Source: Candidatus Omnitrophota bacterium
GTDB taxonomy: Bacteria; Omnitrophota; Omnitrophia; Omnitrophales; Aquincolibacteriaceae
DNA: 64,000 nucleotides
Direction: 5' to 3'
Assembly (NCBI GenBank): GCA_023247055.1
Contig: JAHFHF010000007.1
Span: 2,186-66,185, forward strand
Part shown: piece by piece, positions 1 through 64,000 of the stretch
Numbering within the stretch: position 1 is the first letter of the stretch
Layout: each line of letters opens with the position of its first letter
Notes under the pieces: generated by a model
What the model saw: the letters and a program-made list of their open reading frames with translations, nothing else
The model's database searches: none
What the model was told of the DNA's origin: nothing
Program-made: the position numbers and the translations under genes

Positions 1-147
1 CAAACGGCAGGTTTTTTTGCGGAAGAAACGCCCGCCACCGCCGCCAGGACGTCCGTCACGGTCTCTTTTCGGCCGGCCGCCGAATTTACCCCCGGCCCCA
101 CGCTGGGGAGGACGATCACCCATTGGACGACTGCTTTCAGTTCTCAT
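1..147 (-). CDS. rpsR: 30S ribosomal protein S18 (bS18), N-terminal part; gene runs off the window start
   Basis: Minus-strand translation from the ATG at 147..145 gives MRTESSRPMGDRPPQRGAGGKFGGRPKRDRDGRPGGGGGRFFRKKTCRL, matching the S18 arginine/glycine-rich N-terminus and the FRRRKFCRF motif. Sits in the conserved rpsF-ssb-rpsR order. Confidence 0.7.
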   Translation of the reverse strand, partial: MRTESSRPMGDRPPQRGAGGKFGGRPKRDRDGRPGGGGGRFFRKKTCRL

Positions 148-240
148 GTCTTACCTCACCTTTACAATAGTTAAATGCAGGGACAAGTCCATGCTTTTGG
201 ACCTGTCCCTAAAACGAGTCAGAATTTTACAGAACTCAAG

Positions 241-708
241 TTAAAAGGGAACTTCTTCATCCGGACGAAGCTCATCTTTCGAGATGGGAATCGAGGGGTT
301 GGACGAAGGTTCGTCAAATGCGGCCGGACTTTCATCCGGAAACGCCTCTGAGTCGCTGCGGGATTTTGCGCCGCCGGCAGTCCCCAAAAATTGCACGCTC
401 TGCGCCACGACTTCAATCGTGGAACGTTTCGTGCCGTCCTGGGCTTCCCAGCTGCGGCTTTGCAGGCGGCCTTCCACAAACACCGGACGTCCTTTTTTCA
501 GGTACTCATTGCAAATTTCCGCAAGCTTGCCCCAGACCACAATGCGGATAAAACTGACTTCTTCTTTTTTCTCGCCGGTTTGGCCCGTATAGCTGCGGTT
601 GACGGCCACCGTGAAAGAGGTGACCGGCTGACCGGAGGGGATATAACGCAATTCAGGATCACGCGTCAAATTACCCATCAACAAAACTTTATTGAAACTG
701 GCGGCCAT
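241..708 (-). CDS. ssb: single-stranded DNA-binding protein
   Basis: 155 aa with an OB-fold N-terminal region and the acidic C-terminal tail DEEVPF typical of SSB. Lies between rpsF and rpsR. Confidence 0.9.
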   Translation of the reverse strand: MAASFNKVLLMGNLTRDPELRYIPSGQPVTSFTVAVNRSYTGQTGEKKEEVSFIRIVVWGKLAEICNEYLKKGRPVFVEGRLQSRSWEAQDGTKRSTIEVVAQSVQFLGTAGGAKSRSDSEAFPDESPAAFDEPSSNPSIPISKDELRPDEEVPF

Positions 709-713
709 AAATT

Positions 714-1076
714 TTAGGAAGCAGCGGCGGGCTCAGGCTTGGCCGCAGCAGCGCTCTTTTTAATTTTCTTTTTCTTGGGTTTAATGGCTTTGACGATTTT
801 AAGGGTAATCATGAACTTGAGCACATCGGCTTCAAGCAAAAGTCCCCGTTCAATTTCACGGACAGCGGCTGGAGCCGCGTCAAAGTCATAAACCACAAAA
901 TAGCCATCGCGATTTTTCTTAATCGCATAGCCAATTTGCTTTTTACCCCACTCCGCCTTATTGCGGATGGCGCCCCCGTGCTTGGCCACGAGCCCTTCAA
1001 AAAACTCCAGGTGCTTCTTACGGGCTTCGACCGTGGCTTCGGGCACAAAAATAATCAAACCTTCATACAATCTCAT
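714..1076 (-). CDS. rpsF: 30S ribosomal protein S6
   Basis: MRLYEGLIIFVPEATVE... is the canonical bS6 N-terminus, with a lysine/alanine-rich tail. Start taken at the internal ATG (1076) rather than the ORF-track start at 1115. Confidence 0.85.
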   Translation of the reverse strand: MRLYEGLIIFVPEATVEARKKHLEFFEGLVAKHGGAIRNKAEWGKKQIGYAIKKNRDGYFVVYDFDAAPAAVREIERGLLLEADVLKFMITLKIVKAIKPKKKKIKKSAAAAKPEPAAAS

Positions 1077-1172
1077 GGAGGACTCCTTAATCGAACGATT
1101 TAAAAATGGGCACACACTTTAACATATCCCCAAGGCTGAGGCAAGTAAAGGATGCGGGGCTTTAAAAATACC

Positions 1173-1781
1173 CTAACTCTTTGGCACTCTTTGATTTACA
1201 GCATTCATAGCGCGCTCCATCGGCCCTTCGGCCCAAAGACGGCAAACGTCACCCGCGCGTTTTAAAAATTCCGGCATGACCGCTTCTTCTGCGGCGCTGA
1301 ACAGATCCAGTACATAATCGTGCAGGGCCTCAGAGACATCTTCGGAATCAGCGGGCATTTGGGTGCCCGGTTTCCCGATGCCCATGCGCAGGCGGGCATA
1401 TTTCTCGCTTCCCAGCGCCTGGGCCACCGATTTAAGCCCGTTATGCCCGCCCGAACTTCCCTGCCCGCGCAGCCGCAGCATGCCAAAAGGCAAAGCCGCG
1501 TCATCGACCACAATCAAAAAATCAGAGGCCGGATCCGCAGGATACTGCGCCTTGATTTTCCGGACCGCGTCGCCGGAGAGATTCATAAAAACTTCCGGAT
1601 AAATCAAGCACACCGTTTCCGCGCCCCAGGAAGTTTCGGCGCGCAGTGATGCGATTTTCTTCTCGCGTTTGAAAACGGCTTTTGCCTGCGCTGCCATAAA
1701 CTCGATCAGCGCGCGGCCGATATTGTGCCGCGTCCGTTGATAGCGCACGCCGGGATTTCCCAAGCCGATGATCAATTTCAT
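1173..1781 (-). CDS. pth: peptidyl-tRNA hydrolase
   Basis: MKLIIGLGNPGVRYQRTRHNIG... plus the GGHNGLKS motif. Conserved glmU-prs-rplY-pth cluster. Confidence 0.9.
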   Translation of the reverse strand: MKLIIGLGNPGVRYQRTRHNIGRALIEFMAAQAKAVFKREKKIASLRAETSWGAETVCLIYPEVFMNLSGDAVRKIKAQYPADPASDFLIVVDDAALPFGMLRLRGQGSSGGHNGLKSVAQALGSEKYARLRMGIGKPGTQMPADSEDVSEALHDYVLDLFSAAEEAVMPEFLKRAGDVCRLWAEGPMERAMNAVNQRVPKS

Positions 1782-1841
1782 AAAATACAGAGCGCTTTCC
1801 CAAACAGGAAAGCGCTCTGTCCTTCGTGTGCGATTCGCCGG

Positions 1842-2555
1842 TTATTTCTTGGCTTCAGGCTTTTTGGCTTCCGGTTTTTTACCGGCCTCGGGAGCGGCTT
1901 CTTCGCCTTCCGCCGGTTTCTTGCCCTTCTCAATGACTTCCGGTTCTGTTGCCGCGGTTTCATCCGTCACTTCCGCCGCTTTCTCTTCTTTGATGGCGTG
2001 AACGGCCACAACTACTTCATCCGCAGCCAGAAGACAGGTCACGCCTTCCGGCAGATTCAACTGGCTGGCATGCACCAGGTCATTGATTTTCATGCCCTTG
2101 GCATCGACGACAATGGCTTCAGGAATCTGGGTCGGCAAACACTCGACTTTAATCGTGTGATGGACCACATCCAGAACGCCGCCTTCTTTAATGCCGGGCG
2201 CTTCTTCCGTGTTAATCACTTCAAGACGCACATCGACCTGAATCTTTTCGGTCATGGAAATGACAGTAAAATCAACGTGATCAATTTCGTCGGTCACGGG
2301 ATTGTGCTGGATGTCCTTGACGAGGCAGGTGGATTCTTTCATCTTCGTGCCCTCAAGCTGCAAGTTTATGATGACGTTGATGCCGCTTTTGGTATGCAGC
2401 GTGCTGAGCAGGTTCTTTTTCAGCACCTCGAGTGAAAGCGGCTCCATGCCGTGGCCGTAAACGACCGCCGGTATTTTACCCGCGCGCCGCAGGGCCCTCG
2501 ATTTTTTGGACCCTTTCAGGTCGCGTTTGTTGACATTAAGATTGATAATCTGCAT
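1842..2555 (-). CDS. rplY: 50S ribosomal protein L25 / general stress protein Ctc
   Basis: 237 aa. MQIINLNVNKRDLKGSKKSRALRRAGKIPAVVYGHG is the bL25/Ctc N-terminus. C-terminal extension is rich in Ala, Glu, Pro and Lys. Confidence 0.85.
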   Translation of the reverse strand: MQIINLNVNKRDLKGSKKSRALRRAGKIPAVVYGHGMEPLSLEVLKKNLLSTLHTKSGINVIINLQLEGTKMKESTCLVKDIQHNPVTDEIDHVDFTVISMTEKIQVDVRLEVINTEEAPGIKEGGVLDVVHHTIKVECLPTQIPEAIVVDAKGMKINDLVHASQLNLPEGVTCLLAADEVVVAVHAIKEEKAAEVTDETAATEPEVIEKGKKPAEGEEAAPEAGKKPEAKKPEAKK

Positions 2556-2598
2556 TGAAGTATCCTCCGTTGAATTTTGAAATGATTGCTAAATTTAT

Positions 2599-2676
2599 AT
2601 TTGTCATTGCACGGCGGCGTTTTAGTAAGGCCGAAGCAATCTCGGAGATTGCTTCGCTTCGCTCGCAATGACAAAA
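2599..2676. repeat. palindromic repeat element, family A copy 1 (TTTGTCATTGC...GCAATGACAAA), between rplY and prs
   Basis: Terminal inverted repeats TTTGTCATTGC / GCAATGACAAA. Internal palindrome AAGGCCGAAGCAATCTCGGAGATTGCTTCG. Confidence 0.8.
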
Positions 2677-2679
2677 GCT

Positions 2680-3657
2680 TTAAGCTTCTACACCCACCTT
2701 GGAAAAAAGCGAACTGACCGACTCATTTTGATGAATGCGGCGGATCGCCTCTGAAAGCAGCGTCGCGACGGAAAGCTGCACGATCTTCGGGGTCTTTTTT
2801 TCCGGCCCCAGCGGAATCGAGTTCGAGACGATTAATTCTTTAATGTCTGAGTTTTTAATGCGTTCAATCGCCGGGCCGGCCAGCACAGGATGCACGATGG
2901 CCGCATAAATATCCAGCGCGCCCGCATCCTTCAGGGCCTTGGCCGCTTCGACCAGCGAACCCGCCGTGGAAACGAGGTCGTCGACCACAATCACGTTTTT
3001 GCCTTCCACGGAACCGATGATATTCATCACATGCGTGCGCGTGGCATCCTCGCGGCGTTTATCGACGATCGCGAGCGGACAATCCAGCAATTTGGAATAA
3101 GCGCGCGCCATGCGCACGCCGCCGATATCCGGTGAAACCACCACCGCATTCTGGATATTCTTTTTCGAAAGATACGTGCCTGTCACGTTGATGGAATACA
3201 GATGGTCCACCGGGATATCAAAGAACCCCTGAATCTGCCCTGAGTGCAGGTCCATCGTAAGCACACGGTTCGCGCCGGCGGTCGTGATTAAATTGGCCAC
3301 CAGCTTGGCCGTAATCGGAACACGCGGTTTGTCTTTACGGTCCTGGCGTGCATAGCCGAAAAATGGCAGCACGGCTGTGATGCGTTTGGCGGAGGCCCGG
3401 CGCGCGGCATCGATCAACACCAGCAGTTCCATCAGATAATCGTTGGGATGCGTGCAAGTCGATTGAATGATGAAAATATCTTTGCCGCGGATATTTTCAC
3501 AAATCTGAACGTGAATTTCGCCTTCCGGAAAACGGTCGCAGATGACATTGGCCGGATGCACCCCGAGTTGATCAGCGATTTCATGCGTAAGCCCGGGGTT
3601 GGAATTGCCCCCGAGAATAATCAAAGAATTGTTCGCCGCTGATGGAAACTTAAACAT
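2680..3657 (-). CDS. prs: ribose-phosphate pyrophosphokinase (PRPP synthetase)
   Basis: 325 aa with the PRPP-binding loop VVDDLVSTAGS and the typical Prs N-terminus. Confidence 0.9.
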   Translation of the reverse strand: MFKFPSAANNSLIILGGNSNPGLTHEIADQLGVHPANVICDRFPEGEIHVQICENIRGKDIFIIQSTCTHPNDYLMELLVLIDAARRASAKRITAVLPFFGYARQDRKDKPRVPITAKLVANLITTAGANRVLTMDLHSGQIQGFFDIPVDHLYSINVTGTYLSKKNIQNAVVVSPDIGGVRMARAYSKLLDCPLAIVDKRREDATRTHVMNIIGSVEGKNVIVVDDLVSTAGSLVEAAKALKDAGALDIYAAIVHPVLAGPAIERIKNSDIKELIVSNSIPLGPEKKTPKIVQLSVATLLSEAIRRIHQNESVSSLFSKVGVEA

Positions 3658-3669
3658 AGTATGGATTCC

Positions 3670-4935
3670 TTATTTTTTTCTTTTAACGGTTTTAGCCGGC
3701 ACGCCTACGGCGGTTTCACCGCGGCGCACATGGCTGCCGGCCGTCACAACGGCGCCGGCGCCGGTCTTGGCATGATCGCCGATCTGAACCGGAGCAATCA
3801 GTACCGTATTGGACCCGATAAACGCTTTCTTCCCGATGCGCGTCGCATGTTTATGGACGCCGTCGTAATTGGCCGTAATCGAACCGGCGCCGATATTGGC
3901 GCCATCCCCGATCACGGCATCCCCTAAATATGCAAGGTGTTTAACCAAGACGGCCTTGCCGAGTTTCGAACGGTTGACTTCCACAAACGAACCCACGACG
4001 GCGCCGTCACCGAGCACGCTGCCCGAACGGATTTTTGCAAACGGACCGATTTGGCAGCCGCGGCCAATCTTCACATTGCCTTCGATGTAGCACCAGGGAT
4101 AAATGACCGTATCCTGGCCGATTTTGACACCGGCCGCCACAAACGTCTGCTCGGGCGCTTCGAATGTCACGCCCTGCGCCATGTGGCGCTGAATTTCACG
4201 GTTTTTCATAACTTGAATGGCCTTGGCCAAATCTTCCCGCGAATTGATGCCCTGGCCTTCCTGCGGTGCGGCCAAAGGGAACGCCTGAACGTCCATGCCT
4301 TCAGCGGCCAGAATTTCAATCGTATCGGTTAAATAATATTCCGCTTTGCGATTCGCCGGTTTGAGTTTGCGCAAGGCCCGGAAAAGGGCCGGCGCCTTAA
4401 ACAGGTAAACCCCAGTATTCACTTCTTGAATCCGCCGTTCAGCTTCCGAAGCATCCAGTTCTTCACGGATGCCGATGAAACGCCCGCCTGCCCGTAAGAT
4501 GCGTCCATAGCCATGCGGGTCAGGAACAACACACGATAAGACGCTGACGCTGCTGCCGGTCTGACGGTGTTCGGCCATAAACCGCTTAAGCGTTTCGGTT
4601 TTAAGCAGCGGCATATCTCCCGGCCAGATCAGGACGTCGCCGCGGCTTTTGCGCAAGGACGGCACCGTCATCCGCACCGCATGCCCCGTGCCTTTTTGCT
4701 GCGCCTGCAGAACCGGAATACTCGATTGTCCAAAAAGCTTGCTGGCCTGTTTTAAAAACGACCGCACTTGATCCGCTTGATTGCCCACCACGACCCGCGG
4801 CCTTTTGACGCCAAGATCCGCCAACGTTTTCAGCGTATGCCCGAGTACCGGAAGACCCAGAATGGGATGCAAAACTTTGACAAGACCGGAACGCATCCGC
4901 GTTCCCTTGCCGGCCGCCAGCAAAACAGCGTCCAT
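3670..4935 (-). CDS. glmU: bifunctional UDP-N-acetylglucosamine pyrophosphorylase / glucosamine-1-phosphate N-acetyltransferase
   Basis: N-terminal nucleotidyltransferase signature LLAAGKGTRM. C-terminal left-handed beta-helix hexapeptide repeats. Start ATG overlaps the stop of the upstream permease (TAATG). Confidence 0.85.
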   Translation of the reverse strand: MDAVLLAAGKGTRMRSGLVKVLHPILGLPVLGHTLKTLADLGVKRPRVVVGNQADQVRSFLKQASKLFGQSSIPVLQAQQKGTGHAVRMTVPSLRKSRGDVLIWPGDMPLLKTETLKRFMAEHRQTGSSVSVLSCVVPDPHGYGRILRAGGRFIGIREELDASEAERRIQEVNTGVYLFKAPALFRALRKLKPANRKAEYYLTDTIEILAAEGMDVQAFPLAAPQEGQGINSREDLAKAIQVMKNREIQRHMAQGVTFEAPEQTFVAAGVKIGQDTVIYPWCYIEGNVKIGRGCQIGPFAKIRSGSVLGDGAVVGSFVEVNRSKLGKAVLVKHLAYLGDAVIGDGANIGAGSITANYDGVHKHATRIGKKAFIGSNTVLIAPVQIGDHAKTGAGAVVTAGSHVRRGETAVGVPAKTVKRKK

Positions 4936-5801
4936 TATCCCTTGATTCCCGAAAGCTTGATTCCTTCCACAAAAAAGCGCTGGTTAAACATAAAGACAAG
5001 CAGGATCGGCAGAATCATCATCAGCGATCCGGCCATCAACAGCGTCCAGTCCGTGCCGTGCAGGCTTTGAAAATAAGCCAAACCGATCGGCAGCGTAAAT
5101 TTCTCATGCGTATTCATCACGATCAACGGCCACATGAAACTCATCCAGGAGCCCATGAAAGTAAACGTCGTCAGAGTCGCCAGCGCCGGTTTGGAAAGCG
5201 GCAGAATAATCCGCCAAAAAATACCGGTGTAAGAACAGCCGTCGATTTTGGCCGCATCTTCCAGATCGCGCGGCAAGGTCATGAAAAATTGCCGCAGCAT
5301 GAACGTGCCGTAAGCCGTAAACATCGACGGCAGAATCATGGCCTTGAAGGTGTCCACCCAGCCCAGCTTTTCGAGCAAAATAAAAACCGGAATCATGGTC
5401 ACGGCGCCCGGCACCATCATGGTCGCCAAATAAGCAAAGAACAAACGGTCGCGGCCCGGAAAACGCAGGCGCGCAAAGGAGTAGGCGGCCATGGCGCTTG
5501 TCGCCACTTGCCCCAGCGTAATCGCAAACGAAACAAAAATCGAATTTAGATAAAATTTTGCAAAGGGCACCACATGCCAGGCCTGCACGTAGTTCTGCCA
5601 GACAAACTTCGTGGGAATCCATTCGGACCACCAGACCTTGGAATAAGAGAACACATCGCCCGGATTTTTAAGCGACGTGGAAACCATCCAAAGAAACGGG
5701 CCGACCATCGTCACGGCGCCGATCGTTAAAAAAATATACGCGCCGGTCTTTTTGACGAACTGCCGCTGGCGGTGTCTGCGCTTGAGTTGTTCAGCGTTCA
5801 T
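4935..5801 (-). CDS. carbohydrate ABC transporter permease (MalG/UgpE-like)
   Basis: Six-TM BPD_transp_1 architecture with an EAA-like loop (DAAKIDGCSYTGIFWRIILP). Start moved to the internal ATG at 5801, which abuts the upstream permease stop. Confidence 0.75.
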   Translation of the reverse strand: MNAEQLKRRHRQRQFVKKTGAYIFLTIGAVTMVGPFLWMVSTSLKNPGDVFSYSKVWWSEWIPTKFVWQNYVQAWHVVPFAKFYLNSIFVSFAITLGQVATSAMAAYSFARLRFPGRDRLFFAYLATMMVPGAVTMIPVFILLEKLGWVDTFKAMILPSMFTAYGTFMLRQFFMTLPRDLEDAAKIDGCSYTGIFWRIILPLSKPALATLTTFTFMGSWMSFMWPLIVMNTHEKFTLPIGLAYFQSLHGTDWTLLMAGSLMMILPILLVFMFNQRFFVEGIKLSGIKG

Positions 5802-5803
5802 GT

Positions 5804-6715
5804 TTAGTAGTGAACCGTGCGGCCGTAAAAACGCCACTGCAAAATCGTGAACATAAAAACAATGACAAAGAGCACCCAAGCGATCGCGGCCGCGTAACCC
5901 ATCTGGTTCCAGCTGAAGGCGCTGTTATAAAGGTAATAAATCAAAGTCGTGGTCGAGCCGTTGGGACCGCCGCCGGTCATCACGTACGCCGGGTCAAAAC
6001 CCGCTTGAAAACCGCCGATGACACTCATGATGGCGATAAAAAAAGTCGTCGGTGAAATCTGCGGCCAGGTCACGGCCCAAAATTTATGCCAGCTGTTGGC
6101 GCCGTCGACTTCGGCCGCATCATAAAAATCACGCGGCACACCCTGTAGTGCCGCCAGATAAAGCACCATGTTGTAACCGCCCACGGTCTGCCAAACGCCC
6201 ATGATGATCAACGCCGGCTTGGACCAGGCCTCATCGTGCAGCCAGTAAGGCCCCTTCAGCGTCAGCCCCACCATCTCCCCGGCCTTGGCGATCATCATAT
6301 TCAAAACGCCGAAGTCCGGATTATAGATCAGCTTCCACAGCATGTAGATGGCCACGCCGGAGCAGATCGTCGGCAGAAAATAAAGCGTGCGAAAAACCAC
6401 AATGCCTTTTAATTTCTGGTTCAACGCCAGCGCCAGAATCAGCGACCCCGCCATGCTGAGCGGAATGCTGAGCATCATAAAAACCGTGTTATAGGAATAC
6501 TTCCAAAACAATTCGTCTTGAAAAAGCTGGATGAAATTATCCACGCCGACAAAAACCGGCGGGCCTGAAAGCGCGTCCCACTTGCAAAAACTTAAAACCA
6601 AAGACGCCATCACGGGCAGTGACGTAAACAGCAGAAAGCCGAGTAAATTAGGCGTCAGAAAGCCGTAAGCCGCTATCGTCTCTTTGGTCTGCGCCTTCAT
6701 GAAAAACTTCTTCAT
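5804..6715 (-). CDS. carbohydrate ABC transporter permease (MalF/UgpA-like)
   Basis: 303 aa multi-TM protein with an EAA motif ([20 protein letters not shown]). Adjacent to the partner permease; no ATPase or substrate-binding protein gene nearby. Confidence 0.75.
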
Positions 6716-7956
6716 GCCGTTTTAACCATCTCACGCGGCTTGAAAATAGGCGCTCCTTTGCCTTCCACGACGTCACGCGTAATCACACAGCGCGCCACAT
6801 CCGCTTCGGAGGGAATCTCGTACATGATGTCGAGCATCAGGGTCTCAAGAATCGCCCGCAAGGCCCGCGCCCCCGTGCCTTTCTTCATGGCCCGCACGGC
6901 AATTTCACGCAGCGCGTCGGGCATAAATTCCAATTCGGAACCTTCCATTTCAAAGAGCCGCTGATATTGCTTAATCAAGGCGTTCTGCGGTTCGGTCAGG
7001 ACGCGCACAAGATCATCTTCGGAAAGGCCTTGCAGCGTCGACACCATCGGAAAACGGCCGATGAATTCAGGAATAAACCCAAACTCAAGCAGGTCTTCGG
7101 TTTCAACCAGCGAAAGCAAATTGCGTTCCGCGCGTATATCTTCGGCCTGCGGCTCAAAAGGCCGGAAGCCCATGGATTTATTGGAAATGCGGCGCTCCAC
7201 AATTTTTTCCAGATTCGCAAAAGTCCCGCCGCAGATAAAAAGAATGTTGCGCGTGTTAACCTGAATGTACTCCTGCTGCGGATGCTTGCGCCCGCCCTGC
7301 GGGGGCACATTGGCCGTCGTCCCTTCCAGAATTTTCAGCAGGGCCTGCTGCACGCCCTCGCCGGAGACATCGCGCGTAATCGAAACGTTCTGCGACGTGC
7401 GCGCAATTTTATCGATTTCATCGATGTAAATAATGCCGAGTTCAGCGCGTTTGACGTCAAAATTCGCGACCTGGAGCAGGCGCAGCAGGACGTTTTCAAC
7501 GTCTTCACCGACATAGCCCGCCTCCGTCAGGGACGTAGCATCGGCAATCGCAAACGGAACATCCAAAAGTTTGGCCAGTGTGCGCGCAAAAAGCGTTTTA
7601 CCAGAACCCGTGGGCCCGATGAGCAGCACATTGCTTTTTTCGAGTTCAACCGCCTGGTCTTTGGCGGGCGCATTAATCCGTTTGTAATGATTATGCACAC
7701 TGACGGCCAGCTGCCGCTTCGCGCGTTCCTGTCCGACCACATAGCGGTCGAGATAAGTTTTGATCTCGCGCGGTTTGAGTACATGCGGCGGACCTTCGAG
7801 GTCACGCGGCCGCGCCGTTTGAAAATTATCTTTATCGAGAATATCACTGCAAATGCGAATGCAGATGTCGCAAATGTAAACGCCGGGTCCGGAAAAAATC
7901 TTCCGCACTTCCTTGCGTTTATCGCGCCCGCAAAATGAACAACGTTCTGAAATCAT
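6712..7956 (-). CDS. clpX: ATP-dependent Clp protease ATP-binding subunit ClpX
   Basis: N-terminal C4 zinc finger (CSFCGR...CDIC), Walker A GPTGSGKT, and an AAA+ core with high similarity to ClpX. Confidence 0.95.
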
Positions 7957-8092
7957 AAAATCCTTAATTTAAAATAATCGAAGCTTTCGATTCCTGCGTA
8001 GCTGTGCCGTCAAGGACATAGCGGCGTAAAACTGCCCAACCTGTTTGCCCGCCGCGCTTTTTAGCAGGAGCTCGATGGCACCTATTGCAAAT

Positions 8093-8163
8093 CTGCCCGA
8101 CCTGGGCTCGAACCAGGAATCTTGCCTCCAAAGGGCAGTGTGATACCATTTCACCATCGGGCA
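8093..8163 (-). tRNA. tRNA-Gln (anticodon UUG)
   Basis: Minus-strand sequence TGCCCGATGGTGAAATGGTATCACACTGCCCTTTGGAGGCAAGATTCCTGGTTCGAGCCCAGGTCGGGCAG folds as a cloverleaf: 7-bp acceptor stem with U1-A72, D arm GTGA/TCAC, anticodon loop CTTTGGA, T arm CCTGG-TTCGAGC-CCAGG. CCA is not encoded. Confidence 0.75.
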
Positions 8164-8343
8164 ATGATTTAAAACGTCGGGTTTTAAATCGGTTATAGTC
8201 CCAATGCATCAGCAGTGGGGCAATAAAGCAAAACATCACGTTTTGATTTGCTTATAGTCCCAGCGCATCGGCGATGGGGCAATGATTTAAAACGTCGGGT
8301 TTTAAATCGGTCATCGTCTCAACGCATCTGCGTTGAGGCAATG
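8161..8343. repeat. three tandem structured repeats directly upstream of tRNA-Gln, each with two hairpins and compensatory substitutions
   Basis: Units of about 60 nt. Hairpin 1: ATTTAAAAC-GTCGG-GTTTTAAAT. Hairpin 2 differs by copy: CCCAATGC..GCAGTGGG, then CCCAGCGC..GGCGATGGG, then CTCAACGCA-TC-TGCGTTGAG. Each unit ends GGGGCAAT-like, resembling the tRNA 5' acceptor end. Confidence 0.7.
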
Positions 8344-8351
8344 CACACGGA

Positions 8352-9224
8352 TCAATAAGAATGACAGACGATGACTTTTTGTTTTAATGCGTGCTTGATC
8401 CGCCGGGCAAAGGCTCGGGCCTCTTTCAGGCTGGGAAATACTGCAAAAACTGTGGGCCCGCTCCCCGACATGCGCACAAGCGGCACCCCCAAATCCACTG
8501 CTTTTCTGACCGTATTTTGGATGGCTGGCTGAAGCTGAAAAGCCGGTTTTTCTAAATCATTTTTAAGAATTTTGTCCGCTTCGACGAGCATTCCAGAGTC
8601 TAGAAAATGGGTGGCGATTCTAACAGTGCGTTCTAGCTTTGTCAAGGAAACGGCCGGAAGGTGGCGGGACAGTTTCCGGTAAACGTCGCTTGTACTTAAT
8701 CCACGATCAGAAACGATCAAAACAAACCATTTTTTAGCATGGCATTGCAAAGACTTAATTTTATCACCTCGACAGGTACCCAAAGCCTGGGTTGTCTCCG
8801 TTAAAAAGAAAGGAACGTCGGCTCCCAACCGGCCGCCGAGTTTCATCAGTTCACTCCGGTTGATCTTCAACCGGAACAATTTTTTCATGCCCAGCAGAAA
8901 GGCGGCGGCATTACCGGACCCCCCGCCCAATCCTGCCGCCACCGGAATGACCTTCTTTAAATACACGTCCACACCCGGGAGTTCAGGAAAGCATTTTTTC
9001 AATAGCCGGTAAGCCTTGGCCATAATATTACGTTCATCGCAGGGCACGGCCGGATGGCGGCAATGAATGACAAGGGCCTCACGTCGCGCTACGAGCCGTA
9101 GCGAATCGCAGACGGAAATACGGTGAAAAAGCGTCAGAAGCCGGTGATAGCCGTCAGGGTACCGGCCAAGAATACGCAAATCGAGATTAACTTTGGCGGG
9201 ACTGCGAAGGGAGAGAGAATTCAT
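8352..9224 (-). CDS. ispE: 4-diphosphocytidyl-2-C-methyl-D-erythritol kinase
   Basis: N-terminus PAKVNLDLRILG and GHMP-kinase ATP-binding motif PVAAGLGGGSGNAAA. Confidence 0.85.
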   Translation of the reverse strand: MNSLSLRSPAKVNLDLRILGRYPDGYHRLLTLFHRISVCDSLRLVARREALVIHCRHPAVPCDERNIMAKAYRLLKKCFPELPGVDVYLKKVIPVAAGLGGGSGNAAAFLLGMKKLFRLKINRSELMKLGGRLGADVPFFLTETTQALGTCRGDKIKSLQCHAKKWFVLIVSDRGLSTSDVYRKLSRHLPAVSLTKLERTVRIATHFLDSGMLVEADKILKNDLEKPAFQLQPAIQNTVRKAVDLGVPLVRMSGSGPTVFAVFPSLKEARAFARRIKHALKQKVIVCHSY

Positions 9225-9248
9225 AATACTAACGCCAACGGATTTTTC

Positions 9249-9352
9249 CTGTTTGTCATTGCGAGACAGGATACCAGTAAGGCCGAAGCCATCTTTCTGA
9301 TCGAGATTGCTTCGGCCTTAGAGTGGTCGCTGCCTCGCAACGACAAACAGGA
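9249..9352. repeat. family A palindromic element, copy 2, upstream of ispE
   Basis: CCTGTTTGTCATTGCGAG ... AAGGCCGAAGC...GCTTCGGCCTT ... CTCGCAACGACAAACAGG. Outer stem 18 bp, inner stem 11 bp. Confidence 0.8.
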
Positions 9353-9388
9353 AATACACAACGCACACAGCACTAGACGCTGGTTTAC

Positions 9389-9568
9389 GACCAATCTTTC
9401 TTCTTGCCCCTCCGCGTCATGCGCAGGGACTTTGCCTCGGCGGCCAAGGAAGCCGCCGTAGGCAATCAGGACCAATCTTTCTTCTTGCCCCTCCGCGTCA
9501 TGCGCAGGGACTTTGCCTCGGCGGCCAAGGAAGCCGCCGTAGGCAATCAGGACCAATCTTTCTTCTTG
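9389..9568. repeat. 81-bp tandem direct repeat (2.2 copies) duplicating the 3' end of the bS22-like gene plus a GC hairpin
   Basis: Unit GACCAATCTTTCTTCTTGCCCCTCCGCGTCATGCGCAGGGACTTTGCCTCGGCGGCCAAGGAAGCCGCCGTAGGCAATCAG at 9389..9469 and 9470..9550 with a partial third copy. Each unit has the hairpin CGGCGGC-TTCCTTG-GCCGCCG. Confidence 0.85.
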
Positions 9569-9645
9569 TGCCGGTGCTTGCGCAATTTCTTCTTGCGCTT
9601 GTGCTTATTCATTTTTTTCTTGCGCTGCTTATGTGCCCAGGGCAT
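9547..9645 (-). CDS. small basic ribosomal protein, bS22-like (32 aa); absent from the ORF track
   Basis: Minus-strand ORF MPWAHKQRKKKMNKHKRKKKLRKHRHKKKDWS is preceded by a perfect Shine-Dalgarno AAGGAGA at 8-nt spacing. The pattern KRRKRMxKKKHRKLL resembles the bS22 family of tiny ribosomal proteins. Confidence 0.45.
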   Translation of the reverse strand: MPWAHKQRKKKMNKHKRKKKLRKHRHKKKDWS

Positions 9646-9665
9646 TAAGGTCTCCTTAAATGCTT

Positions 9666-9812
9666 AGTCGTGAGTCGTTAGTCTTGAGTTGTGAGACAAT
9701 AAAAAATTTAAAACCCACCGAACTGTTAATCGTGAATGATGAGTAAAACCGTAAAAAAATAAGGCCTCACGCTTTCAACGCTTTACTCAAGACCCATCCC
9801 TCAAGACTCACG
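9666..9812. repeat. intergenic cassette flanked by inverted arms of GTGAGTC-type tandem 6-7-mers
   Basis: Left arm AGTCGTGAGTCGTTAGTCTTGAGTTGTGAG (9666..9696). Right arm ACTCAAGACCCATCCCTCAAGACTCACGACT (9781..9812), its imperfect reverse complement. About 85 nt of unique sequence between them. Confidence 0.75.
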
Positions 9813-9818
9813 ACTGTT

Positions 9819-10691
9819 TTAAGGTATGACTTTATTAAGCGGATATTCCACGATGCCGGATGCGCCGGCTTTTTTCAATGCCGGAATGATTTCACGGACG
9901 ACAGCTTCATCGACGACCGTATCAATGTCATACCAGCCTTTTTGCGAAAGGCCGGAAATCGTAGGGGTTTTAAGCGCCGGGAGAATGGCCAAAACTTTTT
10001 TCAGATCTTTTTCAGCCACGTTCATTTTCAGGCCAACTTTTTCCTGGGCCCGGATAGCCCCTTCCAGCAGAAGGACAAGATTGTCCATTTTCCTTTTCTT
10101 CCATGCATCCTTATAGCTTTGTTTATTTGCGATGAATTTTGGAACCGAGGTGAGCAGAGTGTCCAGGATACGAAGATTATTCGCCCGTAAACTGGAGCCG
10201 GTCTCGGTCGCTTCGACAATGGCATCCGCCAGCTTCGGCGGTTTGACTTCCGTGGCGCCCCAGGAAAATTCGACTTCCGCCGTGACTTTGTGCTGCTTGA
10301 GGTAGCGCTTCGTGACTTCCATCAGTTCCGTAGAGATTTTCTTGCCGTTCAGGTCTTTGACACTCTTAAATGGCGAATCGTTGTGGACCGCCAGAACCCA
10401 GCGCACGGGATTGCTGGAGACTTTCGAGTATTTCAACTCGCAAAGTTCGACGACATCCGAGTCGTTCTCAACAATCCAGTCATGGCCGGTCAGGCCGCAG
10501 TCTACGACGCCATCTTCGATATAACGCGGCATTTCCTGGGGCCGAAAAAGGACGATTTCGAGTTCTTTATCATCAACGGTCGGAAAATAAGAACGCGAAC
10601 TGATGTTAATGTTGAAACCGGCACGCTTGAATAAGTTGCAGGTGGCTTCTTGCAGGCTGCCTTTGGGAAGAGCTATTTTGAGAGTCGCCAT
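9819..10691 (-). CDS. hisG: ATP phosphoribosyltransferase, long form with C-terminal regulatory domain
   Basis: [15 protein letters not shown]... HisG N-terminus plus a C-terminal HisG_C-like region. Start set at the internal ATG (10691). Confidence 0.85.
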
Positions 10692-10798
10692 AGGGTTCGG
10701 GATTCTATCTTTTTGCTTGTGGGGTGTCAATGGCGCCCTTTATACTTGCCTCTAAGGGACAGCATGTTTACCCGCCGCGTTCGCCATGACTGCTTCGG

Positions 10799-11584
10799 AT
10801 GGATCCGCTGACGCTTCAATGGCGGACTTTGTGGAGGGCCTGTCCCCTACTTATGACTGAAACCGGCCTCGAAAATTTCATGACTTTTCTCAGCGCCGCG
10901 GCAGGCGCCGGGCTGGCCATGCGTTTCCGCTTTACGCACCGCCAGCTTTGCGCCCTGATCAGCTTTGCCTCCGGCTCACTCTTTGGCGCGGCCGCCTTCC
11001 ATATTACACCGCATGCGCTGGAACATTTCAGCCTTTGGGCCACGGCCCTGACGCTTTTTTCCGGCTATGCCCTTTTTTACCTGATCAGCCGCTATGTCTC
11101 ACACATCTGTCCCGCCTGCTCGGCCAGCCACTTTGAAGAACATGAAAAAGAGCAGCACCGCGACACATCGCTCTTGCTCCTGGCTGGGGCCTTAACCTTA
11201 CACAGTATGCTCGACGGCCTGACGGTCGCCTTCGGCCACCACCATGGCGGCGGTTCTCAAATCTCGCTCACCATCCTGATCCATAAATTCCCGGAAGGTT
11301 TTGCGCTCTGCGCCCTTTTGATCAAAGCTGGATTTGCCGCGCCGCGCGCAGCCGCTCTGGCGGTTTTTCTGGAATCCTCCACATTGGCAGGCTGGGCGCT
11401 GGGAACTTTTTTACTGCAGCGCTTTGGCTGGACAAGCACGCTCGATTTGATCCTCATCCACACAGGCGGAGGATTTATCTTTTTGGCCCTGCATGCACTC
11501 CTCAATGAAGCGCGTAAACACTCGCCCGTCCTGCCGCTGATTTCATTTGCGGCGGGCGCTGCACTGATTCTTTTAGTCCACTAA
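10799..11584 (+). CDS. ZIP family metal (zinc) transporter
   Basis: Multi-TM protein with a His-rich loop (HFEEHEKEQH, GHHHGGGS) and a ZIP-type HxxxD/E motif. The true start may be the downstream ATG (MTETG...). Confidence 0.7.
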   Translation: MDPLTLQWRTLWRACPLLMTETGLENFMTFLSAAAGAGLAMRFRFTHRQLCALISFASGSLFGAAAFHITPHALEHFSLWATALTLFSGYALFYLISRYVSHICPACSASHFEEHEKEQHRDTSLLLLAGALTLHSMLDGLTVAFGHHHGGGSQISLTILIHKFPEGFALCALLIKAGFAAPRAAALAVFLESSTLAGWALGTFLLQRFGWTSTLDLILIHTGGGFIFLALHALLNEARKHSPVLPLISFAAGAALILLVH

Positions 11585-11593
11585 CGCGACACG

Positions 11594-11693
11594 CCCCCCC
11601 CTCTTAATCTCCCCCCGAAAAGCACGGGGGGAGAAATAAAATATTAAGACAACTTTATTGTTTCCTCCCCCGTGCTTTCCGAGGGAGGACTAA
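11594..11693. repeat. C-rich palindromic repeat, family B copy 1, between the convergent ZIP-transporter and tsaD genes
   Basis: CCCCTCTTAATCTCCCCCCGAAAAGCACGGGGGGAGAAATAAAA ... TTTCCTCCCCCGTGCTTTCCGAGGGAGGACTAA. Two hairpins (TCTCCCCCC/GGGGGGAGA and TCCTCCC/GGGAGGA) that are mutually inverse. Confidence 0.8.
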
Positions 11694-11720
11694 GGTGGGG
11701 GGGGATAAACTAGCCCGACG

Positions 11721-12749
11721 TTATGCACTAATTTTGAGATTCGGATTGGCCGCAAGGTTAAGGCTGGATTTTTTTCCGCTCTGAAAACATTCCCAGCCGC
11801 GGCAGGCAATCATGGCCGCATTGTCCCCTGAGAGCGGCAAGGGCGAAAGCCAAAGTTTGACCCCGGCTGCAGCGGTTTCTTGCGCCATACGCGCGCGCAA
11901 ATGCGAATTGGCGCTGACGCCTCCCCCGACGGCGACATGCCCCGCTTTTTTAAGCTGCACGGCATCCATAGTTTTTTCTACAAGCCAGCTAATGGCGTGA
12001 CGCTGGAAGCTTGCGGCCACATCGCGGCGTAATTGTTCTTCATCTTGTTCGTTCCAGCCTGCGCGGCTTCTGGCTTTTTGCACATGGTAAAGCACGGCGG
12101 TCTTGATGCCGCTGTAGCTGAAACCAAACCGGTTTTTTTGTTTGGGCTTGGTGAAAGCAACGGCGTCTGGATTGCCCTCTTTGGCCAGGCGGTCCAGCAC
12201 CGGCCCCCCGGGGAAACCCAGTCCGAGGATTTTGGCGACCTTGTCATAGGCTTCGCCCACCGCATCATCGACGGTTTCGCCCAGCACCTCGATTTTTTTT
12301 CGCCGGTGATGCGTAATCATCGTATGTCCGCCGGAAACCAGCAGACCGATAAATTCCGCCGCGCGTTTAGCGCCGCTCTCAGGCACCATGAAACAGGCTG
12401 AGAGATGCGCTTCAAGGTGATTGACCCCCATCAAGGGAATCTTCAGGCGATAGCTCAAGGCTTTGCCGAAACAGACGCCGACGAGCAGCGAGCCGATGAG
12501 TCCCGGGCCTGCGGTGACGGCCACTAAATCCAAGTCCGCCGGCTTTACTCCGGCTTGCTTGAGGGCCTGCTCAAAAACAAAATCAACCTGTTCCAGCGAA
12601 TGGCGCGAAGCAATCTCAGGCACGACGCCGCCGAAGGGCTGGTGTTTGAACAAGCTGGAGGAAATGATGTTAGAGCGGATTTTGAAACCATTTTCGACCA
12701 CGGCGGCCGAAGTTTCATCGCAGGAAGTTTCAAGACCGAGAGTGAGCAT
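11721..12749 (-). CDS. tsaD: tRNA N6-adenosine threonylcarbamoyltransferase
   Basis: MLTLGLETSCDETSAAVV... Kae1/TsaD N-terminus, metal-binding His pair (GVNHLEAH), and a conserved C-terminal region. Start at the internal ATG 12749. Confidence 0.9.
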   Translation of the reverse strand: MLTLGLETSCDETSAAVVENGFKIRSNIISSSLFKHQPFGGVVPEIASRHSLEQVDFVFEQALKQAGVKPADLDLVAVTAGPGLIGSLLVGVCFGKALSYRLKIPLMGVNHLEAHLSACFMVPESGAKRAAEFIGLLVSGGHTMITHHRRKKIEVLGETVDDAVGEAYDKVAKILGLGFPGGPVLDRLAKEGNPDAVAFTKPKQKNRFGFSYSGIKTAVLYHVQKARSRAGWNEQDEEQLRRDVAASFQRHAISWLVEKTMDAVQLKKAGHVAVGGGVSANSHLRARMAQETAAAGVKLWLSPLPLSGDNAAMIACRGWECFQSGKKSSLNLAANPNLKISA

Positions 12750-12775
12750 GAATAAGCACCGAGCACCGGGCACCG

Positions 12776-12873
12776 GGCACCGAGCTGTAAAAAAACTTAA
12801 ACGTCACAACAATAATTGACTCGATGACGCCGCGTATTTTTTCGGTGCTCGGTGCTTTGTGCTAGGTGCTAAT
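12776..12873. repeat. intergenic cassette flanked by inverted arms of GCACCG(A/G) tandem 6-mers
   Basis: AGCACCGAGCACCGGGCACCGGGCACCGAGC ... CGGTGCTCGGTGCTTTGTGCTAGGTGCT. Confidence 0.75.
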
Positions 12874-14337
12874 TTTTAATTTTTTCTCAAGAATTTCATT
12901 AACCATTTTGGGATTTGCCTTGCCCTTGGTTTCTTTCATGACTTGGCCGACTAAGAATCCAAGCGCCTGCTGTTTGCCGGCGCGAAAATCCTCAACCGAT
13001 TTGGGATTGGCGGCAAGGGCTTTGTCCACGGCTTCTTCGATCTGCTTTGTGTCCGTCACTTGCACCAGGCCTTTTTCTTTGACAATCGCCTCGGCGGACT
13101 TGCCAGTTTCAAACATTTCAGGCAGGACGTCTTTAGCGATTTTACCGCTGATGGTGTTGTTTTCGATTAAACGCACTAGGCCGGCAAGATCTGCGGGTTT
13201 GACCGGAGAATTTTCAATGGAGATTTTTTTAGAGTTCAAAAGAGCAAGCAGCTCCGATTGAATCCAATTGCTGGTCAGCTTTGCGCCAGCTTTTTCTTTG
13301 ATCGCGGCCTCAAAGTAATTGGCCAGTTTCCTATCCTGCACAAGCGTATAAGCGTCATAAGGAGACAGCCCGTGATCGCGGATCAAACGCTTGGCGCGGT
13401 CTGCAGGCAGTTCCGGTAGGGTCGCGCGGATTTTCTCCACCGATTCGCGTGAAAGCGTAAACGGCACAAGATCCGGTTCGGGAAAATAGCGGTAATCATG
13501 GGCTTCTTCCTTAGAACGCATCAGAAACGTCTGGCCTTTATCGTCGTTCCAGAGCCGTGTTTCCTGAGAAATTTTTTCGCCGCTTTCGAGGACTTTCGTA
13601 TGGCGTTCCACCTCGTATTGAATGGCTTTTTGCACGGCCTTAAAAGAATTGAGGTTTTTAATTTCCACGCGCGTGCCGAATTTCGCTTCACCCTTGGGAC
13701 GGATAGACACGTTGGCATCGCAGCGCAAGCTGCCCTCTTCCATATTGCAATCGCTGACTTCCAGGTATTCCAGCACGGCTTTCAGCGCTAAAAGATACGC
13801 ATAAGCTTCTTCGGGTGAGCGCAGATCGGGCTCGGAAACAATTTCGAGGAGTGGAATGCCGCCGCGGTTGTAGTCCACCAAACTGCCGTCTTTGACACCC
13901 TCATGTACCAGCTTGCCCGCATCCTCTTCAAGATGCGCGCGCGTAATGCCGATCCGTTTTTCTTCCAGGCTGCCGTCCGCACGTTTGAGGTCAATCAACA
14001 GATGCCCGCCTTTATTGACTGGCATGTCGAATTGGGAAATCTGATACGCCTTGGGCAAATCGGGATAAAAATAATTTTTCCGGTCAAACTTCAAACGCTC
14101 CGCAATTTCAGCATTCAGGGCAAGGCCCGTTTTAACAGCAAACTTCAGGGCCTGTTCGTTGAGCACAGGCAGCGAACCCGGCCACCCCAAACACACGGGG
14201 CATGTGTTGCGGTTGGGCTCGGAACCAAAAGTGGTCGGGCAAGCGCAGAACAATTTGGACTTGGTGTCCAATTGCACGTGCACTTCAAGACCGATAACCG
14301 TCTCGTAATTAGTCGTGAGTCGTGAGTTGTCAGTCAT
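12862..14337 (-). CDS. gatB: aspartyl/glutamyl-tRNA(Asn/Gln) amidotransferase subunit B
   Basis: YETVIGLEVHVQL GatB N-terminus and a C-terminal GatB/YqeY domain. The first 10 codons lie in a GTCGTGAGT tandem-repeat block. Confidence 0.9.
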   Translation of the reverse strand: MTDNSRLTTNYETVIGLEVHVQLDTKSKLFCACPTTFGSEPNRNTCPVCLGWPGSLPVLNEQALKFAVKTGLALNAEIAERLKFDRKNYFYPDLPKAYQISQFDMPVNKGGHLLIDLKRADGSLEEKRIGITRAHLEEDAGKLVHEGVKDGSLVDYNRGGIPLLEIVSEPDLRSPEEAYAYLLALKAVLEYLEVSDCNMEEGSLRCDANVSIRPKGEAKFGTRVEIKNLNSFKAVQKAIQYEVERHTKVLESGEKISQETRLWNDDKGQTFLMRSKEEAHDYRYFPEPDLVPFTLSRESVEKIRATLPELPADRAKRLIRDHGLSPYDAYTLVQDRKLANYFEAAIKEKAGAKLTSNWIQSELLALLNSKKISIENSPVKPADLAGLVRLIENNTISGKIAKDVLPEMFETGKSAEAIVKEKGLVQVTDTKQIEEAVDKALAANPKSVEDFRAGKQQALGFLVGQVMKETKGKANPKMVNEILEKKLKIST

Positions 14338-14809
14338 GAGTTTAATTATCAGTCTTCAGTTGTGAGTCGTGAGTCTCGAGTTTCGAGTTTTGTGATATCA
14401 ATTTTGAATTAGCAGCAATATTTATTTTTTTTAAAAGAGCCTGCGTCATCTTGCAAATTTCTTCATTCTTGAATAGCAGTTCGTTATAGCAAGCAGGCGC
14501 GATATAGCCTAACCGCCGTGCGACGTCCAACTGCGTTTCAATTTCCCCCAATGATCCCAAAGCGATAGATAAAAACTGACGGTACTCTTTAAAATGCTTT
14601 CTGCGGAATCCTTCCGCAATATTGCACGGAACTGAAACTGCAGCACGACGCATTTGAACTATCAGTCCGAATTGTTCATCCCGCGGAAACGCTTTTGTAA
14701 CCTGATAAATCTCCTCAACAAACGCGATCCCTTTTTGCCAGATCACCAAATCTCTAAAACTTTTTATCTTTTCACTCAAGACTCATCCCTCACGACTCAT
14801 GACAAAATA
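14311..14809. repeat. GTGAGTC-type inverted-arm cassette enclosing the four-helix-bundle protein gene between gatA and gatB
   Basis: Blocks TAGTCGTGAGTCGTGAGTTGTCAGTCATGAG (14311..14340) and GTCTTCAGTTGTGAGTCGTGAGTCTCGAGTTTCGAGT (14350..14395) oppose CACTCAAGACTCATCCCTCACGACTCATGAC (14771..14809). Confidence 0.75.
14342..14779 (-). CDS. four-helix-bundle protein (23S rRNA intervening-sequence protein family)
   Basis: KSFRDLVIWQKGIAFVEEIY...AAVSVPCNIAEGFRRKHFKEYRQFLSIALGSLGEIETQLDVARRLGY matches the TIGR02436/PF05635 family. TTG start at 14779 with SD GAGGGA. C-terminal 25 codons read through the flanking repeat block. Confidence 0.75.
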   Translation of the reverse strand: MSEKIKSFRDLVIWQKGIAFVEEIYQVTKAFPRDEQFGLIVQMRRAAVSVPCNIAEGFRRKHFKEYRQFLSIALGSLGEIETQLDVARRLGYIAPACYNELLFKNEEICKMTQALLKKINIAANSKLISQNSKLETHDSQLKTDN

Positions 14810-16224
14810 GGTTTTTGTTTAAATAATTGCAATTCCTGTTCCAACGCATAGCCGGCACGCAGCAGCGTGGTTTCTTCAAAAGGACGGCCCATAAGCTGCA
14901 GGCCGATGGGCAGTTTGCCGCCGGCAAAGCCGCAGGGCACTGACAGCGCGGGCACACCGGCTAAATTGGCCGGAATGGTGAAGATGTCTGAAAGGTACAT
15001 CGCAATGGGATCGGCTGTTTTCTCGCCGATTTTAAAGGCCGGGGTCGGGGTCGTCGGCCCGAGAATAAGGTCGACTTCTTTAAACGCTTTCTGAAAATCA
15101 TCGCGGATCAGGGTGCGCACTTTCTGGCCCTGCCGGTAATAGGCATCGTAGTAACCTGCGGACAACACAAACGTCCCGAGCAAAATGCGACGTTTGGCCT
15201 CGGCGCCAAAGCCTTCGCTGCGGGTATTGAAATAAAGCTCTTTCAAGTCTTTGCCCGGCATTCTGGCACCGTAACGTACGCCATCATAGCGGCCCAGGTT
15301 GGAACTGGCTTCAGCGACGGCCACAATGTAGTAAACCGCCACCGAGTGGGGCGTATGCGGCAGCGAGACGGTGCGGATTTCAGCGCCAAGCTTGCGGTAA
15401 ATTTCAGCCGCATCGCGTACGCTTTTCTCAATTTCAGGATCAAGGCCTTCAATAAAAAATTCTTTAGGCAAACCGATCTTAAGGCCGCGCATATCTTTTT
15501 GCAAAGCGCCTGTGTAATCCGGCACCGTCATTTTGGCTGAGGTGGAATCGCGTGCATCATGCCCGGCGAGAATGTTCATCATCAGCGCCGTATCTTCGAC
15601 GGTTTTTGTAATGGGTCCGATCTGATCAAAACTCGATCCGAAAGCAATCAGGCCGTAACGTGAAACCAGACCGTAAGTTGGCTTCAAACCCACCACGCCG
15701 CAAAAAGCCGCCGGTTGACGAATCGAACCGCCCGTGTCGCTGCCCAATGCGGCAAAAGCCATGTCTGCGGCCACAGCCGCGGCCGAACCGCCGCTGGAAC
15801 CGCCGGGAACCCGTTCCAAATCCCACGGGTTACGCACCGGTCCATGCGCGGAAGTCTCAGAAGAAGACCCAAAAGCAAACTCATCCATATTGGCTTGCGC
15901 AAAAATGACGCCGCCGGCCTGTTTAATTTTTTCAACCGCTGCTGCGTCATACGGCGGAATATGCCCTTTAAGGATTTTAGAAGCACACGTTGTTTCCCAG
16001 CCGTCGATGCAGATATTGTCTTTGATCGCAATAGGAATGCCGGACAGCAGCAGGCCTTGCGCGCCGGATTGACTGACTGCCTTGGCCGCATCAAAGCGCA
16101 CAAACGCATTGATCTTAGGATTGAGCGCCGCCGCACGGTTACGAACAGAGGCCAGGACGCCGGCGCTGTCTTCGCGCGCCGCCTTTTGGGCTTCCTTTAA
16201 AGTCAGGGAGAAATACTCGGACAT
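14797..16224 (-). CDS. gatA: glutamyl-tRNA(Gln) amidotransferase subunit A
   Basis: 475 aa amidase-signature protein ([13 protein letters not shown], Ser-cisSer-Lys triad context). Confidence 0.9.
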
Positions 16225-16227
16225 GCG

Positions 16228-16515
16228 TTAGGATTCTTTATCGACGGTCTTGGGGACCTTAAAAAACGAAGCTTCGGATTGAGGGGCTTGTTTAAGGGCT
16301 TTGTCGCGAACGGTACTGACAACGACTTCATCCGGGCGATAGACATTTTCAAGATTGAGTACGTGGCTGGTGGTTTCGACGCCGGTCGTGTCCAAGCCTT
16401 TGAGTTGCTCGACATACGAAAGAATAGCACCCAGGTCTTTTTCCAACTTGGTTTTTTCTTCCGGCTTCAGATGCAGGCGTGCCAATTCAGCGATTTTTTC
16501 AATATGGAACGACAT
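16228..16515 (-). CDS. gatC: aspartyl/glutamyl-tRNA amidotransferase subunit C
   Basis: About 95 aa, MSFHIEKIAELARLHLKPEEKTKLEKDL... is the GatC signature. Directly upstream of gatA. Start at the internal ATG. Confidence 0.8.
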   Translation of the reverse strand: MSFHIEKIAELARLHLKPEEKTKLEKDLGAILSYVEQLKGLDTTGVETTSHVLNLENVYRPDEVVVSTVRDKALKQAPQSEASFFKVPKTVDKES

Positions 16516-16520
16516 ACGGC

Positions 16521-16979
16521 TTAATGCCCTTCGTGATAAGGCAGGCGCTTGACGATGGTCCAGGCACGGTAGATTTGTTCTGAGGCAACGACAGCAGCAA
16601 GTTCGTGCGGAAGAGTCAGTGGACCGAAGCACCAGCGCAGGTCCGGCGCAAGCGCCAGCATGTCTTTGTCGGTGAACCCATTGGGTCCGCCAATGACAAT
16701 CACAAGCTGTTTGACGCCGCCATCGGCCATCTGGGTCAAACGCCGCGCCAAGTCTTCGGAAGAAAGCATACGGCTGCCGGTGCCGCGGTCACAGGCCCAG
16801 ACGGTCGGGCGTTTTTTGGCCGGCAATTCGCGCGAAAGCGCAGGCGCGATCTCGCAAGGCGCAAATGGATGGATGCGCCCGGTATAGTCTGAAAAAAGTT
16901 CGTAAGCAGGTTTATGCTTAAAACTCTTGGCGCCGGCCTGGCCGTTGCCGACCCAATCAAGGTGAAAGGTAATTTTCAT
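16521..16979 (-). CDS. rlmH: 23S rRNA (pseudouridine1915-N3)-methyltransferase RlmH
   Basis: MKITFHLDWVGNGQAG...VIVIGGPNGF...SLGPLTLPHELA is the SPOUT/YbeA pattern. Start at the internal ATG 16979. Confidence 0.8.
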   Translation of the reverse strand: MKITFHLDWVGNGQAGAKSFKHKPAYELFSDYTGRIHPFAPCEIAPALSRELPAKKRPTVWACDRGTGSRMLSSEDLARRLTQMADGGVKQLVIVIGGPNGFTDKDMLALAPDLRWCFGPLTLPHELAAVVASEQIYRAWTIVKRLPYHEGH

Positions 16980-17033
16980 AGGAAACGGTATTATACTCCT
17001 TATTTGGACGAATGTCACAGCCGCAAAGAAAAA

Positions 17034-17077
17034 GGTGCCAGGCCCCTGCTGGCACCTGGTGGTGGTGCCAGGCACCC
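17034..17077. promoter_or_regulatory. GGTGCCAGG palindromic motif in the rlmH / HDAC-like divergent intergenic region
   Basis: GGTGCCAGGCCCCTGCTGGCACC (8-bp inverted repeat) followed by GGTGCCAGGCACC. Confidence 0.5.
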
Positions 17078-17094
17078 TGTACAATTGTTGTACA

Positions 17095-18048
17095 ATGATC
17101 TCCATGACTACAGGCCTTGTTTATGACCCGCGGTTTCTCGATCATTGGGCCGGTGAAGGACATCCGGAGTGCCCCGAAAGACTATCGGCAGTCCTGAATC
17201 ATCTCGAAAAACTACCCTGGTTTGCGTCCTTGCCTCGCATAGTCCCCCGCATTGCGGAAGAAAACTGGCTGCGCCAAATTCATTCGAAAGAATATCTAAA
17301 ACGCGCGGCCGAAACCTGCCAAAGCGGGGCCCCGCTTTTGGATACGCCGGATGTCGGCATCAATGAAAAATCCTTTTCAACCGCCTTGCTGGCAGCGGGA
17401 AGCGTTCTGGAATTAGCAGACCGCCTGATGACAAAAAAAATTCAAAACGGCTTTGCGCTGCTGCGACCGCCGGGCCATCACGCAGAGCGCGACACGGCCA
17501 TGGGATTCTGCCTGTTAAACAACATGGCCATTCTCGCCCGCTACCTTCAGCAAAAGCACGGCCTTGAAAAAATCGTCATTCTTGATTGGGACGTGCACCA
17601 CGGCAACGGCACCCAGCATGCCTTTGAAAACGATCCCAGCGTTTTTTATATCAGCACGCACCAATTTCCTTTTTATCCCGGGACGGGCCGTTCCACAGAA
17701 ACCGGCACCGGCCGGGGCCAAGGGTTTACGCTCAACTGTCCCCTGCGCGCAGGCTCCGGCGATTTTGAATACGAACAAGCTTTCAACCTGCATATCCTGC
17801 CCGCGATCGAATCTTACAAACCGGACGCGATTTTAATTTCCGCGGGCTTTGATGCGCACCGCGCGGACCCGCTCGGCGGCATGAATCTCAGCACAGAATT
17901 TTTCGGCTGGATGACCGAGCGCATGATGGAAGCAGCCCACAAACACTGTTCCGGCCGGATTCTCGCCCTGTTGGAGGGCGGCTATAATTTACAAGCGCTG
18001 CCGCTGTGTGTGGAAAAGCACCTGCAAGTTTTAAATGGCAAGAGATAA
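17095..18048 (+). CDS. histone deacetylase-family protein (AcuC/AphA-like amidohydrolase)
   Basis: Class I/II HDAC motifs LRPPGHHAE, DWDVHHGNGTQ, and a glycine-rich loop (FYPGTG). Confidence 0.8.
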   Translation: MISMTTGLVYDPRFLDHWAGEGHPECPERLSAVLNHLEKLPWFASLPRIVPRIAEENWLRQIHSKEYLKRAAETCQSGAPLLDTPDVGINEKSFSTALLAAGSVLELADRLMTKKIQNGFALLRPPGHHAERDTAMGFCLLNNMAILARYLQQKHGLEKIVILDWDVHHGNGTQHAFENDPSVFYISTHQFPFYPGTGRSTETGTGRGQGFTLNCPLRAGSGDFEYEQAFNLHILPAIESYKPDAILISAGFDAHRADPLGGMNLSTEFFGWMTERMMEAAHKHCSGRILALLEGGYNLQALPLCVEKHLQVLNGKR

Positions 18049-18100
18049 GCGGTAAGGGAGAGAGAAAATCGCGCTCGATATTAAAGATTAACGTCGTGTG

Positions 18101-18231
18101 TCCCCCCTCTTAATCTCCCCCCGGAAAGCACGGAGGGAGAAATAAAAAAGATTCTAGAGTGGCCCCCCTATTTTTCGGGAGAAACGGTTTTGGTTCTATT
18201 TCCTCCCCCGTGCTCTCCGGGGGAGGACTAA
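18101..18231. repeat. family B repeat copy 2, between the convergent HDAC-like gene and giant-gene ends
   Basis: TCCCCCCTCTTAATCTCCCCCCGGAAAGCACGGAGGGAGAAATAAAAAAG ... TTTCCTCCCCCGTGCTCTCCGGGGGAGGACTAA. About 90 percent identical to copy 1. Confidence 0.8.
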
Positions 18232-18336
18232 CGCTTACGCAGGCTTCCTTGGCCTGCGAAGCGTTGTGCCTGAATAAAGATTTCAGGCTTAAGGTGGGGG
18301 AGAAAACAGCCATAAACCCGCACACGACATTCAAGA

Positions 18337-21300
18337 TTAAGCGGAGATCGCAACCGCGAACTGATTGAGGAAATCGGCGGCAAGACGCGCGAGTGATTCT
18401 GAAATCACATACAGGCCGTTCTCACGCCGGATGGCCCAGCGAATGCCCGGCGCATCCGGGTCGTAACTCAAGGCCGCAGCCAACGTACCGGCACGTTCAC
18501 GCAGCAAACGAAACATGCGGATATTTTTTTGGGCCGGCCTGCTAAACCCGCTTTCATCCGAATTGGAAGCCCGTGTAAAGGCCACCACACGTCCTTCTTT
18601 CAACCTTGGGCTTAAGGCTTGATAGGCTTCTTCAGCGCTGCTTGCCGTCCAACTTACATTCGTAAAACCCCGAAACAATCGTTTAAACCGCAGCAGGCTT
18701 GAGTGGCTGCTGCGTGCGTTAAAAATCACAAAGCGCACCGCGCTGCGCTGTTTCATCACAATGACAGCCTCACGAATTTGTTCATCCGACAGCGCAGCCA
18801 GATCATCTAAACTCAATAGTGCTGTCTTCGCGGCATGCACGGGCTGGTTCCAAAATGTCAATTGTTGGGGTTGTGTGCCACGCTGGCTGCCCGGCAACCG
18901 GGGATTTAACTCCGCAAGCGATGCACTCGCAGATTTTGAATGTTTCTGCGTTCTGCGCAATTCGGCGCGTACAACCCAAGACCGTTCAAAGCGATTCAAG
19001 AGTTGGGCACTTTGAAAATGGAGGCGCTCAAGATCTGTTTTAATTTGGCTTAATTTTTTAAGATCCTCCGCTGAAAATAGCGCCTGACGCGAGGCCGTTA
19101 AAGCCGCATCGGACAAAGGCCGTGCCACACTCGCAGACGAAAAGAAGGCCTGTTCGTGATACTGATTCAGCGGTGATTTTTCAATCGTCTCGATCACCTG
19201 AATCGTCGCCCATAATTCCATGACTGTGTTCCTCAGCTGATTCCAAGACATATCTCGCCCATGGTCATGCCACGGTTTAAAAATGGCTACCAGCCCTTGA
19301 GAAAGCGTCTTCCAAAACGCAAGATTTTTTTCCTTTTCAGCATACTGTCCCGGCAGCAGTTCTTCGGACATCGTGCGTCTTTCGCGGACAATCAATTCGG
19401 ATGCAGCCGCGAGAATATCGAGCAGGGTATTCTTGGCTTCTTCGGAGGAGAGACGCGGATTTTGCGATGCAAGGCTTTCTTTGACTGTGGTACTTAAAGC
19501 AAACTCATATGGACCGTCCGCACCGGCCGTAGTTTGAAATCCATACTGTTCTAAGAGTTCCTGCGCTTTGGCCGGTGTACCGCCACTGTACTCTGCCAAC
19601 GGACGGATAGAGACCTGCTCACGCACGGCCGCTGCTTGCAAAATACGGCCTTTCAAACGGCGTTCCCTTTCAAAGTCTTTTTTCCACGCGTCATCCGCCG
19701 CTCTTTCATCCTCAAAAAACGCTCTCTGAAGAACGCGCACTTCGGACCGCTGCGCAGGATCACTCTGACCACGCCGGGTTTCTGCATCCACAATGCGAAG
19801 TTGTATTTTTAATAAAGTTCTCGCTTTAAATACGCCGTAGAGGATGCCGGGAATAAGGCCCAGCAATCCCGAAAGATGAGAACCCAGTGGTGCAGGAATC
19901 AGTCCCGCTCGCGCAAGTAGGATGCCAGCCGTTTCAACAATACCCGACGGCATTATAATCAATAGTGCGACGCTAAGCAGAAACATGAACCACCAACGCG
20001 CCCCAAAGCTTTCTCTTAGAAGCTCCCGCTTGGCTTCAAAGGATTCGGCGCTGATCGTGGGTTTCTTCTTCGCAAGAGCAGCATTCCAATGCCCCATTTC
20101 GAACATCGCTTCAAATTCGGTCGCCATATTTAAACCTGAATTCTTAAACTTTGTGACCGATTTTTGAAACTCTTCAAGATAGGCCCAGAGAATCCTGTTA
20201 TATACACCTTCGAAATCGATCTTCTCCGGTTCGGGAGAGGCCGAAGAGGGAGAAACCGTGCGTACTTCGGAGCGCTGGTGACGATAATCCAAAGGTACGT
20301 CGCGGCCCAACTCCATCAGCTGGCCTTTGGCCTGGGCGCGCAATTCCTGAAGGAAGGACTTGGGCAGGCTGTGCTCAACACGCTTGTGACGATAGTAATG
20401 CGCCAAAGGGTAAAGCAGCGCCACGGCGATGAACATACCGCCCAAGGCAATCCCAATATTCGCGAGCCTGAAATTGACCATGGCTTTGCCTGCGATAAAA
20501 ACGGCCGCGGCCGTTATGCCTAGGGTGGGAAGCAGCATCCGTTTTTCAAAAGTTTTTTGCGCTTGGTTGATCCGGTCAAGATTCCGGTTGGCATTATCCA
20601 GCATATCCAGCAGTTCGCTCTCGCGCTTTTCCTGAACGAGCTGCAAGACCGTCCGGCGGATTTCGTCAAACTGGGCTTCCGGGTTCGCCAAGACAGGCAT
20701 GTGCTCCATGGCATCAAAAGCCGGGGGCAAATCCAGCCGGAGCATTTGCGGACTAGCCTGATCATCCTGATGATTCAGCCAATAAGCGTATCCCACAAGA
20801 ACCGCCAGCGCCGCATATCCCGCAACCTGCGCCATCATGGCATACTTAGCGTCAAGGAATTGCAGACATAACGCAATTAAATAAACGAACAAAGCCGCCA
20901 TCATGGCCAGAACAAGACCTGTGGGATAATACTCCTCAAAAAAATCCCAAAACCCAGCCCGGCCGGATTGAATTTTATCCAAGTCTTTCAAGGCTGCTTC
21001 CAAAGAGGCCTTCTGGGTTTTGTCCCGCTCAAGAAGATGTATCCTTTTCCGGCCAAACGCGCTTGTGTTGACGCTCAAACTTTGCTGCACAGCCTGAAGC
21101 GCCAATTCGATTTTATAACGGGCAGTCAAAAAATAACGGTGGTCAAGATCTTGAAGCGCGCTCTTCAGAAGGTCTTTATTACCGCGCTGGGCATAGCTGT
21201 CATAAAAAACGGAAAAAAGCCGGGCTTGGAGGCTGATAAAATAAGGATTCCATTTGAGCCAGCGCCGGCTCAGCGAAGGGTATTCTTTTTGCAAATCTTT

Positions 21301-24300
21301 CCAGGCCTGAAACTGGACAAGCCAGAAAATTTTAGGCACTGGAGCATCCGGCCCGGCCGAGGCGGGCTCGCCGGCCGCATTTTGCTGCTGATGTTCTTCG
21401 GCTTCAACCGCATTTTGAATGGTTTCCAGCAAGCGCGCTAAATCCATTTTCTTCGGATTGGAATTAACGTAAAAAAAATATTTTCTGGAATCTTCACGCG
21501 TCTCGATCTCATGCAGATAAAATCCCGTGCTCCGCCAGCCGGCGACACTCTTCTGCGCGATCCTATCGATAGTTTCTCGGGCCTCATCCGACGCAGCGTC
21601 AGTGTATTCTTCATGCCACATGGCCGTAAACTCGGCATCGTTGAGAGGCCCGAAACGCACCTCGTGCTTGAGCCCATCGTTTTGTTTTAAAGCTTTCAGC
21701 GTCTCGTTGACCCGCCTAAGCAAAATCGCCGTTGTGTCCTGCGTTTCTGTTTGAGACGTCTCTTTCAGCGGATAGCGCGCCTCAAGCCGGCGCCAGGATT
21801 CAAATTCCTCCAGCCAAGCATTGTCGATATTGCGATGCAAAACCGACTTCATATCCTGCAAAATGCCGTTCCAGGGTATCTGAGAATATCGCGCGTCAAC
21901 AAAATAAAGATGTTTAAACTTAGCGTCCCGGAAGCCTGTTGCAGCAGAGGACTCAATGCGTTCATAAAGAGGACTGCGCAGATACGTGGCATTCAGGAAA
22001 CCTTTTTCACGCAACTCCTGATTGAGATGCCTCCCGCTGCTAGCTTGCAAGGGGGCAATTATCTCCTGCCAACGGGGATCTTGCGTAGTCAGAACTGTCA
22101 ATTCATGGAGATAGGGCAGAAAATCCGATTTAATTCCCGCTAAAACACGGTTGACGTCCACCGTAAAGGTCTCGATCTCCGCATGGCTGACGCGAACTTC
22201 GGAACGTCCAGTTCCGAAGTCGTCTGCCTGCACTTCGGAGAGGCTTGGCATAATCCATTTATTTTGTGAAAAATAATAAATATATTGACTAATAAGCATT
22301 CCTACGATATCCTGCCCACTGATCAAACCTTGATGGAGCGCCGCTATGGAAAACAATTCTGATCTCTCAGCCAAATGGGCTTTTGCGGCCAAGAGCCTTA
22401 TGACCTTTGCCCAAATTTTGACAACCGGAGCATTGGCAACAAAGCTTTTTAGTGAGCTCCCAATACCCTGGAGAATGGCCGTCGCCATTGGAGTTTTTTT
22501 GTTGATTATCGTAGCTATCCTGATATATCCTGCCGGTACAAAGGAACCCAATTGATATGGAAATCCCCATTCTTCTTTCTGTGATGGCCATCGGTATTTA
22601 TATCTGGTACCTGATTGATCAACACCAGATGAAAAAACGAAAGCAGTCTCACTAATTCCAAATGTATCCAGAAATTTTAATCGCCGTGATGGTGCCCTTT
22701 TTAGGAGCTTTTGTCTGGTATCTGATTGATCAGAACCGAATGCGAAAACGGAAACAGCCGCATTAATTTTTTTCTTTTTTAGCCCTTCCCGCATTTCTGA
22801 ACGCATGGCTGGCATAGCCGCTTGCTCCTGTAACAACCGTTCTACGGCGGCGGCATAATCCTGCACGGCCTTGGGCACATCCGGATTTTCGATAGGCGAT
22901 TTACTCAGGCTGCCGGCCATGCCGCGTCCACCGGCCTCCTCATAGCCCTGCGCCCTCAAATCTTGCCAGAAAGGCTCCGATAAATTTAAAAAGCGGCCGT
23001 CAGCATCCATAAACGTACGGATTTTGAATAAACGCGCAGGTCTCCCCGATCTCGGCGCAGCCGCCTTGACGGGCGTCGATACCACGATGGCTGAAATGCC
23101 CCTGAGCAAATCGGGCCGTTCCGAGCTCAGATATTGATAGGCCGAGGAACTCCAAACTTCTTTGGCTTCGTCATCAGGCACATAAAAGAAAAGCACGGGT
23201 CCGGCTTTACGCACCGTGCCTTGAGGCAGTCCCGGCACATCGAAACCGCCGCGCTGAATCATTTTTGCAATTACTTCGCGGTTTGTAAAATCACGCTGCG
23301 CGCCCCGGGCAAATAAATCGGCCATTTCCGGATCATCCGCTTGCAGGCGTCCCCTCTGGATGGCTTCATAAAGCCCGGCGGCGGAATAGGTCTTTCCTAG
23401 TTGCAACCCAAAGAACAGCGCGGAGCGGACTTTACGAATACCCTCCTCATAGGCCCATTCACCGGCAACTACTTTTTCTTCGATGGCTAAGAGGGTATTG
23501 TAAAAAATGAGCATGGTGTTCTGAGACTCTGCGTCCTGCGGCATCATTAGGTAGTCATTGAAAAGGGCAGCATTCGATAAAATCGAATGATGCGTCCGGA
23601 GAAATGCCGCATCGCCGGCATGCTCCATCACGAAATGCGAAAGCAGGATATCGGCATCGGCGTGGTCCATCAGCGCAAAAGAACGTTCCTGCAGTTTCTG
23701 AATTAAGGCGGTTTCATGATGCGCATGCAGGTAAAGCAGAAAATCGATCAAAAGCACCGTAGTGCTGATGGAGGCAAGCACGGGAAAATCATAATGATGG
23801 TCGATATGAAAAAGCCCGGGGTTTACTTTTAATCTGCCTAAAAAATCGCGAAACAATGTTTCGCGTTCTGCGGGAGTCAAAACTTGATACGGTTTATCGC
23901 GTAATGAAGCCGGCGTCCGCAGATTCACAATGTTGGATTCTCCCATCAAGGGATTTTTTGGGTTAAAATCCTGGATCCGCAGAATGCGTTGTTGGCCAAT
24001 ATCTCTGTGCTGTTCAAAGTAATCAAAAAGCATTTTAAAAACCCGGTCAGCCTGCGGAATTTTTTTGCGGCTGGCATAGAAGTATTTTGGAGTCAACTCC
24101 ACGCGCGCTGCCGGCGGCAAAATCATACTCAAACGGGCCTGCAACTCATCCAGCGGCAGGTCCGGTTCAGCAGCAAGTTCCTCTAATTGAACAAACATCT
24201 CTCTGGCGAGCCGCCGGACACGCGCCCCTTCCAGCCGGTCCATGTCTCGATGGGCGTGGTCAGCCGCTTCACGAATGCCGGTCCGCAGCATTTCAATTTC

Positions 24301-27300
24301 TTCACGGCTCACGCCAAAAAGCGTTTCAAAGTGCCCCCATTGGACGATTTTTTGCAGCATCTGGGGCCAATAGATTTGGGCCATGCGAAAAATACGGTCG
24401 GCATAGGCCTGATTGACTTCATGCCCTGCGTGAAACGTGTCTTGCATATAACGGAGGCGCGCGACCACGGAACCGCCAAAGTAAGAAAGGATCACTCTCC
24501 GGCGCTGGGCAGGCGTCGTCAGATCATCCGCAATCCTGCGCACAAACCGGCTGACAAAATAATCATGATACGCATCGCTTTCATGCCCAGTGACGTTAAG
24601 CTGCTCGGTCCGCAGCATGCCTCTCCATGCCCCCAGCGAAATATCTCCGTTGGCTTCGGCGCTTAGGCGCCGGTTCGCTTGCTGCTGTGCATAAGCATCC
24701 CGGTAAGTGTCATGCTGCTGAATTTCGGCCATGGGCATCAGGTCGATCAAGACCTGCCAAATCGTCTTTGGCGGCTGTTTACTCCCCCTCAGCCGCGGCA
24801 GCCACTTACGGATCTTTTCGGCCCGCTGCCGGCGCAAACGCCAGCGTTCCACGTATTGGTAAACAATATCCGGGTTCTGGCTTAAAGCTTCACTTAAAAG
24901 CGCGCCCCAAACCACCGATTCATCGACAGCCAAACCCTCCTCCAGTAAAACGCGGCCCGCTTTGACAAAACGCACGTAACGCTGTTTTTCGCGGCCCGCT
25001 TCCAAAAGCACCGCCCGGATCTCCTTCAAAATAGTTTTTTCAAAATGGTCGCCGGCGGAAAGTTTTTCTTCGATAAATTTAAAATCATTTTCAAAGTTCC
25101 GGAGCGCCTGCTTGCGCACCCGCTCCGTAATTCCCAAAATATAATTGTCCAGAATCTGGCGATAGTATTTTTGCTCGTTCTGTTCGGCCATGGTCTGAAA
25201 CCGTTCCAGAAAAAATCGCAAGACTACCCGGACGATGATGACAGACAAAACGAGGTCTATAAGATCCACGCGTACTTTCCAAAATTCAAAAACCGTGAAT
25301 TGTCGAATGACGCTTAAGAAATTATCGAAATTGAGCACATAACGAAAGGCTGCCAAGAAACCGGCAAACATCAGAAACAAAATAGGTATCCCAACCGTGG
25401 ACGCTAAATTCTCGACCGCTTCGGTGCTCATCAGCGTATTGCTTCGAAGCCAGCGGCGCTGCCAAGAGTGTGGCAGGATGGCGTTGGCATAGCCATGTTT
25501 GACAAAGTCCGGCACATGCACGTCGCCGCGCAGGTATTTTTTAATGAGCGTCTCGGCCATGTCCTGGCCCAAGCGCAGCATCCGCTCATGTTCTTTGACC
25601 GTGAATGCGTTTTTTTGCGCCGGCAGATCAAAAGACGGCACTCTCCAGGCTTCGGTCGTTAAATTTTGTTCCAAAATATGCGGCCGGACAATGCCATCGA
25701 TAAAAAAGCGCCGCGAGACCACCGGATCATAAAATTTCATCTGCACCAGCGATCCCTGCGGACCGGTCAAATGCTCCTTAGAATCCACAAAATCACGGCG
25801 GATCTGGCCCCGCAGATTGACCCGGTAATACTTGCGCCATTCCCCGGATTCTTCATAGGCGCGCAGCGTATTGGCAATTTGCCGCATCATGGCGGTTTCA
25901 AACTCCAAGAGTTCTTTTGGCGTTAATTGGGCCACATAATCATCATAACGATCCGCATTGAAATTGAGACGCGATTGTCCGGCTTTCAGAGAAGGGTCCG
26001 GCTTTGCGGTTTTTTGCCGCAGCAGGCGCTGAAACCACGGCGTATTTTTCATCCTAGTTTTATAGGACTGCCGCGCGCCATAGCGCAAGACCAGCGGGCT
26101 GATCGGCACGTCTGTTTCCGCGGCGGCAGGGCTGCGCATTTCAGATCGCGCAGTCGTTTCCGGCACAAACTGACCTTCGGAAACGAAAACGGGGTGCGGA
26201 AAATGGCTCCCGATATAACCGCCGCCCGGAATTGTCTCTGCGGTAATTTCGAGGGTTCCGTCTTTAACTTTGAAAATATTTCTGGTGCCGATGAGCGTTT
26301 CGACTGCCACCCGGCTGTTTTTTGAAAGATCAAAAACTCTTGGTGTTCTGGACACCTGGTCCTGGTAAAACCGGCGCGCGCTGGTAATCGGCTGCAGATA
26401 AATTTCAGAAGGCTTGTCCGGATTTTGAAAAAAAACATCCGGTCCTCCGCCATTCCCCATGATGACGACTCCGCCGTTTTCAAACATGGCCGGCTTAATG
26501 ACGGCCTTGCCGCCCGTGCGTTTGGAATCAAGCCGCCGCGTGCGCCGAAAGACACCGGCGGGGAACGCCGTAATGCCAAGGCCCGGAATCACAGAAGCAG
26601 AGGCCGGCGGCTCTGGCTCTGCTTTGTTCGCGGAGCGGAAATCCGCATGATAAAGCCCTCCGAGCGCATCGATTCCGTCCGGATGGCTGATCTGAAAACG
26701 ACCGTCCGATAGCGCTTCGAAACGTATCTTTTGGAGAATAACCGGCTGGGGCGTCCATAAATCCATAACGGCCAGCGGTGCCCGCAAACCTTCCCATTTT
26801 TCGCCGGCTGTCATATGAAAGAAAAAAATGAAACGCGGATTGCTGGTAAAACGCCTAATCATATAATCCGTGCCTCCATTTTCAATGAAAAGCCCGCTGG
26901 GGAAACGCGCTGTCTCAAAAACCCCGCGCCCGAATATAATTTCTTTTTTATTTCCGGAAATTTGTACTGCTCCGGAAATTTGCACGGCGTCAGCGCCGAA
27001 TTCCGGCACAGGCGCCCGAAAATCACTCCAGTTCCTGCCTTTCACGTGCACCGCCACAGGCTGGAATAAAGCGGCCGCGCGATAATCCACATACCATTCG
27101 CCTTCCAAATTGCCGGGATAGAATTGATTGCCCAGCCGGGCAAGAATTCTGCCGGAGGGCAGGCGGATGACGACCTGGCGTGTCTGGTCACCAGGCGCCA
27201 GCGGCGGCTCTTCGCCTTTAAAAGCGGCGCCATAGTGTGCCAGCATCTTCCGGAGTTTGGCTACGGTGGCTGGGTCAACCTCGGATTCTTGCAGCAAGGT

Positions 27301-30300
27301 GTCGGCGCTTATCTGCGTCAGATCATAAGCGGTCTTTATACGGAGTTTCCTTCTAGCGGCAGAAAAACCCAAACTTATGAGGTGGTATCGCCCGATCAAA
27401 AGATCCATATCCAAATTCCGCAGAAACACCTCGACGGCCGATTCATTCTTCAGCGCCAAACGCAGTTCGGCCAATTTGTTTCGAACTTCCTCGAGACTTA
27501 TAAGGCCAAACCCACGAATGGTAAGCAGCTCATCGGCAGATTTTTGTGTCAGTTCACCCAGCGTCGTAATGCCAAAATGGTGCGTCATTTTTCGTGCGCG
27601 GACACTCAAATCTAGCGTTGAAACAGGCTGATCAAGCAGTTCTGAATTTTTAAAATTCCGGCCTTGATGTTGCGCTTCGACGATTTCGACGCGCAAGCCC
27701 AGATGGTTTTCATTCCCGCTTACAGCGTGCGGGATTGACAGGCTGGGCAGCCATTTTTGTGAGTTAAAAAAACTGTCCAGTAATTGGATTTTTTCTGGAG
27801 ACGACAGACTGAAGTTTGTATTTTCGCGCGAAAGAATGGCGGCGAGACGCTCGGCCTCGGGCGGTATCTGCTCCAAATCAAAACCGGCGGCCAGCCACTC
27901 GGGCCAGGACTGCCGGCTGTCTGCCGGCCTGTCGCGAATCATGGCCTGGATGCGGCTTTCTCTGAGCATATGACCGGCGAGTTTGCGCGCATGGATGGCT
28001 TGGCCAGCCATCAGATGTTTAAAATAACCCGGCGTAAGCGCCGCCAGCATTAGAAACGCCAGCTTGCGGGCTAACGCCGAATTAAATTCCTTAGACAGAG
28101 TTTCAAGCAAAACGGCCTGCGCTTCTTTGCGCAAATTTTCATAGGGCAGGATTTTTTCACGCATCTGGCGGCTCAAAAGCGGCAAGGCACCGGCTTCCTC
28201 TTCGAGAGTCAGCGGGTTTTCATCTTCCTGCAGAAGGCCCAGGCGTTTGAGAAAATTCTTAATCATGATGAAGTCCCAATCCTCATACTCGCCCTCAACA
28301 TCCTGAACCCCATCGGCTGCATATTGCGGATTCAGATACCACTGGCCTTGCAAATTACCGGCGTTATAGCCCGTGCCGAGCCGCCCCAGCACTTGCCTGT
28401 GATGGCTGTATTTTGATACGACGCTAACTTGGGCGGGTTGAAACCCTTGATAAATCCAGGGTTCCGGCCGGCCTGCTTTCCTGCTGCCGCCGTCAATCCG
28501 TACTTCAAAAGACTCGAAATCAAACCGTGCTTTTTGAGTCTTTTTCCACTCCTTGATAAAATCGTGCAAAAGTGCGTCTCGAGATAAAGACGCCTCAATG
28601 TACCTGCCAAGACCATACATGGCCCATCCCGCAGCCTGGCGCGTCTGGCTCAGTTGATCCCGCGCAGCCCGGTCCGTCAACTGACGGCTGTCGGTCATCC
28701 GCACCAAACCGTCGATTTGTTTTTCGCGCGCCAACTCAGCCATGAGTGTTTTCCGAGTTATTTTCGAGGGGTCATCCACAAATTGAGCGGCAAGCCGCGG
28801 TGTAACGGCAAAATAAATCCTCTGAATAACTTCCCAAGTATCCGCAAACTTCGAATCCTGCAAGATTTTCAAAAGCGGCGCGTGCACGCGCTCCCAGGCA
28901 GACTCGGCCCAAAATTCTTGATCCATGGCCCGGTCGAAAAAAGTATCCCTGACAAAATCCCCAAACATAGGTTGATCCATAAAAACGGGCGTATCGGGCA
29001 TTTGACTCAAATGCGAATGCGTCACCAGCCCAACCCCGCCGGTGCCCGTCACTTCAAAACGGTAATCCGGCCCTAAAATCTGGCTGACTTTAAAAAGATC
29101 AACGCGCAATTTTTCCAATTGGGCGCGTGTCTTGGCATCTTCGGGTTCTTCGCCGGCCGGCCGGACCTCCGGTTGATTGCCGGCCGCTTCAAAGGCGCTG
29201 TCCCAATGCCATTGGCCGATCAAATTATCCGGCCGGTACCCGGTACCCAGCACAGCCACCTTCACCTCGGCGCCCTTGGGCTTTTTGGCCATAATCGCAA
29301 CTTCAAGCGAATTTGACTTTTCTATCGGCGTAATCTGAATTCTCAAAGACGGATCAAAGCTATTGAGTTGGTCCCGGGCATTGCCGTCGCCCACAAAATT
29401 ATGAAAATCCAAAATCAGCCCGTCTTTGAGATTGGAACTGTCATCAAACGCCTGAAGGACTCCATGCTTGGCCAAAAGCCCGGCAATACGGGAAGTCTTG
29501 TAATCCCACATCCAGCGTTTCTCAGCTAAATCGTTTCGCTTATGGGCCCAGGCTTTGCCATCCATCCCTGCGTTGGCAGTCAAGTTTGTTTTAATTTCTT
29601 TTTCAAGGGCTTGATAATAACTTTCTTCGACAAGCCGCGCCCGTACATCGCGGCCGGCCTTCAAAGACGGTTCTGACTCGGCAAACAGAATGCGAAAAAT
29701 GTTTTCCATCCAGTCTTTTTTATCTGGATGTTTATCTTTCGAAAGTTTTCCATCCAGACCAAATAATTCGTGGATTCCTAAAACCACTTTTTGAATCGCC
29801 GCCTCCCTCGACGCTGATTGTTCCGAAGTCATAGCCACGGCTTCGTCAAATTGTGTTAGGACGGCATCGCGCAACTTTTCGGCATCTTCTTCAGGCGTAA
29901 GGCTGTTGGGCCCAGGAGGAAGACCAAAATCGTTTCTAAGAAAAATGACCAGGAGTTCTTGGATAAATGCTTCATATTTCTTGTTCTGTGATTTATCTTG
30001 CGCCGCCGGACTTGGAATAAATTGCAGACTCAGTTTGGCCGCGGCTTTCAAAAGTTGCGGCGCCTGGCCGGTTTCGGGCACAGCCGGCGGTAATTTGTCG
30101 GAGCTGCGGTGCTTGAGGAGGAAATTTAAAAAATGCGGGTAAGCCATAAAAAAGCCGTCATTGCGAGACACCTGCCGCTTTTTGACGGGTGTCGAAGCAA
30201 TCTCGGACGCTGATATGACTTCGTTCCCTGCGCCTCCTCGCAATGACAAAATAGCCGCGGCAGAAGGCAGCGCGGCGCTTTCGATAAAAAGATAAAACAG

Positions 30301-33300
30301 ATTGGTTTGGACCGGGTCCAAAGCTTCCAGGGCGCTTAAAATTTCAGGGGCCTCTAATTTTTCACGAAAATAACGCAGCCCGGCCAGCAAAGCGGCGGCG
30401 GGCTCCTTGGGATAAAGCGCATCCGCATGCAGTGAAACCAGAAGCTGCAGCAGAGCCTGTTGTTTTGGCGTGGAACGGGCTTTTTTCAGCAAATACGGAT
30501 CAACCCAAAAGGTTTTTCCTTTCAGGCTCACCCCCGATAAAAGAGGCTCGGGGCTGATGCGGAATTGAAAGCCGGCGACCGCGAATTTTTCAAGCAGGCT
30601 GCCATCCGTGATCAGCTTGGCGGATAGCGGACGGCCCAGGTTTTCGTTCTGCTCCGGCTCATTTTGAGACGGCCTCGTTTTAGGACGGCCCCGGTGTTTG
30701 GCTTGGGCAGGTTCAGCAGCTTCCTGGCCGAGATATTCGCGAAATTGGCGCAAAACAGCTTCGACATCGCGCTCGCGATGAGTCTGGAAATATTCGAGTT
30801 TCTGGATTAAAGGCGTAAGATATTTGTCTTCCGGCTGCCGGGTTAAAATTTCGCGGGCTTTTTGATGCAGGCTCTGAATCAGTTCATCCGAAGGTTCTTG
30901 GCGCAATAGCGCCAAAAATTCTCTCTTGAGACGGAGCAAAGCCTGATCCGCGGGTGTTTTTTGCTTTGGCCGCAAGACTCTGTCGGCCAACGGAATTTTC
31001 GTCTCCGACCAGGTCTTCAGAACATCGGAAACACGAACTCTCGGGCCGGTCATTTCCGCAGCCGGTGCCACAGGTTTCCGGCGCGCAAGCTGGTTCGTGG
31101 CCCGGAAATCCCGCTGGATTTCAAGCCCGTCGGGATCAAGTTTTTTCATATCTTGCAGCGAAAAGACCTTATGCTTTTTCTTGCGCGCCAAAAGAAAAGT
31201 CGCGTTTTCTACCATCTGCCGGGTCAAAGCATCCAGTTCGGGAATTTCCCCTAGCGAAACTTTGTCATTTAAAATTTCGAAATCAAATGTTTCACTGAGA
31301 AATTTCTTGGCCTTGTCCGTAAAAACGCCGTTATGGTCCCAAAGCAAAAGCAAGCCGCCTTCCGTCACCGATTGGGCAGCCTGAACCAAGGCCCAGTTTT
31401 TCATGCTCACGCCATGCTTGTTTCGGATTCTTCCGGGCGGTTTGGCAATTTCAGAGGACGAAACAAAGTCAAAATGATTTTGCGGCAGCGCATCCTGATA
31501 CAAATCGTAATCACTTTGGCCGGCTGGCTGTTGCGGAAAATGCTGCTCAAGCTGCCAGGCCCGGCCCAAACCGCGGGCCTGAGCGGAACTGTCGACTTCA
31601 AAGTAGCTGAAATTGCGGACGGGAATCTTTTGGCGTGCGAAAAGCGCTTCCATCTGCGCCAAAACACGCAGATCCACCGAAGGGCCGGAAGCTAAAAAGG
31701 CCCAGCGCGGCGCCGGCGCGCCCTGCGCAGTCCGGTTTAAATCGATCGTCCCCTTTTCGTGCAAATGTAAAAGATGGCCATAAAGCGCTTCGGTCGCGGG
31801 TGTTGCTGCCACATCGTTAATCGCGGAAGCGTAAAGCGCCATGCCCTGGTCCCACAAAGCCTGGGCTTGGTCATTTTTGCCTTCATACAACCGGCTGTAA
31901 ACTTGCGCAAGCCAATGACGCACTTCCTGAGCAATGGTTTTACGTTTGGCGCGGCGCTTTTCGCGATCCTCAAGCTGTTTGATATTGCGGCGCATGTGGT
32001 CCATGCGGAGTTTGCCGCGGATAATCTGATCAAACAGCGATTCTTTGTGTTTTAAAATATCTAAAATGTCATCATCGACCGTATCGGCCACGACAAACGC
32101 ATACACCCGCACTTCTTTATCCTGGCCAATGCGGTAGACGCGGCCGATGGCCTGGTCCAGCTTGGCATTGGTGTAGGGCAGGTCCGTCAGTAAAACATGG
32201 TTGGCCTTGAGCGTATGCCCTTCGCCGCTCAGATCAATCGTGCTGAGAAAAACTTTTTGATCGAGGTCCTTGTTAAACCGGGCAATCACTCCTTCGCGAA
32301 GTTTGGGATCTTTATGCGTCTTACTGTCCAGATAAGCGACGGCCTCCGCCCCCATTTCTTTGGCCAGCATGTCTTTCAGGCGCTGAACCACCTTGCGGTA
32401 ACGGCTAAAAATCACAGCCCTTTCTCCGGAAGCGGCAATGGCCTTTATTTTTTCAATTACCGCGCGGTACTTGGCCGGCGAATCATGCCGCACCGGTTCC
32501 GAAGCGCGCAACAGTTCCAGCACAGGCCCACGCAAAAGCTCAAGACTTTCATAATATTCACGTTCATCGCGGCCTGATTTGGATACTAACAAGGACTCAT
32601 CCATTGAGGCCCTGACCCGCTCAAGCAACTCTTCATGGGTCCGGTCCGCGTCAGGCATCAACGGTTTGAGGAGACGCAGATCGATCAACGTTTTGACTTT
32701 TCGCAGCAGTGCTTCAAACTTTTTAGTCTTGGCGGTTCGGAGATCTTTTTCAGAGACCGCCAAAAGCTCCAGATCAATCAGAATTTGTTTCTGCTTTTCA
32801 AAATGCGCAAACGTCTCCATCTGCCTTTGATTGCCGAGCGCGTATTGATGATCTTCTTCTTCCAAAACAGCCTTCTGGGCTGGGTCGATTGTCACAGGAA
32901 TTATTTCAAGCGGGTGTTTTTTGGGAAGGTATCCCATGACTTGCGTAATGGTGCGGCGCAGAAAATATTTCTGATTGAGTTCAATATTGAGCTGCGCCAG
33001 ATGCAGCGGATCTTCGGTCACTTCCGCGCTAAAGCTGTCAAAATCCGGAAAGCGGGCGGGGTCTGCGGCATTCAACGCCACAAACAAATCGCCCACGCCA
33101 TTGACCACCGTCGTGCCCGAAAGATAAATCGCCGCCGCCTTATCTTTTTTAAGCCGGATAAACTGCTTGGATCTTTGGGTCTCGGGATTGCGCAGCCAGT
33201 GGATTTCATCGCCGATGATAAAATCCGGCGCCCAGGTATTGAGGGCATCCACCAAGGCTCCGCCGGTCTTGGCCGCGCCCAGGGCCTGGTAGCTCATGAG

Positions 33301-36300
33301 AATAAAACGCACACCTTCGTTTTGGACCTGTTTTAATTTTGCGAGGCGGCCGCTGCTGGGTCCGTCAATCACAGCCACTTTTTGATCTTGCCCGAGCCAC
33401 TTCGTAATTTCATTCTGCCAATTGGCCAAAAGATGATTCGGCGCCATGATCAAAACTTGTTTGGCGCCCGCATCCTGCGCTGCGATCAGCGCCTGAATCG
33501 TTTTACCCACGCCCATATCGTCGGCCAGAATGACACGGCCCGCATTTTCATGCCTGGCGAAATAAACTCCGGCGATCTGATGCAGCATCAATTCCGACGG
33601 ACTGATCGGGCCGCCGTTTCCGTTGCCATTGGTGTAATGCACATACTGCTGATAATTTTTCTGCTGCAGCGCCGCATAATAATTTTTAATCTGCTGATAA
33701 ATGGCCTGTAACTCTGCCGCCGCACCGGGGGGAGCCGTCTTAAACCAGGCTGCCGCTATTTGAAGGGCCTTTTGTGCTGTGGTTTTTTCAGGATCTTTGG
33801 GCAGCTTGAGCGCCGCCTCCAGCAGGGCATTGTAAATGCGCGTGATGATTTGGCGTTTGATCACTTCCCGGATCTCCTGCTGCACTTCGCTTGAAAATGA
33901 AGCTGCGGCAGGAGTATGCCAATATTGGCTAAGGGCCTTTTGCATTTTTTCGCCCATCAGTGTTTCGTGGCTAAAGGGCTGGATGTGATTATTGCTTTCG
34001 TAATCGAGAAACTTTTCGCTGATTAGGGCCAGCAGCGATTTCACCGGAAAATCCGGGTGCCGTTTCGCAAAAAGATAAAAGAGCGCGGCCTGGCCCTGAT
34101 CGGTATTGAAAAGATGCATCCAGGAATCCATGTCCATCTCTTCGGCGATTTGATTAAAAGACTGCCGCTGGCCGGCATTGATATGTTTCTCTAAATCGAG
34201 GCGCTGAGCGGCTTCTTCCTGGCCTTTGTAGGCAATTTTGTTTTTACTGAGTAAAAATTCGAGCGTCGAAACCGCAGAACCCTGCTTCTGACGCAGTTCG
34301 TCGTAATAACGATAAAGCGTATCAAGCCCGTAAGGCTTGGCCGCTTGGCTTAGCCGCAAGAGCGGCGTTTGCCTGAAAATCCGCTCCGCCTCGGCGCGGT
34401 CCAGCCGCATCCACTGATCGAGTGTCAATCCGGCGGATTGAAGTAAAAGCTGTACCAAAAAGCGGATCTGTGAAGGACTGCGCTTAGCCCAATCCACTTT
34501 TTGCGGATCCGTCAGCCAGGGGTCTGCGGCCCCTGCGGCCTCTTGGTGGCGCATCTCAGAGCGCGCAAATTTCGGAGTTAGAAGTTTGAAGTTGGAGGTT
34601 GGAAGATTCGAGCGGTCGGAAAATTCGGGATGAAATCTATTTTCTTTTTTACTTCCAACTTCCAACGTCCAACTTCCAACTTTTTGGCGCATCTCAGAGC
34701 GCTGCAGGGGCCGGGCCCCTTTTGCTTTTCTCTTGGGGGCGGGCTTGAAAATGATTTCTAATTCCCATCGCTGCAGATCAGGCACACCGGATAAAACGGC
34801 CAGCCGTTCCTGCGCACTCGCCCGGGCGTATTCTTCCTTGAGTAAAAATTCAGCCAGCTTGAGCGCATTCTCACGCGAAATGGTTGGCCGCACTTTATGG
34901 GTCTTGGTTGTCTTCCCTGTAAACCACCAGAAGACTGTCCAGACATTCACGCCGACAGCATCCACGATGGGTCTATAAGAAACAGGCGATTTGCCTCGGC
35001 TGGGATATTTGGCTGCCGCCACACGAGCGGCATTTTGCAGAAAATGTTTCTTAAACTGACGCACCTGTTTGCGCCGCGCCTGGGTCCCCGCACGATCATC
35101 CAGATGACCGCGAATAAACCATTTCCCGGGAACTTTGATTAAAGTCTGACGCTGTGTTTCCGAAAGAACGACTTCGTCATTGCGAGGCTCCCGCTGCTTT
35201 TTGGCGGGCGGCGAAGCAATCTTCAGCCCGGAATTTGCCGCAGTCTTTGCGGCGCCTTGTAAGGCATTTCCCCTTTGGGGCGGCGCGCGGTCTTTGCTAG
35301 CCGTTTTAGGCGATGCCGTTTTTTTCTTTTTCCCCGCCTCATAAGGAAAAAACACTTCAAGCTGTGCCGGCGTTAAATCAGGATTGCCGGCCATCCGCGC
35401 CAAAAGCTTATGACTTGAATCGTGCGGATAAGTACTCTTCAGTAAAAATTCAGAGGCCAACAAGGCATTTTCCCTGGAAATGATCCGTCGCTTGATCCAG
35501 TGCGTGATCATGCCCGCATGCCCGCGCCCTCGCGTTTTTACCAGATGCGGCGAGACATAGTCTGCCAGATTTTGGAGTATGACTTTATTTGTCCTTTTTT
35601 GCAGCAAAAGCATTGTTTCCAAATTATCAAAAAAGCTATCTCGAAGTTTGGCCGTGTCCGAAAATCCTCGGACTTGCCGCAATGTTTTCCACACTTCAAG
35701 CCCTTCAAGCGCCGGCGCTACAGAGCGCATCTCAGACCTAGCCCGAGCATCATCCGAAGCTGGCCTTCGGCGTATTTCGCTTCGCATGGGGTTCACGATT
35801 CGGGCAGTATCGAACACTTTATTTTTTAAATTAAAATTAAATAAATATTGATTTAAAATAAATACTCGGATATTATGTTTTATCCAAATAAAAATACGGG
35901 CGATCGCATGAAGATAGGGACTCTTCGAGATGAAAGACAAGACACGCCGGTATGAAACCGGTAAAATGCTGATTGATTTATCAAAATATTTTGCGACGGC
36001 AATTGCCGCCGGTACTATTGCCAGCGGCCGATTTGATTGGGGAGTCGTCATTACCGGGCTAGTGCTGGCATTTCTAAGCTGGGCTATCGGATTTGTAACC
36101 ATCCCGGAGGATAAGGAGAGCAAATGAGTAATTTTGAAGTCTTTGCCATTGGCTTCGTTGTTTTCGTCTCGATGGTCGGATTGATTGTGGCGATTAATCA
36201 CCGCTTGAGTGAGCGGCAGCGTCCCCATCCGCCCCACGGCACTTAAGCTGGGGATGCGACGAATTTCTGAGCGCTGCGCTTGAAGAATTTGGCCGTAACG

Positions 36301-39300
36301 CATCAGAGCCGCCCGCATCACAGGCTCAGCCGTTGTACGGATAAGCTCGAGATACTCCAGACGCGCTTGAAAAAGCCGCTCCAAAATTTCAATTTTGCTT
36401 TCCTCAGACTGCCGGCCAAATGAACTCCAAAGATTATCCCAATCCCGAAGCCGGTGCTCCACTTGAGCGGGGGCTTGATGAATAACCTCACTGCCGCCCT
36501 CGCCCCATAAAATCATTTCAGGGCGCGAGAGCTCCGAATGTAAAATGATTTCAAAAAACTCTTTTGACAGCACCTCCAATTTCGCAGACAGAAACCGTGC
36601 TTGGCCATCCCGCCGGATATCCTCGAGAAAAAGACCAGCACCTTCAATTTCATGATCCAAACCGCCAAGAAACCACGCCGCGCCCCGCAGGCTTGCCTGC
36701 TGTAAAGTTTCGTCGTCGTTTTCTTTAAAAAAAACATCGGCTCCGAGCGCCCAAAGCCGGCCCCCGCTATTGGACGTATTCAGTTCTGAAAGTACTGTCA
36801 TCGGATCTTGAACCAATTCCGGAAACATCCCGCTCCAAGGCGCGGGCAGATCGAACAGTTGTGAAAATTTTTGATAAAAATTCAACGCCTCCGGCCGCGT
36901 ATGAGGCCAAAATCTTTCCGCCCAGATTTTAGCCCAGCTGCTGAAACCATCCAGATACACGCCGGCCAAATTAACCGGCTCTGAACCCGGCAGCCATTCT
37001 TGTTTCATGCCCGGCCGCGGATCTCGAATAAAAACGCCCGTGGTCTTTAACGCCTCGACTTCATTCGTTTGGCGATAGCGGGCATATACTTCTATCGCCA
37101 ACGCGTTGAAAGGATAAGTCATGAAATCAGAAACGTATTGACCATAGGCCGCATTCAATCGTTCTGCCTGATGATCCCAAACTTCAGAACCTGTGCGATT
37201 GATAAATTCCAAAGCAGAATCAGAAAAAAGCGAGAACTGCCGGAAGTCCTTGGCGTGCGTCAAATCAAGCTGTCTCATTTTGGCCGTCGCTGCTGCGATC
37301 GGCGGTGTATGGAATAAAATTCCAACAAACCAACTTAAAATCTCGTTTATAATGGTCGTTATAGCGTTGTTTATTCTCGGTATTATCTTAGCCGACAAAC
37401 TAGACAACAAAGGACGGTAACTCCATGTTTGGTCTTGTAACCATCTTTCTCCTATTTTCCACGGTCGCTCTATGGATTGCATTGGAGAGGTATTTTTTAA
37501 ATCGCCGAAAGCATTAAGCCTGCTCGGCTGAATTTGCCTCAATTCTGACCGAGCCTCTCCCCCAATCTGATCCCATGTTTCAGTCACAGTAATCAAACGC
37601 ATAAAAAAATCTTCGAGTGCTTGGGGAGTGCGTCCAAAACTTGCCGGCGTGAAAATAAGCTTTTTCGGAGCCGTCGCTTCATGCCAGAGTTGTTGAAGTG
37701 TCATAGCGCTATCATCTGATTTTTTTTCTGCGGCTTGGATGAGATAACTGGCAAGCGGATACTGGGTAAGCAAAAAGTCGTACGCATGGTGAGAATCCCA
37801 CATCCCATCATCCAAATGCGCAATGCGGTTCTTAAATTCTTCAGGTGTCATCTTGTGGCCAAACATTAAAAACGAGTAAAGCCGGATAAACATCTCAAAA
37901 TTCGCAAAAGGCCCATAGTTTTCAGGTTCTGGAATCGCCCGTTCATCAAGCTCCCATTTCAAAGTTTCCATAATACGTTCAGGTGCGGTCTTCTTAGCAA
38001 GTTCCGCATAAAGCATCTGGCTCAAACTCAACGCATGCGCCATTTGTTTTACAAACTTCGGGCTCTGAAAATTCCATGTACGTTCTCCATCTGCAAGTTT
38101 CCACACTGCGGGATTCTGCCCCCGAACCTCCGATCGCCCAACAGCATCCCGATTCTTTGGTTCAACACCCTTGGCTCTTGTCTCAAGCAGCTGTGCTTTG
38201 AGGCTGCCTTGACCAGCCATGGTTCTTAGGCTAGTCTTCGAAAAGGGAGAAATATTCCATGCAAAAAGTTGCCGTAACACTACTACCCAAGCAAGCTGAG
38301 ATTTTGATTGAACAGCTTGTTCAAAATCTGGATTTTGAAGCCAAATACCGTTTGGTCCAGAAACTACAGCGTGAAATGCGCCGCGCCCGCTGGGAACCCC
38401 TGGTTCTGAAAATGCGGCGGCGTTTTGCCTCAAAACCCCTTTCTTCCCGTCAAATCCGGCGGCTCTGTGAACAGGTCCGCCAAGAACGGTTTGAGCGTGC
38501 GGGTCGTCGTTGACACCAACGTTTTTATTGCCGCCCTTCTGCAAGGGAATACTCCCCGAAAAGTCTACGATTTCCCCCCCCCTCACTTCCGAGCGATAAG
38601 ATTCCGCGTTTCCAAGAAGAGATTTGAGTGTTTTGAATTTCCACGGGCCAAGACGCGCCTGATTGATCGTGAGCGTTGCTTCCACATCCAGCCATTCGGG
38701 CGGAATATGCATCAAGAAGCCGGCGTCGTCGCCTTTGAAAAGAACCTGCTGTTTCATTTCAAGCCAGGGAATGTCTTTGAGCGATTGATAATGACTGCGG
38801 ACTTCTTCAGGCAGTTTTGCACCCAGGCCCAGCGAAGGATCAAGCGCCCAGGTTTTCTTTTCGTCTATCGAATCCGATTCGATCAAATGTGTGCTAGGCA
38901 CACGAAAGATCAGAACAATATCATTTTTTTCAGGCCCTCGTTTTTCAACGCTTTCCTGATCCCGGTAAAAAACAGTCCTCCAGGGCAATTGGTAAAGGCC
39001 GTACCAGGCAATCAAATCGATGGTTTTAAGGCCTTTGCTCGAGTCATGTATAACGTGATAGACAAGGCTGTCTCCGGTCTCTGCTGCTTTTTTGTAATTC
39101 GATCCTTCAGCATGGACCTCATAGGCTGTGGTTTTACCACCGCTGCGCACGATCGAAGCCGCGGCCGGAATCGAGCGATATAAATGCAAAGAAGCTTCGG
39201 GAAGCGTGCGTTCCAAGCCGCCGGGCTGCCAATCATGGGTTTTGATGACTCTCAGCTTATCGCCCGTGTTAAATCCATTGGGCAGCTCGTACAGCTCGAG

Positions 39301-42201
39301 CGCATCATCGGCCTGGATCCTCTCAAAAACCCAGTCTCTCACGCTATCGAGAGTCCCGATAAAAGGGCCTTCTCTTTGCAACGACGTCTGCGGATTCAAA
39401 CGTTCCAGCAGAGTTTCGAGCAGGCGGACACGCATCCGCAAATAATCAGCCAGCGCCGGATTGTCCTCTTCAAAAAGATACGCATAATCCGCAAGCTCAT
39501 GCGTTTCTGCGATATAATCATGCACAAACTCGTCTTCATCTTCAGCTACTTCCAAACGCTGCTCGTCGTCTAAAAGAACCCGGTCGAATTTTTGAACGGC
39601 GGGAACTATTTTCCGGATTCTCTGAATCTGCTGTTCGTAGGTCAGCGCTTCCCATTCCTCACCCGTAACGCCGCCTATCTTCAGAAGACGCTCACTTAAT
39701 TTTGCAAACTTGTTTCGATTGTTCAAAACACGTTGAATCATACCCAGCTTATCCGCAAGTTCTCGATCCTGACGCTCGCTTGCGGGCAGCCGGATTAAAT
39801 AAACAGTTCCCATAATCGCCAACCCGCCAAACAAGGCTGACATAAGCCATAAAATGGGTTGACCTGCAATGGCTGCACCGGCCAAACCTGCAGTCATCAC
39901 CCAGGCCAGCACCGTGCCGGCATAAAACTCTCTTATTTTTTTCCGGTGCTCTCTGGCCTTTGCACTTAGTGCTTCTTCACTGGCATTCTGGCCGCGCATC
40001 TCGGATCGAGGCTCCGCCGAGTTCACAGAAGTGCCGGACCTCCGCGTCCGGCGCATCTCAGAACGCAAAGACATGCCCGTCACAACGGCGGCTTCATGCG
40101 CCGCTGCGCTGGATTTGTTGACAGCAGGTTTCCCGATAACGATCGCGTCAAACCCGTTTTCAGGAACGCGGCCGTAAAGACGCGTAGATTCCCAAAAGCT
40201 GCTCCAATAGCGCTCCGGCCTCTTCACTTGTTCACGCGCAATCAGTTCATCCAGCACAGTTCTGTCGTCCAGCCGGGTTAAAGGGCTCATCTCCGGCATG
40301 CGTTTGAACATTTTCTGCAAATCATCGCTCGCCATCGCCAGCACGTGATAGCTGTGATAGGGCTTGAGGATTTGCCGCAGTAAAGCCTGGCCTCTTCCAC
40401 GGATGGGCTCTGCTGTATCCGGAAATCGCGGATAGAACGCCGTGATCCGGATCAGCTTGGCCTCATCATAAACACGCGCGCTGATTTTCCGGTCTTGATT
40501 GAGTTGATGGCCGGACCTATCGAAAACATCCGCCAAAACTTCTGTGTACAGAAATTTATTTTCACTTTCAGACGACCCTGCCGCATAAACCGGAGTTCTT
40601 TGAATGCGGACCGTAAAACCTTCCAGCCCCGGCATGTCCTGCACTGTTTCGATCTGGGGTAAACTGCCTTTCGCCTCCATTCGCATTTCAGACATGGCGA
40701 GGGCCCGCGAACGCGCAGACGGTTCTTTAAGTTTTAGGGCTGCTTCGCGCGCCGAGCGCACAAGCGTCATGCCCGGCGGCAAGGTTTGCATGACTTCACC
40801 GAGAGTCCTGATTTCATGCGCGATTGATAAATCGCCCGCCTGTTGGAGTTCTACGACACTGATGGGGCGCGATAGACGCGGCAGCTTTCCAGCCTCGAAC
40901 GGATTGATGCCGCCGGCCATGATCTGGCGGTAATAGTCTTTGTGTTTCTTCTCAATTCTCGAGATGACCGGCGAAATGACCGCGTAACTGACTCCGGCTT
41001 CATTCAGCATTTCGCGGATACGGCCGGCATGAAAACCGCCGTAGACCAGCACCGCTGTTTTTTCATCCGCAGATTCTAAAAAATCCGCGAGAGCCAGTTT
41101 CACTTGGTCGTCCCGTTTAAGGGCTGTCTCATAAAACTCAAAAGCGCTGCGGATACTTTTTTCCCAGCGCCTAGAAAGTACCACGGTCCGGCGGCCATGG
41201 CGCGCCACAAATTCCGCGAGGGCCTGCATTCGCAGTCCGGCCAGTGTGGTTTTAATGTGCGCGTATTCTTCGGCCGTCATCTCGATCTTGTTCAGGCGCT
41301 TGAGCATCTGCAGGTCGTTGTAGAACTTGAAAAGATTGCGGCTGTCGTCTGTTTTCAAAAAATGAACCGCAAGGTCTTTTTCCAGCTGATCCATTTCTTG
41401 CCACAGGCTGCTTGCATTGTGCTTTTTAACTTCTTCAATCGCCGCGGCCTGTTTACTGTCGAGCGCGCGCAAAACCCCGGCCAACCCCGGGTAGCTGACG
41501 GCAAAAGCCGGCGCGCCCATGACGGGAATGGCTAGACGCGCGGTCTCGCGCGCATAAAACGCAAAGTCGGTACGCTGGTTTTCAAAATCTTGTTTGAGGC
41601 GCAGGAACTGCTGCAGGGGTTTGGGCAAAAGCTGCGGCACAAGGGTCTTGAGTTCTTTTTCGGCGCTGCGAAGTTCAGCGTCAATCATGGCCTGGACGGA
41701 TGCGGCTTGGCGGTACCAGGCCGCGCTTTCAAAATGTTCTCGGATATTGTCGGCGCCGATCAGATGGAAGTCTTTTTGACGGTTGATGTGCGCATATTCG
41801 GCCGCGCCGATTTTCAGCTTATCGAGCAGAAAATACGAAACACGCCGTTTGACTTGGGCATCTTGAATCGTTCCGAAAAGTTTATCGGTAGGCACAGGCC
41901 CTTCATAGCCTTCTTCAAAAACCGTGCGCACGCCGTGGTTTTCCACCAAATGCGTAATGAGAGCGGCAATGTTTTCCTGGGCCTCGAGCGAGTCGTGGGC
42001 ATCCTGGATGAAGAGGACGGTCTTGGCAGAAAGGCCGCGCTGAAAAGTTTCAACGGAGGCTAGGCGGGGCGGAATGGAAAACGGCGTTTCGATTTTAACC
42101 GGTGCTGCGCCCGCAGAGGCAGGCACACTGAGACACACACTTAAAAACAATGCTATAAGTTTAAAGAAAGCACGCAAAAAACGGCTGTTCGTTTTAAACA
42201 C
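18337..42201 (-). CDS. giant multidomain membrane-anchored protein (7954 aa) with an SNF2-family ATPase core and RNAP alpha-CTD-like HhH domains
   Basis: Uninterrupted 23,865-nt ORF. GTG start at 42201..42199 with AAAGGA ten nt upstream. N-terminal signal anchor, at least six internal TM segments, SNF2 motifs (GVGKT, DEIH, RVYRIGQ), the recurring RSEMR pentapeptide, and internal tandem repeats. TAA stop at 18337. Confidence 0.85.
   Translation of the reverse strand: [7954 protein letters not shown]
27240..27640 (-). other. two helix-hairpin-helix segments resembling the RNA polymerase alpha C-terminal domain, within the giant protein
   Basis: [51 protein letters not shown] follows the alpha-CTD pattern (LxLSVRxxNxL ... 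G.L...S..ELL...FG.KSL.E). A second, weaker copy ([34 protein letters not shown]) follows. Confidence 0.5.
30157..30250. repeat. family A palindromic element, copy 3, in-frame inside the giant ORF
   Basis: GTCATTGCGAGACACC...GTCGAAGCAATCTCGGACGC...CCTCGCAATGACAAAA. Translated in the giant frame as [35 protein letters not shown]. Confidence 0.75.
32000..33570 (-). other. SNF2-family helicase/ATPase core (DEXDc plus HELICc) within the giant protein
   Basis: Motif I [11 protein letters not shown] at about 33498..33521. Motif [11 protein letters not shown] at about 33188..33217. Helicase C-terminal motif [17 protein letters not shown] at about 32100..32160. Confidence 0.85.
34549..34702. repeat. 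in-frame inverted-repeat element inside the giant ORF, bounded by 16-nt direct repeats GCGCATCTCAGAGCGC
   Basis: DR at 34549..34564 and 34687..34702. Between them GTTAGAAGTTTGAAGTTGGAGGTTGGAAG ... CTTCCAACTTCCAACGTCCAACTTCCAAC (inverted arms of TTGGAAG 7-mers). One DR plus insert is 138 nt, which is 46 codons. Confidence 0.7.
35848..35876 (+). promoter_or_regulatory. consensus-like sigma70 promoter on the plus strand inside an AT-rich island of the giant ORF
   Basis: TTGATT (35848..35853), 17 nt, TATTAT (35871..35876). Local GC is about 20 percent over about 90 nt, against about 57 percent in the surroundings. Confidence 0.4.
40790..42080 (-). other. N-terminal extracytoplasmic domain of the giant protein, possibly TraB/GumN (TIKI)-like
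   Basis: After the signal anchor: [21 protein letters not shown]...[11 protein letters not shown]...[11 protein letters not shown]. This loosely resembles the GxxH ... E ... VVVGxxH arrangement of the TraB/PrgY/GumN family. Weak, pattern-level only. Confidence 0.25.
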
Positions 42202-42405
42202 GAAACGGGTGTCCTTTCTCTTCGCTCAGGGGGGATGTTGCAGAAGTTTACACGGCAATAAGCTAAAGCGCAAAAGACGCTAAAAGTGCATGATGGCAGA
42301 ATCCTTCTGTTGCGGTGCAGTGCTAAGAAATGTTAGAAATTGCTAAGGAAGAAATTTTGCTGTTTTGAGCGCTGTAGTGGCAATTCACGAATTGCCCCTA
42401 CAAGA

Positions 42406-43695
42406 CTAGTTCGACAGAGGCAATTCGGCAGGCTTGGCGGGAGGAATCTCAGAGGCCAGCAAGGTGACCTGGCTGTTTTTGATGGCGACGAGTTTATCGT
42501 CAAGGCGCTTGCGGACACTGGCGAGTTCAAGTTTGGTGTTACGCAATTCGCGCGAGAACTGATCGCGCAGTTTTTCGATACGTTCGCGCTCCGCTTCGTT
42601 GAAATCAAAGAAGGTCAAACAAAGTTGAAAGCGCTGGCCTTCACGTTCAAAACTGCGCTGTAAACTATCGGCCTTTTTATAGCGTCCCTCCACCTGCACA
42701 AGATCAATTTCCGTGGGTTTATCGCGATCCACATATTTGACCGCTTCATGCGTATAACCGGCAATCTCATGCGCGCGCGCCGCGACCATATGCGACAGCC
42801 GGTTGATCCAGAAAGAAAGACGGCGGCGGATCAAGACATCGCGGAAGCGTGCCAGAATATCCTCATGCCGCTCTAGTTTACCGGCCGTCACTTCAAACTC
42901 AAGCGTTGCCAACGGCGGCACTTGCGATTCGCCAAGCAGGCGCGCGATAAAAAAGACGGAAGCCAGAATGAAGATCCAGAATTCCGCGGCAATCAGAAAA
43001 TGCTCGAAAAAACGCGGGCTGCCAATGGGCGCAACTTCGCCGTAAGCGGCACCGGTCAGGAAGAAGAGCGCGGCATGCACTGAAAAAAGCACATGCGGCA
43101 GTTTGCCGGTCTTGTCCGCCGCTTTGATTAAAAGCGCGGGGACAAAAAGAAATCCAAACGCCAAAAAGACGCAGAGCCCGAGATAAAAAACCGAAACCCC
43201 GAAATTGGCGGCGGCAATAAACGCAAAATAACCTGAGATTTTCAGTTCACCGGCCTGGGCCGCTGCTTGCTGGCTGACCATGAACATCACTAATGCATAA
43301 AAACTCAGCGTCAAACCGATCAAAGTCAAACTGGTCTTATCGCGCACACCCAGCAAACGCGCCTGGATCTTCTCCCCTTTTTGCAAAAAGGCCGGCAGGT
43401 AAAAGCCAAAAATCATGACGGCATGGAAAAGGGCGACAAATTGAACTTTTACGGCAAAAATCGGCGGCAGACCACTCAGTTCCGCAATCCCTTTAAGCGC
43501 CAGGCCCAAGGCGGTCATCCCCACCAAAGCCATAGCCCAGGTTTGGGCCCTTTCAGCATTTTCGATGGAAATCTGGGACTTGAGGCGTGAAGAAAGAAAA
43601 CTCACCCATTGATCAGGCAGTAAGGATTTCATAAGTGGCGTATTATAGGCGGATGCCCCAGCCGCTTGCAAATTAAAAAAATCATAGCGACTCAC
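42406..43695 (-). CDS. polytopic membrane protein of unknown function with a C-terminal charged/coiled-coil region; directly upstream of the giant gene
   Basis: 429 aa with about 8 predicted TM helices in the first 250 aa, then a charged helical tail. Same strand as the giant gene, 204 nt upstream of it. Confidence 0.6.
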   Translation of the reverse strand: MSRYDFFNLQAAGASAYNTPLMKSLLPDQWVSFLSSRLKSQISIENAERAQTWAMALVGMTALGLALKGIAELSGLPPIFAVKVQFVALFHAVMIFGFYLPAFLQKGEKIQARLLGVRDKTSLTLIGLTLSFYALVMFMVSQQAAAQAGELKISGYFAFIAAANFGVSVFYLGLCVFLAFGFLFVPALLIKAADKTGKLPHVLFSVHAALFFLTGAAYGEVAPIGSPRFFEHFLIAAEFWIFILASVFFIARLLGESQVPPLATLEFEVTAGKLERHEDILARFRDVLIRRRLSFWINRLSHMVAARAHEIAGYTHEAVKYVDRDKPTEIDLVQVEGRYKKADSLQRSFEREGQRFQLCLTFFDFNEAERERIEKLRDQFSRELRNTKLELASVRKRLDDKLVAIKNSQVTLLASEIPPAKPAELPLSN

Positions 43696-43745
43696 GGAGA
43701 GACAAAGTCATCCGGGTTGAATTTCAACCTGGATGAAACCTTCCC

Positions 43746-43802
43746 CGGTGCCTTCCCTGGTGCCTGGCACCCTCCGCAGGTGCCAGCAGGGGCCTGGCAC
43801 CA
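43746..43802. promoter_or_regulatory. second instance of the GGTGCCAGG palindromic motif, in the divergent region between the giant-gene operon and tsaB
   Basis: GGTGCCTTCCCTGGTGCCTGGCACC...CAGGTGCCAGCAGGGGCCTGGCACC. The latter is the exact reverse complement of the 17034 motif. Confidence 0.5.
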
Positions 43803-43851
43803 GATGGGCATTGCAATCTGGGCGGTTCGGCATAAAATAGCCATCTCACCT

Positions 43852-44559
43852 ATGAATATCCTTGCATTCGATACATCCAGTTCTGTGCTCAGCGTGGCTT
43901 TAAAAACCGGCCGGCGCGAAGTTTCTGAAGCTAAATTGACGGGGTTTCTCCAGCATGCCGAGAATTTACTGCCCCTGATCGACCGGCTGCTTAAAAAACA
44001 GAAAATTTCTCTTAATAAAATCGACCGCTTTCTGATCGGCCGCGGTCCCGGCTCTTTTACCGGCCTGCGGGTCGGCTTTGCCACCCTGAAAGGTTTTTTG
44101 GCCGGCAGTTCCCGGCCCTGCCACGGCGCTGCAAGTCTGGATATGATTGTCGAAAATGCCAATCTGCCGGAAAAGTCTTTTTTGGCCGTCTGTCTGGATG
44201 CCGGCCGTCAGCGCATTTTTTTCCGGCTCTATCAGCGCAGCCGCGGAACCTGGCGTCCACGCGCTAAAGTCAAGGTGCTGAGCGTCGAAGAAACCGCCGC
44301 GCAGCTTCCCGAAAACACTTTCGTCACGGGCGATGCTCTGCGCCGTTACGCCGAGGCGCTGCTTCAGGCAGGTTCGGGAAAAAAATTTACGCTTCTCAAA
44401 GAATCATTCTGGTATCCGCGTGCGGCCACCTTGATCCACTGGACCGTGGAAAAACCTGAGGCTCTTGAACCGCTTGAAACATCACGGGATTTTGTTCCGC
44501 GTTACTTCCGGCTTTCTGAGGCTGAGGAAAGGAAAAAATATGCGTCCGCCGGCCGCTGA
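43852..44559 (+). CDS. tsaB: tRNA threonylcarbamoyladenosine biosynthesis protein TsaB (YeaZ)
   Basis: MNILAFDTSSSVLSVAL...IGRGPGSFTGLRVGFATLKG is the TsaB signature. Start at the internal ATG 43852. Confidence 0.8.
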   Translation: MNILAFDTSSSVLSVALKTGRREVSEAKLTGFLQHAENLLPLIDRLLKKQKISLNKIDRFLIGRGPGSFTGLRVGFATLKGFLAGSSRPCHGAASLDMIVENANLPEKSFLAVCLDAGRQRIFFRLYQRSRGTWRPRAKVKVLSVEETAAQLPENTFVTGDALRRYAEALLQAGSGKKFTLLKESFWYPRAATLIHWTVEKPEALEPLETSRDFVPRYFRLSEAEERKKYASAGR

Positions 44560-45676
44560 ATCAGGTCTCCAGATTCCTCACGCTGCCTGGCTTGAAATTC
44601 GTCTAGGCCGCATGGGTTCTAATCTCGACGCTCTGCGGGCGCATTGTTCTAAAGAGACAGATGTTCTCGCCGTCGTCAAAGCCAACGCCTACGGGCATGG
44701 GTTGTTAGAAAGCGCCCGCGCCCTGCAAGGCCGCGTCCGTTACTTGGGTGTTTCGTCCCTGCGCGAACTACTGACGCTGAAAGAAAATCACATTGAGGCC
44801 GCTATCTTTGTCTTCGGCCGTCTGGCAGGACCGGAAATCCGCGCCGCCTTGCTGGACGGCGTGACTTTAAGCGTTTCCAGCCTGGAAGAAGCGCAGGAGA
44901 TCGCCGTGGTTTCAGCCGGGCTGGGCCGCAAAACGCCTGTGCACATCAAAGTCGATACAGGCATGGGCCGTTTCGGCATTCCGTTCCGCGAAGCCGTCAA
45001 GGTCATTGAAAAAATTGTCCTCTTGCCCGCGCTTGAAATCGAAGGGTTGTATACTCACTTTCCCACCGCCGAGCTCGATGACGGCTTTGCCGATCAACAG
45101 TTGTCCGACTTCGCGCTGCTCATTCAGGCGCTAGCGCAAAAAGGCATTAAGTTCCGTTACCGCCATGCGGCGAACAGTGCCGGCATTCTGAGACACAGTC
45201 ATCCCCTGCTCAACATGGTGAGGCCGGGTCTTTTGCTTTATGGAATTTATCCCGACACAACCTTGAAATCCATAATACAAGTACAACCGGTGCTGGCGCT
45301 GAAAAGCCGGATTATGCTGGTTAAAACCCTGACAGCCGGAGCAACCGCCGGTTATGGCCGCCAATTCTCCGCCAAAAAACCAACGCGTATCGCGGTTTTA
45401 GCCGTAGGTTACAGCCATGGATATCCTTTCAACGCTTGGCGCGATGCTGAAGTCTTAATTCAGGGCAAGCGCTATAAACTGGCCGGCCGCATTTCCATGG
45501 ACTACATGGCCGTACACCTCAACGACGACACCTTGCCGCGCGATGAGGAAGTCACACTGATTGGCGAAAACCAGGGCGACCGTATTGGCGCCGAAGACAT
45601 CGCTGATTGGGCCGGTACCATTCCCTACGAAGTCGTCACGCGATTGTTGGGGCAGTTGCCGAGGATTTATTTATAA
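44540..45676 (+). CDS. alr: alanine racemase
   Basis: PLP-binding motif VVKANAYGHG and a C-terminal beta domain. Start at ATG 44540 with SD GGAAAGGA. Overlaps the tsaB end. Confidence 0.85.
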   Translation: MRPPAAESGLQIPHAAWLEIRLGRMGSNLDALRAHCSKETDVLAVVKANAYGHGLLESARALQGRVRYLGVSSLRELLTLKENHIEAAIFVFGRLAGPEIRAALLDGVTLSVSSLEEAQEIAVVSAGLGRKTPVHIKVDTGMGRFGIPFREAVKVIEKIVLLPALEIEGLYTHFPTAELDDGFADQQLSDFALLIQALAQKGIKFRYRHAANSAGILRHSHPLLNMVRPGLLLYGIYPDTTLKSIIQVQPVLALKSRIMLVKTLTAGATAGYGRQFSAKKPTRIAVLAVGYSHGYPFNAWRDAEVLIQGKRYKLAGRISMDYMAVHLNDDTLPRDEEVTLIGENQGDRIGAEDIADWAGTIPYEVVTRLLGQLPRIYL

Positions 45677-45682
45677 AAATAG

Positions 45683-45868
45683 CAATGAGCAACGAGTGGC
45701 GAGCAATGAGTCAGTAAGCAGCAAACTCTGAGTATGCATAAAACTGGAAGAGATTCATGCCACAATTTTTACTAGTACCTACTGGAATTATAAAATCACC
45801 GGAACACGTTTCTTTGGTGCGGGCTGGGTTTCTCCCCTCATTACTCATTGCTCATTGCTCGTTGCTGT
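45683..45868. repeat. intergenic cassette flanked by inverted arms of GCAATGA-type tandem 7-mers, upstream of birA
   Basis: AGCAATGAGCAACGAGTGGCGAGCAATGAGTCAGTAAGC ... CATTACTCATTGCTCATTGCTCGTTGCT. The centre contains TTACTA ... TATAAAAT, promoter-like. Confidence 0.7.
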
Positions 45869-45872
45869 GTCT

Positions 45873-46433
45873 ATGAAATTCCACATCGAACACTTCACAG
45901 AACTCGCCTCTACAAGTTCCATGATTCTCCAGCAAGCGAGCCACGGGGCCGAGGAAGGTCTGGTCATTTGGACCGATTATCAAAGCGAAGGGCGCGGCAA
46001 ACCCGGCCAAAAATGGCAGTCGCCCAAGGGCAAGGACCTGCTTTTTTCGATTCTGCTGCGGCCGCCGATCAGTCCGTCTAAGGCGCCTTTCCTGACCCAA
46101 ATCGCCTGCCGCTCCGTCGCGGTTGTTTTAAAAAATAAATACGGCATTGATTCGGTTTTCAAACGCCCCAACGACATTATGATCGGCACGAAAAAAATCT
46201 GCGGCGTCCTGGTGGAATCCTCTTCCAAAACTCAAGATCGCATTGAAAACGCCGTCATCGGCATCGGACTGAATGTCAACGCCGCGGCCGATGAAATTTT
46301 CCCAACAGGCGTCTCCATGAAAATGCTGACCGGCTCAGACTATTCTCGCGAAGAAATTTTAGCTGCGCTCTTAGAGCAGTTATCCAAGGATTTGGCCGGA
46401 CTTTACGGGACTGAGGCCAAATTTCATGGCTAA
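45873..46433 (+). CDS. birA: biotin--[acetyl-CoA-carboxylase] ligase, catalytic-domain-only (group I) BirA
   Basis: GRGKPGQKWQSPKGKDLLFS biotin-binding motif plus KICGVLVE. No N-terminal HTH domain. Confidence 0.8.
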   Translation: MKFHIEHFTELASTSSMILQQASHGAEEGLVIWTDYQSEGRGKPGQKWQSPKGKDLLFSILLRPPISPSKAPFLTQIACRSVAVVLKNKYGIDSVFKRPNDIMIGTKKICGVLVESSSKTQDRIENAVIGIGLNVNAAADEIFPTGVSMKMLTGSDYSREEILAALLEQLSKDLAGLYGTEAKFHG

Positions 46434-47214
46434 ACAGGCCATCCGGACGGCACAATCTGAAAAATGGCTCTTCATGGATGTGGGAAATACCGCTTTAACC
46501 TTCCAAGCCTTGCATGGCAGCGGCCTTTCTGCTCATTTTAGTATTCCGAATAACGATATCCCAAAATTAATCTACAAATTGAGCAAAAAGGGTTTGATTG
46601 ATTCTGATACATTGATAGCCATAGCATCCGTTGTCCCACAAATATCCCGTTTTTTAACAAATGAGTTTCGTAAAACTGCCGTCAAAACGGTCCTTTTGGC
46701 CGGCGAGAATTTTCCCGTAAAAATACGTCATAAGTATAATAATTACAGTAAGTTAGGAATTGACCGTAAAATCAATGCCGCAGGCGCGATTTTTCTTTAC
46801 GGCGGGCCGTGTGCGGTTTTTGATTTTGGAACTGCTTTGACGGTTGACTGCATTTCAGCGCAGAATGTTTTTGAGGGCGGCTTCATCATTCCGGGGCCGC
46901 AAATCGCTTTTCAGGCTCTCGCGAATAAAACAGCCTTACTCCCTATTGGCCTTAAAATACCCGATAAAACACGTGGTTTTTTGGGTAGAAATACATCAGA
47001 TTGCATGAAAAATGGCATTTTAGTGGGATATGGCGCAATGGCCACTGATTTGATCCGGCAGCTGCGCCAGCGATACGGGAAAAAACTAAAAACCATCGCC
47101 ACGGGGGGCTTTGCTTCCAAAATCCGGCCCTATGCCCCAGGCTTTGACCTGATTGATCCTCAGCACACCCTCCGCTCCCTAGCACTACTCGCCCTTCAGC
47201 ATACAAATAAATAG
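46426..47214 (+). CDS. coaX: type III pantothenate kinase
   Basis: LFMDVGNTALTF and GIDR motifs of CoaX. Classic birA-coaX pairing. Confidence 0.85.
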   Translation: MAKQAIRTAQSEKWLFMDVGNTALTFQALHGSGLSAHFSIPNNDIPKLIYKLSKKGLIDSDTLIAIASVVPQISRFLTNEFRKTAVKTVLLAGENFPVKIRHKYNNYSKLGIDRKINAAGAIFLYGGPCAVFDFGTALTVDCISAQNVFEGGFIIPGPQIAFQALANKTALLPIGLKIPDKTRGFLGRNTSDCMKNGILVGYGAMATDLIRQLRQRYGKKLKTIATGGFASKIRPYAPGFDLIDPQHTLRSLALLALQHTNK

Positions 47215-47438
47215 CTAGTTTCAACTGGATTTCTCCCTCTCCCTTTGGGAGAGGGCTGGGGTGAGGGGAAGACCTGTTCTCCCCTCATCCTAACCTTCTT
47301 CCGAACGGAGAAGGAATAATGAGAGCAACCTTGGTTTTAAATCGATAGCGCGCCATTATGTTACATTTGCGCCCATTTTAGGCCGGCCTGATCTTTCGCA
47401 GAAATACTCTGTCCCGTACCCTCCCTCCGTAAAACCCC

Positions 47439-47466
47439 TTGATTTATAAGGGCTTCTGGCTAGAAT
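47439..47466 (+). promoter_or_regulatory. sigma70-type promoter of groEL1
   Basis: TTGATT (47439..47444), 16-nt spacer, TAGAAT (47461..47466), immediately upstream of the CIRCE element. Confidence 0.55.
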
Positions 47467-47476
47467 GAAAGCCCTT

Positions 47477-47503
47477 TTGGCACTCTGATCCGATGAGTGC
47501 TAA
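47477..47503 (+). promoter_or_regulatory. CIRCE element (HrcA operator)
   Basis: TTGGCACTC-N9-GAGTGCTAA, a near-perfect match to the consensus TTAGCACTC-N9-GAGTGCTAA. About 150 nt upstream of groEL1. Confidence 0.85.
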
Positions 47504-47623
47504 GTGGCATACCGCTTGCACTGATACGTATGCATTTTTGTACCTGCCGCAATTTAAGGTCTGCTTTTGATACCTCGGGGCAAGGCAAAATTTTGGAACG
47601 GTTTATCCGCTTTTAATCTTTAA

Positions 47624-49309
<1,686 letters not shown>

Positions 49310-49338
49310 GATCACTCAAACATTTAAATTTTTAATTC

Positions 49339-49425
49339 CGTCATTCTGAGCGCAGCGAAGAATCTCAGAGCAAAAAAAGATTCTTCGCGGTCCTGCGCAA
49401 ATCGCAGGCAGTTCAGAATGACAAA
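49339..49425. repeat. family A-prime palindromic element (GTCATTCTGAGCG...TTCAGAATGAC), upstream of groES
   Basis: CGTCATTCTGAGCGCAGCGAAGAATCTCAGAGC...AGATTCTTCGCGG...GTTCAGAATGACAAA. Same design as family A with diverged arms. Confidence 0.75.
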
Positions 49426-49446
49426 CCAAAAAGGGAGATTCAAATC

Positions 49447-49737
49447 ATGAAAGTAAAACCATTGGGCGACAAAATTCTTGTTCAGGTTCTTGAAGCTGAA
49501 GAAAAAACCAAGGGCGGCATCATTCTTCCCGACACGGCCAAGGAAGAAAAAACAGAAGGCAAAGTCGTTGCCACCGGCGCGGGCAAGACGCTCGAATCCG
49601 GCAAAGTCCAGGCGCTTGAAGTCAAAAAGGGCGACAAAGTGATTTTCGGCAAATATGCCGGAGACGAGCTTGTCATTGACGGCAAGAAGCACAAAATCAT
49701 CAAAGAAAGCGAAGTTCTCGCTGTTTACGAGGAGTAA
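49447..49737 (+). CDS. groS: co-chaperonin GroES
   Basis: 96 aa, [34 protein letters not shown]... Confidence 0.95.
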   Translation: [96 protein letters not shown]

Positions 49738-49747
49738 CCCTTTTTTC

Positions 49748-49863
49748 TTTGTCATTGCGAGCCCATCAAAGTTTGAAGGGCGAAGCAATCTTGGTTTTTT
49801 AGATTGCCGCGTCGTCCGCTAATAAAGAAGCGGACCCTGCTGCTGCAGGTCGCAATGACAAAA
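49748..49863. repeat. family A palindromic element, copy 4, between groES and groEL2
   Basis: TTTGTCATTGCGAGCCC...GGCGAAGCAATCTTGG...GGTCGCAATGACAAAA. Confidence 0.8.
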
Positions 49864-49891
49864 TGAAAAAAAGAATTTAAATTTAACGTAA

Positions 49892-51535
<1,644 letters not shown>

Positions 51536-51584
51536 TTAGTCGTGAGTCATGAGTCGTGGGTCTTGAGTAAAAAGCAGTAAGTAC

Positions 51585-51627
51585 AAAAAGCCCTGATATC
51601 CTTTGTTGGATGTCAGGGCTTTTTTAT
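51585..51627. terminator. bidirectional rho-independent terminator between groEL2 and the convergent rRNA methyltransferase gene
   Basis: AAAAAGCCCTGATATC - loop CTTTGTTG - GATGTCAGGGCTTTTT gives a 16-bp stem with one mismatch, an A-run before and a T-run after. Confidence 0.7.
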
Positions 51628-51631
51628 TCAC

Positions 51632-51720
51632 TTTGTCATTCTGAACGGACAGAGAACAATTTAAATGTCGCGAAGAATCTCCGAACAATCTGAGATCCTT
51701 CGCTGCGCTCAGGATGACCC
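51632..51720. repeat. family A-prime palindromic element, downstream of groEL2
   Basis: TTTGTCATTCTGAACGG...CGCGAAGAATCTCCGAACAATCTGAGATCCTTCGC...CTCAGGATGAC. Confidence 0.7.
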
Positions 51721-51773
51721 TAAAAAAACGTCATTCGGGACAGGCTATTTTTTTCCTGCCTTAAACTCATGGC

Positions 51774-52724
51774 TCACGACTCAAGACTCACGACTTTTTT
51801 AATCTTCGCTGCAAAGAAACCTTCCATCAGACCGTCGGGTAAAATACGCAGGGATTTCTGGACGGCGGGATGAAAGGTTTTCTTGCCCCATGCGGCAAGG
51901 CCATCCATGCGGTTCGCGAAAGTCACTTCCGCAGGCAGGATTTCAAGGTCGCTGAATTTTTCAAGCGCCCATTCCAGAATGCCTTCGTTTTCTTCCGGAG
52001 CAAAGGTGCAGGTTGAATAAACCAACGTGCCGCCTGGCTTTAAAGCCTGCCAGGCCGAATAAAAAAGCATCTTTTGGCGCGGCACTAGACTTTTGATTTT
52101 GGCAGTTTTCCAGCCTGCGAAACTTTCCGGATCCGATAAATGAAACCGTCCCTCGCCGCCGCAGGGCGCATCCAACAGCACCCGGTCAAACTCGCCGGCC
52201 CTTTTGCGGCCTAGGTTTTCTCCTTTGGCCACCGAGTAATCCACATTCCGAACGCCTAGGGCTTCGAGATTGGCTTTCATTTTGAAAAACCGCGCACGGC
52301 TGACATCATTGGCCACAATGCGCCCCTGGTTCTGCATGCAGCCTGCTATTTGCCCGGTTTTACTGCCCGGCGCAGCAGTCAAGTCGAGAACGGCCTCCCC
52401 TGCCTGGGGTGCAAGCAATAGCACGGGCACCATGCTGGACAGTTCCTGCACGTAAATCAATCCTTCACGGTAGGCGGCGGTATTCTGCAGTTCCCGTAAT
52501 GTTCCCCGTGTCAGGATGAAAGCCTGGTCATACCAGGGCACTGGACGCAGTTCAAAGGTCTGAGCCGGAAGCGCCTTGCAGACAGTTTGAATGCTCCCTT
52601 TAATCCGGTTAACGCGAAAGGTGACGGGCCGGGCGGTCTGAAAAGACTGCAGGGCCGTTTCCAAAAATGCGGCAGGCAGGATTTTCTGCAGCCGCTCGAG
52701 AAAGGGCTCAGGGAGAGTTGGCAT
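51774..52724 (-). CDS. RsmB/RsmF-like (NOP2/Sun family) rRNA cytosine-C5 methyltransferase
   Basis: SAM-binding DLTAAPGSKT, catalytic DAPCGGEG (motif IV ProCys) and TCT (motif VI). Start probably at the internal ATG 52724. Confidence 0.75.
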   Translation of the reverse strand: MPTLPEPFLERLQKILPAAFLETALQSFQTARPVTFRVNRIKGSIQTVCKALPAQTFELRPVPWYDQAFILTRGTLRELQNTAAYREGLIYVQELSSMVPVLLLAPQAGEAVLDLTAAPGSKTGQIAGCMQNQGRIVANDVSRARFFKMKANLEALGVRNVDYSVAKGENLGRKRAGEFDRVLLDAPCGGEGRFHLSDPESFAGWKTAKIKSLVPRQKMLFYSAWQALKPGGTLVYSTCTFAPEENEGILEWALEKFSDLEILPAEVTFANRMDGLAAWGKKTFHPAVQKSLRILPDGLMEGFFAAKIKKVVSLES

Positions 52725-52983
52725 GCCGGAAAATATACCATAAAGTGATAAAAACTGCATGGGACCGGGCCCCTTTTGGGGCGTGGTTTTTATTGTGGCA
52801 CGGAGGTTGCAAACTTGACAGAAAAAGCGTTCTTATCAATTGCCTCAGGGGTGCCGCGCCTCCCTTAGATTGACGTCCGCACCAGGATGTCAATGGCCGG
52901 CACCCCTCCCCCCTTCCAATTTTTGGGCACATTCCCCTTGAAAACCTACGATTTTGTGAAAAAATGTATTCTTAAATTCAGGG

Positions 52984-53012
52984 TTGTTGTGAATTCCGTT
53001 TCTCTCTATAAT
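52984..53012 (+). promoter_or_regulatory. candidate sigma70 promoter of the SWIB-domain gene
   Basis: TTGTTG - 17 nt - TATAAT (53007..53012). Strong SD AAAGGAGA before the ATG at 53063. Confidence 0.45.
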
Positions 53013-53062
53013 GTCCCCAATTCGCACTACCTTCAAAACCCATAGCCTTAAAGGAGAAATCC

Positions 53063-53320
53063 ATGGTTAGAAAAGCAAACCCAGCCCTGTTGAAACCTCT
53101 CGCCCTTACCCCTACTCTCGAAGCTGTTGTCGGCAAAGGTCCCTTAGCTCGCGGTCAGGTGGTCAAAAAACTCTGGGAATACATCAAAAAGAACAATCTG
53201 CAGGATCAGAAGAACAAGCGCAATATCAATAGCGATGACAAGCTGAAGCCTCTTTTTGGCGGTAAAGCCCAGGTCAATATGTTTGAGATGACGAAGCTCG
53301 TCTCCAAGCATCTTTCCTAA
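53063..53320 (+). CDS. SWIB/MDM2-domain protein
   Basis: 85 aa. VVKKLWEYIKKNNLQDQKNKRNINSDDKLKPLFG...MFEMTKLVSKHL aligns closely with the about 86-aa chlamydial SWIB proteins and the eukaryotic BAF60b SWIB domain. Confidence 0.8.
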   Translation: MVRKANPALLKPLALTPTLEAVVGKGPLARGQVVKKLWEYIKKNNLQDQKNKRNINSDDKLKPLFGGKAQVNMFEMTKLVSKHLS

Positions 53321-53341
53321 TCTCGACCCTTTTTAAAAAAG

Positions 53342-53380
53342 AAAAAACCCCCGCGGCCGGAACGCCGCGGGGGTTTTTTC
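53342..53380. terminator. bidirectional rho-independent terminator (SWIB gene and convergent SulP gene)
   Basis: A-run, then CCCCCGCGGC - CGGAAC - GCCGCGGGGG (perfect 10-bp GC stem), then TTTTTT. Confidence 0.85.
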
Positions 53381-53398
53381 TTGTCTCTCGTTAATTTT

Positions 53399-55057
53399 TT
53401 AAGATCCGGCCAACGCCTTCGCGCGCACCAGCGCCTCATCAATATCACCCAGGACATTTTCTTTTCCGATCAAATCCACAAGCCCGGCGTTTTCGAGCAA
53501 TTCATAAAGATGCGGCTGGATACCTGAGAGCAGAAAAGCCGCACCGCTTTTACGGGCATTTTTATACTCTGTCTTGAGCACATGCAGTCCCGTGGCATCA
53601 ATAATGGGAACGCGGCGCATACGCACGAGAATCACTTTGGGCTTTTCTTTGGTGACCGTTTTCATGGCTTCGATAAAATTGGCGGAAGCTCCGAAGAAAA
53701 AAGGGCCGTTGACTTCATAAACCAAAACGCCTTTGGGCACTTGTTTTTTCTGGATCGCCCCGGGGTCGTCGCTCTCATCGGGCCGGTCGGCCAATTCCTG
53801 GCTGATGATTTCCGTATTAGCGACCTGCGCCATTTCTTTCATAAAAAGAAAAGCGGCCAGCACCATGCCGACCTCAATGGCTACTGTCAGATCAATAACC
53901 ACGGTCAGGACAAAAGTCAAAACAAGTACGATCACATCGCTGCGGGGACTGCGCAAAACCATCAGAAAAGAACGCCATTCGCTCATGTGATAAGCGACGA
54001 CCAGGAGAATTCCCGCAAGGCATGCAAGCGGGATGAGCCCGGCCCACTTGCCAAAAAATAGCATGATTAAGAGCAACGTCACGGCGTGGACAATGCCTGC
54101 CACCGGCGTGCGGCCGCCGTTATGGACATTCGTGGTCGTGCGGGCAATCGCGCCTGTGGCCGGCATGCCTCCAAAAAACGCGGAGGCGATATTGGCAGCC
54201 CCCTGCGCCACCAGTTCCATATTGGAACGGTGCCGGCCGCCGATCATGCCGTCGGCCACGACTGCGGAAAGCAGCGACTCAATGCTGGCCAAAAGCGCAA
54301 TGGTAACGGCTGAAGGGAAAAGCTCCCGTACCAGCGCGAGCGAAATCTGGGGCATGGCCGGTGCCGGAAGGGTATGCGGAATCTCGCCAAAGCGGCTGGC
54401 AATTGTCTCCACCGGCAGATGAAAAAAATGCACCGCCGCCGTCGCGGCCACAAGCGCAACCAGCGGCCCTGGAATTTTTACCGCCACTTTTTTCCACAGC
54501 TGAATGAGGGCCACCGTCCCTATTCCGATCACGAAGGCATAGGGATTAAACGTGTGGAAATTCTGGAAATAAACTTCCCATTTTCCGAAAAACTCAGCGG
54601 GAAGCTGCTTGATCGACAGCCCGAACAAATCTTTCATTTGGGAGGAGAAAATAATCAGCGCGATTCCGCTTGTAAACCCGATCGTCACCGGGTAGGGAAT
54701 AAATTTGATCACGCCTCCCAAACGCGCGGCCCCCATTAAAATCATCATAGCACCGCCCATCCAAGTCGCGATCAAGAGTCCGTTCAAGCCATGTTTCTGC
54801 ACAATGGCATAGACAATGACGATAAAAGCGCCGGTCGGGCCCCCGATCTGCACGCGGCTGCCTCCCAAAAGCGACACCAGCAAACCGGCAATGATCGCCG
54901 TGACCAGGCCGCGGTCAGGAGAAACTCCGGAGGCTATGGCAAAAGCAATCGCCAGGGGCAAAGCCACAATGCCGACAATGATGCCGGCGTTTAGGTCCGC
55001 AAAAAATTGCGCCCGCGTATAGGTTTTAAGCGTCGTAAAAAGTTTGGGGTAAAGCAT
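53399..55057 (-). CDS. SulP-family anion transporter with C-terminal STAS domain
   Basis: 552 aa. N-terminal sulfate-transporter motif and about 11 TM helices. C-terminal STAS fold ending in the anti-sigma-antagonist-like VILVRMRRVPIIDATGLHVLK. Confidence 0.85.
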   Translation of the reverse strand: MLYPKLFTTLKTYTRAQFFADLNAGIIVGIVALPLAIAFAIASGVSPDRGLVTAIIAGLLVSLLGGSRVQIGGPTGAFIVIVYAIVQKHGLNGLLIATWMGGAMMILMGAARLGGVIKFIPYPVTIGFTSGIALIIFSSQMKDLFGLSIKQLPAEFFGKWEVYFQNFHTFNPYAFVIGIGTVALIQLWKKVAVKIPGPLVALVAATAAVHFFHLPVETIASRFGEIPHTLPAPAMPQISLALVRELFPSAVTIALLASIESLLSAVVADGMIGGRHRSNMELVAQGAANIASAFFGGMPATGAIARTTTNVHNGGRTPVAGIVHAVTLLLIMLFFGKWAGLIPLACLAGILLVVAYHMSEWRSFLMVLRSPRSDVIVLVLTFVLTVVIDLTVAIEVGMVLAAFLFMKEMAQVANTEIISQELADRPDESDDPGAIQKKQVPKGVLVYEVNGPFFFGASANFIEAMKTVTKEKPKVILVRMRRVPIIDATGLHVLKTEYKNARKSGAAFLLSGIQPHLYELLENAGLVDLIGKENVLGDIDEALVRAKALAGS

Positions 55058-55108
55058 GGTGATTCCTAGGAATTGATCCGGAAAATACGTGTTTTCGAAG
55101 AAGTAATC

Positions 55109-55438
55109 TTACCACTTTTTGAAAATAAAAAATACAGCGCCGATCATCAAGGCAAATCCCACGAAATAATTCCATTTCAGAGACTCCTTTAAATACACCA
55201 CGGAAAAAACGCAAAAAACTGCGAGCGTGATGACTTCCTGCATGACTTTAAGCTGGGCTGTCGTGAAGTGGTAAGAGCCGATGCGGTTGGCAGGGACCTG
55301 AAAACAGTATTCGGCAAAAGCAATCAGCCAGCTGATTAAAATGACTTTCCAAAGCGCCGATTCACGGAAGCGGAGATGGCCGTACCAGGCGATCGTCATA
55401 AAAACATTTGACAAGGTCAGCAGCAGGACGGTTGTCAC
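55109..55438 (-). CDS. small DMT-superfamily membrane protein (DUF486-like)
   Basis: 109 aa, three to four TM helices. Pattern AWYGHLRF...W resembles the DMT/DUF486 family. Confidence 0.55.
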   Translation of the reverse strand: MTTVLLLTLSNVFMTIAWYGHLRFRESALWKVILISWLIAFAEYCFQVPANRIGSYHFTTAQLKVMQEVITLAVFCVFSVVYLKESLKWNYFVGFALMIGAVFFIFKKW

Positions 55439-55603
55439 AATGCAACTCCTTTAGGTTAAGAGCATTAGAACGTTGTTTAAGGTCCATGTATGAGGCTTGA
55501 TTTTTTAGAGCCCTGACTATAGTATCGTACGAATTTCGAACGCCTTAACACTGCGAAGGGACAAGGCTTACCCGCCCCGGCCTCGCGATCATAATTTTTA
55601 CCC

Positions 55604-57172
55604 ATGAATAAAAAAGTTTACCTCTTGTCAGCCGTTCTGGCTTTGTCTGCAGGGCTCTGTTTTTATCTGCGCCTTTCCTTCGGCGGTCAGACTATCCGGC
55701 CCGAATTTGACCGCAAACTTTGGCGCATCGAGATCGGCATGAATGTCTCCGGCAAAGGCGAGCGCGCCAAAGTTCGCCTGACCCTGCCTAAAGATACCGA
55801 ACGCCAGACGGTCTATAATGAAAACTTTGAAAACGACGCCATGTCGTTTACGATCACCGAAAACGAGCGCACCAAAAACCGTATCGGCGTCTGGCAGATC
55901 GAAATCCTCGACGGCACTAAGAACCTCAAGTACACGCTTTCGGCCCAGCTTAAAAGCCAGACCTTTATCATTCCCCCGGATCTGACCCTGTCTCCTTTTC
56001 CAAGGGACAACGCGCCCCCCGAATTCCGTGTCTGGCTGGATCCGTCAGCCTATATTCAATCGGACAACAAAACCATCCGGCGCTACTTGAAAAAGGCCCT
56101 TGGCCGCGAGAAAAATGTGGACCGCGTCATGCACAGGCTCTTTGATTTCGTACGCGGCCAGGTCAATTATAAGACCACCAAGAAAAGCAAGGATGCTATT
56201 GAAACCCTAAAATCTTTAACAGCCGCTTGCGGCGGTCAAGCGCGGGCCTTAGCGGCTTTAAGCCGGGCCGCGGGCATTCCCTCGCGCGTAGTCGGAGGGT
56301 TGATTCTGGAGCCGGGTGTTAAGCAAATCACCCATGTCTGGGTTGAAAATTACATCGACGGCAAGTGGATCCCGTTTGATACGGTCAACAACCATTTCGC
56401 TTTTATTCCTGAGCACTATCTCGAACTTTATTGGGGCGATGTGGCTTTACTGCGCCACGTGGGGCTTTCCAAAATCGACTATTACTTCAACGTGGGTTAT
56501 GAAACCATGCCGCCGGTGGACCAGCCTTGGTCGCTTTATGTCATTCCGGTGCACTTTCACAATCTGACGAAGACCACCTTGCTGATCCCTATCGGCGCCC
56601 TGCTCGTGGCTATTTCACGCCTGATCATCGGCATCCCCACGTTCGGAACCTTCGGCCCCGTGCTGCTGGCCATTGCCTTTCAGGAAGTCTCGCTTGGGCC
56701 CGGCTTACTTTTTGTGTTCATAGTACTCAGCCTCAACTTGATGGTGCGCCGCCTGCTGGATTCTTTAAAAATCCTGATTATTCCCAAATTGGCAATCTTG
56801 GTCACCATGGTCGTCATTATTCTCATCAGCATTATGATGATCAGCGTCCAACTCGGCGAGAGGCGCATGCTCTATGTCTCAGTTTTTCCCATCATCATCA
56901 TGACCTGGATGACCGAGCGTTTCGCCGTGCTCCAAATCGAAGACGGCACCTTGGCCGCCCTCAAATCGTCTTTAGGCACAGTTTTTGTAGCCTGCTTGAC
57001 GTATTACACCATGGAACTTTCATTCCTGAAGGTTTACCTTTTTGCTTTTCCGGAATTGCTCCTGCTCAATATTGCGCTGCTGCTTCTACTCGGGCGCTAT
57101 ACCGGCATCCGCATCACCGAATTGCAGCGCTTCCGCGATTTACACAAAATCCACACCGCCAAGAAGCCATGA
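55604..57172 (+). CDS. transglutaminase-like domain protein fused to a C-terminal seven-TM module
   Basis: Signal anchor, then a transglutaminase core with Cys (TAACGGQARALAALSRAAGIPSRVV), His (THVWVENYIDGKW) and Asp (IPFD). At least seven hydrophobic helices occupy the last about 220 aa. Stop overlaps the next gene start (ATGA). Confidence 0.75.
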   Translation: MNKKVYLLSAVLALSAGLCFYLRLSFGGQTIRPEFDRKLWRIEIGMNVSGKGERAKVRLTLPKDTERQTVYNENFENDAMSFTITENERTKNRIGVWQIEILDGTKNLKYTLSAQLKSQTFIIPPDLTLSPFPRDNAPPEFRVWLDPSAYIQSDNKTIRRYLKKALGREKNVDRVMHRLFDFVRGQVNYKTTKKSKDAIETLKSLTAACGGQARALAALSRAAGIPSRVVGGLILEPGVKQITHVWVENYIDGKWIPFDTVNNHFAFIPEHYLELYWGDVALLRHVGLSKIDYYFNVGYETMPPVDQPWSLYVIPVHFHNLTKTTLLIPIGALLVAISRLIIGIPTFGTFGPVLLAIAFQEVSLGPGLLFVFIVLSLNLMVRRLLDSLKILIIPKLAILVTMVVIILISIMMISVQLGERRMLYVSVFPIIIMTWMTERFAVLQIEDGTLAALKSSLGTVFVACLTYYTMELSFLKVYLFAFPELLLLNIALLLLLGRYTGIRITELQRFRDLHKIHTAKKP

Positions 57173-58113
57173 GTTTTTTTCATCCTTTCCGCGACAACGG
57201 CATCCTCGGCATGAACCGCAGGAATGCCGATTACATCTTGAATTACAACCGCCGAAAATTTTATCCGCTGGTCGACGACAAACTCAAAACCAAGCAGCTG
57301 CTTGAAGAAAATGGCCTGCCCACGCCGGTGCTCTATTTTGAATTCCGCTATGAATTTGAATTGCGTTATATCCGCGAAATCAGACATCTAAAAAAATTCG
57401 CTATCAAACCCGCGCGCGGCGCTGAAGGCCGCGGCATTCTGGTCATCGCCGATAAATCGGACAAGGGCTGGCTAACGACAAGCGGCGAACTTTTGACGGC
57501 CGATGATATCGAATACCACGTTTCAAATATTCTGGCAGGACTTTATTCCCTCTCCGGCGTCGACGACCATGCTTTTATCGAATATTTCGTGCAGAGCCAT
57601 CCGGTCTTTCAGCCGTTTACTAAAAAAGGCGTGCCGGACATCCGTGTCATTCTCTACCGCGGCATACCGGTCATGTCGATGCTGCGCCTGCCCACGATCC
57701 AATCCAAAGGCAAGGCGAATCTGCATCAGGGAGCGGTGGGGGCGGGTGTCGATATGCTCAAAGGCATTACACTCGGCGGCGTGCATAAAAACCAACTTGT
57801 TGAAAAACATCCGGACACGCAAGCTGCGATTGCCGGGCATCAGATTCCCTTTTGGAATTACATCTTGGAAACTGCGGCAAAAACGCATGAGATTTTCAAA
57901 CTCGGCTATTTTGGCATCGACTTTGTCATCGACCGCCAGCTTGGCCCGCTCATTCTCGAACTCAATGCCCGTCCCGGCTTGAGCATTCAACTCGCCAACC
58001 GCCATGGCCTGCTGCCCCGACTCGCTGCTGTGGATCAACACAAGAACGTCGAATCCCTGCCCTACACTGACCGCCTGCAAATCGCAAAAGATATCCTGCG
58101 CCACGACCGCTAG
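57169..58113 (+). CDS. alpha-L-glutamate ligase-like (RimK-related) ATP-grasp amidoligase
   Basis: 314 aa from ATG 57169 (MSFFHPFRDNGILGMNRRN...). ATP-grasp motifs: KPARGAEGRGI, FIEYFV, and ILELNARPGLSIQ (Mg/ATP-binding E-x-N). The ORF-track N-terminal extension from 56527 overlaps the previous gene in another frame. Confidence 0.75.
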   Translation: MSFFHPFRDNGILGMNRRNADYILNYNRRKFYPLVDDKLKTKQLLEENGLPTPVLYFEFRYEFELRYIREIRHLKKFAIKPARGAEGRGILVIADKSDKGWLTTSGELLTADDIEYHVSNILAGLYSLSGVDDHAFIEYFVQSHPVFQPFTKKGVPDIRVILYRGIPVMSMLRLPTIQSKGKANLHQGAVGAGVDMLKGITLGGVHKNQLVEKHPDTQAAIAGHQIPFWNYILETAAKTHEIFKLGYFGIDFVIDRQLGPLILELNARPGLSIQLANRHGLLPRLAAVDQHKNVESLPYTDRLQIAKDILRHDR

Positions 58114-58117
58114 AAGA

Positions 58118-58246
58118 AACTCGTGATGAGCGGTGATGAGTGATTGGTGACTGGTGATTAGTGGCTGATAAAAGGAGCCGCTACGCGGCATTAAATGTCA
58201 CGCAGTGACACATCCACCAATCACTAATCACCAGTCACTAATCACT
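58118..58246. repeat. intergenic cassette flanked by inverted arms of GTGATGA/TGATTAG tandem 7-mers, between convergent genes
   Basis: GTGATGAGCGGTGATGAGTGATTGGTGACTGGTGATTAGTG ... CACCAATCACTAATCACCAGTCACTAATCAC. Centre contains GTCACGCAGTGAC. Confidence 0.75.
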
Positions 58247-58251
58247 TTCTT

Positions 58252-59004
58252 TTAGCGCTGTTTCAAGCGCGCCAGGACGCTGTCAAGATCGTCGGGCAGG
58301 AGATCGGTGATTTCGATATTTTTACCGGTGATGGGGTGCTTGAAAGCCAGGCGGAAGGCGTGCAGGAAAAGGCGTTTCAGGCCGGCCTCTTTTTTCAAAC
58401 GGCGGTTAAGCGTAAAGCGGCCGTAAATTTCATCGCCGGCGACCGGCAGATCACGGTAAGACGACTGCACGCGGATCTGGTGCGTGCGGCCGCTAACCAG
58501 CCTGACTTGGGCCAGTGTCAAAGGCTCGCCGGCATGCACGTAGGTTTCCTTGGCTTCATAATGCAGTTCGGCATTGGGTTTTCCCGACCGCAGCACGAAA
58601 GCGCGCACCTTGCCTTCAGCGCGTTTCTCATCCAGCGCATCACGCCATGTGCCTTTGGACGGCCGCAAAATGCCTGCGAATAAAACCACATAATCTTTCT
58701 CGATTTGGTGCTCTTCGAAAATCTTGCGTAATTTCTGCATCGTTACGGCATCCTTAGCGGCAAGTAAAATACCTGAGGCATCCTGATCCAGCCGGTGGAT
58801 CAGCCATAAAGGCCCGGCGGGTGTCTCAAACCGCCGCTCCGACAGATCATAGGGCCCTTCAAAAGCACTGTTCTGCCCGGGGACACCACGCGGGGTATTG
58901 GGATGCGAGAGAACTCCGGCGGGTTTGTGCACGGCCAAAATCTGGGCATCCTGGTAAAGGACGGGACAAGCGGTCAGCTTGGAAGACGGCGGGAGTACGC
59001 TCAT
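58252..59004 (-). CDS. RluA-family pseudouridine synthase
   Basis: Catalytic HRLDQDASGILLAAKD, plus LAVHKPAGVLSHP. No N-terminal S4 domain. Start ATG overlaps the cstA stop (ATGA). Confidence 0.8.
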   Translation of the reverse strand: MSVLPPSSKLTACPVLYQDAQILAVHKPAGVLSHPNTPRGVPGQNSAFEGPYDLSERRFETPAGPLWLIHRLDQDASGILLAAKDAVTMQKLRKIFEEHQIEKDYVVLFAGILRPSKGTWRDALDEKRAEGKVRAFVLRSGKPNAELHYEAKETYVHAGEPLTLAQVRLVSGRTHQIRVQSSYRDLPVAGDEIYGRFTLNRRLKKEAGLKRLFLHAFRLAFKHPITGKNIEITDLLPDDLDSVLARLKQR

Positions 59005-60671
59005 ACGCGCGAAACGGCCCGGCCGCCGCGTACCGCGATCATGGCTTCTTGGATCAAAAGCAGCGCCAACGCGCAAAGTAAAAGGGCCGTGACAGAAACA
59101 GCGTCAAAAATCACACGCCCGTGCACAAGCTGCACGATAAAGGGCTGAACCATGAGGCCCAAAGACCAAAGAGTCATCATCATCATAAATCCCATGGGAA
59201 TGGCGCTGATCAGCCAAGGTTTTCCGGATTTGGCCAGCCAGACCGAAAGCATCATCAGCGTGAGCGCCGCTAAAAGCTGGTTGGACGTGCCGAAAAGCGT
59301 CCAAAAAACTTTCCAGGCCGGAATCACTTGGCCGGCCGTATCCGTCACTTTCAACGAGACACACAAAAATGGAATCAGCAGGCTGGCCAGCGTGGCCAGC
59401 ACAATGCCACGGCGGCCTTTCCACCCTGTGAGTTCCTGAAAAATATGGCGGGCCAGGCGCGTGGCAACATCCAGCGTATCGTAAATAAACGTCGTAAACG
59501 CGAGCAGCGCAAAAGAGCGCGCAAAGTCGCGCGGAATACCAAGATGCTGCACAAACTGACTCAGTCCCTCGGCATAAATGCGGTCGGGCCCCAGGCCCGT
59601 TAGAGGACTCCCTTTGGCTAAGATCATGACCGTCGAAAGAGCCAGCACCGCCACAAGACCTTCGAGCAGCATACCGCCATATCCCACCGCACGGCAGTCT
59701 GTTTCTTTGGCGATTTGCTTCGACGTCGTGCCCGAACACACAATGCCGTGAAATCCTGAACATGCGCCGCAGGCCACGGTCACAAAAAGCAGCGGAAAAA
59801 GCGGCAGGCCTTTAGGATTGGTCCATCCGGTGAACGCCGGATAAATAATTTTTTCACCACCGAGAAATAATCCAGCAAGTCCCGCAGCAAGCACGGCGTA
59901 AAGAAAAAATCCGCCCAGATAGCCGCGCGGCTGCAGCAGCAGCCAAACGGGTATGACGGAAGCCGCGAAACAATAAAACAGGAGCAGGTAATTCCAGAGC
60001 TGCCCCTCGGACAGGCCGGCGAGGGCAGGTAAATGAAACGGAATCGATTGTCCGTACCAGATTCCAAGACCTACCAGCGGCAGGAAAATCAAAGTCGCCC
60101 ACAGCACTGGCATTTTAAAAAAACGCAGGCAAATGCCCATAGCGAGCCCTAAAAACAAATACAGCATGGACGACGTTGCCACGCCTCCGCCCAATTCCGG
60201 CGACGTGAAAGAACTGCTCGTCAGGTCCGCAAAAGCAATGATGACATAGATGAGCGAAATCCAGACGAAGAAAAGAAAAAGAAGGTACCCGCGGCGGCCG
60301 AAGAAAATATGCACCATTTCAACCACGGATTTTGCGCGATGGCGCACGGAACCCACCATGCTCGAAAAATCGTGCACGGCCCCGAAAAAAATCGCCCCTA
60401 GAATCACCCACAAAAGCACGGGGCCCCAGCCAAACCAAACACCGGCCAGAACCGGACCGACGATAGGACCGGCCGCGGCAATGGCCGAAAAATGCTGCCC
60501 TAAAAGAAAACCTTTTGGCGTAGGGACATAATCGACGCCGTCATTGATTTCACAAGCCGGCGTCTTGGAATCGGAAGATAAATTCATGAAACGGCCTAAA
60601 AAACGGCCGTAAGTCAGGTAGGCGGTCAGGAAACAGCTGCCGGCAATCAGGACGATCCAATAGGCGCTCAT
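59001..60671 (-). CDS. cstA: carbon starvation protein A
   Basis: About 556 aa polytopic protein with the CstA N-terminal signature (FLLGQHFSAIAAAGPIVGPVLA). Start at the internal ATG 60671. Confidence 0.9.
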   Translation of the reverse strand: MSAYWIVLIAGSCFLTAYLTYGRFLGRFMNLSSDSKTPACEINDGVDYVPTPKGFLLGQHFSAIAAAGPIVGPVLAGVWFGWGPVLLWVILGAIFFGAVHDFSSMVGSVRHRAKSVVEMVHIFFGRRGYLLFLFFVWISLIYVIIAFADLTSSSFTSPELGGGVATSSMLYLFLGLAMGICLRFFKMPVLWATLIFLPLVGLGIWYGQSIPFHLPALAGLSEGQLWNYLLLFYCFAASVIPVWLLLQPRGYLGGFFLYAVLAAGLAGLFLGGEKIIYPAFTGWTNPKGLPLFPLLFVTVACGACSGFHGIVCSGTTSKQIAKETDCRAVGYGGMLLEGLVAVLALSTVMILAKGSPLTGLGPDRIYAEGLSQFVQHLGIPRDFARSFALLAFTTFIYDTLDVATRLARHIFQELTGWKGRRGIVLATLASLLIPFLCVSLKVTDTAGQVIPAWKVFWTLFGTSNQLLAALTLMMLSVWLAKSGKPWLISAIPMGFMMMMTLWSLGLMVQPFIVQLVHGRVIFDAVSVTALLLCALALLLIQEAMIAVRGGRAVSRV

Positions 60672-60733
60672 GGGGAGAATAATATCGTAGATAGTGGATC
60701 GTGAACAACGATCCACTATCTACGATCCACGTT

Positions 60734-62965
<2,232 letters not shown>

Positions 62966-63073
62966 AACCCTCCTTTATATCGTTCTGATAGTTCCGGCCG
63001 CTCCTTAGAAAGCCGCCGAAAATGAATAATGGCTTAAACTGCGGTAAGCCGCAGGGACAGTCTCCCCCAAGGC

Positions 63074-64000
63074 TCAGATTTCGTGCTTCTGCTTGCCTAT
63101 GATTATCGAAATAATCACGGAAAACATGAGGATGCTTCCAATAATACTCAAAGAGACCCCGATCGGGATATGGACATAGTGGCTGATGCCCATCTTAACC
63201 CCCACAAAAATCAAAATAGCGCCCAGGCCATAATGCAGGTAGTGAAAAAGCTGCATCACGCTGTTAAGCGCGAAGAACAGCGAGCGCAGCCCTAGAATGG
63301 CAAAGATGTTGGAAGTATAAATAATAAACGGATCGGAAGAAATGGATAATACGGCAGGAATGGAGTCGATGGCAAAAATAATGTCCGTTGTTTCAATAAC
63401 GATCAGGACGATAAAAAGCGGCGTGGCCCACACGCGGGCATCCCGCTTTACAAAAAAACTCTCGCCTTCATAGCCGGAAGTCACGGGCATGAGCCGCCGG
63501 AAGAATTTAACCACCGGGTTGTGGTCCGGATGCACGTCTTTTTCGTCGTCCAAAAAAAGCTTGGCCCCGGTATAAATCAGAAAAGCCCCAAAAAGGTAAG
63601 TGATCCATTCGAAGCGGTGGATGAGCGCCACGCCCGCAAAGATAAAGATCGCGCGCAGAACAAGCGCGCCCAAAATGCCCCAGAAAAGGACCTTATGCTG
63701 GGCGTGAGCGGGAACTTTGAAGTAAGAAAAAACCAACAAAAAAACGAAAAGATTGTCAACGCTGAGCGATTCTTCCAGCACGTAGCCCGCCAAAAATTGC
63801 ATGCCGTGGTTGGCGCCCTGAACTTTCCAAACTCCGGCACAAAAGGCCATCGCCAGGCCGACCCAGAAAGCGGTCCACCCCAATGCCTCGCTCAGGCGCA
63901 TTGGACGGTTTTCTTTGTGCAGCCACTTCAGGTCCACCCAAAGCATTAAAATAACAAATGCGTTAAATAAACCCCAGGCTATCCATTCCGTCTGTGTCAT
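63074..64000 (-). CDS. TerC-family integral membrane protein
   Basis: 308 aa. The ATG sits exactly at the last three bases of the window (64000..63998). TerC motifs LSVDNLFVF and FAIDSIPAV. Confidence 0.8.
   Translation of the reverse strand: MTQTEWIAWGLFNAFVILMLWVDLKWLHKENRPMRLSEALGWTAFWVGLAMAFCAGVWKVQGANHGMQFLAGYVLEESLSVDNLFVFLLVFSYFKVPAHAQHKVLFWGILGALVLRAIFIFAGVALIHRFEWITYLFGAFLIYTGAKLFLDDEKDVHPDHNPVVKFFRRLMPVTSGYEGESFFVKRDARVWATPLFIVLIVIETTDIIFAIDSIPAVLSISSDPFIIYTSNIFAILGLRSLFFALNSVMQLFHYLHYGLGAILIFVGVKMGISHYVHIPIGVSLSIIGSILMFSVIISIIIGKQKHEI

Follow-up and report, generated by a model that had tools for sequence, protein, structure and literature searches.

The window analyzed here, a 64-kb (64,000-nucleotide) stretch of a Candidatus Omnitrophota contig, carries seven inverted-repeat cassettes (A to G) set among genes that include hisG, tsaD, gatB, gatA, alr, groEL2, and birA-like and rsmB-like genes. 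Six of these loci had been described in an initial annotation as a family of constant architecture; all six were confirmed as genuine, and one further cassette (G) was found at 34576-34681. In each, some five imperfect heptamers in tandem make up the 5′ arm, and the 3′ arm is the reverse complement of that array; complementarity between the arms is 73-87% across the seven. Six cassettes are intergenic and G alone lies within an open reading frame (6/7 versus 1/7), and only C has an ORF in its loop, the other six being gene-less. Arm coordinates and percentages of Watson-Crick pairs, given first for A, B, D, E, and F, come from ungapped alignment of the arms.

9666..9695, A 5′ arm: AGTCGTG family, five AG cores at 7-nt spacing (Tandem Repeats Finder period 7, 4.3 copies)
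9786..9815, A 3′ arm: hisG stop (9819) 3 nt beyond its end; arm pair 73% Watson-Crick, loop 90 nt
12751..12783, B 5′ arm: unit GAGCACC; 2 nt separate it from the minus-strand start codon of tsaD (12747-12749)
12842..12874, B 3′ arm: gatB stop codon (12862-12864) inside; arm pair 82% Watson-Crick, loop 58 nt
45681..45710, D 5′ arm: unit GAGCAAT, five AG cores, begins 5 nt past the alr stop
45837..45866, D 3′ arm: ends about 8 nt ahead of the birA-like ATG (45874); arm pair 77% Watson-Crick, loop 126 nt
51538..51580, E 5′ arm: AGTCGTG family, heptamers at 51538-51568, begins 3 nt past the groEL2 stop
51585..51624, plus strand, terminator-like hairpin enclosed in the E loop: 17 pairs and a T-run
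51753..51795, E 3′ arm: heptamers at 51765-51795, holds the rsmB-like stop (51774-51776, minus strand); arm pair 81% Watson-Crick, loop 172 nt
58133..58167, F 5′ arm: unit TAGTGAT/TGGTGAC, 20 nt past the stop of an ATP-grasp gene
58211..58245, F 3′ arm: 7 nt from the pseudouridine synthase stop (58252, minus strand); arm pair 83% Watson-Crick, loop 43 nt

Every named locus contains period-7 arrays of 4.1-5.6 copies by Tandem Repeats Finder, and an inverted-repeat search pairs these arrays over 24-43 nt at 73-96% complementarity. The period is 7 at all arms and never 6, which corrects the unit of 6-7 nt initially given, and the loops of the seven cassettes span 43-432 nt instead of 45-380 nt. 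In minimum-free-energy folds of either strand, both arms of each cassette pair together, with fold z-scores of -2.4 to -11.8 against dinucleotide shuffles. A purpose-built detector, which calls a period-7 array with a reverse-complement partner at most 1.2 kb away, returned precisely seven cassettes and 13 arrays from the window, compared with means of 0.0 cassettes and 0.2 arrays in ten locally shuffled windows; the arms are thus complementary beyond shuffled expectation. The 7-nt units follow one another directly in two arrays of opposite orientation, with no CRISPR-type alternation, in agreement with the initial annotation. Five unit families occur in the 64 kb (GAGTCGT three times, GAGCACC, GAGCAAT, TAGTGAT, and AAGTTGG), so the earlier statement that units differ between loci holds in part, but A, C, and E share one family (AGTCGTG) and irregularities. 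The terminator-like element reported after groEL2 is indeed enclosed by E, while the promoter-like sequence proposed ahead of birA in D has a 9/12 match, no better than chance. A general role as intrinsic terminators or attenuators, also suggested earlier, was rejected on the basis of the loop sizes and of the T-runs, which follow the 3′ arm in just 5 of 49 related cassettes.

In the set of related cassettes associated with four-helix-bundle genes, the arm units have a short conserved core: position 3 is G in all 48 units and position 2 is A in 42 of the 48, with an information content of 4.52 bits compared with at most 3.76 bits in controls. All 48 have a single polarity, and G exceeds C in the 5′ arm of 47 cassettes versus 4. 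Read on either strand, the layout is 5′-(YAGNNNN)n ... (NNNNCTR)n-3′, with a (Y/R)-A-G core and four variable positions. Within the window, the polarity rule holds for 7/7 cassettes by eye and for 4/7 by an automated check for ORF-less cassettes, and 8 of the 15 window arms contain five AG/YAG cores. Arms match unit by unit at 54.5%, falling to 13.4% when slid by one unit, so the arm co-variation anticipated for a concertedly evolving stem does exist, but G.U and A.C mismatches in the stems number 48 and 47 and give no sign of selection on an RNA stem. Because the two mismatch classes are equal, the mirrored arms look like the product of DNA-level mirror copying and not of RNA-level stem selection.

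Cassette C lies between gatA and gatB and has the following parts:

14306..14341, outer left arm: AGTCGTG family, with the gatB start codon (14335-14337, minus strand) inside and the stop of the enclosed gene located at it
14342..14779, minus strand, gene for a 145-aa four-helix-bundle (4HB) protein: TTG start inside the right arm; PF05635 23S_rRNA_IVP / TIGR02436
14346..14399, second, inner heptamer array: codes for the 4HB protein's C-terminal tail
14774..14809, right arm: gatA stop (14797-14799) and 4HB TTG start both inside

The outer arms of C, 36 nt long, 78% Watson-Crick and separated by a loop of 432 nt, pair in the minimum-free-energy fold of both strands, and the right arm could instead pair with the inner array. 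The element is 504 nt long, measured between the outer ends of its arms. The gatB start within its left arm gives a nine-residue N-terminal extension that is missing in relatives. The overlap of cassettes with start and stop codons, pointed out initially, is borne out here (gatB start, gatA stop, 4HB start and stop) as well as in B (gatB stop) and E (rsmB-like stop). The enclosed gene is the four-helix-bundle gene that the initial annotation had recognized, and its product belongs to PF05635 (Pfam E=1e-38, 132 bits, cut-off 33.8) and NCBIfam TIGR02436 (E=4e-36, 123 bits, cut-off 24) and is homologous to PDB 2GSC (XCC0516; E=3e-23). Matches to bAvd (PF22296, E=1.5e-7) and to the Avd model of diversity-generating retroelements (DGRs; NF033474, E=6e-6) are weak and under the curated cut-offs; with these scores and no reverse transcriptase domain in the window ORFs, a DGR was rejected. 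Eleven residues are invariant in a 27-sequence alignment of the 4HB family, which argues that the protein is functional. The gatA-gatB gap is 460 nt here versus 0-12 nt in eight related genomes (L004-L007, L010, L013, L014, and L017): cassette C has been inserted where related Omnitrophota have the two genes closely packed. Rfam detected no rRNA in the window, and C sits between gatA and gatB, not in helix 25 or 45 of 23S rRNA.

Cassette G is the one found inside a coding region, an ORF of 7954 aa that reads through it in frame:

34547..34564, left copy of an 18-nt direct repeat, TGGCGCATCTCAGAGCGC, flanking G: encodes RSEMR on the minus strand
34576..34605, G left arm: unit AAGTTGG, within ORF 18337..42201 (minus strand)
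34652..34681, G right arm: located by tandem-repeat and inverted-repeat searches and arm alignment; arm pair 87% Watson-Crick, loop 46 nt
34685..34702, right copy of the 18-nt direct repeat

Direct flank repeats of this length occur at cassette G only. Its position in a coding region, where RNase III cleavage would be harmful, speaks against the reading of the cassette stems as RNase III substrates.

The same design surrounds 4HB genes elsewhere. Among 80 metagenomic 4HB genes, 53 lie between inverted period-7 arrays and 65 have a period-7 array next to them, and array density is 3.57/kb beside the 4HB gene versus 0.19/kb elsewhere. The enrichment is at period 7, with a smaller excess at period 8 and none at other periods. 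Enclosed 4HB genes in cultured organisms include those of Nostoc punctiforme, Calothrix, Anabaena sp. 90, and Riemerella; the Nostocales examples are 4HB genes on plasmids, enclosed by heptamer arrays, and in Xanthomonas campestris a GGGAATC array overlaps the start of XCC0516, adjoining bccP. The modal number of cores is five in both arms (22 and 21 of 80 loci), arrays of 10-39 units also occur, and in many cassettes the two arms differ in copy number. Hairpin cassettes with mirrored arms of 7-base repeats are a widespread and poorly described class whose typical cargo is a 4HB gene; the 23S rRNA intervening sequence (IVS) is its best-known member. Since four conserved 23S rRNA motifs and one 16S motif were found near 0 of the 80 related loci, the link to the rRNA IVS rests on the protein family and on the Coxiella description.

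Cassettes of this class move between genomic contexts. In the pair L086 and L092, the proteins are 69% identical and the arms near-identical, while flanks of 1.1-2.4 kb are unrelated, and homology begins and ends at the outer arm ends; five more pairs are likewise homologous within unrelated flanks. Unit similarity correlates with protein similarity (Mantel r=0.13, p=0.001). Within the window, the right arm of A is nearer to the right arm of C (92% identical over 26 nt, including the irregular CATCCCTCA) than to its own partner arm (73%). The arm starts of A and E (TTAGTCGTGAGTC) are common to the gene-bearing C, and A additionally has the arm irregularities of C. The other four cassettes (B, D, F, and G) have unique units and cannot be linked to a 4HB-bearing master within the window. 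No target-site duplication was seen in 49 related cassettes, whose longest flank repeats equal the permuted null. Domain scans of about 29 larger ORFs found no transposase, reverse transcriptase, or nuclease in the cassettes or window, and inspection of the arms by eye found no GTAG/CGTC tag. Together with the insertion of C relative to eight genomes, the homologues in unrelated flanks in other metagenomes lend weight to the initial suggestion of a mobile or self-propagating class.

The reading that we consider probable, though well short of certain, is that the seven loci represent one class of small, discrete, mobile IVS-type hairpin cassettes whose stems are probable RNase III substrates. 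The full-length form carries a single gene, for a pentameric 4HB protein (PF05635, a homologue of the DGR protein Avd), and C is such an element, with A and E as gene-less relatives of the same arm family and B, D, F, and G as gene-less cassettes with other units. Cassettes would land at gene boundaries and seldom in frame within a gene, and would be co-transcribed with their hosts. The stem of about 30 bp would form double-stranded RNA expected to be cut by RNase III, releasing the insert from the host transcript as happens with the homologous IVS in 23S rRNA. The Coxiella 23S IVS, with an S23p ORF, a 28-bp terminal stem, and tandem GACAGAT heptamers, is cut by RNase III in vitro, and RNase III excision of IVSs has been shown for Coxiella, Salmonella, and Leptospira (PMC4990558). 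Because this homologous element is RNase III-cut, we infer RNase III processing of the cassette stems as the best mechanism, and such release would explain why insertions are tolerated in operons. Slippage would let array length drift, while a DNA-level process would keep the arms as unit-by-unit mirror copies.

TRAP binds (G/U)AG repeats, and the arms may likewise be protein-binding arrays, a pentameric 4HB ring engaging the five YAG cores of one arm, one per subunit. The target would be single-stranded RNA or DNA, binding would compete with hairpin formation, and the cassettes, with or without a gene, would form a regulon through which the 4HB protein controls RNA processing or the translation of a gene starting a few bases past the 3′ arm. 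The trinucleotide YAG core, variable spacers, and fixed period of 7 are consistent with this, as are the 3′ arms that often stop 5-15 nt short of the next ribosome-binding site or ATG and the functional protein implied by the invariant residues. The modal five cores per arm would match the five chains in each of the crystal entries 2GSC and 2RLD and the homopentameric toroid described for the Coxiella protein (PMC4990558), but that mode equally fits a minimal stem of about 30 bp, and the longer arrays of 10-39 units count against the binding model. Binding by PF05635 proteins is a conjecture, the constancy of spacers within an array is not required for it, and the movement of cassettes between contexts is left unexplained, so we regard this account as unlikely.

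We also think it improbable that nothing moves, with slippage growing heptamers at pre-existing intergenic hairpins, selection for a long RNA stem (for processing, stability, or cistron insulation) keeping the arms complementary, and 4HB genes simply preferring, or being tolerated in, such loops. In many bacteria, no long simple-sequence repeat is as over-represented as the heptameric kind, and slippage tied to the polymerase footprint has been proposed (PMC4679880, PMC4692102). Array copy number differs among Coxiella strains (PMC4990558), just as it does between the arms of many cassettes here, and the lack of target duplications would be expected. Orthologous junctions also bear hairpins with differing units (gatB-tsaD here and in L005, gatA-gatB here and in L009). 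In-situ growth, however, does not account for entire cassettes, arms included, being homologous across unrelated contexts, or for the irregularities common to A and C; a YAG core of invariant polarity across phyla is unexpected from slippage on arbitrary local sequence, and the G.U excess that RNA selection would leave is absent.

At a few bases the arms run into the first or last codons of the genes beside them, and G is translated in frame, but an origin of the arms in heptad-like constraints on neighboring coding sequence, or in random inverted repeats, deserves practically no credence, being refuted by the absence of cassettes in shuffles, the fold z-scores, and the same design at 53 of 80 unrelated 4HB genes, with arms nearly all intergenic and a period not divisible by 3.

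Among known systems, the Avd protein of DGRs is of the same fold family as the window 4HB protein, but the reverse transcriptase and the template/variable repeat pair of a DGR are absent from the window. MITEs and REPINs (REP doublets mobilized by RAYTs) resemble the cassettes as short, gene-less intergenic hairpins in many copies, with a gene-bearing form related to the gene-less forms, and REPINs also leave no target duplication. They differ in that no transposase or RAYT is found among the roughly 29 larger ORFs scanned, a comparison covering only window DNA, in that the cassette arms are microsatellites whose sequence varies between family members, and in that nothing is carried apart from a small helical protein, which has no known catalytic motif.

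The links to heptamer repeats in Xanthomonas and cyanobacteria, and to the 23S rRNA IVS/S23p family, were absent from the initial annotation. Cyanobacterial STRR sequences (Calothrix, Anabaena, Nostoc) and the TAACTGA repeats of Beggiatoaceae are intergenic tandem heptamers that often end just upstream of start codons (PMC4679880), and by our reading of the published units, CAGTNNN is a rotation of the STRR units CCCCAGT and CAACAGT as well as of TAACTGA in its complement. Most accounts of these repeats treat them as direct repeats used in fingerprinting or suggest a part in regulating translation (PMC4679880), and these descriptions do not include an inverted-pair architecture or 4HB cargo. 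The GGGAATC arrays of Xanthomonas (Rehm et al. 2015, PMC4692102) are intergenic, of period 7 and about four units, form 70-75 convergent inverted pairs per genome, and lie against start and stop codons as well as at operon junctions, groES-groEL among them; one overlaps the start of the gene for the crystallized 4HB protein, a gene link that the paper does not mention. Close convergent pairs of opposite-strand arrays are present in the window too, with the polarity of the 4HB-associated set. In Xanthomonas, one G-rich unit dominates each genome and the arrays were read as G-quadruplexes (PMC4692102), whereas at least five unit families occur in 64 kb here and most window units cannot form G-quadruplexes.

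The closest counterpart is the 23S rRNA IVS with an S23p/PF05635 ORF, found in Leptospira, Coxiella burnetii, and others. The window cassettes differ in lying at mRNA gene junctions, with one inside an ORF, in that six of the seven are ORF-less, and in that RNase III excision, known for the rRNA IVS, is only presumed for them. In common are the protein family in the C loop, terminal inverted repeats forming stems of about 28-36 bp, and a similar size (428-444 nt for the Coxiella IVS and 504 nt for C; PMC4990558). The Coxiella stem also contains tandem heptamers, whose GACAGAT unit rotates to CAGATGA and so carries the YAG core (PMC4990558), and IVS elements have long been suspected of being mobile.

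Tandem Repeats Finder reported arrays of period 7, with 4.1-5.6 copies, at each of the six intergenic loci of the initial annotation, which had put the repeat unit at 6-7 nt, and recovered an extra period-7 pair missing from its list. The arrays pair up as inverted repeats of 24-43 nt with 73-96% complementarity in a repeat search of the window; aligned over the arms of all seven cassettes, complementarity was 73-87%, with loops of 43-432 nt. A cassette detector set to seek period-7 arrays (15 or more of 21 self-matches) that have a reverse-complementary match no more than 1.2 kb away returned exactly these seven cassettes (13 arrays) from the window, compared with a mean of 0.0 cassettes and 0.2 arrays from 10 locally shuffled windows. 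On both strands of all seven regions, the minimum-free-energy fold joined left arm to right arm, with z-scores of -2.4 to -11.8 against dinucleotide shuffles, so the proposed pairing of the arms holds against shuffled controls. The heptamer cassettes are a real feature of the window, statistically secure and biologically coherent. With minor corrections, the six loci do share the constant architecture first described for them, and cassette G adds a seventh; the claim that each locus has its own unit fails for A, C, and E, which belong to one common family.

Heptamer cassettes of the window
Cassette A, 9666-9815: flanked by the hisG stop and a basic ORF of 32 codons
Cassette B: right arm includes the gatB stop; the tsaD start is 2 nt from the left arm
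Cassette C, 14306-14809: between gatA and gatB
Cassette D: between alr and a birA-like gene
Cassette E, 51538-51795: between convergent genes
Cassette F: between convergent genes
Cassette G, 34576-34605 / 34651-34682: inside a giant ORF

The larger ORFs of the window, a core-genome stretch of a Candidatus Omnitrophota bacterium, are housekeeping genes (ssb, rpsF, pth, prs, glmU-like, clpX, hisG, tsaD, gatCAB, alr, birA-like, coaX, groEL-groES-groEL, rsmB-like, cstA, H+-PPase, and others), and domain searches found no transposase, reverse transcriptase, or nuclease domains among them. Cassettes A-F occupy nearly the whole of their gene junctions, and the described overlap with start or stop codons was seen at B and C. 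Cassettes A, B, C, D, and G lie within co-directional transcription units and must therefore be transcribed. Cassette E begins 3 nt past the second of two chaperonin-60 paralogues arranged around groES (groEL - groES - groEL, 47651-51535); the X. campestris groES-groEL junction likewise bears an inverted heptamer pair (Rehm et al., supplement, PMC4692102). The contig is also present in ENA assembly ERZ27280021, and its closest GatB relatives are 71-76% identical and mostly labelled Omnitrophota MAGs, the others 'uncultured bacterium'. Three further samples of the same contig (L001-L003) are 99.98-100% identical and carry no information on cassette variation.

Cassette C encloses the four-helix-bundle (4HB) gene that the initial annotation had placed in one cassette: its ORF, on the minus strand at 14342-14779, is a match for PF05635, '23S rRNA-intervening sequence protein', at E=1e-38 and for TIGR02436, 'four helix bundle protein', at E=4e-36. 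Its product has only sub-threshold matches to models of Avd, the accessory protein of diversity-generating retroelements (DGRs), and its closest solved structure is 2GSC, X. campestris XCC0516 (E=3e-23). The right arm contains both the stop codon of gatA and the TTG with which the enclosed gene starts, and the left arm contains the gatB ATG, from which GatB carries nine added N-terminal residues (MTDNSRLTT) ahead of the conserved NYETVIGLE; for comparison, GatB of the related genome L009 begins MTNYEPVIGLE. The gatA and gatB matches lie 0-12 nt apart in eight relatives (L004-L007, L010, L013, L014, L017) versus 460 nt here. Judged by this comparison of gene spacing, cassette C is an insertion into the gatA-gatB junction. 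The junction is evidently permissive to insertions; L009 has a gene-less 65-nt heptamer hairpin there with a TAGGGGT-like unit, and L008 and L022 have insertions of other kinds. At the gatB-tsaD junction, occupied by cassette B in the window, L005 has a heptamer hairpin with an unlike unit.

A second heptamer array of cassette C, at 14346-14399 just within the left arm, encodes the C-terminal ~18 residues of the 4HB protein and could replace the outer arm, in which the gatB start codon lies, as partner of the right arm; one pairing may thus preclude the other. In the related Omnitrophota MAG L005 (4482-4725), a G-rich heptamer array lies just 5' of the gatA start and a C-rich array (CCCGCCA x3) ~50 codons into gatA; the possible hairpin would span the gene start.

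We aligned 27 homologues of the 4HB protein and fetched 80 metagenomic loci encoding relatives 40-58% identical. The 4HB gene lay within an inverted period-7 array pair in 53 of the 80 loci (66%), and at least one adjacent period-7 array was present in 65. Period-7 arrays occurred at 3.57/kb within 150 nt of the 4HB gene versus 0.19/kb in the remainder of the same loci; period 8 had a lesser excess (0.46 vs 0.04 per kb), and periods 4-6 and 9-12 had no enrichment near 4HB genes. The ORF fits its loop closely, with the ATG typically 10-50 nt past the 5' arm and the stop typically no more than ~15-20 nt from the start of the 3' arm, which in turn frequently stops 5-15 nt ahead of the following gene's ribosome-binding site or ATG. 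None of the 80 loci has a conserved 23S/16S motif within 2.5 kb, and we rejected a location inside rRNA for these relatives. Cultured organisms likewise have 4HB genes enclosed in cassettes of this design.

4HB cassettes in other bacteria
Nostoc punctiforme pNPUN01: arms (CAGGAGT)n ... (ACTCCTG)n
Calothrix PCC 7716: unit TAGCTGT
Riemerella anatipestifer: unit AAGGTTC
Anabaena sp. 90 plasmid pANA02 (L167), 840-1682: in a type I-D CRISPR-cas operon, with cas6 and cas4 on either side

Ahead of the Anabaena sp. 90 cassette runs a heptamer array of 39 units (274 nt). Nostocales predominate among plasmid-borne 4HB homologues, and it was in these taxa that the cyanobacterial heptanucleotide repeats called STRR were first described. 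A figure legend in PMC10910872 gives '23S rRNA IVP' as statistically associated with CRISPR adaptation modules, an association that the Anabaena cas6-cas4 cassette may explain. Repeat #15 of X. campestris (GGGAATCGGGAGTGGAGAATCGGGAATC) separates bccP (XCC0517) from XCC0516, the gene of the crystallised 4HB protein, and overlaps the start of XCC0516 (Rehm et al. 2015 supplement, PMC4692102).

Gene-less cassettes of the same design are sporadic, occurring at 10 of 80 gatB loci in Nitrospirota, Nitrospinota, Acidobacteriota, Desulfobacterales, and others, some nested 2-3 deep. One nested cassette (L068, 5805-5977) has three concentric layers whose units all differ; a Desulfobacterales locus (L073, 8598-8790 and 11367-11738) has two nested layers, whose two unit families are found again at several sites. 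In two 4HB cassettes, both with TAGTCGT-type arms (L086, 1270-1320; L094, ~244-263), the start is a few bases past a tRNA 3' end (…GGTTCGAATCCGACCGCCGCCA), which hints at a preference for sites beside structured RNA genes.

The arms follow a common pattern despite the variety of units. Phased consensus units of 48 cassettes read Y-A-G-(T>C,G)-(G>T)-(G>T)-N, with the G of position 3 invariant (48/48), the A of position 2 in 42/48, and a pyrimidine in first position in 38/48, and carry 4.52 bits of information versus a mean of 3.48 and a maximum of 3.76 in 20 letter-shuffled controls. When both orientations were permitted, all 48 units picked one polarity, 5'-(YAGNNNN)n ... (NNNNCTR)n-3', which is identical on either strand because the repeat is inverted; the opposite arrangement occurred in 0/48 cassettes. 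Correspondingly, G exceeds C in the 5' arm of 47 cassettes versus 4, with AG at 0.95 per heptamer and CT at 0.18. By eye, all seven window cassettes fit this polarity (GAGTCGT, GAGCACC, GAGCAAT, TAGTGAT, AAGTTGG), and an automated polarity check on ORF-less cassettes scored four of the seven. Five is the commonest count of AG/GG cores spaced at exactly 7 nt, both for 5' arms (22 loci) and for 3' arms (21 loci), and five cores are also found in 8 of 15 window arms; arrays of 10-39 units also occur. Together, the YAG core, the period of 7, and the modal five cores suggest a rival, TRAP-like model, which we think unlikely, in which a pentameric 4HB ring would read five YAG cores.

The co-variation between arms anticipated in the initial annotation is present. 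At 5'-arm positions that deviate from the consensus of their own unit, the partner base is Watson-Crick in 54.5% of cases (108/198), and sliding the partner by one unit drops this to 13.4%. Stem mismatches on the sense strand comprise 48 G.U, 47 A.C, and 87 others, giving no signal of strand-specific RNA selection on the stem, and we rejected that explanation. Since selection on an RNA helix would be expected to leave a wobble excess, the mirror symmetry of the arms looks like the product of a DNA-level copying or repair process, or of recent origin. We likewise rejected the arms as three-frame stop-codon traps, as 21 of 48 5' arm units contain a stop versus 19.7 expected; the excess in 3' arm units (24 vs 12.8 expected) probably just terminates the 4HB ORF.

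Comparison of related cassettes points to the whole cassette as the moving unit. 4HB protein similarity and heptamer-unit similarity have a weak but significant correlation (Mantel r=0.13, p=0.001), and related 4HB proteins often have a unit type in common. In the pair L086/L092, the proteins are 69% identical and the arms near identical, with variant units in the same order; their flanks of 1.1-2.4 kb have no similarity by tblastx, and DNA homology is confined between the outer arm ends. Five further pairs behave alike, with shared flanks in one pair only (L096/L106). No target-site duplication beyond chance was found among 49 related cassettes and those of the window, G excepted, nor any conserved flanks or T-runs after the arms of the 49. 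Homologous cassettes in unrelated flanks, with homology ending at the arm ends, support the mobile hairpin class put forward in the initial annotation; its interpretation is partly supported. The promoter-like sequence it described in D comes down to a single 9-of-12 match versus 0.4 expected, and we rejected it. Growth of the arrays purely in situ by slippage is contradicted by the movement of whole cassettes between contexts, the conserved core, and the fixed polarity.

Relations of this kind also exist within the window. The right arms of A and C are 92% identical over 26 nt, including an irregular CATCCCTCA, and complementarity between the two arms of A is only 73%; A, C, and E have left arms with the same start, TTAGTCGTGAGTC. 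These common features make A and E gene-less relatives of the gene-bearing C, a relation resembling that of MITEs to their parent elements. Matches between window cassettes are limited to the arms, with no loop similarity; the loops of A, B, D, E, F, and G hold no 4HB remnants, and the window has no second 4HB gene (next-best hmmsearch match, E=0.18). At the gathering threshold, the only Rfam family in the window is one tRNA.

Cassette G lies within an ORF of 7954 codons (18337..42201, minus strand) that reads through it without a stop. An exact 18-nt direct repeat, TGGCGCATCTCAGAGCGC, is found on both sides (34547, 34685) and encodes RSEMR on the coding strand. RSEMR occurs seven times in the 7954-aa protein (residues 712, 731, 2154, 2500, 2546, 5351, 6466), including the close pairs 712/731 and 2500/2546, with RSEIR ~15 residues ahead of 2154; as the codons differ, it is a protein-level motif. 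Its recurrence suggests a functional site of a giant Omnitrophota protein, for example one of processing. Of the seven copies, only the two on either side of G are identical in DNA, which points to a recent duplication accompanying the cassette. A protein database search detected no homologues of the 350-aa segment around residue 2500, the site of G.

The window holds several other repeats. Two copies of a ~110-nt palindromic element with C-run and G-run ends (11594-11703 and 18110-18231; …TTAATCTCCCCCCG(A/G)AAAGCACGG(G/A)GGGAGAAATAA…) form a family distinct from the heptamer cassettes. Intergenic palindromes include a 41-nt inverted repeat 3' of the pantothenate kinase gene (47229-47320; CTCTCCCTTTGGGAGAGGGCTGGGGTGAGGGG…) and a perfect 19-bp palindrome between the cstA-like and H+-pyrophosphatase genes (60684-60726; ATCGTAGATAGTGGATCGT / ACGATCCACTATCTACGAT). 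Inverted repeats at 51637-51722, nested in the loop of cassette E, and at 9245-9354 (GTCATTCTGAAC… / …GCTCAGGATGAC; TTTGTCATTGCGAG… / …CTCGCAACGACAAA) resemble short palindromic elements common in uncultivated phyla. A 59-bp unit in 3.1 tandem copies, each with the palindrome GATTTAAAACGTCGGGTTTTAAATC (8159-8343), adjoins the window's only tRNA gene (8093-8163, minus strand). A perfect 81-bp tandem repeat of 2.2 copies (9389-9568) lies beside the highly basic 32-codon ORF (9547-9645, minus strand); here, two aligned blocks in a blastn comparison of L001 (15212-15310) with the window overlap by about one unit, which may be a copy-number difference, L001 being the same contig in the same assembly.

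IVS (intervening sequence) elements that carry S23p ORFs were already known in the 1990s. To our knowledge, the excess of heptamers in bacteria, noted since 2007, has no accepted cause, and PF05635 proteins, annotated in thousands of genomes since the 1990s, have no known function. Over-representation of heptameric repeats in bacteria is already published (PMC4679880, PMC4692102), with inverted GGGAATC pairs catalogued in Xanthomonas at 70-75 per genome (PMC4692102) and TAACTGA repeats described from Beggiatoaceae and cyanobacteria (PMC4679880). Among open-access full texts, and allowing for an earlier description elsewhere, the only link between heptamers and the S23p/4HB family was a Coxiella study of one element. 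The window cassettes are further members of this class, known but poorly described, in a new phylum and in mRNA instead of rRNA contexts. The 4HB association (66% enclosure), the YAG core, the fixed polarity, the five-core mode, and the movement of whole cassettes without target duplication appear to be absent from the searchable literature.

The window, and more fully the 80 related loci, tie PF05635 genes to heptameric repeats in a typical arrangement: a 4HB gene in a hairpin loop, heptamer arms with a YAG core, fixed polarity, and about five cores, the whole moving as a unit. Cassettes interrupt core operons (gatCAB here, accBC in Xanthomonas, cas operons in Anabaena), and lend start and stop codons to their neighbours, affecting gene calling and operon models. 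A more far-reaching reading, which we think improbable, makes 4HB protein and heptamer arms the two halves of a single, unrecognised genetic system across many bacterial phyla, in which a pentameric ring reads five YAG cores and the protein serves as a mobility factor or as a trans-acting regulator of every genomic cassette. Avd, a 4HB homologue, recruits reverse transcriptase in DGRs, and one possible route of mobility within this two-halves reading would be recruitment of reverse transcriptase by the 4HB protein to RNase III-excised RNA. If true, it would explain the function of the '23S rRNA IVS protein' and the bacterial heptamer excess together; the link between heptamers and 4HB genes makes both questions open to experiment.

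We hold with moderate confidence that the cassettes are mobile IVS-type hairpins, RNA-processed, whose arms, microsatellites of heptamers, keep their mirror symmetry at the DNA level. Given stems of ~30 bp, predicted duplex energies of -28 to -56 kcal/mol, and the transcription of A-D and G, RNase III cleavage would be the most economical expectation by analogy with the Coxiella IVS, and a cut at the insert that the rRNA or operon survives would allow such insertions to be tolerated. The 23S rRNA IVS of Coxiella burnetii is the closest experimentally studied relative of the window cassettes: its parts are an S23p ORF, a terminal stem of 28 bp, and 3-4 tandem GACAGAT heptamers whose number differs between strains, and RNase III excises it in vitro by cuts within the stem (PMC4990558).

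Follow-up and report, generated by a model that had tools for sequence, protein, structure and literature searches.

Background

The closest described relatives of the element considered here are the intervening sequences (IVSs) of bacterial 23S rRNA. Those that carry an open reading frame (ORF) have been reported for Leptospira, Xanthomonas, Brucella and Coxiella, a list that leaves unbacked the inclusion of Salmonella among the bacteria whose IVSs encode a PF05635 protein, as had been done in a first reading of the present DNA from its letters only (the sequence-only reading below). The IVS of Coxiella contains an S23p ORF within a 28-bp terminal stem. Two to three tandem GACAGAT heptamers precede the start of this ORF, and RNase III cleaves halfway along the stem, at the first of them (PMC4990558). 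Tandem units of 7 nt, mostly in 3-6 copies, are also found at gene boundaries as the STRR and other intergenic heptamer repeats of Nostoc, Calothrix, Xanthomonas (GGGAATC), Beggiatoaceae (TAACTGA) and Geobacter (GGGACCG); these are often paired in inverted orientation, differ from one close relative to the next, and in many cases include AGT or AGG. A small gene with flanking inverted repeats, accompanied by dispersed ORF-less hairpins at gene ends, is the arrangement seen in REPIN/RAYT systems and with MITEs, and target-site duplications are typical of MITEs and absent from REP and IS200/IS605 elements.

The cassette described here, of about 487 nt, lies between gatA and gatB in a 64,000-nucleotide window (the whole stretch of DNA that was analysed) of a Candidatus Omnitrophota genome, and it has likenesses to all of these. 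With the 23S IVSs of Coxiella and Leptospira (428-759 nt) it shares its size, a PF05635 protein, terminal inverted repeats that pair as a long stem enclosing the ORF, tandem heptamers immediately 5' of the start codon with the start site in the arm, and a sporadic occurrence among relatives. It differs from them in that IVSs lie in helix 45, 25 or 9 of 23S rRNA whereas the cassette sits between protein-coding genes of an essential operon, in that its arms supply signals of the flanking genes (the gatA stop and the gatB start), and in that its stem is less perfect; excision by RNase III is known for IVSs but would damage gatB here. Like the STRR-type repeats, the arrays in the window consist of at least three tandem 7-nt units at gene boundaries and are specific to period 7, but published accounts draw no link between such repeats and four-helix-bundle genes, whereas here the repeats serve as arms, both in a gene cassette and in derivatives of it that have no ORF. 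The Coxiella IVS description is the only literature found to connect heptamer repeats with the PF05635 family, within a coverage that is incomplete and that leaves room for an earlier description. As in pairs of REPIN and RAYT or of MITE and autonomous element, ORF-less copies that share their ends with the ORF-bearing element are present (9666-9816 and 51760-51795), but the cassette has no HUH/Y1 transposase and encodes a four-helix bundle instead, and its arms are diverse within one genome and periodic at 7 nt, unlike classical transposon ends.

The cassette at the gatA-gatB junction

The sequence-only reading had noticed that the gatCAB operon is interrupted between gatA and gatB by a small ORF set between inverted heptamer arms, and that these arms carry the Shine-Dalgarno sequence (SD) and TTG start of the ORF, its tail and the start of gatB. 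Gene calls and profile searches bear this out: an inverted-heptamer cassette with a PF05635 gene separates the two genes. All genes of the region are on the minus strand, and its features are as follows.

14797-16224, minus strand: gatA (Pfam Amidase, E=1e-152), with its stop codon within the 5' arm
14773..14804, minus strand: 5' arm, about four degenerate GAGTCGT heptamers
14342-14779, minus strand: four-helix-bundle gene (145 aa, TTG start, PF05635)
14346..14395, minus strand: inner 3' heptamer array, coding for the ORF tail and able to pair with the 5' arm in place of the outer arm
14311..14342, minus strand: outer 3' arm (TTAAACTCATGACTGACAACTCACGACTCACGACT), with the gatB ATG (14335-14337) and codons 2-10
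12862-14337, minus strand: gatB (Pfam GatB_N and GatB_Yqey), with an element-derived N-terminal extension
14310..14796 (boundaries +/- 2 nt), minus strand: inserted segment, the whole cassette, placed by comparison with the junctions of relatives

The signals of three genes are thus packed into the arms. The 5' arm holds the gatA stop (TGA, 14797-14799), an SD-like GAGG (14788-14791) and the TTG of the ORF (14777-14779), and has TGA in all three frames; the 3' arrays hold the C-terminal tail of the ORF and the beginning of gatB, which is without a recognisable SD and receives from the cassette its ATG and nine extra codons. The resulting extension, MTDNSRLTT, precedes the conserved NYETVIGLEVH. 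At its other end, gatB takes its last codons and stop (IST*) from a second, ORF-less element, which is listed below.

Period-7 tandem arrays were detected by TRF at 14311-14341, 14371-14390 and 14774-14803, and the inverted repeats run between 14306-14341 and 14774-14809 (36 nt, 78% complementary) and between 14352-14381 and 14774-14803 (30 nt, 77% complementary). Calculated pairing energies of the 5' arm are -37.2 kcal/mol for the outer 3' array and -35.5 kcal/mol for the inner one, well beyond those of shuffled arms (about -14.7 kcal/mol, +/- ~3.5-3.8; z ~ -6 for the real arms). In the minimum free energy (MFE) structure of 14300-14815, the outer pairing is the one that closes the element. 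The stem is imperfect, with 24-25 pairs in 32 nt and 11-12 bp in its longest uninterrupted helix. The earlier proposal of an interrupted stem across the junction therefore holds, at a length of about 30 bp, and it is the choice of partner that has changed: the 5' arm pairs best with the outer array within gatB (14311-14342), and the inner array, which had been taken as the 3' arm, is a nearly isoenergetic alternative. These hairpins correspond to no known RNA family, in that Rfam at gathering thresholds returned a single tRNA from the window.

Seven close relatives, with GatB proteins 72-77% identical to that of the window and the same gatC-gatA-gatB-tsaD order, are without the insert, and in them the gatA stop overlaps the gatB start (ATGA or TCATGA) or is separated from it by no more than about 20 nt. 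The four-helix-bundle gene, which might have turned out to be an ordinary conserved member of the operon, is absent altogether from these relatives, and no such gene was found at any of 80 gatB loci sampled. These comparisons identify the cassette as an insertion specific to this lineage, about 487 bp long, in an essential operon. It entered precisely where the gatA stop overlaps the gatB start, and it spans the distance from the TGA of gatA to the ancestral gatB sequence that continues as ...ATTACGAG; with the segment removed, the rejoined gatA-gatB junction would read TCATGAATTACGAG. A scan of 14200-14950 for sigma-70-type consensus promoters found none on the coding strand. TCATGA occurs at both 14334-14339 and 14796-14801, and the idea that this might be a target-site duplication was dropped because the TTAAACTCATG stretch also occurs in the ORF-less copy at 51760. 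Flanking direct repeats are not in excess in 42 cassettes examined for target-site duplications, and one ORF-less copy, that at 34564..34683, is bounded by a direct repeat of 17-23 nt.

ORF-less heptamer hairpins in the window

Six further hairpins of the heptamer kind, all of them without an ORF, are scattered through the window:

9666..9816, minus strand: hairpin directly after hisG
12752..12870, minus strand: hairpin of AGCACCG type between gatB and tsaD, where relatives have a gap of 9-60 nt
34564..34683, plus strand: hairpin of AGTTGGA type inside a giant ORF (18337-42201, minus strand), in frame and antisense to it
45684..45866, plus strand: hairpin of AGCAATG type between alr and a BPL-family (biotin/lipoate ligase) gene
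51530..51795, plus strand: hairpin of GAGTCGT type after groEL, with the groEL TAG in the arm and a terminator-like hairpin in the loop
58120..58246, plus strand: hairpin of GGTGATT type after an ATP-grasp gene

Two of the six are homologous to the arms of the cassette, so that ORF-less relatives of these arms exist in the same genome. The 5' arm of the hairpin after hisG is identical to the cassette 5' arm at 35 of 42 positions, including GAGGGATG..TTGAGT, and the copy at 51760-51795 matches the outer 3' arm at 31 of 35, including bases that do not belong to the repeat; this last match indicates that the outer 3' arm is native to the element family. Taken together, the seven elements in 64 kb are of at least five heptamer types and include one four-helix-bundle gene; phmmer against the six-frame ORFs of the window returned the query alone.

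The protein

The assignment of the ORF to the four-helix-bundle, or 23S rRNA IVS-protein, family stands on scores far over the model cut-offs, namely 132.2 bits against 33.8 for PF05635 23S_rRNA_IVP (E=1e-38, residues 9-113 on a model of 106 positions) and 123.4 bits against 24 for TIGR02436 (E=4e-36). The core domain of the 145-aa protein comprises residues 9-120, and the C-terminal 25 or so residues are translated heptamers. The ORF also matches PDB entry 2GSC (XCC0516) with E=2.8e-23; this structure and 2RLD, both solved for members of the PF05635 family, have five chains per entry each, and Xcc0516 has been described as a homopentamer. By homology to the two structures, the cassette protein is predicted to be a homopentameric toroid of four-helix bundles, and its role might lie in the maintenance or spread of the element or in the binding of its own arms. 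The "23S rRNA IVS protein" family is a very large one, with 23,049 clusters at 50% identity in the library searched. Among complete genomes, that of Xanthomonas campestris ATCC 33913, which has XCC0516 together with 186 GGGAATC arrays, and that of Nostoc PCC 7120 are rich in genes of this family and in heptamer repeats alike.

Searches with Pfam, NCBIfam and PADLOC detected no nuclease, recombinase or HUH motif in the protein, and the element encodes no transposase of the HUH/Y1 or DDE kind, its matches being limited to PF05635 and bAvd. A part in anti-phage defence was rejected, as PADLOC gave no match. The bAvd match raises the question of whether the ORF might instead be the accessory protein (Avd) of a diversity-generating retroelement (DGR), whose four-helix-bundle fold is homologous, and the similarity extends to PF22296 bAvd (32 bits), NF033474 (26.5 bits) and the PHROG "Avd protein of DGR" (E=1e-11). 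These scores are, however, under the curated cut-offs (40 bits for PF22296 and 80 bits for NF033474) and far below those with PF05635, and the neighbours are gatA and gatB, with neither a reverse transcriptase nor a template/variable repeat (TR/VR) pair such as a DGR would have. An Avd identity is accordingly so improbable that we have ruled it out on the sub-cut-off scores and the absence of a nearby reverse transcriptase.

A survey of four-helix-bundle loci

The architecture seen at gatA-gatB is the norm for the PF05635 family outside rRNA. Among 79 homologous genes, drawn from many phyla, 65 are surrounded by complementary heptamer arms (z>4), which were found at shifted control positions in 1-3 of 60-72 (about 3%). 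RNAduplex on whole flanks had proved uninformative for this purpose, with energies dominated by spurious long-range pairs, and was replaced by local complementarity judged against shuffles and the shifted positions. The heptamer sequence differs from locus to locus and the period does not: lag-7 arrays occur at 1.74/kb beside four-helix-bundle genes against 0.134/kb elsewhere, and arrays at other lags (5-12) at no more than 0.17/kb, which makes lag 7 at least 10-fold commoner. Of 77 such genes, 66 have the same orientation as the gene upstream, and the median gap is about 55 nt. The arms show a polarity with respect to the ORF, in that the one on the upstream side is G/A-rich with 13% C; an AG dinucleotide is present in 82% of heptamer units (54% expected). 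None of 80 sampled loci lies in 23S rRNA, the universal sarcin-ricin and peptidyl-transferase motifs being absent from all, and the non-rRNA cassette is therefore the rule for the family and the gatA-gatB locus is not special. The closest named homolog of the ORF (59% identity, from an Omnitrophota MAG) likewise has GAGTCGT arms and a TTG start, and is located between cheA and cheC. Among arm mismatches in the 65 cassettes, G:U (55) is in no excess over A:C (68), so that the stem bears no signature of selection at the RNA level. Stops in all three frames were considered as a family design rule and given up as a weak trend (22 of 65 cassettes, against 14 of 65 on the reverse complement).

Origin and maintenance of the insertion

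The cassette is probably a selfish, horizontally mobile S23p/PF05635 element whose insertion at the gatA-gatB overlap was tolerated. It would lack a promoter of its own and be co-transcribed with gatCAB, and it would be tolerated because its arms restore the signals that the insertion destroyed: the 5' arm would end gatA, with the SD and TTG of the ORF following 15 nt downstream, and the TAA of the ORF lies 4 nt ahead of the 3'-arm ATG that would now serve gatB. The spacing suggests that translational coupling from gatA to gatB has been replaced by a relay gatA→ORF→gatB. On untranslated RNA the 5' arm would pair with either 3' array and hide the start sites, and the stem would be melted by ribosomes as they complete gatA. 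The IVSs of Coxiella and Leptospira make RNase III a candidate for cutting this stem, but the model works without such processing. Mobility of the cassette as a whole is suggested by the homolog between cheA and cheC, with its like arms and TTG start, and by the homology of the ORF-less copies beyond the repeat unit. Several observations count against this reading or parts of it: gatB has no recognisable SD, the stem is imperfect, G:U is in no excess among the arm mismatches, a transposase-like domain is lacking, flanking direct repeats are not in excess in 42 cassettes, and the arms differ between elements of one genome.

The view of the sequence-only reading that this is an IVS-like element in an mRNA draws structural support from the Coxiella IVS, which is built in the same way and whose stem is cleaved halfway along by RNase III. 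Carried further, it would have RNase III excise the element as a processing or regulatory step, freeing an ORF RNA and splitting the gatCAB transcript into gatCA and gatB, a course that we think doubtful. The stem of -37 kcal/mol, closing the element in the MFE fold, would offer a substrate, and RNase III is, to our knowledge, near-universal in bacteria. But the helix is interrupted, with runs of no more than 12 bp; translating ribosomes would open it; the 65 cassettes show no G:U bias; and processing is awkward because the gatB AUG (14335-14337) lies in the stem, where the 3' arm meets the loop, and a cut in the outer pairing would fall in codons 2-10, just 3' of the AUG, and remove it. A somewhat better chance, still short of even, may be given to a DNA-level mobile system like REPIN/RAYT or MITE/autonomous pairs, in which the protein mobilises or maintains both the cassette and the ORF-less hairpins and the arms act as DNA hairpins or cruciforms; being concerned with the mode of spread, this is compatible with the selfish cassette favoured above. 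It would account for the absence of the insertion from relatives, the homologous ORF-less copies in the same genome, the ORF-less arrays that share the local heptamer type near other cassettes (L013, L033, L028, L032, L041 and L070), the inheritance of arms along with ORF, the symmetric arm mismatches, and the lack of an excess of flanking direct repeats in the 42 cassettes, which recalls the hairpin-dependent IS200/IS605 and REP elements. Against it stand the protein, which has no detectable nuclease, recombinase or HUH motif, the five or more heptamer types in seven elements with one four-helix-bundle gene in the window, and the fact that the arms are polar with respect to transcription, which suggests constraints at the level of RNA or translation.

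A regulatory role has been suggested for the heptamer repeats of Beggiatoaceae, Nostoc and Geobacter, and the hairpins might similarly be structural or regulatory elements of the host (terminators, mRNA stabilisers or translational insulators), one of which by chance encodes a host RNA-binding regulator. Six of the seven hairpins are at gene ends and co-oriented with the upstream gene, and one has the terminator-like hairpin in its loop, which speaks for this view. We consider it unlikely nonetheless: the gatA/gatB cassette and the gatB/tsaD hairpin are both missing from relatives and are thus not conserved regulatory features of the operon, and one hairpin copy is inside a coding sequence, the distribution is sporadic, and a terminator within the operon between gatA and gatB would do harm.

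The selfish, mobile cassette that we favour shows how an insertion can lodge in an essential operon whose genes are translationally coupled, by providing stop and start signals. The gatA-gatB locus and the 80-locus survey also suggest that three puzzles of some 35 years' standing, namely the origin of rRNA IVSs, the role of the "23S rRNA IVS protein" family and the bacterial excess of 7-nt tandem repeats, are facets of one element type, and so make the question testable. In its strongest form, which we put forward as speculation that may well prove wrong, four-helix-bundle cassettes and ORF-less heptamer hairpins would be a single, very widespread and unrecognised class of mobile element, of which 23S IVSs would be the first-noticed special case and the STRR excess a product, with a pentameric protein that would recognise the heptamer arms of its own element, in the form of DNA or RNA, and help the element to spread or be maintained. 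For genome annotation, the locus bears on the reading of small "hypothetical" genes wedged into operons, and on gene calling, where the arms are often translated as spurious N- or C-terminal extensions.

The gatA/gatB junction

Between 11.7 and 16.6 kb every gene is encoded on the minus strand. They run gatC, gatA, a small ORF, gatB and tsaD, and the three that define the junction are the following:

14797-16224, minus strand, gatA (Pfam Amidase, E=1e-152)
14342-14779, minus strand, ORF of 145 codons with a TTG start
12862-14337, minus strand, gatB (Pfam GatB_N and GatB_Yqey)

The sequence-only reading had placed between gatA and gatB a 145-codon gene of the four-helix-bundle (4HB), or 23S rRNA intervening-sequence (IVS) protein, family, and this assignment is upheld by the gene calls and by matches to two profiles, PF05635 ("23S rRNA-intervening sequence protein") at 132 bits against a cut-off of 33.8 and TIGR02436 ("four helix bundle protein") at 123 bits against one of 24. 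Among solved structures, XCC0516 of Xanthomonas campestris comes closest (2GSC, E=2.8e-23). Models of the DGR protein Avd matched the ORF weakly and under threshold, and a coding-strand scan of the cassette revealed no sigma-70-like promoter.

The same reading described inverted heptamer arms around the ORF, correctly in every particular, to which we add that the 5' arm has two near-equivalent 3' partners. Period-7 arrays were detected by TRF at 14311-14341, 14371-14390 and 14774-14803, and the inverted-repeat finder paired 14774-14809 both with 14306-14341 (36 nt, 78% complementary) and with 14352-14381 (30 nt, 77% complementary). As RNA, the 5' arm is predicted to form a duplex of -37.2 kcal/mol with the outer 3' array and of -35.5 kcal/mol with the inner one, as compared to -14.7 +/- 3.5 kcal/mol for shuffled arms. 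A fold of the element had been proposed there as a check, and in the MFE fold of 14300-14815 the outer pairing closes the whole element. The stem is interrupted, with 24-25 pairs within 32 nt and no helix longer than 11-12 bp. The 5' arm also contains stop codons in all three frames.

A comparison with relatives, likewise suggested there, identifies the cassette as an insertion. Scanning metagenomes with GatB yielded 80 loci, none of which carries a 4HB gene, and in the seven with GatB 72-77% identical and gatA directly upstream of gatB (L084, L085, L088, L089, L090, L092 and L096; gatC or tsaD is visible in the same order in most) both the 4HB gene and the insert are missing. The gatA stop and gatB start of these relatives overlap or nearly abut (as ATGA or TCATGA, or no more than ~20 nt apart), and the corresponding sequence of the window reads TTGTCATGA / GTCGTGAGG ... 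CACGACTA / ATTACGAG, from which it follows that ~487 bp (14310-14796) were inserted exactly at the overlap. GatB begins M-x-YEPVIGLEVH in the relatives and MTDNSRLTT-NYETVIGLEVH in the window, where the ATG and nine codons derive from the 3' arm of the element and no alternative in-frame start precedes the conserved core.

In another relative (L091, GatB 68% identical; 2040-2520) the junction bears an unrelated small ORF of ~120 aa whose sequence (..FRRQ..IVDF..IELDG..) has the look of a DUF559/Vsr-like endonuclease, with hairpins of GGGGGAAGG type on its flanks. Small selfish genes seem to have landed at this junction repeatedly.

ORF-less heptamer hairpins in the window

Six further inverted heptamer hairpins, all without an ORF, occur in the window, the last five listed having been found by TRF and folding:

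12752-12870, AGCACCG heptamers, between gatB and tsaD
9666-9816, abutting hisG
34564-34683, AGTTGGA type, inside the minus-strand ORF 18337-42201
45684-45866, abutting alr and a BPL-family ligase gene
51530-51795, abutting groEL and rsmB
58120-58246, abutting an ATP-grasp gene

The hairpin at 12752-12870 replaces the stop of gatB, providing its last three codons (IST) and a new stop, and ends 6 nt from the tsaD ATG; the gatB-tsaD gap in relatives is only 9-60 nt. Counting the cassette, six of the seven elements point the same way as the gene upstream of them, with the purine-rich arm leading. The remaining one (34564-34683) lies in frame within, and antisense to, a 7954-codon ORF that includes an SNF2 helicase domain, to which it adds 46 residues; on either side of it stands one copy of a direct repeat of 17-23 nt (34542-34564 / 34680-34702) encoding RSEMRQ / RSEMRH.

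Homology with the cassette extends beyond the repeat unit in two of these elements: 9666-9816 agrees with the 5' arm at 35 of 42 positions, including GAGGGATG..TTGAGT, and 51760-51795 agrees with the 3' arm at 31 of 35, including TTAAACTCATG. The latter match indicates that the ATG now starting gatB is native to the 3' arm of the element.

Repeats of other kinds are a perfect 81-bp tandem duplication at 9389-9568 (2.2 copies, 100% identity) and a 59-bp repeat at 8159-8343 (3.1 copies, 73%), right beside the tRNA at 8093-8163.

Heptamer arms across the 4HB family

The link between 4HB genes and heptamer hairpins across the family is in our view of more interest than the locus itself and merits a proper census. 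A genome scan with an alignment of homologs gave 80 loci in many phyla (Acidobacteriota, Planctomycetota, Bacteroidota, Proteobacteria, Chloroflexota, Firmicutes, CPR and one archaeal MAG), none of them with universal 23S rRNA motifs, from a family of 23,049 clusters at 50% identity (E<=1e-3). Lag-7 tandem arrays reach 1.74/kb in the flanks of these genes versus 0.134/kb elsewhere, and arrays at the other lags from 5 to 12 stay at or below 0.17/kb in the same flanks. Upstream and downstream flanks are complementary (z>4) in 65 of 79 cassettes, as against 1-3 of 60-72 control positions shifted by 1.2-2 kb. The inverted-arm build, for which the earlier reading suggested a genome-wide check, is in this sense characteristic of the family.

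The heptamer varies by locus (GAGTGGC, GTCAGTA, AGTGGTT, AGGGATC, AGTACCG and others) but shows a polarity with respect to the ORF: the upstream arm is rich in G and A, with 13% C, and its units contain AG in 82% of cases (54% expected) and AGT in 42% (16% expected). An upstream arm with stops in every frame is only a weak trend across the family. The genes are mostly co-oriented with the upstream neighbour (66/77; median gap ~55 nt). A search of 42 cassettes turned up no target-site duplications. Arm mismatches include 55 G:U and 68 A:C; with no excess of G:U, they lend no support to selection on the arms at the RNA level.

The closest named homolog of the ORF (59% identity) lies between cheA and cheC in an Omnitrophota MAG, GCA_043813255.1, and shares with the window cassette both its GAGTCGT arms and an arm-borne TTG start, which argues that arms and ORF travel together. 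On its best named homologs, the window probably belongs to Candidatus Omnitrophota. Two cassettes (440-1000 and 2930-3480 of locus L164) occupy this one chemotaxis operon, cheB-4HB-cheA-4HB-cheC, the other of the two having AAGTCGT arms. At six loci (L013, L033, L028, L032, L041 and L070) ORF-less arrays within 3 kb of a cassette repeat the heptamer of its arms; at L021 and L066 nearby ORF-less arrays differ from it.

Relation to known elements

The Coxiella 23S IVS is a 428-nt element bearing the S23p ORF, with a 28-bp terminal inverted-repeat stem, and 2-3 tandem GACAGAT heptamers just upstream of the start; RNase III cleaves partway along the stem (mid-stem), where the first heptamer lies (Warrier et al. 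2016, PMC4990558). The cassette is structurally of the same kind, differing, among the structural features compared, only in its place outside 23S rRNA, and its earlier description as an IVS-type cassette in an mRNA thus holds. The accompanying statement that the protein is IVS-encoded in Leptospira and Salmonella stands for Leptospira, which is named with Xanthomonas and Brucella among ORF-bearing IVSs; Salmonella is absent from that list (PMC4990558).

We consider the cassette to be a selfish element inserted into the gatA/gatB overlap, which may persist because it is polarity-neutral. The gatA gene ends within the 5' arm, the SD-like GAGG and TTG of the ORF follow 15 nt after that stop, and the ORF ends 4 nt ahead of the arm-borne gatB ATG; this spacing, together with the coupled arrangement in relatives, suggests a relay from gatA through the ORF to gatB. 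RNase III processing of the cassette mRNA, the other half of the earlier reading, is plausible by analogy but appears rather unlikely to us because a cut in the outer pairing would part the gatB AUG from its coding sequence. Hairpin elements of the REPIN/RAYT type resemble the cassette in their ORF-less homologous copies, co-inheritance of arm and ORF, and lack of target duplications in the cassettes searched, but the protein shows no catalytic domain that can be recognised, and several arm types share 64 kb with just one 4HB gene, both of which speak against that kinship.

Our full-text search, incomplete in coverage, found no description of a general association between heptamer repeats and 4HB genes; papers on heptamer repeats in Xanthomonas/Nostoc (PMC4692102), Beggiatoaceae (PMC4679880) and Geobacter (PMC2700814) do not mention the family. 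Among the cluster representatives of the family many span 150-430 aa and have the 4HB domain at one terminus, probably an annotation artefact of gene calls that run through stop-free heptamer arms into neighbours. Proteins found associated with CRISPR arrays in a large discovery study include "23S rRNA IVP" (PMC10910872), and in view of the repeat arms described above we speculate that heptamer or hairpin repeats might there have been called as arrays.

What the first reader, a model, noticed from the sequence alone, without database searches (positions are those of the whole stretch)
18337..42201. 7954-codon giant ORF encoding a membrane-anchored SNF2 ATPase protein with RNAP alpha-CTD-like domains
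A single uninterrupted 23.9 kb reading frame on the minus strand runs from a GTG start at 42201 to a TAA at 18337. A chance ORF of this length is impossible. The translation has ordinary protein-like composition through nearly all its length; the exceptions are the two in-frame repeat insertions and an AT-rich island.

Recognisable parts:
- an N-terminal signal anchor (FKLIALFLSVCLSVPASA);
- a weak TraB/GumN-like region;
- at least six further TM helices scattered along the chain;
- a complete SNF2/Swi2 ATPase core (GVGKT, DEIH, RVYRIGQ);
- two HhH segments that follow the RNA polymerase alpha-CTD pattern;
- a thrice-repeated LGTGYxxGNLxGxWY module;
- the pentapeptide RSE[MVI]R about 15 times.

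SNF2 plus alpha-CTD-like DNA-binding modules in a multiply membrane-spanning protein of this size is not a described architecture. It is reminiscent of RapA, but 8 times larger and membrane-embedded. Giant genes of this kind have been reported from Omnitrophota-like uncultivated lineages. The product may be a surface or envelope machine that contacts DNA or RNA polymerase. A 429-aa polytopic membrane protein gene sits directly upstream on the same strand, a likely operon partner, and the HDAC-family gene converges on its 3' end.
Basis: partly seen in the sequence, partly recalled or inferred. Interest (0 to 1): 0.95.

Follow-up and report, generated by a model that had tools for sequence, protein, structure and literature searches.

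The report
Capped, motif-punctuated giant secreted protein
The 7,954-codon gene is real and belongs to a very large, apparently undescribed Omnitrophota family of cysteine-free secreted proteins: a hydrolase-like head and a fixed tail enclose a string of protein-sized units separated by the motif R-S-E-x-R, which probably marks cutting sites, and the SNF2 ATPase is only one of about 14 such units.

Summary
The ORF (18337..42201, minus strand, 7,954 aa) is genuine. Independent assemblies reproduce it, and one calls the same 7,954-aa product.

Recognised domains are an SNF2 ATPase core and one RNA polymerase alpha-CTD. The important result is the architecture.
- **Head:** a cleavable Sec-type signal peptide, then a 430-aa N-terminal cap. 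Its predicted fold matches the TIKI/ChaN/EreA/TraB hydrolases, and Asp-x-His, Glu and His residues are invariant.
- **Body:** about 14 protein-sized units, each bounded by R-[S/A]-E-x-R. There are 16 copies; 15 match RSE[MVIL]R against 0.06 expected.
- **Tail:** a roughly 195-aa C-terminal cap with a degenerate HAD-like fold, ending in -SA.

The N-cap defines at least 8,543 clusters, always N-terminal. Genome hits are almost all labelled Omnitrophota or unclassified. Family members carry SecA, sigma-70, GalE, NadE and kinases as cargo.

Three further properties:
- The family nearly excludes cysteine (0.13% against 1.08% in neighbouring genes).
- The motif never falls inside the Pfam domains I checked.
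- Its variable residue is genome-specific across paralogues, which implies a co-evolving recogniser.

Best reading: an exported polyprotein cut at RSExR, possibly by its own N-cap. Cleavage and delivery are inferred, not shown. The upstream 429-aa gene is not a conserved partner.

The parts
18337..42201 (-). Whole gene: 7,954 codons, GTG start, TAA stop
   Evidence: The same 7,954-residue product is called on an independent 74-kb contig.
42112..42201 (-). Signal peptide, aa 1-30: basic n-region, short hydrophobic core, PASA|GA site
   Evidence: Sequence. The same pattern (basic, 12-15 hydrophobic residues, AxA or YA|A) is seen in the homologue N-termini printed. No signal-peptide predictor was available.
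40798..42090 (-). N-cap, aa 38-468: TIKI/ChaN/EreA/TraB-like hydrolase fold with a large helical insert. Invariant residues are D67-A68-H69, E97, E135, E347, R363 and G388-G389-F390-H391; H138 is at least 90% conserved.
40051..40065 (-). RSEMR, aa 713
39994..40008 (-). RSEMR, aa 732, followed about 25 residues later by a basic then hydrophobic stretch
38581..38595 (-). RSEVR, aa 1203
38122..38136 (-). RSEVR, aa 1356
37537..37551 (-). RSELR, aa 1551
36259..36273 (-). RSEIR, aa 1977
35770..35784 (-). RSEIR, aa 2140
35725..35739 (-). RSEMR, aa 2155
34702..35724 (-). Unit aa 2160-2500. It holds a roughly 100-aa domain that is present twice, just upstream of the SNF2 unit, in the homologue P0169/L017.
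34687..34701 (-). RSEMR, aa 2501
34549..34563 (-). RSEMR, aa 2547. This is the N-terminal boundary of the SNF2 unit and aligns with RSELR-704 of P0169.
30268..34548 (-). SNF2 unit, aa 2552-3978, conserved at 31-34% identity with P0169, where it is bounded by RSELR and RSEVR
32002..33582 (-). SNF2 ATPase core, aa 2874-3400: motifs I GVGKT, Ia, II DEIH, III, IV, V and VI RVYRIGQ
   Evidence: Pfam, PDB, sequence
27466..27648 (-). RNA polymerase alpha-CTD-like helix-hairpin-helix domain, aa 4852-4912
   Evidence: PF03118, 51 bits, E 1.2e-13. PDB RpoA CTD hits.
27202..27399 (-). Possible second alpha-CTD-like helix-hairpin-helix segment, about aa 4935-5000. No model match.
   Evidence: Read by eye only
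27076..29250 (-). Region holding three degenerate LG-x-G-Y/F-x3-N-L-x-G-x-W copies, at aa 4318, 4608 and 5023. The third copy has a weak match in P0169 (E 7e-4).
26134..26148 (-). RSEMR, aa 5352: end of the 2,800-aa motif-free block
25198..25410 (-). Two adjacent TM-like hydrophobic segments, aa 5598-5668
   Evidence: Hydropathy
23728..23787 (-). TM-like segment, aa 6139-6158
   Evidence: Hydropathy
22789..22803 (-). RSEMR, aa 6467
22192..22206 (-). RSEVR, aa 6666
19912..20928 (-). Three TM-like segments: aa 7092-7118, 7244-7267 and 7399-7430
   Evidence: Hydropathy
20260..20274 (-). RSEVR, aa 7310
19735..19749 (-). RSEVR, aa 7485
18970..19734 (-). Unit aa 7490-7744, shared with family members P0001, P0010, P0108 and P0065
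18955..18969 (-). RAELR, aa 7745: the last motif, immediately before the C-cap
18340..18927 (-). C-cap, aa 7759-7954: alpha/beta HAD-like fold without the HAD catalytic motif. The chain ends ...FAVAISA.
42406..43695 (-). Upstream 429-aa polytopic membrane protein. It is adjacent but not a conserved partner.
   Evidence: No Pfam or NCBIfam match. A homologue lies beside 1 of 80 related loci, on the opposite strand.

Best explanation
**What it is (shown).** This is one intact gene. It encodes an unusually long member of a very large protein family whose genome hits are almost all Omnitrophota or unclassified MAGs. Every member has the same frame:
- a Sec-type cleavable signal peptide;
- an N-terminal cap of about 430 aa with a TIKI/ChaN/EreA/TraB hydrolase fold and invariant Asp-x-His, Glu and Gly-Gly-Phe-His residues;
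- a variable string of protein-sized cargo units (median 287 aa), each bounded by the pentapeptide R-[S/A]-E-x-R;

The family almost excludes cysteine. This protein has about 14 units. The largest block (aa 2552-5351) holds an SNF2 ATPase with a full motif set, an alpha-CTD helix-hairpin-helix domain, and probably a second one.

**How it most likely works (inferred).**
1. The chain is exported through Sec.
2. The R-S-E-x-R sites are recognition sites at which the chain is cut into its units, so the gene product is a polyprotein.
3. The recogniser co-evolves with the sites genome by genome. The best candidate is the TIKI-like N-cap, acting in cis or between paralogues.
4. The cargo includes nucleotide-dependent enzymes such as this SNF2 unit. 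They can only work where ATP and DNA are present, which for an exported protein means inside another cell.
5. The protein is therefore best seen as a multi-effector delivery polyprotein of a host-dependent or predatory bacterium, analogous in logic to MARTX toxins.

**Status of each step.** Shown: architecture, motif statistics, genome-specific motif variants, cysteine exclusion, predicted folds. Inferred: export, cleavage, identity of the protease, delivery.
For: **Gene integrity.**

**Family.**
- All 120 listed hits to aa 1-2000 cover only the N-cap and carry very diverse Pfam cargo.
- The N-cap profile finds 8,543 clusters at 50% identity with E <= 1e-3, and 3,460 with E <= 1e-30. The match is N-terminal in all 150 listed hits, in proteins up to 6,720 aa.
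- 158 genomic relatives were found. The best 80 are in MAGs labelled Omnitrophota or unclassified, one labelled Planctomycetales. Sampled genomes hold up to 5 paralogues.
- Family genes occur in tandem arrays.

**Caps.**
- N-cap model has pLDDT 88.9.
- Invariant D67-x-H69, E97 and H391 lie after beta-strands. This matches the 2His/2Glu arrangement described for TIKI enzymes (PMC6254334).
- Two of 28 N-caps give weak Pfam hits to ChaN, best E 0.0036.
- The C-cap sits at the exact C-terminus in at least 88 of 120 homologues. It has a HAD-like fold, and its last Ala is invariant.

**Motif.**
- 15 RSE[MVIL]R against 0.06 expected in this protein.
- 358 against 1.9 expected across 283,000 family residues.
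- None in 10,795 residues of the other ORFs in the window.
- 1.86 per 1,000 aa in family ORFs against 0.25 in other ORFs of related loci. 20 of those 21 other-ORF copies sit in seven cysteine-poor same-strand ORFs, five of them cut at the locus start and so probably fragments of neighbouring family genes.
- Synonymous codons vary at the motif, so selection acts on the peptide.
- No motif falls inside any of 13 Pfam domains mapped in three homologues. Naturally two-domain proteins such as NadE stay undivided.
- The SNF2 unit begins at the motif in both this protein and P0169, where a second motif closes it.
- Two motifs in the same protein share the variable residue with probability 0.51, against 0.233 +/- 0.015 when shuffled.
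- That residue is the same across non-homologous paralogues of one genome. One genome uses RSELR throughout and another mostly RSEAR.

**Export.**
- N-termini look like classic signal peptides.
- Cysteine is 0.13% in the family and 2 of 7,954 here, against 1.08% in neighbouring genes. Cysteine exclusion from exported proteins in bacteria without a disulfide-forming system is established knowledge (Dutton et al. 2008 PNAS, from memory).

Against: - There is no direct evidence of cleavage: no proteomics, and no known protease with R-S-E-x-R specificity.
- TIKI-superfamily members include non-proteases, namely erythromycin esterases and haem-binding ChaN.
- Catalytic equivalence of the invariant residues is inferred from pattern and secondary structure, not from a residue-level superposition.
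- Export is inferred from sequence only. No signal-peptide or topology predictor was available.
- Internal features point to processing before export or to stepwise membrane insertion. Examples are a Tat-type signal directly after an RSEMR in homologue P0100 and hydrophobic segments enriched just after motifs, 37% against 16% expected.
- No route across the outer membrane or into a target cell is known for these proteins, and the window holds no secretion genes.
- At least one cargo domain in a homologue looks catalytically dead: the NDK of P0031 has Gln in place of the catalytic His (read from the sequence). Cargo may therefore not all be enzymes.
- The taxon of the window itself was not established directly.
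Confidence: 0.5

Rival explanations
1. Uncleaved tethered string. The chain stays in one piece in the envelope or on the surface, as a 'coat' or scaffold. R-S-E-x-R is then a short linear docking or modification motif, or a linker-defining element, that a partner protein recognises. It is not a cutting site.
For: - Giant Omnitrophota proteins have been proposed to form a surface coat and to mediate attachment (PMC10066038).
- 94% of long Omnitrophota proteins are predicted to have TM helices or signal peptides (bioRxiv 10.64898/2026.06.07.730766).
- The genome-specific motif variant fits any co-evolving binder, not only a protease.
- This protein has six TM-like segments.
Against: - Units correspond to whole proteins, some with their own N-terminal targeting signals. 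Such signals have no role in an uncut chain.
- ATP-dependent cargo such as SNF2, SecA-like domains, kinases and NadE would be useless outside a cytoplasm.
- The invariant catalytic-type residues of the N-cap would be left unexplained.
Confidence: 0.25
2. Cytoplasmic polyprotein. The chain is cut at R-S-E-x-R inside the producing cell. The units then act as ordinary cellular proteins, and some are exported one by one through their own signals. The gene is a way of co-expressing many proteins.
For: - An internal Tat-type signal lies directly after a motif in P0100.
- The first hydrophobic segment of a unit lies within 60 aa of the motif in 76 of 203 units, against about 33 expected.
- Cargo consists of cytoplasmic-type enzymes.
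Against: - The family has a classic N-terminal signal peptide, and 85 of 120 members have no other hydrophobic segment.
- Family-wide cysteine exclusion is not expected for cytoplasmic proteins.
- SecA-type domains in giant proteins are divergent extra copies alongside normal SecA (bioRxiv 10.1101/2023.11.21.568195), so cargo is not the cell's working set.
- Extracytoplasmic-type cargo, such as M23 peptidase and alpha-amylase, sits beside sigma-70 in P0024.
Confidence: 0.12
3. This is a dedicated membrane-embedded SNF2/alpha-CTD machine, a giant relative of RapA, that contacts DNA or RNA polymerase at the envelope and works with the upstream 429-aa membrane protein.
For: - The SNF2 motifs are intact.
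- An alpha-CTD is present.
- TM-like segments are present.
- The 429-aa gene lies 204 bp upstream on the same strand.
Against: - SNF2 and alpha-CTD occupy one block of about 14 units. The same frame carries unrelated cargo in thousands of relatives.
- The RapA model scores 69.7 bits against a cut-off of 576.
- The 429-aa gene is not a conserved neighbour.
- In P0169 the SNF2 unit appears without an alpha-CTD match.
Confidence: 0.07
4. Artefact: a chimeric assembly, several genes fused by sequencing error, or a decaying pseudogene.
For: The only support is the extreme length and the lack of database matches for most of the chain.
Against: - Four independent assemblies agree, and one calls the same 7,954-aa product.
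- There is a single N-cap at the start and a single C-cap at the end, in one frame.
- Sixteen family-specific motifs are spread along the whole length.
- Cysteine exclusion holds throughout.
Confidence: 0.02

Closest known systems
Omnitrophota giant genes, in particular the 'multi-enzyme' class of very long proteins (West-Roberts et al. 2023 bioRxiv; Seymour et al. 2023; Nielsen & Lui 2026 bioRxiv)
   Same: - Same apparent phylum.
- Very long ORFs with a signal peptide and/or TM helices.
- Many unrelated enzyme domains (methyltransferases, kinases, GTs, HAD, NUDIX, SecA-like) tiled on one chain.
- Cleavage into smaller products has been suspected.
   Different: - Those papers treat proteins of >= 10-30 kaa and classify them by Pfam content.
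- In the texts I could search, none mentions a conserved N-terminal TIKI-like cap, a conserved C-terminal cap, an R-S-E-x-R delimiter or cysteine exclusion. The terms 'motif' and 'linker' were searched only in the 2026 paper and give 0 hits there, where 'cleav' also gives 0. A motif-string search of the library finds nothing relevant.
- The C39 and S8 peptidase, dockerin and SecA domains that they emphasise are absent from this protein.
MARTX toxins (multifunctional autoprocessing repeats-in-toxin)
   Same: - Large secreted proteins with conserved N- and C-terminal regions enclosing a variable array of effector domains.
- An in-built protease cuts between effectors to release them in the target cell.
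   Different: - MARTX ends are glycine-rich RTX repeats, export is by type I secretion, and the processing enzyme is a cysteine protease.
- Here there are no RTX repeats and an N-terminal Sec signal.
- There are essentially no cysteines.
- The candidate protease is the N-terminal TIKI-like cap.
- A defined pentapeptide marks the boundaries.
- This is an analogy of logic, not homology.
TIKI / TraB-PrgY-GumN / erythromycin esterase / ChaN superfamily
   Same: - It has invariant acidic-x-His, Glu and GxxH residues placed like the 2His/2Glu centre.
   Different: - No Pfam or NCBIfam model reaches threshold.
- A helical insert of about 230 aa splits the core.
- It is always fused to a signal peptide and to a long cargo chain.
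- The substrate is unknown.
SNF2-family ATPases such as RapA, and defence-system SNF2 proteins (DrmD, ZorD)
   Same: The SNF2 unit has the full helicase-like motif set and matches SNF2-rel_dom and Helicase_C above threshold.
   Different: - All specific NCBIfam equivalog models are far below cut-off: RapA 69.7 against 576, DrmD 75 against 950, ZorD 75 against 1500.
- The flanking roughly 900 aa of the unit have relatives only in another family member, P0169.
Viral and other polyproteins processed at short consensus sites
   Same: Protein-sized units are joined by a short, strictly conserved consensus, and a hydrolase domain is encoded in the same chain.
   Different: - This is a chromosomal bacterial gene among housekeeping genes.
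- No relatives were found in viral contigs.
- Cleavage has not been demonstrated.

Membership tests
Capped, RSExR-punctuated modular proteins of Omnitrophota (unnamed family defined here) | N-terminal Sec-type signal peptide followed directly by the conserved cap of about 430 aa | tested here: met
   HMM match at aa 38-468, E 2.6e-176. Signal sequence.
Capped, RSExR-punctuated modular proteins of Omnitrophota (unnamed family defined here) | Conserved C-terminal cap ending exactly at the C-terminus with -[S/A]-A | tested here: met
   aa 7759-7954, E 1.8e-45, chain ends AISA. Same position in at least 88 of 120 homologues.
Capped, RSExR-punctuated modular proteins of Omnitrophota (unnamed family defined here) | Repeated R-[S/A]-E-x-R between protein-sized units | tested here: met
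   16 copies; 15 against 0.06 expected. Family-wide 358 against 1.9.
Capped, RSExR-punctuated modular proteins of Omnitrophota (unnamed family defined here) | Near-absence of cysteine | tested here: met
   2 of 7,954 residues, one in the signal peptide and one in a TM-like segment. Family 0.13% against 1.08% in neighbouring genes.
TIKI / TraB / EreA / ChaN superfamily (N-cap) | Parallel beta-sheet core flanked by helices, structurally similar to known members | tested here: met
   [not shown]
TIKI / TraB / EreA / ChaN superfamily (N-cap) | 2His/2Glu-type catalytic residues at the ends of the core strands | tested here: inconclusive
   D67-x-H69, E97 and GGFH391 are invariant in 79 sequences and follow predicted strands. 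No residue-level superposition was available. Definition taken from PMC6254334.
TIKI / TraB / EreA / ChaN superfamily (N-cap) | Match to a curated sequence model (PF01963, PF04187, PF05139) | tested here: not met
   No hit for this protein. 2 of 28 homologues hit PF04187, best E 0.0036.
TIKI / TraB / EreA / ChaN superfamily (N-cap) | Hydrolase (peptidase or esterase) activity | not testable with these tools
   Needs an enzyme assay.
SNF2 family ATPases | SNF2-related N-lobe plus Helicase_C above Pfam thresholds, and motifs I to VI | tested here: met
   102.6 bits (cut-off 24.9) and 52.4 bits (cut-off 23.5). GVGKT, DEIH and RVYRIGQ and the remaining motifs read.
RapA (RNA polymerase-associated SNF2 protein) | Equivalog-level match over the whole RapA architecture | tested here: not met
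   NF003426 scores 69.7 bits against a cut-off of 576. Only the ATPase lobe aligns.
RNA polymerase alpha subunit | Alpha-CTD helix-hairpin-helix domain | tested here: met
   PF03118, 51 bits against a cut-off of 23.8, aa 4852-4912. PDB RpoA CTDs.
RNA polymerase alpha subunit | Alpha N-terminal (assembly) domain, full rpoA | tested here: not met
   rpoA equivalog models score 34-49 bits against cut-offs of 227-523, over the CTD only.
HAD phosphatase superfamily (C-cap) | Rossmannoid HAD core fold | tested here: met
   [not shown]
HAD phosphatase superfamily (C-cap) | Motif I DxDx(T/V) with the nucleophilic Asp | tested here: not met
   In the 26-sequence alignment the first Asp is variable (D, A, S, H, N, P) and the +2 Asp is absent. 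The only invariant column is the last Ala.
MARTX toxins | RTX glycine-rich repeats at both ends and an internal cysteine protease domain | tested here: not met
   No such Pfam matches. Only two cysteines in the chain.
Archaeovorin / Dockerin-type Omnitrophota giant proteins | Dockerin, SecA-DEAD, C39 or S8 peptidase domains | tested here: not met
   None found in ten overlapping 1,000-aa tiles. Definition.
Polyvalent proteins of phages and conjugative elements | Location on a mobile element or phage | tested here: not met
   Flanked by gatCAB, tsaD, alr, birA, coaX and groEL. No relatives in viral contigs.

The most novel reading that the evidence does not exclude
Omnitrophota encode thousands of Sec-exported, self-processing polyproteins. 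An N-terminal TIKI-type peptidase cap would cut its own chain, and those of its paralogues, at genome-specific R-S-E-x-R sites. That would release up to about 14 separate effector proteins for use in or on a host or prey cell. Here the effectors include an SNF2 DNA translocase with alpha-CTD DNA/RNAP-binding modules. This would be a bacterial protein-delivery strategy without a described precedent.
Probability: 0.25. Interest if true: 0.92.

Novelty: new variant of a known kind. Interest (0 to 1): 0.78.

Why it matters
Giant genes of Omnitrophota are a recognised puzzle. Published work asks whether the products act as one chain or are cut up, and notes that the lack of known cleavage points blocks domain-by-domain analysis.

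The R-S-E-x-R delimiter, with the conserved head and tail, gives a concrete and testable answer:
- It predicts where the chains are divided.
- It splits a 7,954-aa enigma into about 14 units that can each be modelled or expressed.
- It nominates a candidate processing enzyme, the TIKI-like cap.
- It provides simple markers (cap profiles, motif density, absence of cysteine) for finding the whole family, which has at least 8,543 clusters.

If the polyprotein and effector reading holds, it would show how host-dependent nanobacteria deploy large and rapidly shuffled sets of enzymes, including a chromatin-remodeller-type ATPase, against other cells. If it fails, the genome-specific co-evolution of a pentapeptide across non-homologous linkers still needs an explanation.

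Tried and rejected
**Searches that failed or were limited**
- Word-indexed searches with aa 2552-5351 returned only remote SNF2 hits. aa 3976-5351 returned nothing. Even so, a real relative of the SNF2 unit (P0169/L017) exists and was found through the genome loci.
- No hits for either cap, the 429-aa protein or most units in NCBIfam, or in PDB sequence searches beyond SNF2 and alpha-CTD.
- The afdb50 fold library was unavailable.
- One large alignment failed and another was too large for structure prediction.
- Look-up of the HDAC product failed because of the start-codon choice.
- Cluster look-ups gave no organism names.
- Two coordinate and frame mistakes of mine.

**Ideas tested and rejected**
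- **The C-cap is a duplicate of the second half of the N-cap.** An iterative HMM search suggested this. It was profile drift: hhalign between the two cap alignments gives probability 0.3%.
- **The motif is a nucleotide-level signal** for recombination or RNA processing. Synonymous codons vary freely at it.
- **The protein has internal repeats.** Self-BLAST finds none.
- **The 429-aa gene is a partner**.
- **The gene has a phage or mobile-element origin**.
- **The ORF is a fusion of two family genes.** It has only one N-cap and one C-cap.

Full report
**1.

The ORF listing returns a single ORF at 18337..42201 on the minus strand: 7,954 codons with a GTG start. Translation has one terminal stop and ordinary composition, except for only two cysteines, at residues 23 and 7112.

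Pfam on ten overlapping 1,000-aa tiles finds only three domains:
- SNF2-rel_dom, aa 2874-3122, E 2.8e-29;
- Helicase_C, aa 3248-3359, E 7.5e-14;
- RNA_pol_A_CTD, aa 4852-4912, E 1.2e-13.

PDB sequence searches agree. All SNF2 motifs can be read in the sequence.

RSE[MVI]R occurs 14 times, with one RSELR and one RAELR besides. RSE[MVIL]R is 15 observed against 0.06 expected from shuffles. Hydropathy gives an N-terminal hydrophobic segment and six internal TM-like segments.

Some claims are weaker than stated:
- The claimed triple LGTGY module exists only as three degenerate copies.
- The second alpha-CTD-like segment is visible only by eye.
- The 'two repeat insertions' and the 'AT-rich island' are not borne out.

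**2. It is not an assembly artefact**

- Contigs from Logan SRR14366787 and ENA ERZ27276474 are 100% identical to the window across the 5' part.
- A 74-kb contig from ENA ERZ27280021 differs by 2 bases in 16.7 kb and carries a gene call of exactly 7,954 residues.
- Two further contigs cover the 3' flank, and one of them reaches the last 556 codons of the gene.
- The gene lies among housekeeping genes: gatC, gatA, gatB, tsaD, rlmH, an HDAC-family gene, alr, birA, coaX and two groEL copies.

**3. It belongs to a family with a fixed frame**

A search with aa 1-2000 returned 152 proteins, and the 120 listed align only to the first 450 residues or so. They are 1.1-3.5 kaa long. Those with organism names are mostly from Omnitrophota, with two labelled Verrucomicrobiae. 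Their Pfam content is strikingly diverse: SecA, sigma-70, PEP-utilising enzymes, APH kinases, glycosyltransferases, methyltransferases, NUDIX, radical SAM, epimerases, M23 peptidase, and SNF2 in P0019.

Reading the sequences and mapping BLAST and HMM hits shows the shared elements:
- **An N-cap.** It is aa 38-468 here.
- **A C-cap.** It sits at the exact C-terminus in at least 88 of 120 homologues. The remainder include partial sequences, and some may be truncated by contig ends. It is aa 7759-7954 here, and the chain ends FAVAISA. The last Ala is the only invariant column.

The giant has exactly one of each cap, at its two ends.

The N-cap profile, searched against 1.84 billion representatives, finds 8,543 clusters with E <= 1e-3 and 3,460 with E <= 1e-30. 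The match is N-terminal in all 150 listed hits, and those proteins reach 6,720 aa.

In species-representative genomes 158 relatives were confirmed:
- The best 80 are in MAGs labelled Omnitrophota or unclassified 'uncultured bacterium', with one labelled Planctomycetales.
- Sampled genomes hold up to five paralogues.

Family genes also occur in tandem. None is found in viral contigs.

**4. The caps**

*N-cap*
- AlphaFold2 with a 28-sequence alignment gives pLDDT 88.9.
- Across 79 sequences the invariant residues include D67-A68-H69, E97, E135, E347, R363 and G388-G389-F390-H391. H138 is at least 90% conserved.
- D-x-H, E97 and H391 each follow a predicted core strand. That is the layout of the 2His/2Glu centre described for TIKI enzymes (PMC6254334).
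- At sequence level, 2 of 28 homologues hit the ChaN model, best E 0.0036.

*C-cap*
- The model has pLDDT 86.9 and an alpha/beta fold.
- It lacks a conserved DxDxT motif. I take it to be a non-catalytic recognition or structural domain.

The two caps are not related to each other.

**5. The pentapeptide delimits protein-sized units**

- Family-wide, RSE[MVIL]R occurs 358 times against 1.9 expected. R[SA]E[MVILAT]R occurs 520 times against 6.7 expected. The flanks are unconserved and rich in A, S, G, P and E.
- Codons at the motif vary synonymously, so selection is on the peptide.
- The other ORFs of the window contain none in 10,795 residues.
- In related loci the density is 1.86 per 1,000 aa in family ORFs and 0.25 elsewhere. 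20 of the 21 'elsewhere' copies lie in seven cysteine-poor ORFs on the same strand, five of them cut at the locus start and so probably fragments of adjacent family genes.
- In three homologues, none of 13 mapped Pfam domains contains a motif. The motifs bracket units such as APH, GDPD, NDK, a receiver domain, and the two-domain NadE as one piece.
- Across 961 inter-motif intervals the median is 287 aa.
- The SNF2 unit of this protein (aa 2552-3978) is 31-34% identical to a unit of P0169 (3,751 aa, locus L017). In P0169 it runs from RSELR-704 to RSEVR-2072. The upstream boundary coincides with RSEMR-2547 here, and the preceding unit is also shared.
- In this protein no motif follows the SNF2 unit until aa 5352. 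SNF2, both helix-hairpin-helix segments and the LG..NLxGxW elements therefore form one 2,800-aa block.

**6. Something co-evolves with the motif**

Two motifs in the same protein share the variable fourth residue with probability 0.51, against 0.233 +/- 0.015 when shuffled. The preference is genome-wide across non-homologous paralogues:
- Five genes of one MAG use RSELR in 22 of 23 sites.
- Three genes of another use mostly RSEAR.
- Other genomes are mixed.

The units and linkers are unrelated, so duplication cannot explain this. It points to a recognition partner that differs between genomes.

**7. Export**

- The printed N-termini show a basic n-region, a hydrophobic core of 12-15 residues and an AxA or YA|A site, as in cleavable Sec signals.
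- 85 of 120 homologues have no further TM-like segment.
- Cysteine is 0.13% in the family against 1.08% in the window's other genes.
- Exclusion of cysteine from exported proteins is a known signature in bacteria that lack disulfide-forming machinery. I state this from my own knowledge (Dutton et al. 2008).
- No signal-peptide predictor was available, so export remains an inference.

**8. Mechanism**

The most economical reading has four parts:
1. The chain is a Sec-exported polyprotein.
2. R-S-E-x-R marks the sites at which it is divided.
3. The TIKI-like N-cap is the best candidate for the processing enzyme. It is the only invariant catalytic-type module in every member, and its superfamily contains site-specific endopeptidases (TIKI, RRSP).
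4. The cargo includes ATP-dependent enzymes such as this SNF2 unit, so it is meant to act inside another cell.

This fits the host-dependent or predatory lifestyle proposed for the phylum. The logic resembles MARTX toxins, but none of their defining parts is present.

Evidence that cuts against a simple version:
- A Tat-type signal lies directly after a motif in P0100.
- Hydrophobic segments are enriched just after motifs: 76 of 203 units against about 33 expected.
- The NDK of P0031 has Gln in place of the catalytic His (sequence).
- No secretion route across the outer membrane is known.

I put the cleaved, exported polyprotein reading at about 0.5. An uncut envelope string with a docking motif is about 0.25. 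A cytoplasmic polyprotein is about 0.12.

**9. Comparison with what is known**

- Omnitrophota giant ORFs are described (PMC10066038; bioRxiv 10.1101/2023.11.21.568195).
- A 'multi-enzyme' class has been catalogued for proteins of >= 10 kaa (bioRxiv 10.64898/2026.06.07.730766).
- Cleavage has been suspected on the basis of C39 and S8 domains, with the explicit remark that cleavage points are unknown.
- In the texts I could search, none of these papers mentions the caps, the motif or cysteine exclusion.
- Searches of the library for the motif strings, or for TIKI/TraB together with Omnitrophota, find nothing relevant.
- No curated Pfam or NCBIfam model covers either cap.

I therefore class this as a new variant of a known kind. 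The giant gene as such is expected for this phylum, but the frame that organises it appears to be undescribed.

**10. Limits**

- The taxon of the window was not established directly. It is inferred from the distribution of the family.
- About 6,500 of the 7,954 residues still have no assigned fold.
- Cleavage, topology and delivery are untested.

Noticed in passing
window 47651-49309 (+) and 49913-51535 (+); antisense ORF 47603-49315 (-): Two GroEL/Cpn60 paralogues lie in tandem. A 570-codon ORF with no family match runs antisense across the whole of the first one and is probably a shadow ORF.
   Followed up: partly
window about 14342-14779 (-), between gatA and gatB: A 145-aa gene with 23S_rRNA_IVP / bAvd (four-helix bundle) Pfam hits is inserted inside the gatCAB cluster. 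This comes from the gene calls of the near-identical contig L085.
   Followed up: no
window 34651-34682: A 7-bp tandem array (ACTTCCA x 4.6) lies inside the 41-aa mini-unit between RSEMR-2501 and RSEMR-2547. It is the only tandem repeat in the gene.
   Followed up: partly
window 9470-9487, against L085 16657-16755: The near-identical contig from ERZ27280021 aligns in two overlapping pieces here. This suggests a small repeat-length or indel difference between strains, outside the giant gene. It also has 2 SNPs in 16.7 kb.
   Followed up: no
window 55604-57172 (+): A transglutaminase-like protein fused to a 7-TM module (Transglut_i_TM, Transglut_core, 7TM_transglut).
   Followed up: no
homologue P0100 (3,254 aa), roughly residue 900, just after an RSEMR: A twin-arginine (Tat) type signal, SRRNFLKTAGAAVSTATTGG, lies about 20 residues after an RSEMR motif in the middle of the chain. 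The unit looks as if it was once, or becomes, a separately exported protein.
   Followed up: partly
homologue P0031, NDK domain, aa 1468-1590: The nucleoside diphosphate kinase cargo reads ...HNKIQASDS... where canonical NDKs have ...N-x-x-H-G-S-D-S. The catalytic His is replaced by Gln, so some cargo may be pseudo-enzymes.
   Followed up: no
L003 and L004 (contigs carrying P0019): Three family genes stand head to tail: a fragment ending in a C-cap, then P0019 (3,478 aa, SNF2 cargo), then a 7,015-aa gene. The 7,015-aa gene has a more divergent N-cap (HIQDAH..., IEGLKG, YTGGFH) and PTS-HPr and receiver-domain cargo.
   Followed up: partly
window 40693-40707 and about 40816-40827 (aa 499-503 and 459-462): Degenerate motif copies lie at the end of the N-cap: MSEMR at aa 499-503 and HEIR at aa 459-462. 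In many homologues a [RK][AS]E[LIV]R sits at the corresponding place, inside the last helices of the N-cap model. It could be a first cis site or a pseudo-substrate.
   Followed up: no
L007 3699-4862 (minus strand of the locus): This is the only homologue (42% identity) of the 429-aa membrane protein found beside a family gene. It lies on the opposite strand there, in a MAG (CAYGIT) whose family genes mostly use RSEAR.
   Followed up: partly

Follow-up and report, generated by a model that had tools for sequence, protein, structure and literature searches.

A strict R-S-E-Φ-R pentapeptide at the module junctions of giant Omnitrophota proteins, a candidate proteolytic processing site

A giant protein from an Omnitrophota genome and the unannotated family to which it belongs carry a strict pentapeptide, R-S-E-Φ-R (Φ = L, V, M, A, I or T). 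The pentapeptide marks the joints between unrelated modules in hydrophilic, disordered linkers, and it is selected at the level of protein, not of DNA. From its sequence context we infer that it is probably a site-specific proteolytic processing site of giant precursors.

The giant ORF (18337..42201, minus strand; ORF listing and translation) encodes 7,954 aa and lies in the window, the whole 64-kb stretch of DNA that was analysed, at a chromosomal bacterial locus with gatA/gatB, groEL and alr around it. RSE[MVIL]R occurs 15 times in the protein against 0.056 expected (mean of 2,000 residue shuffles, maximum 2). The first-pass annotation had reported about 15 copies of RSE[MVI]R; this count was borne out and all 12 of its quoted examples were found, whereas its site list omitted the RSELR at aa 1551 and its range stopped short of the site at 19735-19749. 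The pentapeptide is all-or-none, with no K-for-R, T-for-S or D-for-E variants in the giant, and loosening any single position gave just one more match each. RSE[MVIL]R was absent from the 25 other genes of the window, and six-frame translation of all 64 kb yielded a sole further match, which runs antisense to the giant gene and is not in a coding frame.

All sites were located by translation of the minus strand. RSEMR at aa 713 (40051..40065) is followed after a short spacer of 14 aa by a tandem RSEMR at aa 732 (39994..40008), and further on come RSEVR at aa 1203 (38581..38595) and aa 1356 (38122..38136) and RSELR at aa 1551 (37537..37551). RSEIR at aa 1977 (36259..36273) and at aa 2140 (35770..35784) form the upstream and downstream edges of a 158-aa spacer that hosts an antisense mini-operon; RSEMR at aa 2155 (35725..35739) comes after a 10-aa spacer and aligns approximately with a site in the homolog P0002. 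RSEMR at aa 2501 (34687..34701) and aa 2547 (34549..34563) lie upstream and downstream of a hairpin insert, the latter exactly opposite RSELR aa 704 of P0002, at the start of the SNF2 module. A site-free segment of 2,800 aa (aa 2552-5351) ends at RSEMR aa 5352 (26134..26148). The remaining sites are RSEMR at aa 6467 (22789..22803) and RSEVR at aa 6666 (22192..22206), aa 7310 (20260..20274) and aa 7485 (19735..19749); the last is opposite RSEVR aa 2254 of the homolog P0001, and the HSP begins exactly there.

Two variant sites occupy the first and last junctions. The degenerate MSEMR at aa 503-507 (40681..40695) is the family's positionally conserved first RSExR site, where the alignment column has R/E/R in at least 90% of family members, and it falls inside an AF2 segment (residues 502-520) of pLDDT <50. 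The RAELR at aa 7745 (18955..18969), 209 aa before the C-terminus, is matched in alignments by RSEMR aa 2520 of P0001, corresponds to the site that family members conserve ahead of the C-domain, and lies in a disordered linker of AF2 pLDDT ~50. Sites are conserved in position at 31-41% identity (window 7485/7745 with P0001 2254/2520; window 2547 with P0002 704).

The family comprises ~2,900 clusters (50% identity, E<=1e-10) with several ancient paralogs per genome, and its layout is a signal anchor, a conserved N-domain of ~450 aa, a variable run of unrelated cargo modules of enzyme size and a conserved C-domain of ~165 aa. The giant has a single N-domain at its start and a single C-domain at its end. 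Its predicted signal peptide or signal anchor (aa 1-33, 42103..42201), called by eye and hydropathy, is a basic N-terminus followed by a hydrophobic helix (hydropathy peak aa 8-26; AF2 helix aa 7-30). The N-domain (aa ~40-480, 40762..42084), a putative Tiki/TraB/erythromycin-esterase/ChaN-like hydrolase by homolog alignment, AF2 and Foldseek, was the sole aligned region in 120/120 homologs among the matches listed. The C-domain (aa ~7789-7954, 18340..18837), shared by 101/121 family proteins, is folded and Rossmann-like alpha/beta by family alignment and AF2 (pLDDT ~95), and its tail, ...V-A-I-S-A-COOH in the giant, is conserved across the family. It matched no Pfam, NCBIfam or PDB sequence profile, and a PDB fold search gave generic Rossmann-like matches only.

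The cargo is heterogeneous, with several independent functional modules in one ORF. The giant contains an SNF2-type helicase (aa 2874-3359, 32125..33582; PF00176 7e-28, PF00271 7e-14) within the site-free stretch and an RNA polymerase alpha C-terminal-domain-like unit (RpoA-CTD; aa ~4852-4912, 27466..27648; PF03118 1e-12); a Pfam scan of the giant returned only SNF2, Helicase_C and the RpoA C-terminal domain, and no recognised protease domain. Homologs carry SecA, sigma-70, kinase, methyltransferase and HATPase modules, and radical SAM and Nudix modules are also found in the family. The modules at aa 737-1976 (1,240 aa) had zero homologs among 5.8 billion proteins. The giant has two Cys in total, both within transmembrane helices.

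Across 121 family proteins, with the N-domain excluded, RSExR was by far the most over-represented gapped pentamer, with 551 occurrences against 7.4 expected and at least one copy in 115/121. R-S-E-Φ-R was found at 780 sites in 179 members (1.6 per kaa), with up to 20 copies per protein; some members have none. In 75 family ORFs from other genomes there were 326 sites, and in 477 flanking ORFs 24, all within ORFs of 462-3,238 aa that are mostly cut by contig ends. The five motif positions carry 3.6-3.9 bits each, while the flanks carry at most 0.35 bits. Ala is the commonest substitute for the near-invariant Ser (RAExR, 102 times).

The motif sits where homology breaks. Among BLAST homology blocks, 33% of HSP ends fell within 10 aa of a motif versus 4.9% at random, and 38 motifs lay inside HSPs versus 176 at random. 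In the two members scanned, the Pfam domains (SecA, sigma-70, kinase, methyltransferase, HATPase) always lay between sites, none spanning one. Motif flanks are poorer in hydrophobic residues (25.6% vs 33.1%, p = 5e-53), and AF2 gives a pLDDT of about 50 or lower around both the first and the last site. Inter-motif spacing is bimodal, with spacers of 10-60 aa and distances of 150-700 aa, and its median of 343 aa is about the length of one protein. A short recurrent motif at module junctions in flexible linkers is what a processed polyprotein is expected to have. Of the three origins proposed in the first-pass annotation, a site at which the polyprotein is cut is accordingly the one favoured by the disordered linkers, the HSP ends, the absence of motifs from Pfam domains and the spacing.

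The other two origins concern DNA, and the same annotation held that the pentapeptide is written by a conserved 16-nt motif. This was refuted: the amino acids are conserved with free synonymous variation, and nucleotide conservation is ruled out because codons at the sites vary freely. The exact 16-mer GCGCATCTCAGAGCGC occurs just at 34549 and 34687, with near-copies at 40051 (one mismatch) and 26134 (two mismatches), so that 4/15 window sites match within two mismatches; the motif coordinates 40038 and 39985 proposed earlier are ~10 nt off. The giant's 15 sites use five Arg codons, five Ser codons (AGC among them) and both Glu codons, and all six Arg and all six Ser codons are in use at family sites. 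The 32 RSELR sites of genome JAUYMS are encoded by 29 distinct 15-mers with all six Leu codons, and the 26 sites of genome CAYSSX by 26.

The peptide might nevertheless be the by-product of a DNA or RNA element, that is, a 16-nt mobile-element target or footprint, a shuffling hotspot or an mRNA processing signal. Identical 16-mers within a 23-nt direct repeat do flank the insert at 34549-34702, in the manner of a small element with its target-site duplication, and family sites show a mild codon bias (first Arg CGY 76%, Ser TCN 93%). However, prolonged purifying selection on Ser would itself deplete AGY, which is two steps away from TCN, and every synonymous codon family is represented. The window has a single copy of the hairpin element and the 79 related loci have none, and an Rfam scan of the window found one tRNA and no other known RNA element. 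Synonymous variation, including the many distinct 15-mers in JAUYMS and CAYSSX and the scarcity of 16-mer matches in the window, largely refutes this explanation, and we regard it as exceedingly improbable. A mobile-element target or footprint fits one locus at most, the hairpin insert, and leaves the codon-divergent sites, in their hundreds, unexplained. As to domain shuffling, the placement of the motif at module junctions holds, whereas recombination through the motif does not: the 15-nt stretch is degenerate and too short and variable to guide homologous recombination, which disfavours shuffling by that route.

The imperfect hairpin insert (34565..34686, minus strand, 122 nt, in-frame) encodes a 41-aa spacer between two identical RSEMR-coding repeats. 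Its inverted repeats are 87-92% complementary, the 23-nt direct repeats on either side of it have a spacing of 138 nt, and its RNA fold has an energy of -57.8 kcal/mol (z = -7.4). It is missing from the orthologous P0002 junction in the alignment. The hairpin repeat, GTTGGAAGTTGGA, was considered as a mobile element and rejected, being confined to this one insert in the window and absent from the related loci. Motif copies do bracket 34565-34686, as had been noticed before, and the reported proximity to an AT-rich island also stands, with one copy 34 nt away. We also rejected the reading of the ORF as two genes split at this island, because the frame runs on without a stop, N-cap and C-cap each occur once, and RSEIR is present at both island borders. 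In two places, sequence that cannot be functional protein is accommodated in-frame, each time exactly between two motif copies: a translated hairpin in one and a translated antisense promoter with two small genes in the other.

The residues around the motif and its variation among genomes bear on how it may be read. The position that follows the second Arg shows 1.7-2.8-fold enrichment of S, T, N and A, with Pro reduced to 0.43 fold and bulky hydrophobic or aromatic residues to 0-0.54 fold; the position preceding the first Arg has an approximately 2-fold excess of Pro. The position-4 residue is shared by 48% of comparisons between paralogs in one genome versus 19.5% between genomes, and 0/300 label permutations reached as high a value. 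The motif thus has dialects: JAUYMS and CAYSSX are all-L, CAYGIT has mostly A, and JACKFM has T at position 2. The JAUYMS paralogs have the N-domain as their only common part, at 40-46% identity. A dialect common to ancient paralogs within a genome and differing between genomes argues for one genome-level reader.

Descent offers another account, in which the motif is an inherited structural or catalytic element that needs no dedicated reader and either belongs to a repeated fold or is left over from a duplicated linker. PL7 alginate lyases are described as having an R(S/T/N)E(L/V)R active-site motif in a beta-jelly-roll domain together with QIH and YFKAGxYxQ regions, so that RSELR is a known conserved motif there. 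Some sites are clearly inherited along with their module, and in one subfamily a copy coincides with the terminal helix modelled for the C-domain. However, the flanks are unconserved, and hence there is no repeated fold around the motif. The giant has no match to PL7 or any other repeat Pfam model, and the PL7 active-site motif was rejected as an identity for the pentapeptide on these two grounds. The flanking modules are mutually unrelated, 1,240 aa of them without a detectable homolog, and descent cannot yield genome dialects across paralogs as divergent as orthologs. We consider this account very unlikely.

We read R-S-E-Φ-R as a protein-level short linear motif at the joints of Omnitrophota-specific capped multi-module proteins. 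The giant precursor would mature like a polyprotein, a dedicated site-specific endopeptidase separating its modules, most probably by cutting behind the second Arg (P5-P1 = R-S-E-Φ-R, small P1' residue) and with a single reader specificity per genome. The 2,800-aa site-free stretch and the site-free members indicate that cleavage is not obligatory between all modules. A motif copy found in ~10 family members 14-22 aa before the C-terminus, where the C-domain model has its terminal helix and not a linker, also speaks against cleavage.

A non-proteolytic reader, such as a docking protein, a Ser kinase, or a translocation or quality-control factor, would give equal statistics. The motif would then be an uncleaved docking or modification site for one genome-level factor, and the giant would stay intact as a membrane-anchored 'beads-on-a-string' scaffold; possible readers include a kinase or other enzyme acting on the invariant Ser or Arg, a chaperone, a translocon or quality-control component, and an assembly factor. 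Such a site explains strictness, linker location and genome dialects equally well, the replacement of the near-invariant Ser most often by Ala fits the switching off of a modifiable residue, and long stretches and whole members without the motif are also in its favour. On the other hand, the small residue and the avoidance of Pro after the second Arg resemble a scissile bond rather than a docking site, and tandem sites around short spacers and junk read more naturally as excised peptides. Module sizes equal those of free-standing proteins, and the SecA, sigma-70 and RpoA-CTD-like cargo consists of units that normally act as free subunits of other complexes. We judge an uncleaved site to be rather unlikely.

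Under the preferred reading, proteolytic processing, the reader could be a separate trans-acting protease or else the invariant N-domain that the family itself carries, which would work in cis or in trans. Every member thus holds a candidate enzyme in its hydrolase-like N-domain. At ~40% overall identity, D67, H69, Q75, E97, E135, R141, Y357, R363 and H391 are unchanged in at least 177/179 sequences (one has Ser at R141; the remaining differing sequences are truncated at that column), and H69, E97 and H391 are invariant in 178/178 complete sequences. The invariant His in DAH, the invariant Glu 28 residues on and a second invariant His in GGFH recall the His/Glu/His constellation of the Tiki/TraB/Ere/ChaN superfamily with its paired GxxH motifs, and may correspond to the catalytic residues of Ere and Tiki. 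This superfamily includes esterases, a haem binder and also proteases, and peptides or proteins are the substrates of its Tiki and TraB/PrgY members. For the AF2 model (pLDDT 84.7), which may share the two-lobed alpha/beta fold of the superfamily, the best Foldseek matches were EreC (6xcq/6xcs), BcR135 (3b55/2rad) and ChaN (2g5g), all weak (E = 7e-3, TM 0.17-0.22). The N-domain differs from these structures by a large helical insertion, and it has no sequence-level match: Pfam, NCBIfam and PDB sequence profiles gave none, and the Erythro_esteras, TraB_PrgY_gumN and Cofac_haem_bdg Pfam models did not match it even at E<=10. To our knowledge, no member of the superfamily has been reported to cut RSEΦR or to head a polyprotein. 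The N-domain follows the signal peptide and may therefore lie across the membrane from many sites, which counts against it. As for a separate protease, no conserved neighbouring protease gene was found around family loci. The upstream 429-aa ORF was rejected as a candidate; it is an unannotated multi-pass membrane protein found near one other family locus only, in the other orientation.

The closest bacterial comparison is with MARTX toxins (e.g. Vibrio RtxA), which are likewise very large, with conserved N- and C-terminal regions around variable, unrelated enzymatic modules, a mosaic and strain-variable module content, and unstructured linkers where site-specific processing, putative in the giants, releases the modules. 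MARTX toxins carry an internal Peptidase C80 domain, a cysteine protease that inositol hexakisphosphate switches on and that cleaves after Leu, as well as glycine-rich A/B/C repeats. The giant, in contrast, has no C80 domain or RTX repeats in a Pfam scan of the whole protein and no Cys outside its transmembrane helices, and its family, from a phylum that is free-living or episymbiotic, has the strict R-S-E-Φ-R motif, housekeeping-type cargo (SecA, sigma-70, radical SAM, Nudix) and several ancient paralogs in each genome. Viral polyproteins (picornavirus 3C, flavivirus NS2B-NS3, potyvirus NIa, coronavirus Mpro) share with the family a short strict motif at every junction, a small P1' residue, a motif kept amid unconserved linkers and dialects that co-vary with the reader-encoding genome. 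Their protease usually lies within the polyprotein, as the candidate N-domain would in the giants. The giants differ in being products of a cellular chromosomal gene with thousands of family members, a variable module number, putative cleavage and a candidate protease. The host-targeting motifs Plasmodium PEXEL (RxLxE/Q/D) and oomycete RxLR are also strict Arg-containing pentapeptides that lack flanking conservation and occur in a host-dependent organism, and they are cleaved by one dedicated protease, as is proposed for the Omnitrophota motif. PEXEL and RxLR occur once, just past the signal peptide, in eukaryotic parasites and license export, whereas the Omnitrophota motif occurs in up to 20 copies per protein at module junctions.

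Earlier descriptions of Omnitrophota giants give them signal peptides, transmembrane helices and the architecture of a 'multi-enzyme metabolic cluster', and their cleavage into smaller products has already been speculated upon (West-Roberts et al. 2023, bioRxiv 10.1101/2023.11.21.568195; 2026 preprint, 10.64898/2026.06.07.730766). According to West-Roberts et al., a lack of known cleavage points blocked even in-silico dissection (10.1101/2023.11.21.568195). A keyword search of the text of both preprints found no recurring junction motif, Ere/Tiki-like N-cap or conserved C-cap; in the searched text, all cleavage passages of the 2023 preprint concern C39/S8 peptidase domains, and the words 'motif', 'cleav', 'linker' and 'cysteine' are absent from the 2026 preprint. 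Literature searches for the motif and for Omnitrophota polyproteins or cleavage returned nothing relevant, only acronyms and PL7 lyases.

Whether Omnitrophota giants act as single chains or as cut pieces is an openly stated question, which a strict pentapeptide at junctions across the phylum makes testable. The pentapeptide tells proteomics exactly where to expect neo-termini, sets rational borders at which thousands of orphan modules could be divided for annotation and structure prediction, and defines a reporter substrate for a protease search in which swaps between the natural dialects RSELR, RSEAR and RTEMR can control for specificity. Even should cleavage fail to be confirmed, the motif would point to a genome-level reader with hundreds of sites per genome. 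Confirmed cleavage would make the giants the first case of a polyprotein strategy on a large scale among cellular prokaryotes, and would yield a new sequence-specific protease. More tentatively, the sequence features raise the possibility that the giants are cellular polyproteins through which Omnitrophota make many of their enzymes: Cys-free precursors with a self-contained, site-specific Tiki/Ere-like protease as N-cap and a C-cap with an ...[AS]-x-[AS]-A tail, which would be exported or threaded through the membrane and cut at R-S-E-Φ-R into dozens of free proteins, maybe effectors for the host or prey of ultra-small episymbionts. Such export and cutting would constitute a new mode of bacterial gene expression and protein delivery, with a new protease specificity co-evolving genome by genome.

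The giant ORF occupies 18337..42201 on the minus strand in the ORF listing of the window and encodes 7,954 aa. The first-pass annotation had reported a recurring RSE[MVI]R pentapeptide in this protein, and all 12 peptide contexts that it quoted were recovered from the translation. RSE[MVIL]R occurred exactly 15 times (seven RSEMR, five RSEVR, two RSEIR, and one RSELR); random matches in 2,000 shuffles of the protein had a mean of 0.056 and a maximum of 2. Relaxing single positions of the motif yielded just one extra match each, and no variants with K for R, T for S, or D for E were found in the giant protein. Within this protein, the motif is all-or-none. Two sites conserved in the family are present here as degenerate copies, RAELR (aa 7745) and MSEMR (aa 503). 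The neighbours of the giant gene in the window include gatA, gatB, two groEL paralogs, alr, and coaX, and the motif was absent from the 25 neighbouring genes. Six-frame translation of the full 64 kb gave a single additional match, which sits in a non-coding frame. The two GroEL/Cpn60 paralogs are almost adjacent on the + strand (47651-49309 and 49913-51535), and a long antisense ORF (47603..49315) overlaps the first of them.

The same annotation had the pentapeptide written by a conserved 16-nt motif, a claim that was not borne out, since conservation is at the peptide level and the 15 sites in the window vary in their Arg, Ser, and Glu codons. Exact copies of the 16-mer were found twice in the window, at 34549 and 34687, with near copies at 40051 (one mismatch) and 26134 (two mismatches). 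Across the 15 sites, Arg was encoded by CGT, CGA, CGC, CGG, and AGG, Ser by TCT, TCC, TCG, TCA, and AGC, and Glu by both of its codons. The sites are codon-degenerate, and therefore the apparent nucleotide motif stems from Met having only one codon and from a preferred Arg codon among the RSEMR sites. All synonymous codons also occurred at motif sites in family ORFs from other genomes. For example, all 32 sites in five paralogs of genome JAUYMS were RSELR, encoded by 29 different 15-mers that used all six Leu codons, and the 26 sites of genome CAYSSX were 26 distinct 15-mers. A DNA- or RNA-level element, or the footprint of a mobile element, is contradicted by this synonymous variation among sites and is essentially refuted. 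It should be noted that motif codon usage in 79 related loci (L001-L079) is free yet biased. There, the first Arg was CGC or CGT at 76% of sites (41% in the background), Ser was TCN at 93% of sites, with AGY at 7% compared with 31% in the background, and the last Arg followed background usage. The shortage of AGY is consistent with purifying selection on Ser over the long term.

The only Pfam matches in the giant protein were an SNF2 helicase (aa 2874-3359) and a module resembling the RpoA C-terminal domain (about aa 4852-4912). Residues 1-2600, used as a homology query, retrieved 193 proteins, of which the best 120 were 1,400-4,500 aa long, came almost exclusively from Omnitrophota or Omnitrophica where a source was named, and resembled the query only in the first ~450 residues. 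Their remaining sequence, the cargo, was very diverse and included SecA, sigma-70, Nudix, radical SAM, methyltransferases, epimerases, PEP-utilisers, and ROK kinases. In addition, 101 of 121 family proteins have a C-terminal domain (about 200 aa) in common. The family also has compact members, about 700-1,000 aa in length; one of them consists of the N-cap and the C-cap and is motif-free. The family is therefore a "capped" scaffold that has received cargo by insertion. Three proteins, P0160 (696 aa), P0164 (946 aa), and P0161 (1,266 aa), carry the N-cap and the C-terminal family tail with no R-x-E-Φ-R, and they may represent a cargo-free ancestral form of the scaffold. Because homologs were chosen through the N-domain, the family counts cover N-domain-bearing proteins. 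Among 1.84 billion cluster representatives, a complete HMMER run detected 2,905 clusters with E ≤ 1e-10, or 5,958 with E ≤ 1e-3; 172 family loci emerged when genomes were scanned with each species represented once. Among the best 79 of these 172 loci, there were several paralogs per genome, and taxon-named titles were almost all Omnitrophota MAGs, the others reading "uncultured bacterium". Two homologs labelled "Verrucomicrobiae bacterium" at NCBI (P0028 and P0061) have RAELR, RGELR, and RTELR in place of RSExR; either they come from misclassified MAGs, or the family reaches beyond Omnitrophota with a different variant of the motif.

The motif is a family-wide junction marker. RSExR occurred 551 times in the best 120 of the 193 homologs and was by far the top over-represented gapped pentamer outside the N-domain (551 against 7.4 expected, in 115 of 121 proteins); RSE[LVMAITS]R occurred 780 times in 179 proteins, or 1.6 per kaa. 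In a logo of 554 sites, R, S, E, and R each carried 3.6-3.9 bits and the flanks were nearly information-free, with position 4 being aliphatic or small (L 0.32, V 0.23, M 0.20, A 0.12, I 0.08, T 0.04). Hydrophobic residues made up 25.6% of the flanks compared with 33.1% at random positions (p = 5e-53). AF2 pLDDT was about 50 or lower at the first site, directly after the N-domain, and at the last site, ~45 residues upstream of the folded C-domain. Of the ends of BLAST alignments between family members, 33% lay no more than 10 aa from a motif, compared with 4.9% for randomised motif positions, and motifs internal to alignments were depleted (38 versus 176 randomised). Inter-motif spacing was bimodal, with spacers of 10-60 aa and modules of 150-700 aa (median 343 aa). 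In a scan of homologs P0004 and P0045, all Pfam domains fell between sites, a complete SecA-like unit spanned 2434-3320, and a HATPase domain ended four residues before a site. Homologous modules retain their motif sites: sites 7485 and 7745 of the giant protein align with sites 2254 and 2520 of P0001, and site 2547 aligns with site 704 of P0002. The 75 family ORFs from other genomes contained 326 sites. The 477 flanking ORFs, a set of "other ORFs" near family loci that was defined mechanically, contained 24, all in ORFs of 462-3,238 aa that mostly end at a contig end and are probably neighbouring family members.

Residues 737-1976 of the giant protein (window 36274-39993; 1,240 residues, four motif-bounded modules) had no detectable homologs among 5.8 billion proteins, and the junction motif is kept within this orphan sequence. 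The segment at aa ~2160-2500 (window 34700-35720) contains an internal duplication: "...ISRENAL(L/K)(A/L)(S/A)EFLLK..." is present in two copies, which align to one region of P0002.

Genomes differed in their preferred motif variant, or dialect: CAYGIT mostly used RSEAR, JACKFM used RTE(M/L)R, and JBAYGD was relaxed at position 2. Sites from different loci of one genome shared the position-4 residue in 48% of comparisons and sites from different genomes in 19.5%, and in 300 permutations of the genome labels 48% was never attained. The five JAUYMS paralogs have only the N-domain in common, at 40-46% identity, which equals the divergence between genomes. Descent, folding constraints, and nucleotide-level homogenisation cannot account for these observations, whereas one recognition factor acting in each genome can. 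The lack of flanking conservation and the genome-specific dialects rule out an inherited structural motif of the kind seen in PL7 lyases (RSELR). As judged from these sequence patterns, selection acts on the peptide, and a putative reader works genome-wide.

Two in-frame stretches of the giant gene without sensible protein coding sit precisely between two motif copies. The first is an imperfect hairpin of 122 nt (34565-34686), bounded by identical RSEMR repeats, with an RNA folding energy of -57.8 kcal/mol (z = -7.4). It is built of GTTGGAAG-like heptads in inverted orientation and, together with one copy of the RSEMR-encoding 16-23-nt direct repeat, forms a 138-nt unit in 34542-34702. This unit is unique in the window and was found neither in the 79 related loci nor at P0002's orthologous junction; it resembles a short inserted element accompanied by a long target duplication, or else the outcome of slippage. 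The second is a stretch of 158 codons between two RSEIR sites, whose opposite strand carries an apparent antisense mini-operon (35818-36246, + strand) nested inside the giant gene. It starts with a promoter-like AT-rich stretch, TTGATT-17-TATTAT (35848-35876, +), followed by two small overlapping ORFs. The first (35930..36127, +) encodes a predicted 65-aa membrane protein that covers nearly the whole Pfam DUF6722 profile at a score below gathering (E = 2e-4, 21.9 bits). The second (36124..36246, +) encodes a predicted 40-aa membrane peptide, overlaps the first through ATGA, and has a GGAGG ribosome-binding site. The reading frame of the giant protein stays open throughout.

The C-domain has a Rossmann-like alpha/beta fold with no invariant polar residues. 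The extreme C-terminus is conserved in 100 family proteins as ...[V/A/I]-[I/F/V]-[A/S]-x-[A/S]-A-COOH (window 18340-18360), with a terminal Ala in 98 of 100 and Ala or Ser at position -2 in 98 of 100. Non-polar C-terminal tags are read by PDZ-type or AAA+ proteases, and the family tail resembles such tags. Cysteine avoidance was extreme: the giant protein has two Cys in 7,954 residues (0.025%), at aa 23 and aa 7112, both in predicted transmembrane helices, compared with 1.04% in the 25 neighbouring genes and a family mean of 0.12% (P0001-P0120). Radical-SAM cargo keeps its CxxxCxxC cluster motif and has few other cysteines. This suggests either that the proteins travel via an oxidising compartment or while unfolded, or that some thiol chemistry is being avoided.

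Full-text literature searches with the peptide strings, and with Omnitrophota combined with polyprotein or cleavage, returned no description of the motif. West-Roberts et al. 2023 (bioRxiv 10.1101/2023.11.21.568195) speculated on cleavage by C39 or S8 domains and called the cleavage points unknown. A June 2026 preprint (10.64898/2026.06.07.730766) catalogues "multi-enzyme metabolic cluster" giants and covers 176 complete Omnitrophota genomes; keyword searches of its text found neither "motif", "cleav", "linker", or "cysteine" nor conserved N- or C-terminal domains.

At the residue after the second Arg of the motif, S, T, N, and A were enriched 1.7-2.8 fold, Pro occurred at 0.43 fold, and bulky or aromatic residues were depleted, which is the pattern expected of a scissile bond after the second Arg; the P1' residue would be small. 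Pro was about 2 fold enriched immediately before the first Arg. By inter-motif spacing, the modules match ordinary proteins in size, and SecA, sigma-70, and RpoA-CTD-like units normally work as free subunits. Spacers between paired motifs would be discarded following cuts at both ends. Trypsin likewise cleaves after Arg, so that conventional tryptic peptide data would not reveal a cut at this bond. A non-proteolytic reader that docks on the motif or modifies it would be consistent with most of the motif statistics, and we consider it rather unlikely; proteolytic cleavage at the motif is our preferred mechanism on sequence grounds.

The N-domain is a candidate enzyme for this cleavage. It is kept in every member and has nine invariant polar residues at about 40% overall identity (D67, H69, Q75, E97, E135, R141, Y357, R363, and H391), of which H69, E97, and H391 may correspond to Ere and Tiki catalytic residues. 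No sequence-model match was found for this domain. The best PDB matches of its AF2 model (pLDDT 84.7) were weak (E = 7e-3, TM about 0.2) and comprised erythromycin esterase EreC, BcR135, and ChaN, which belong to the Tiki/TraB/Ere/ChaN superfamily. A predicted signal anchor precedes the domain, signal and transmembrane assignments being hydropathy-based, and no conserved protease gene was found near family loci. Among known systems, MARTX toxins and viral polyproteins come closest; the capped giants would share their logic but differ in protease, motif, repeats, and biology.
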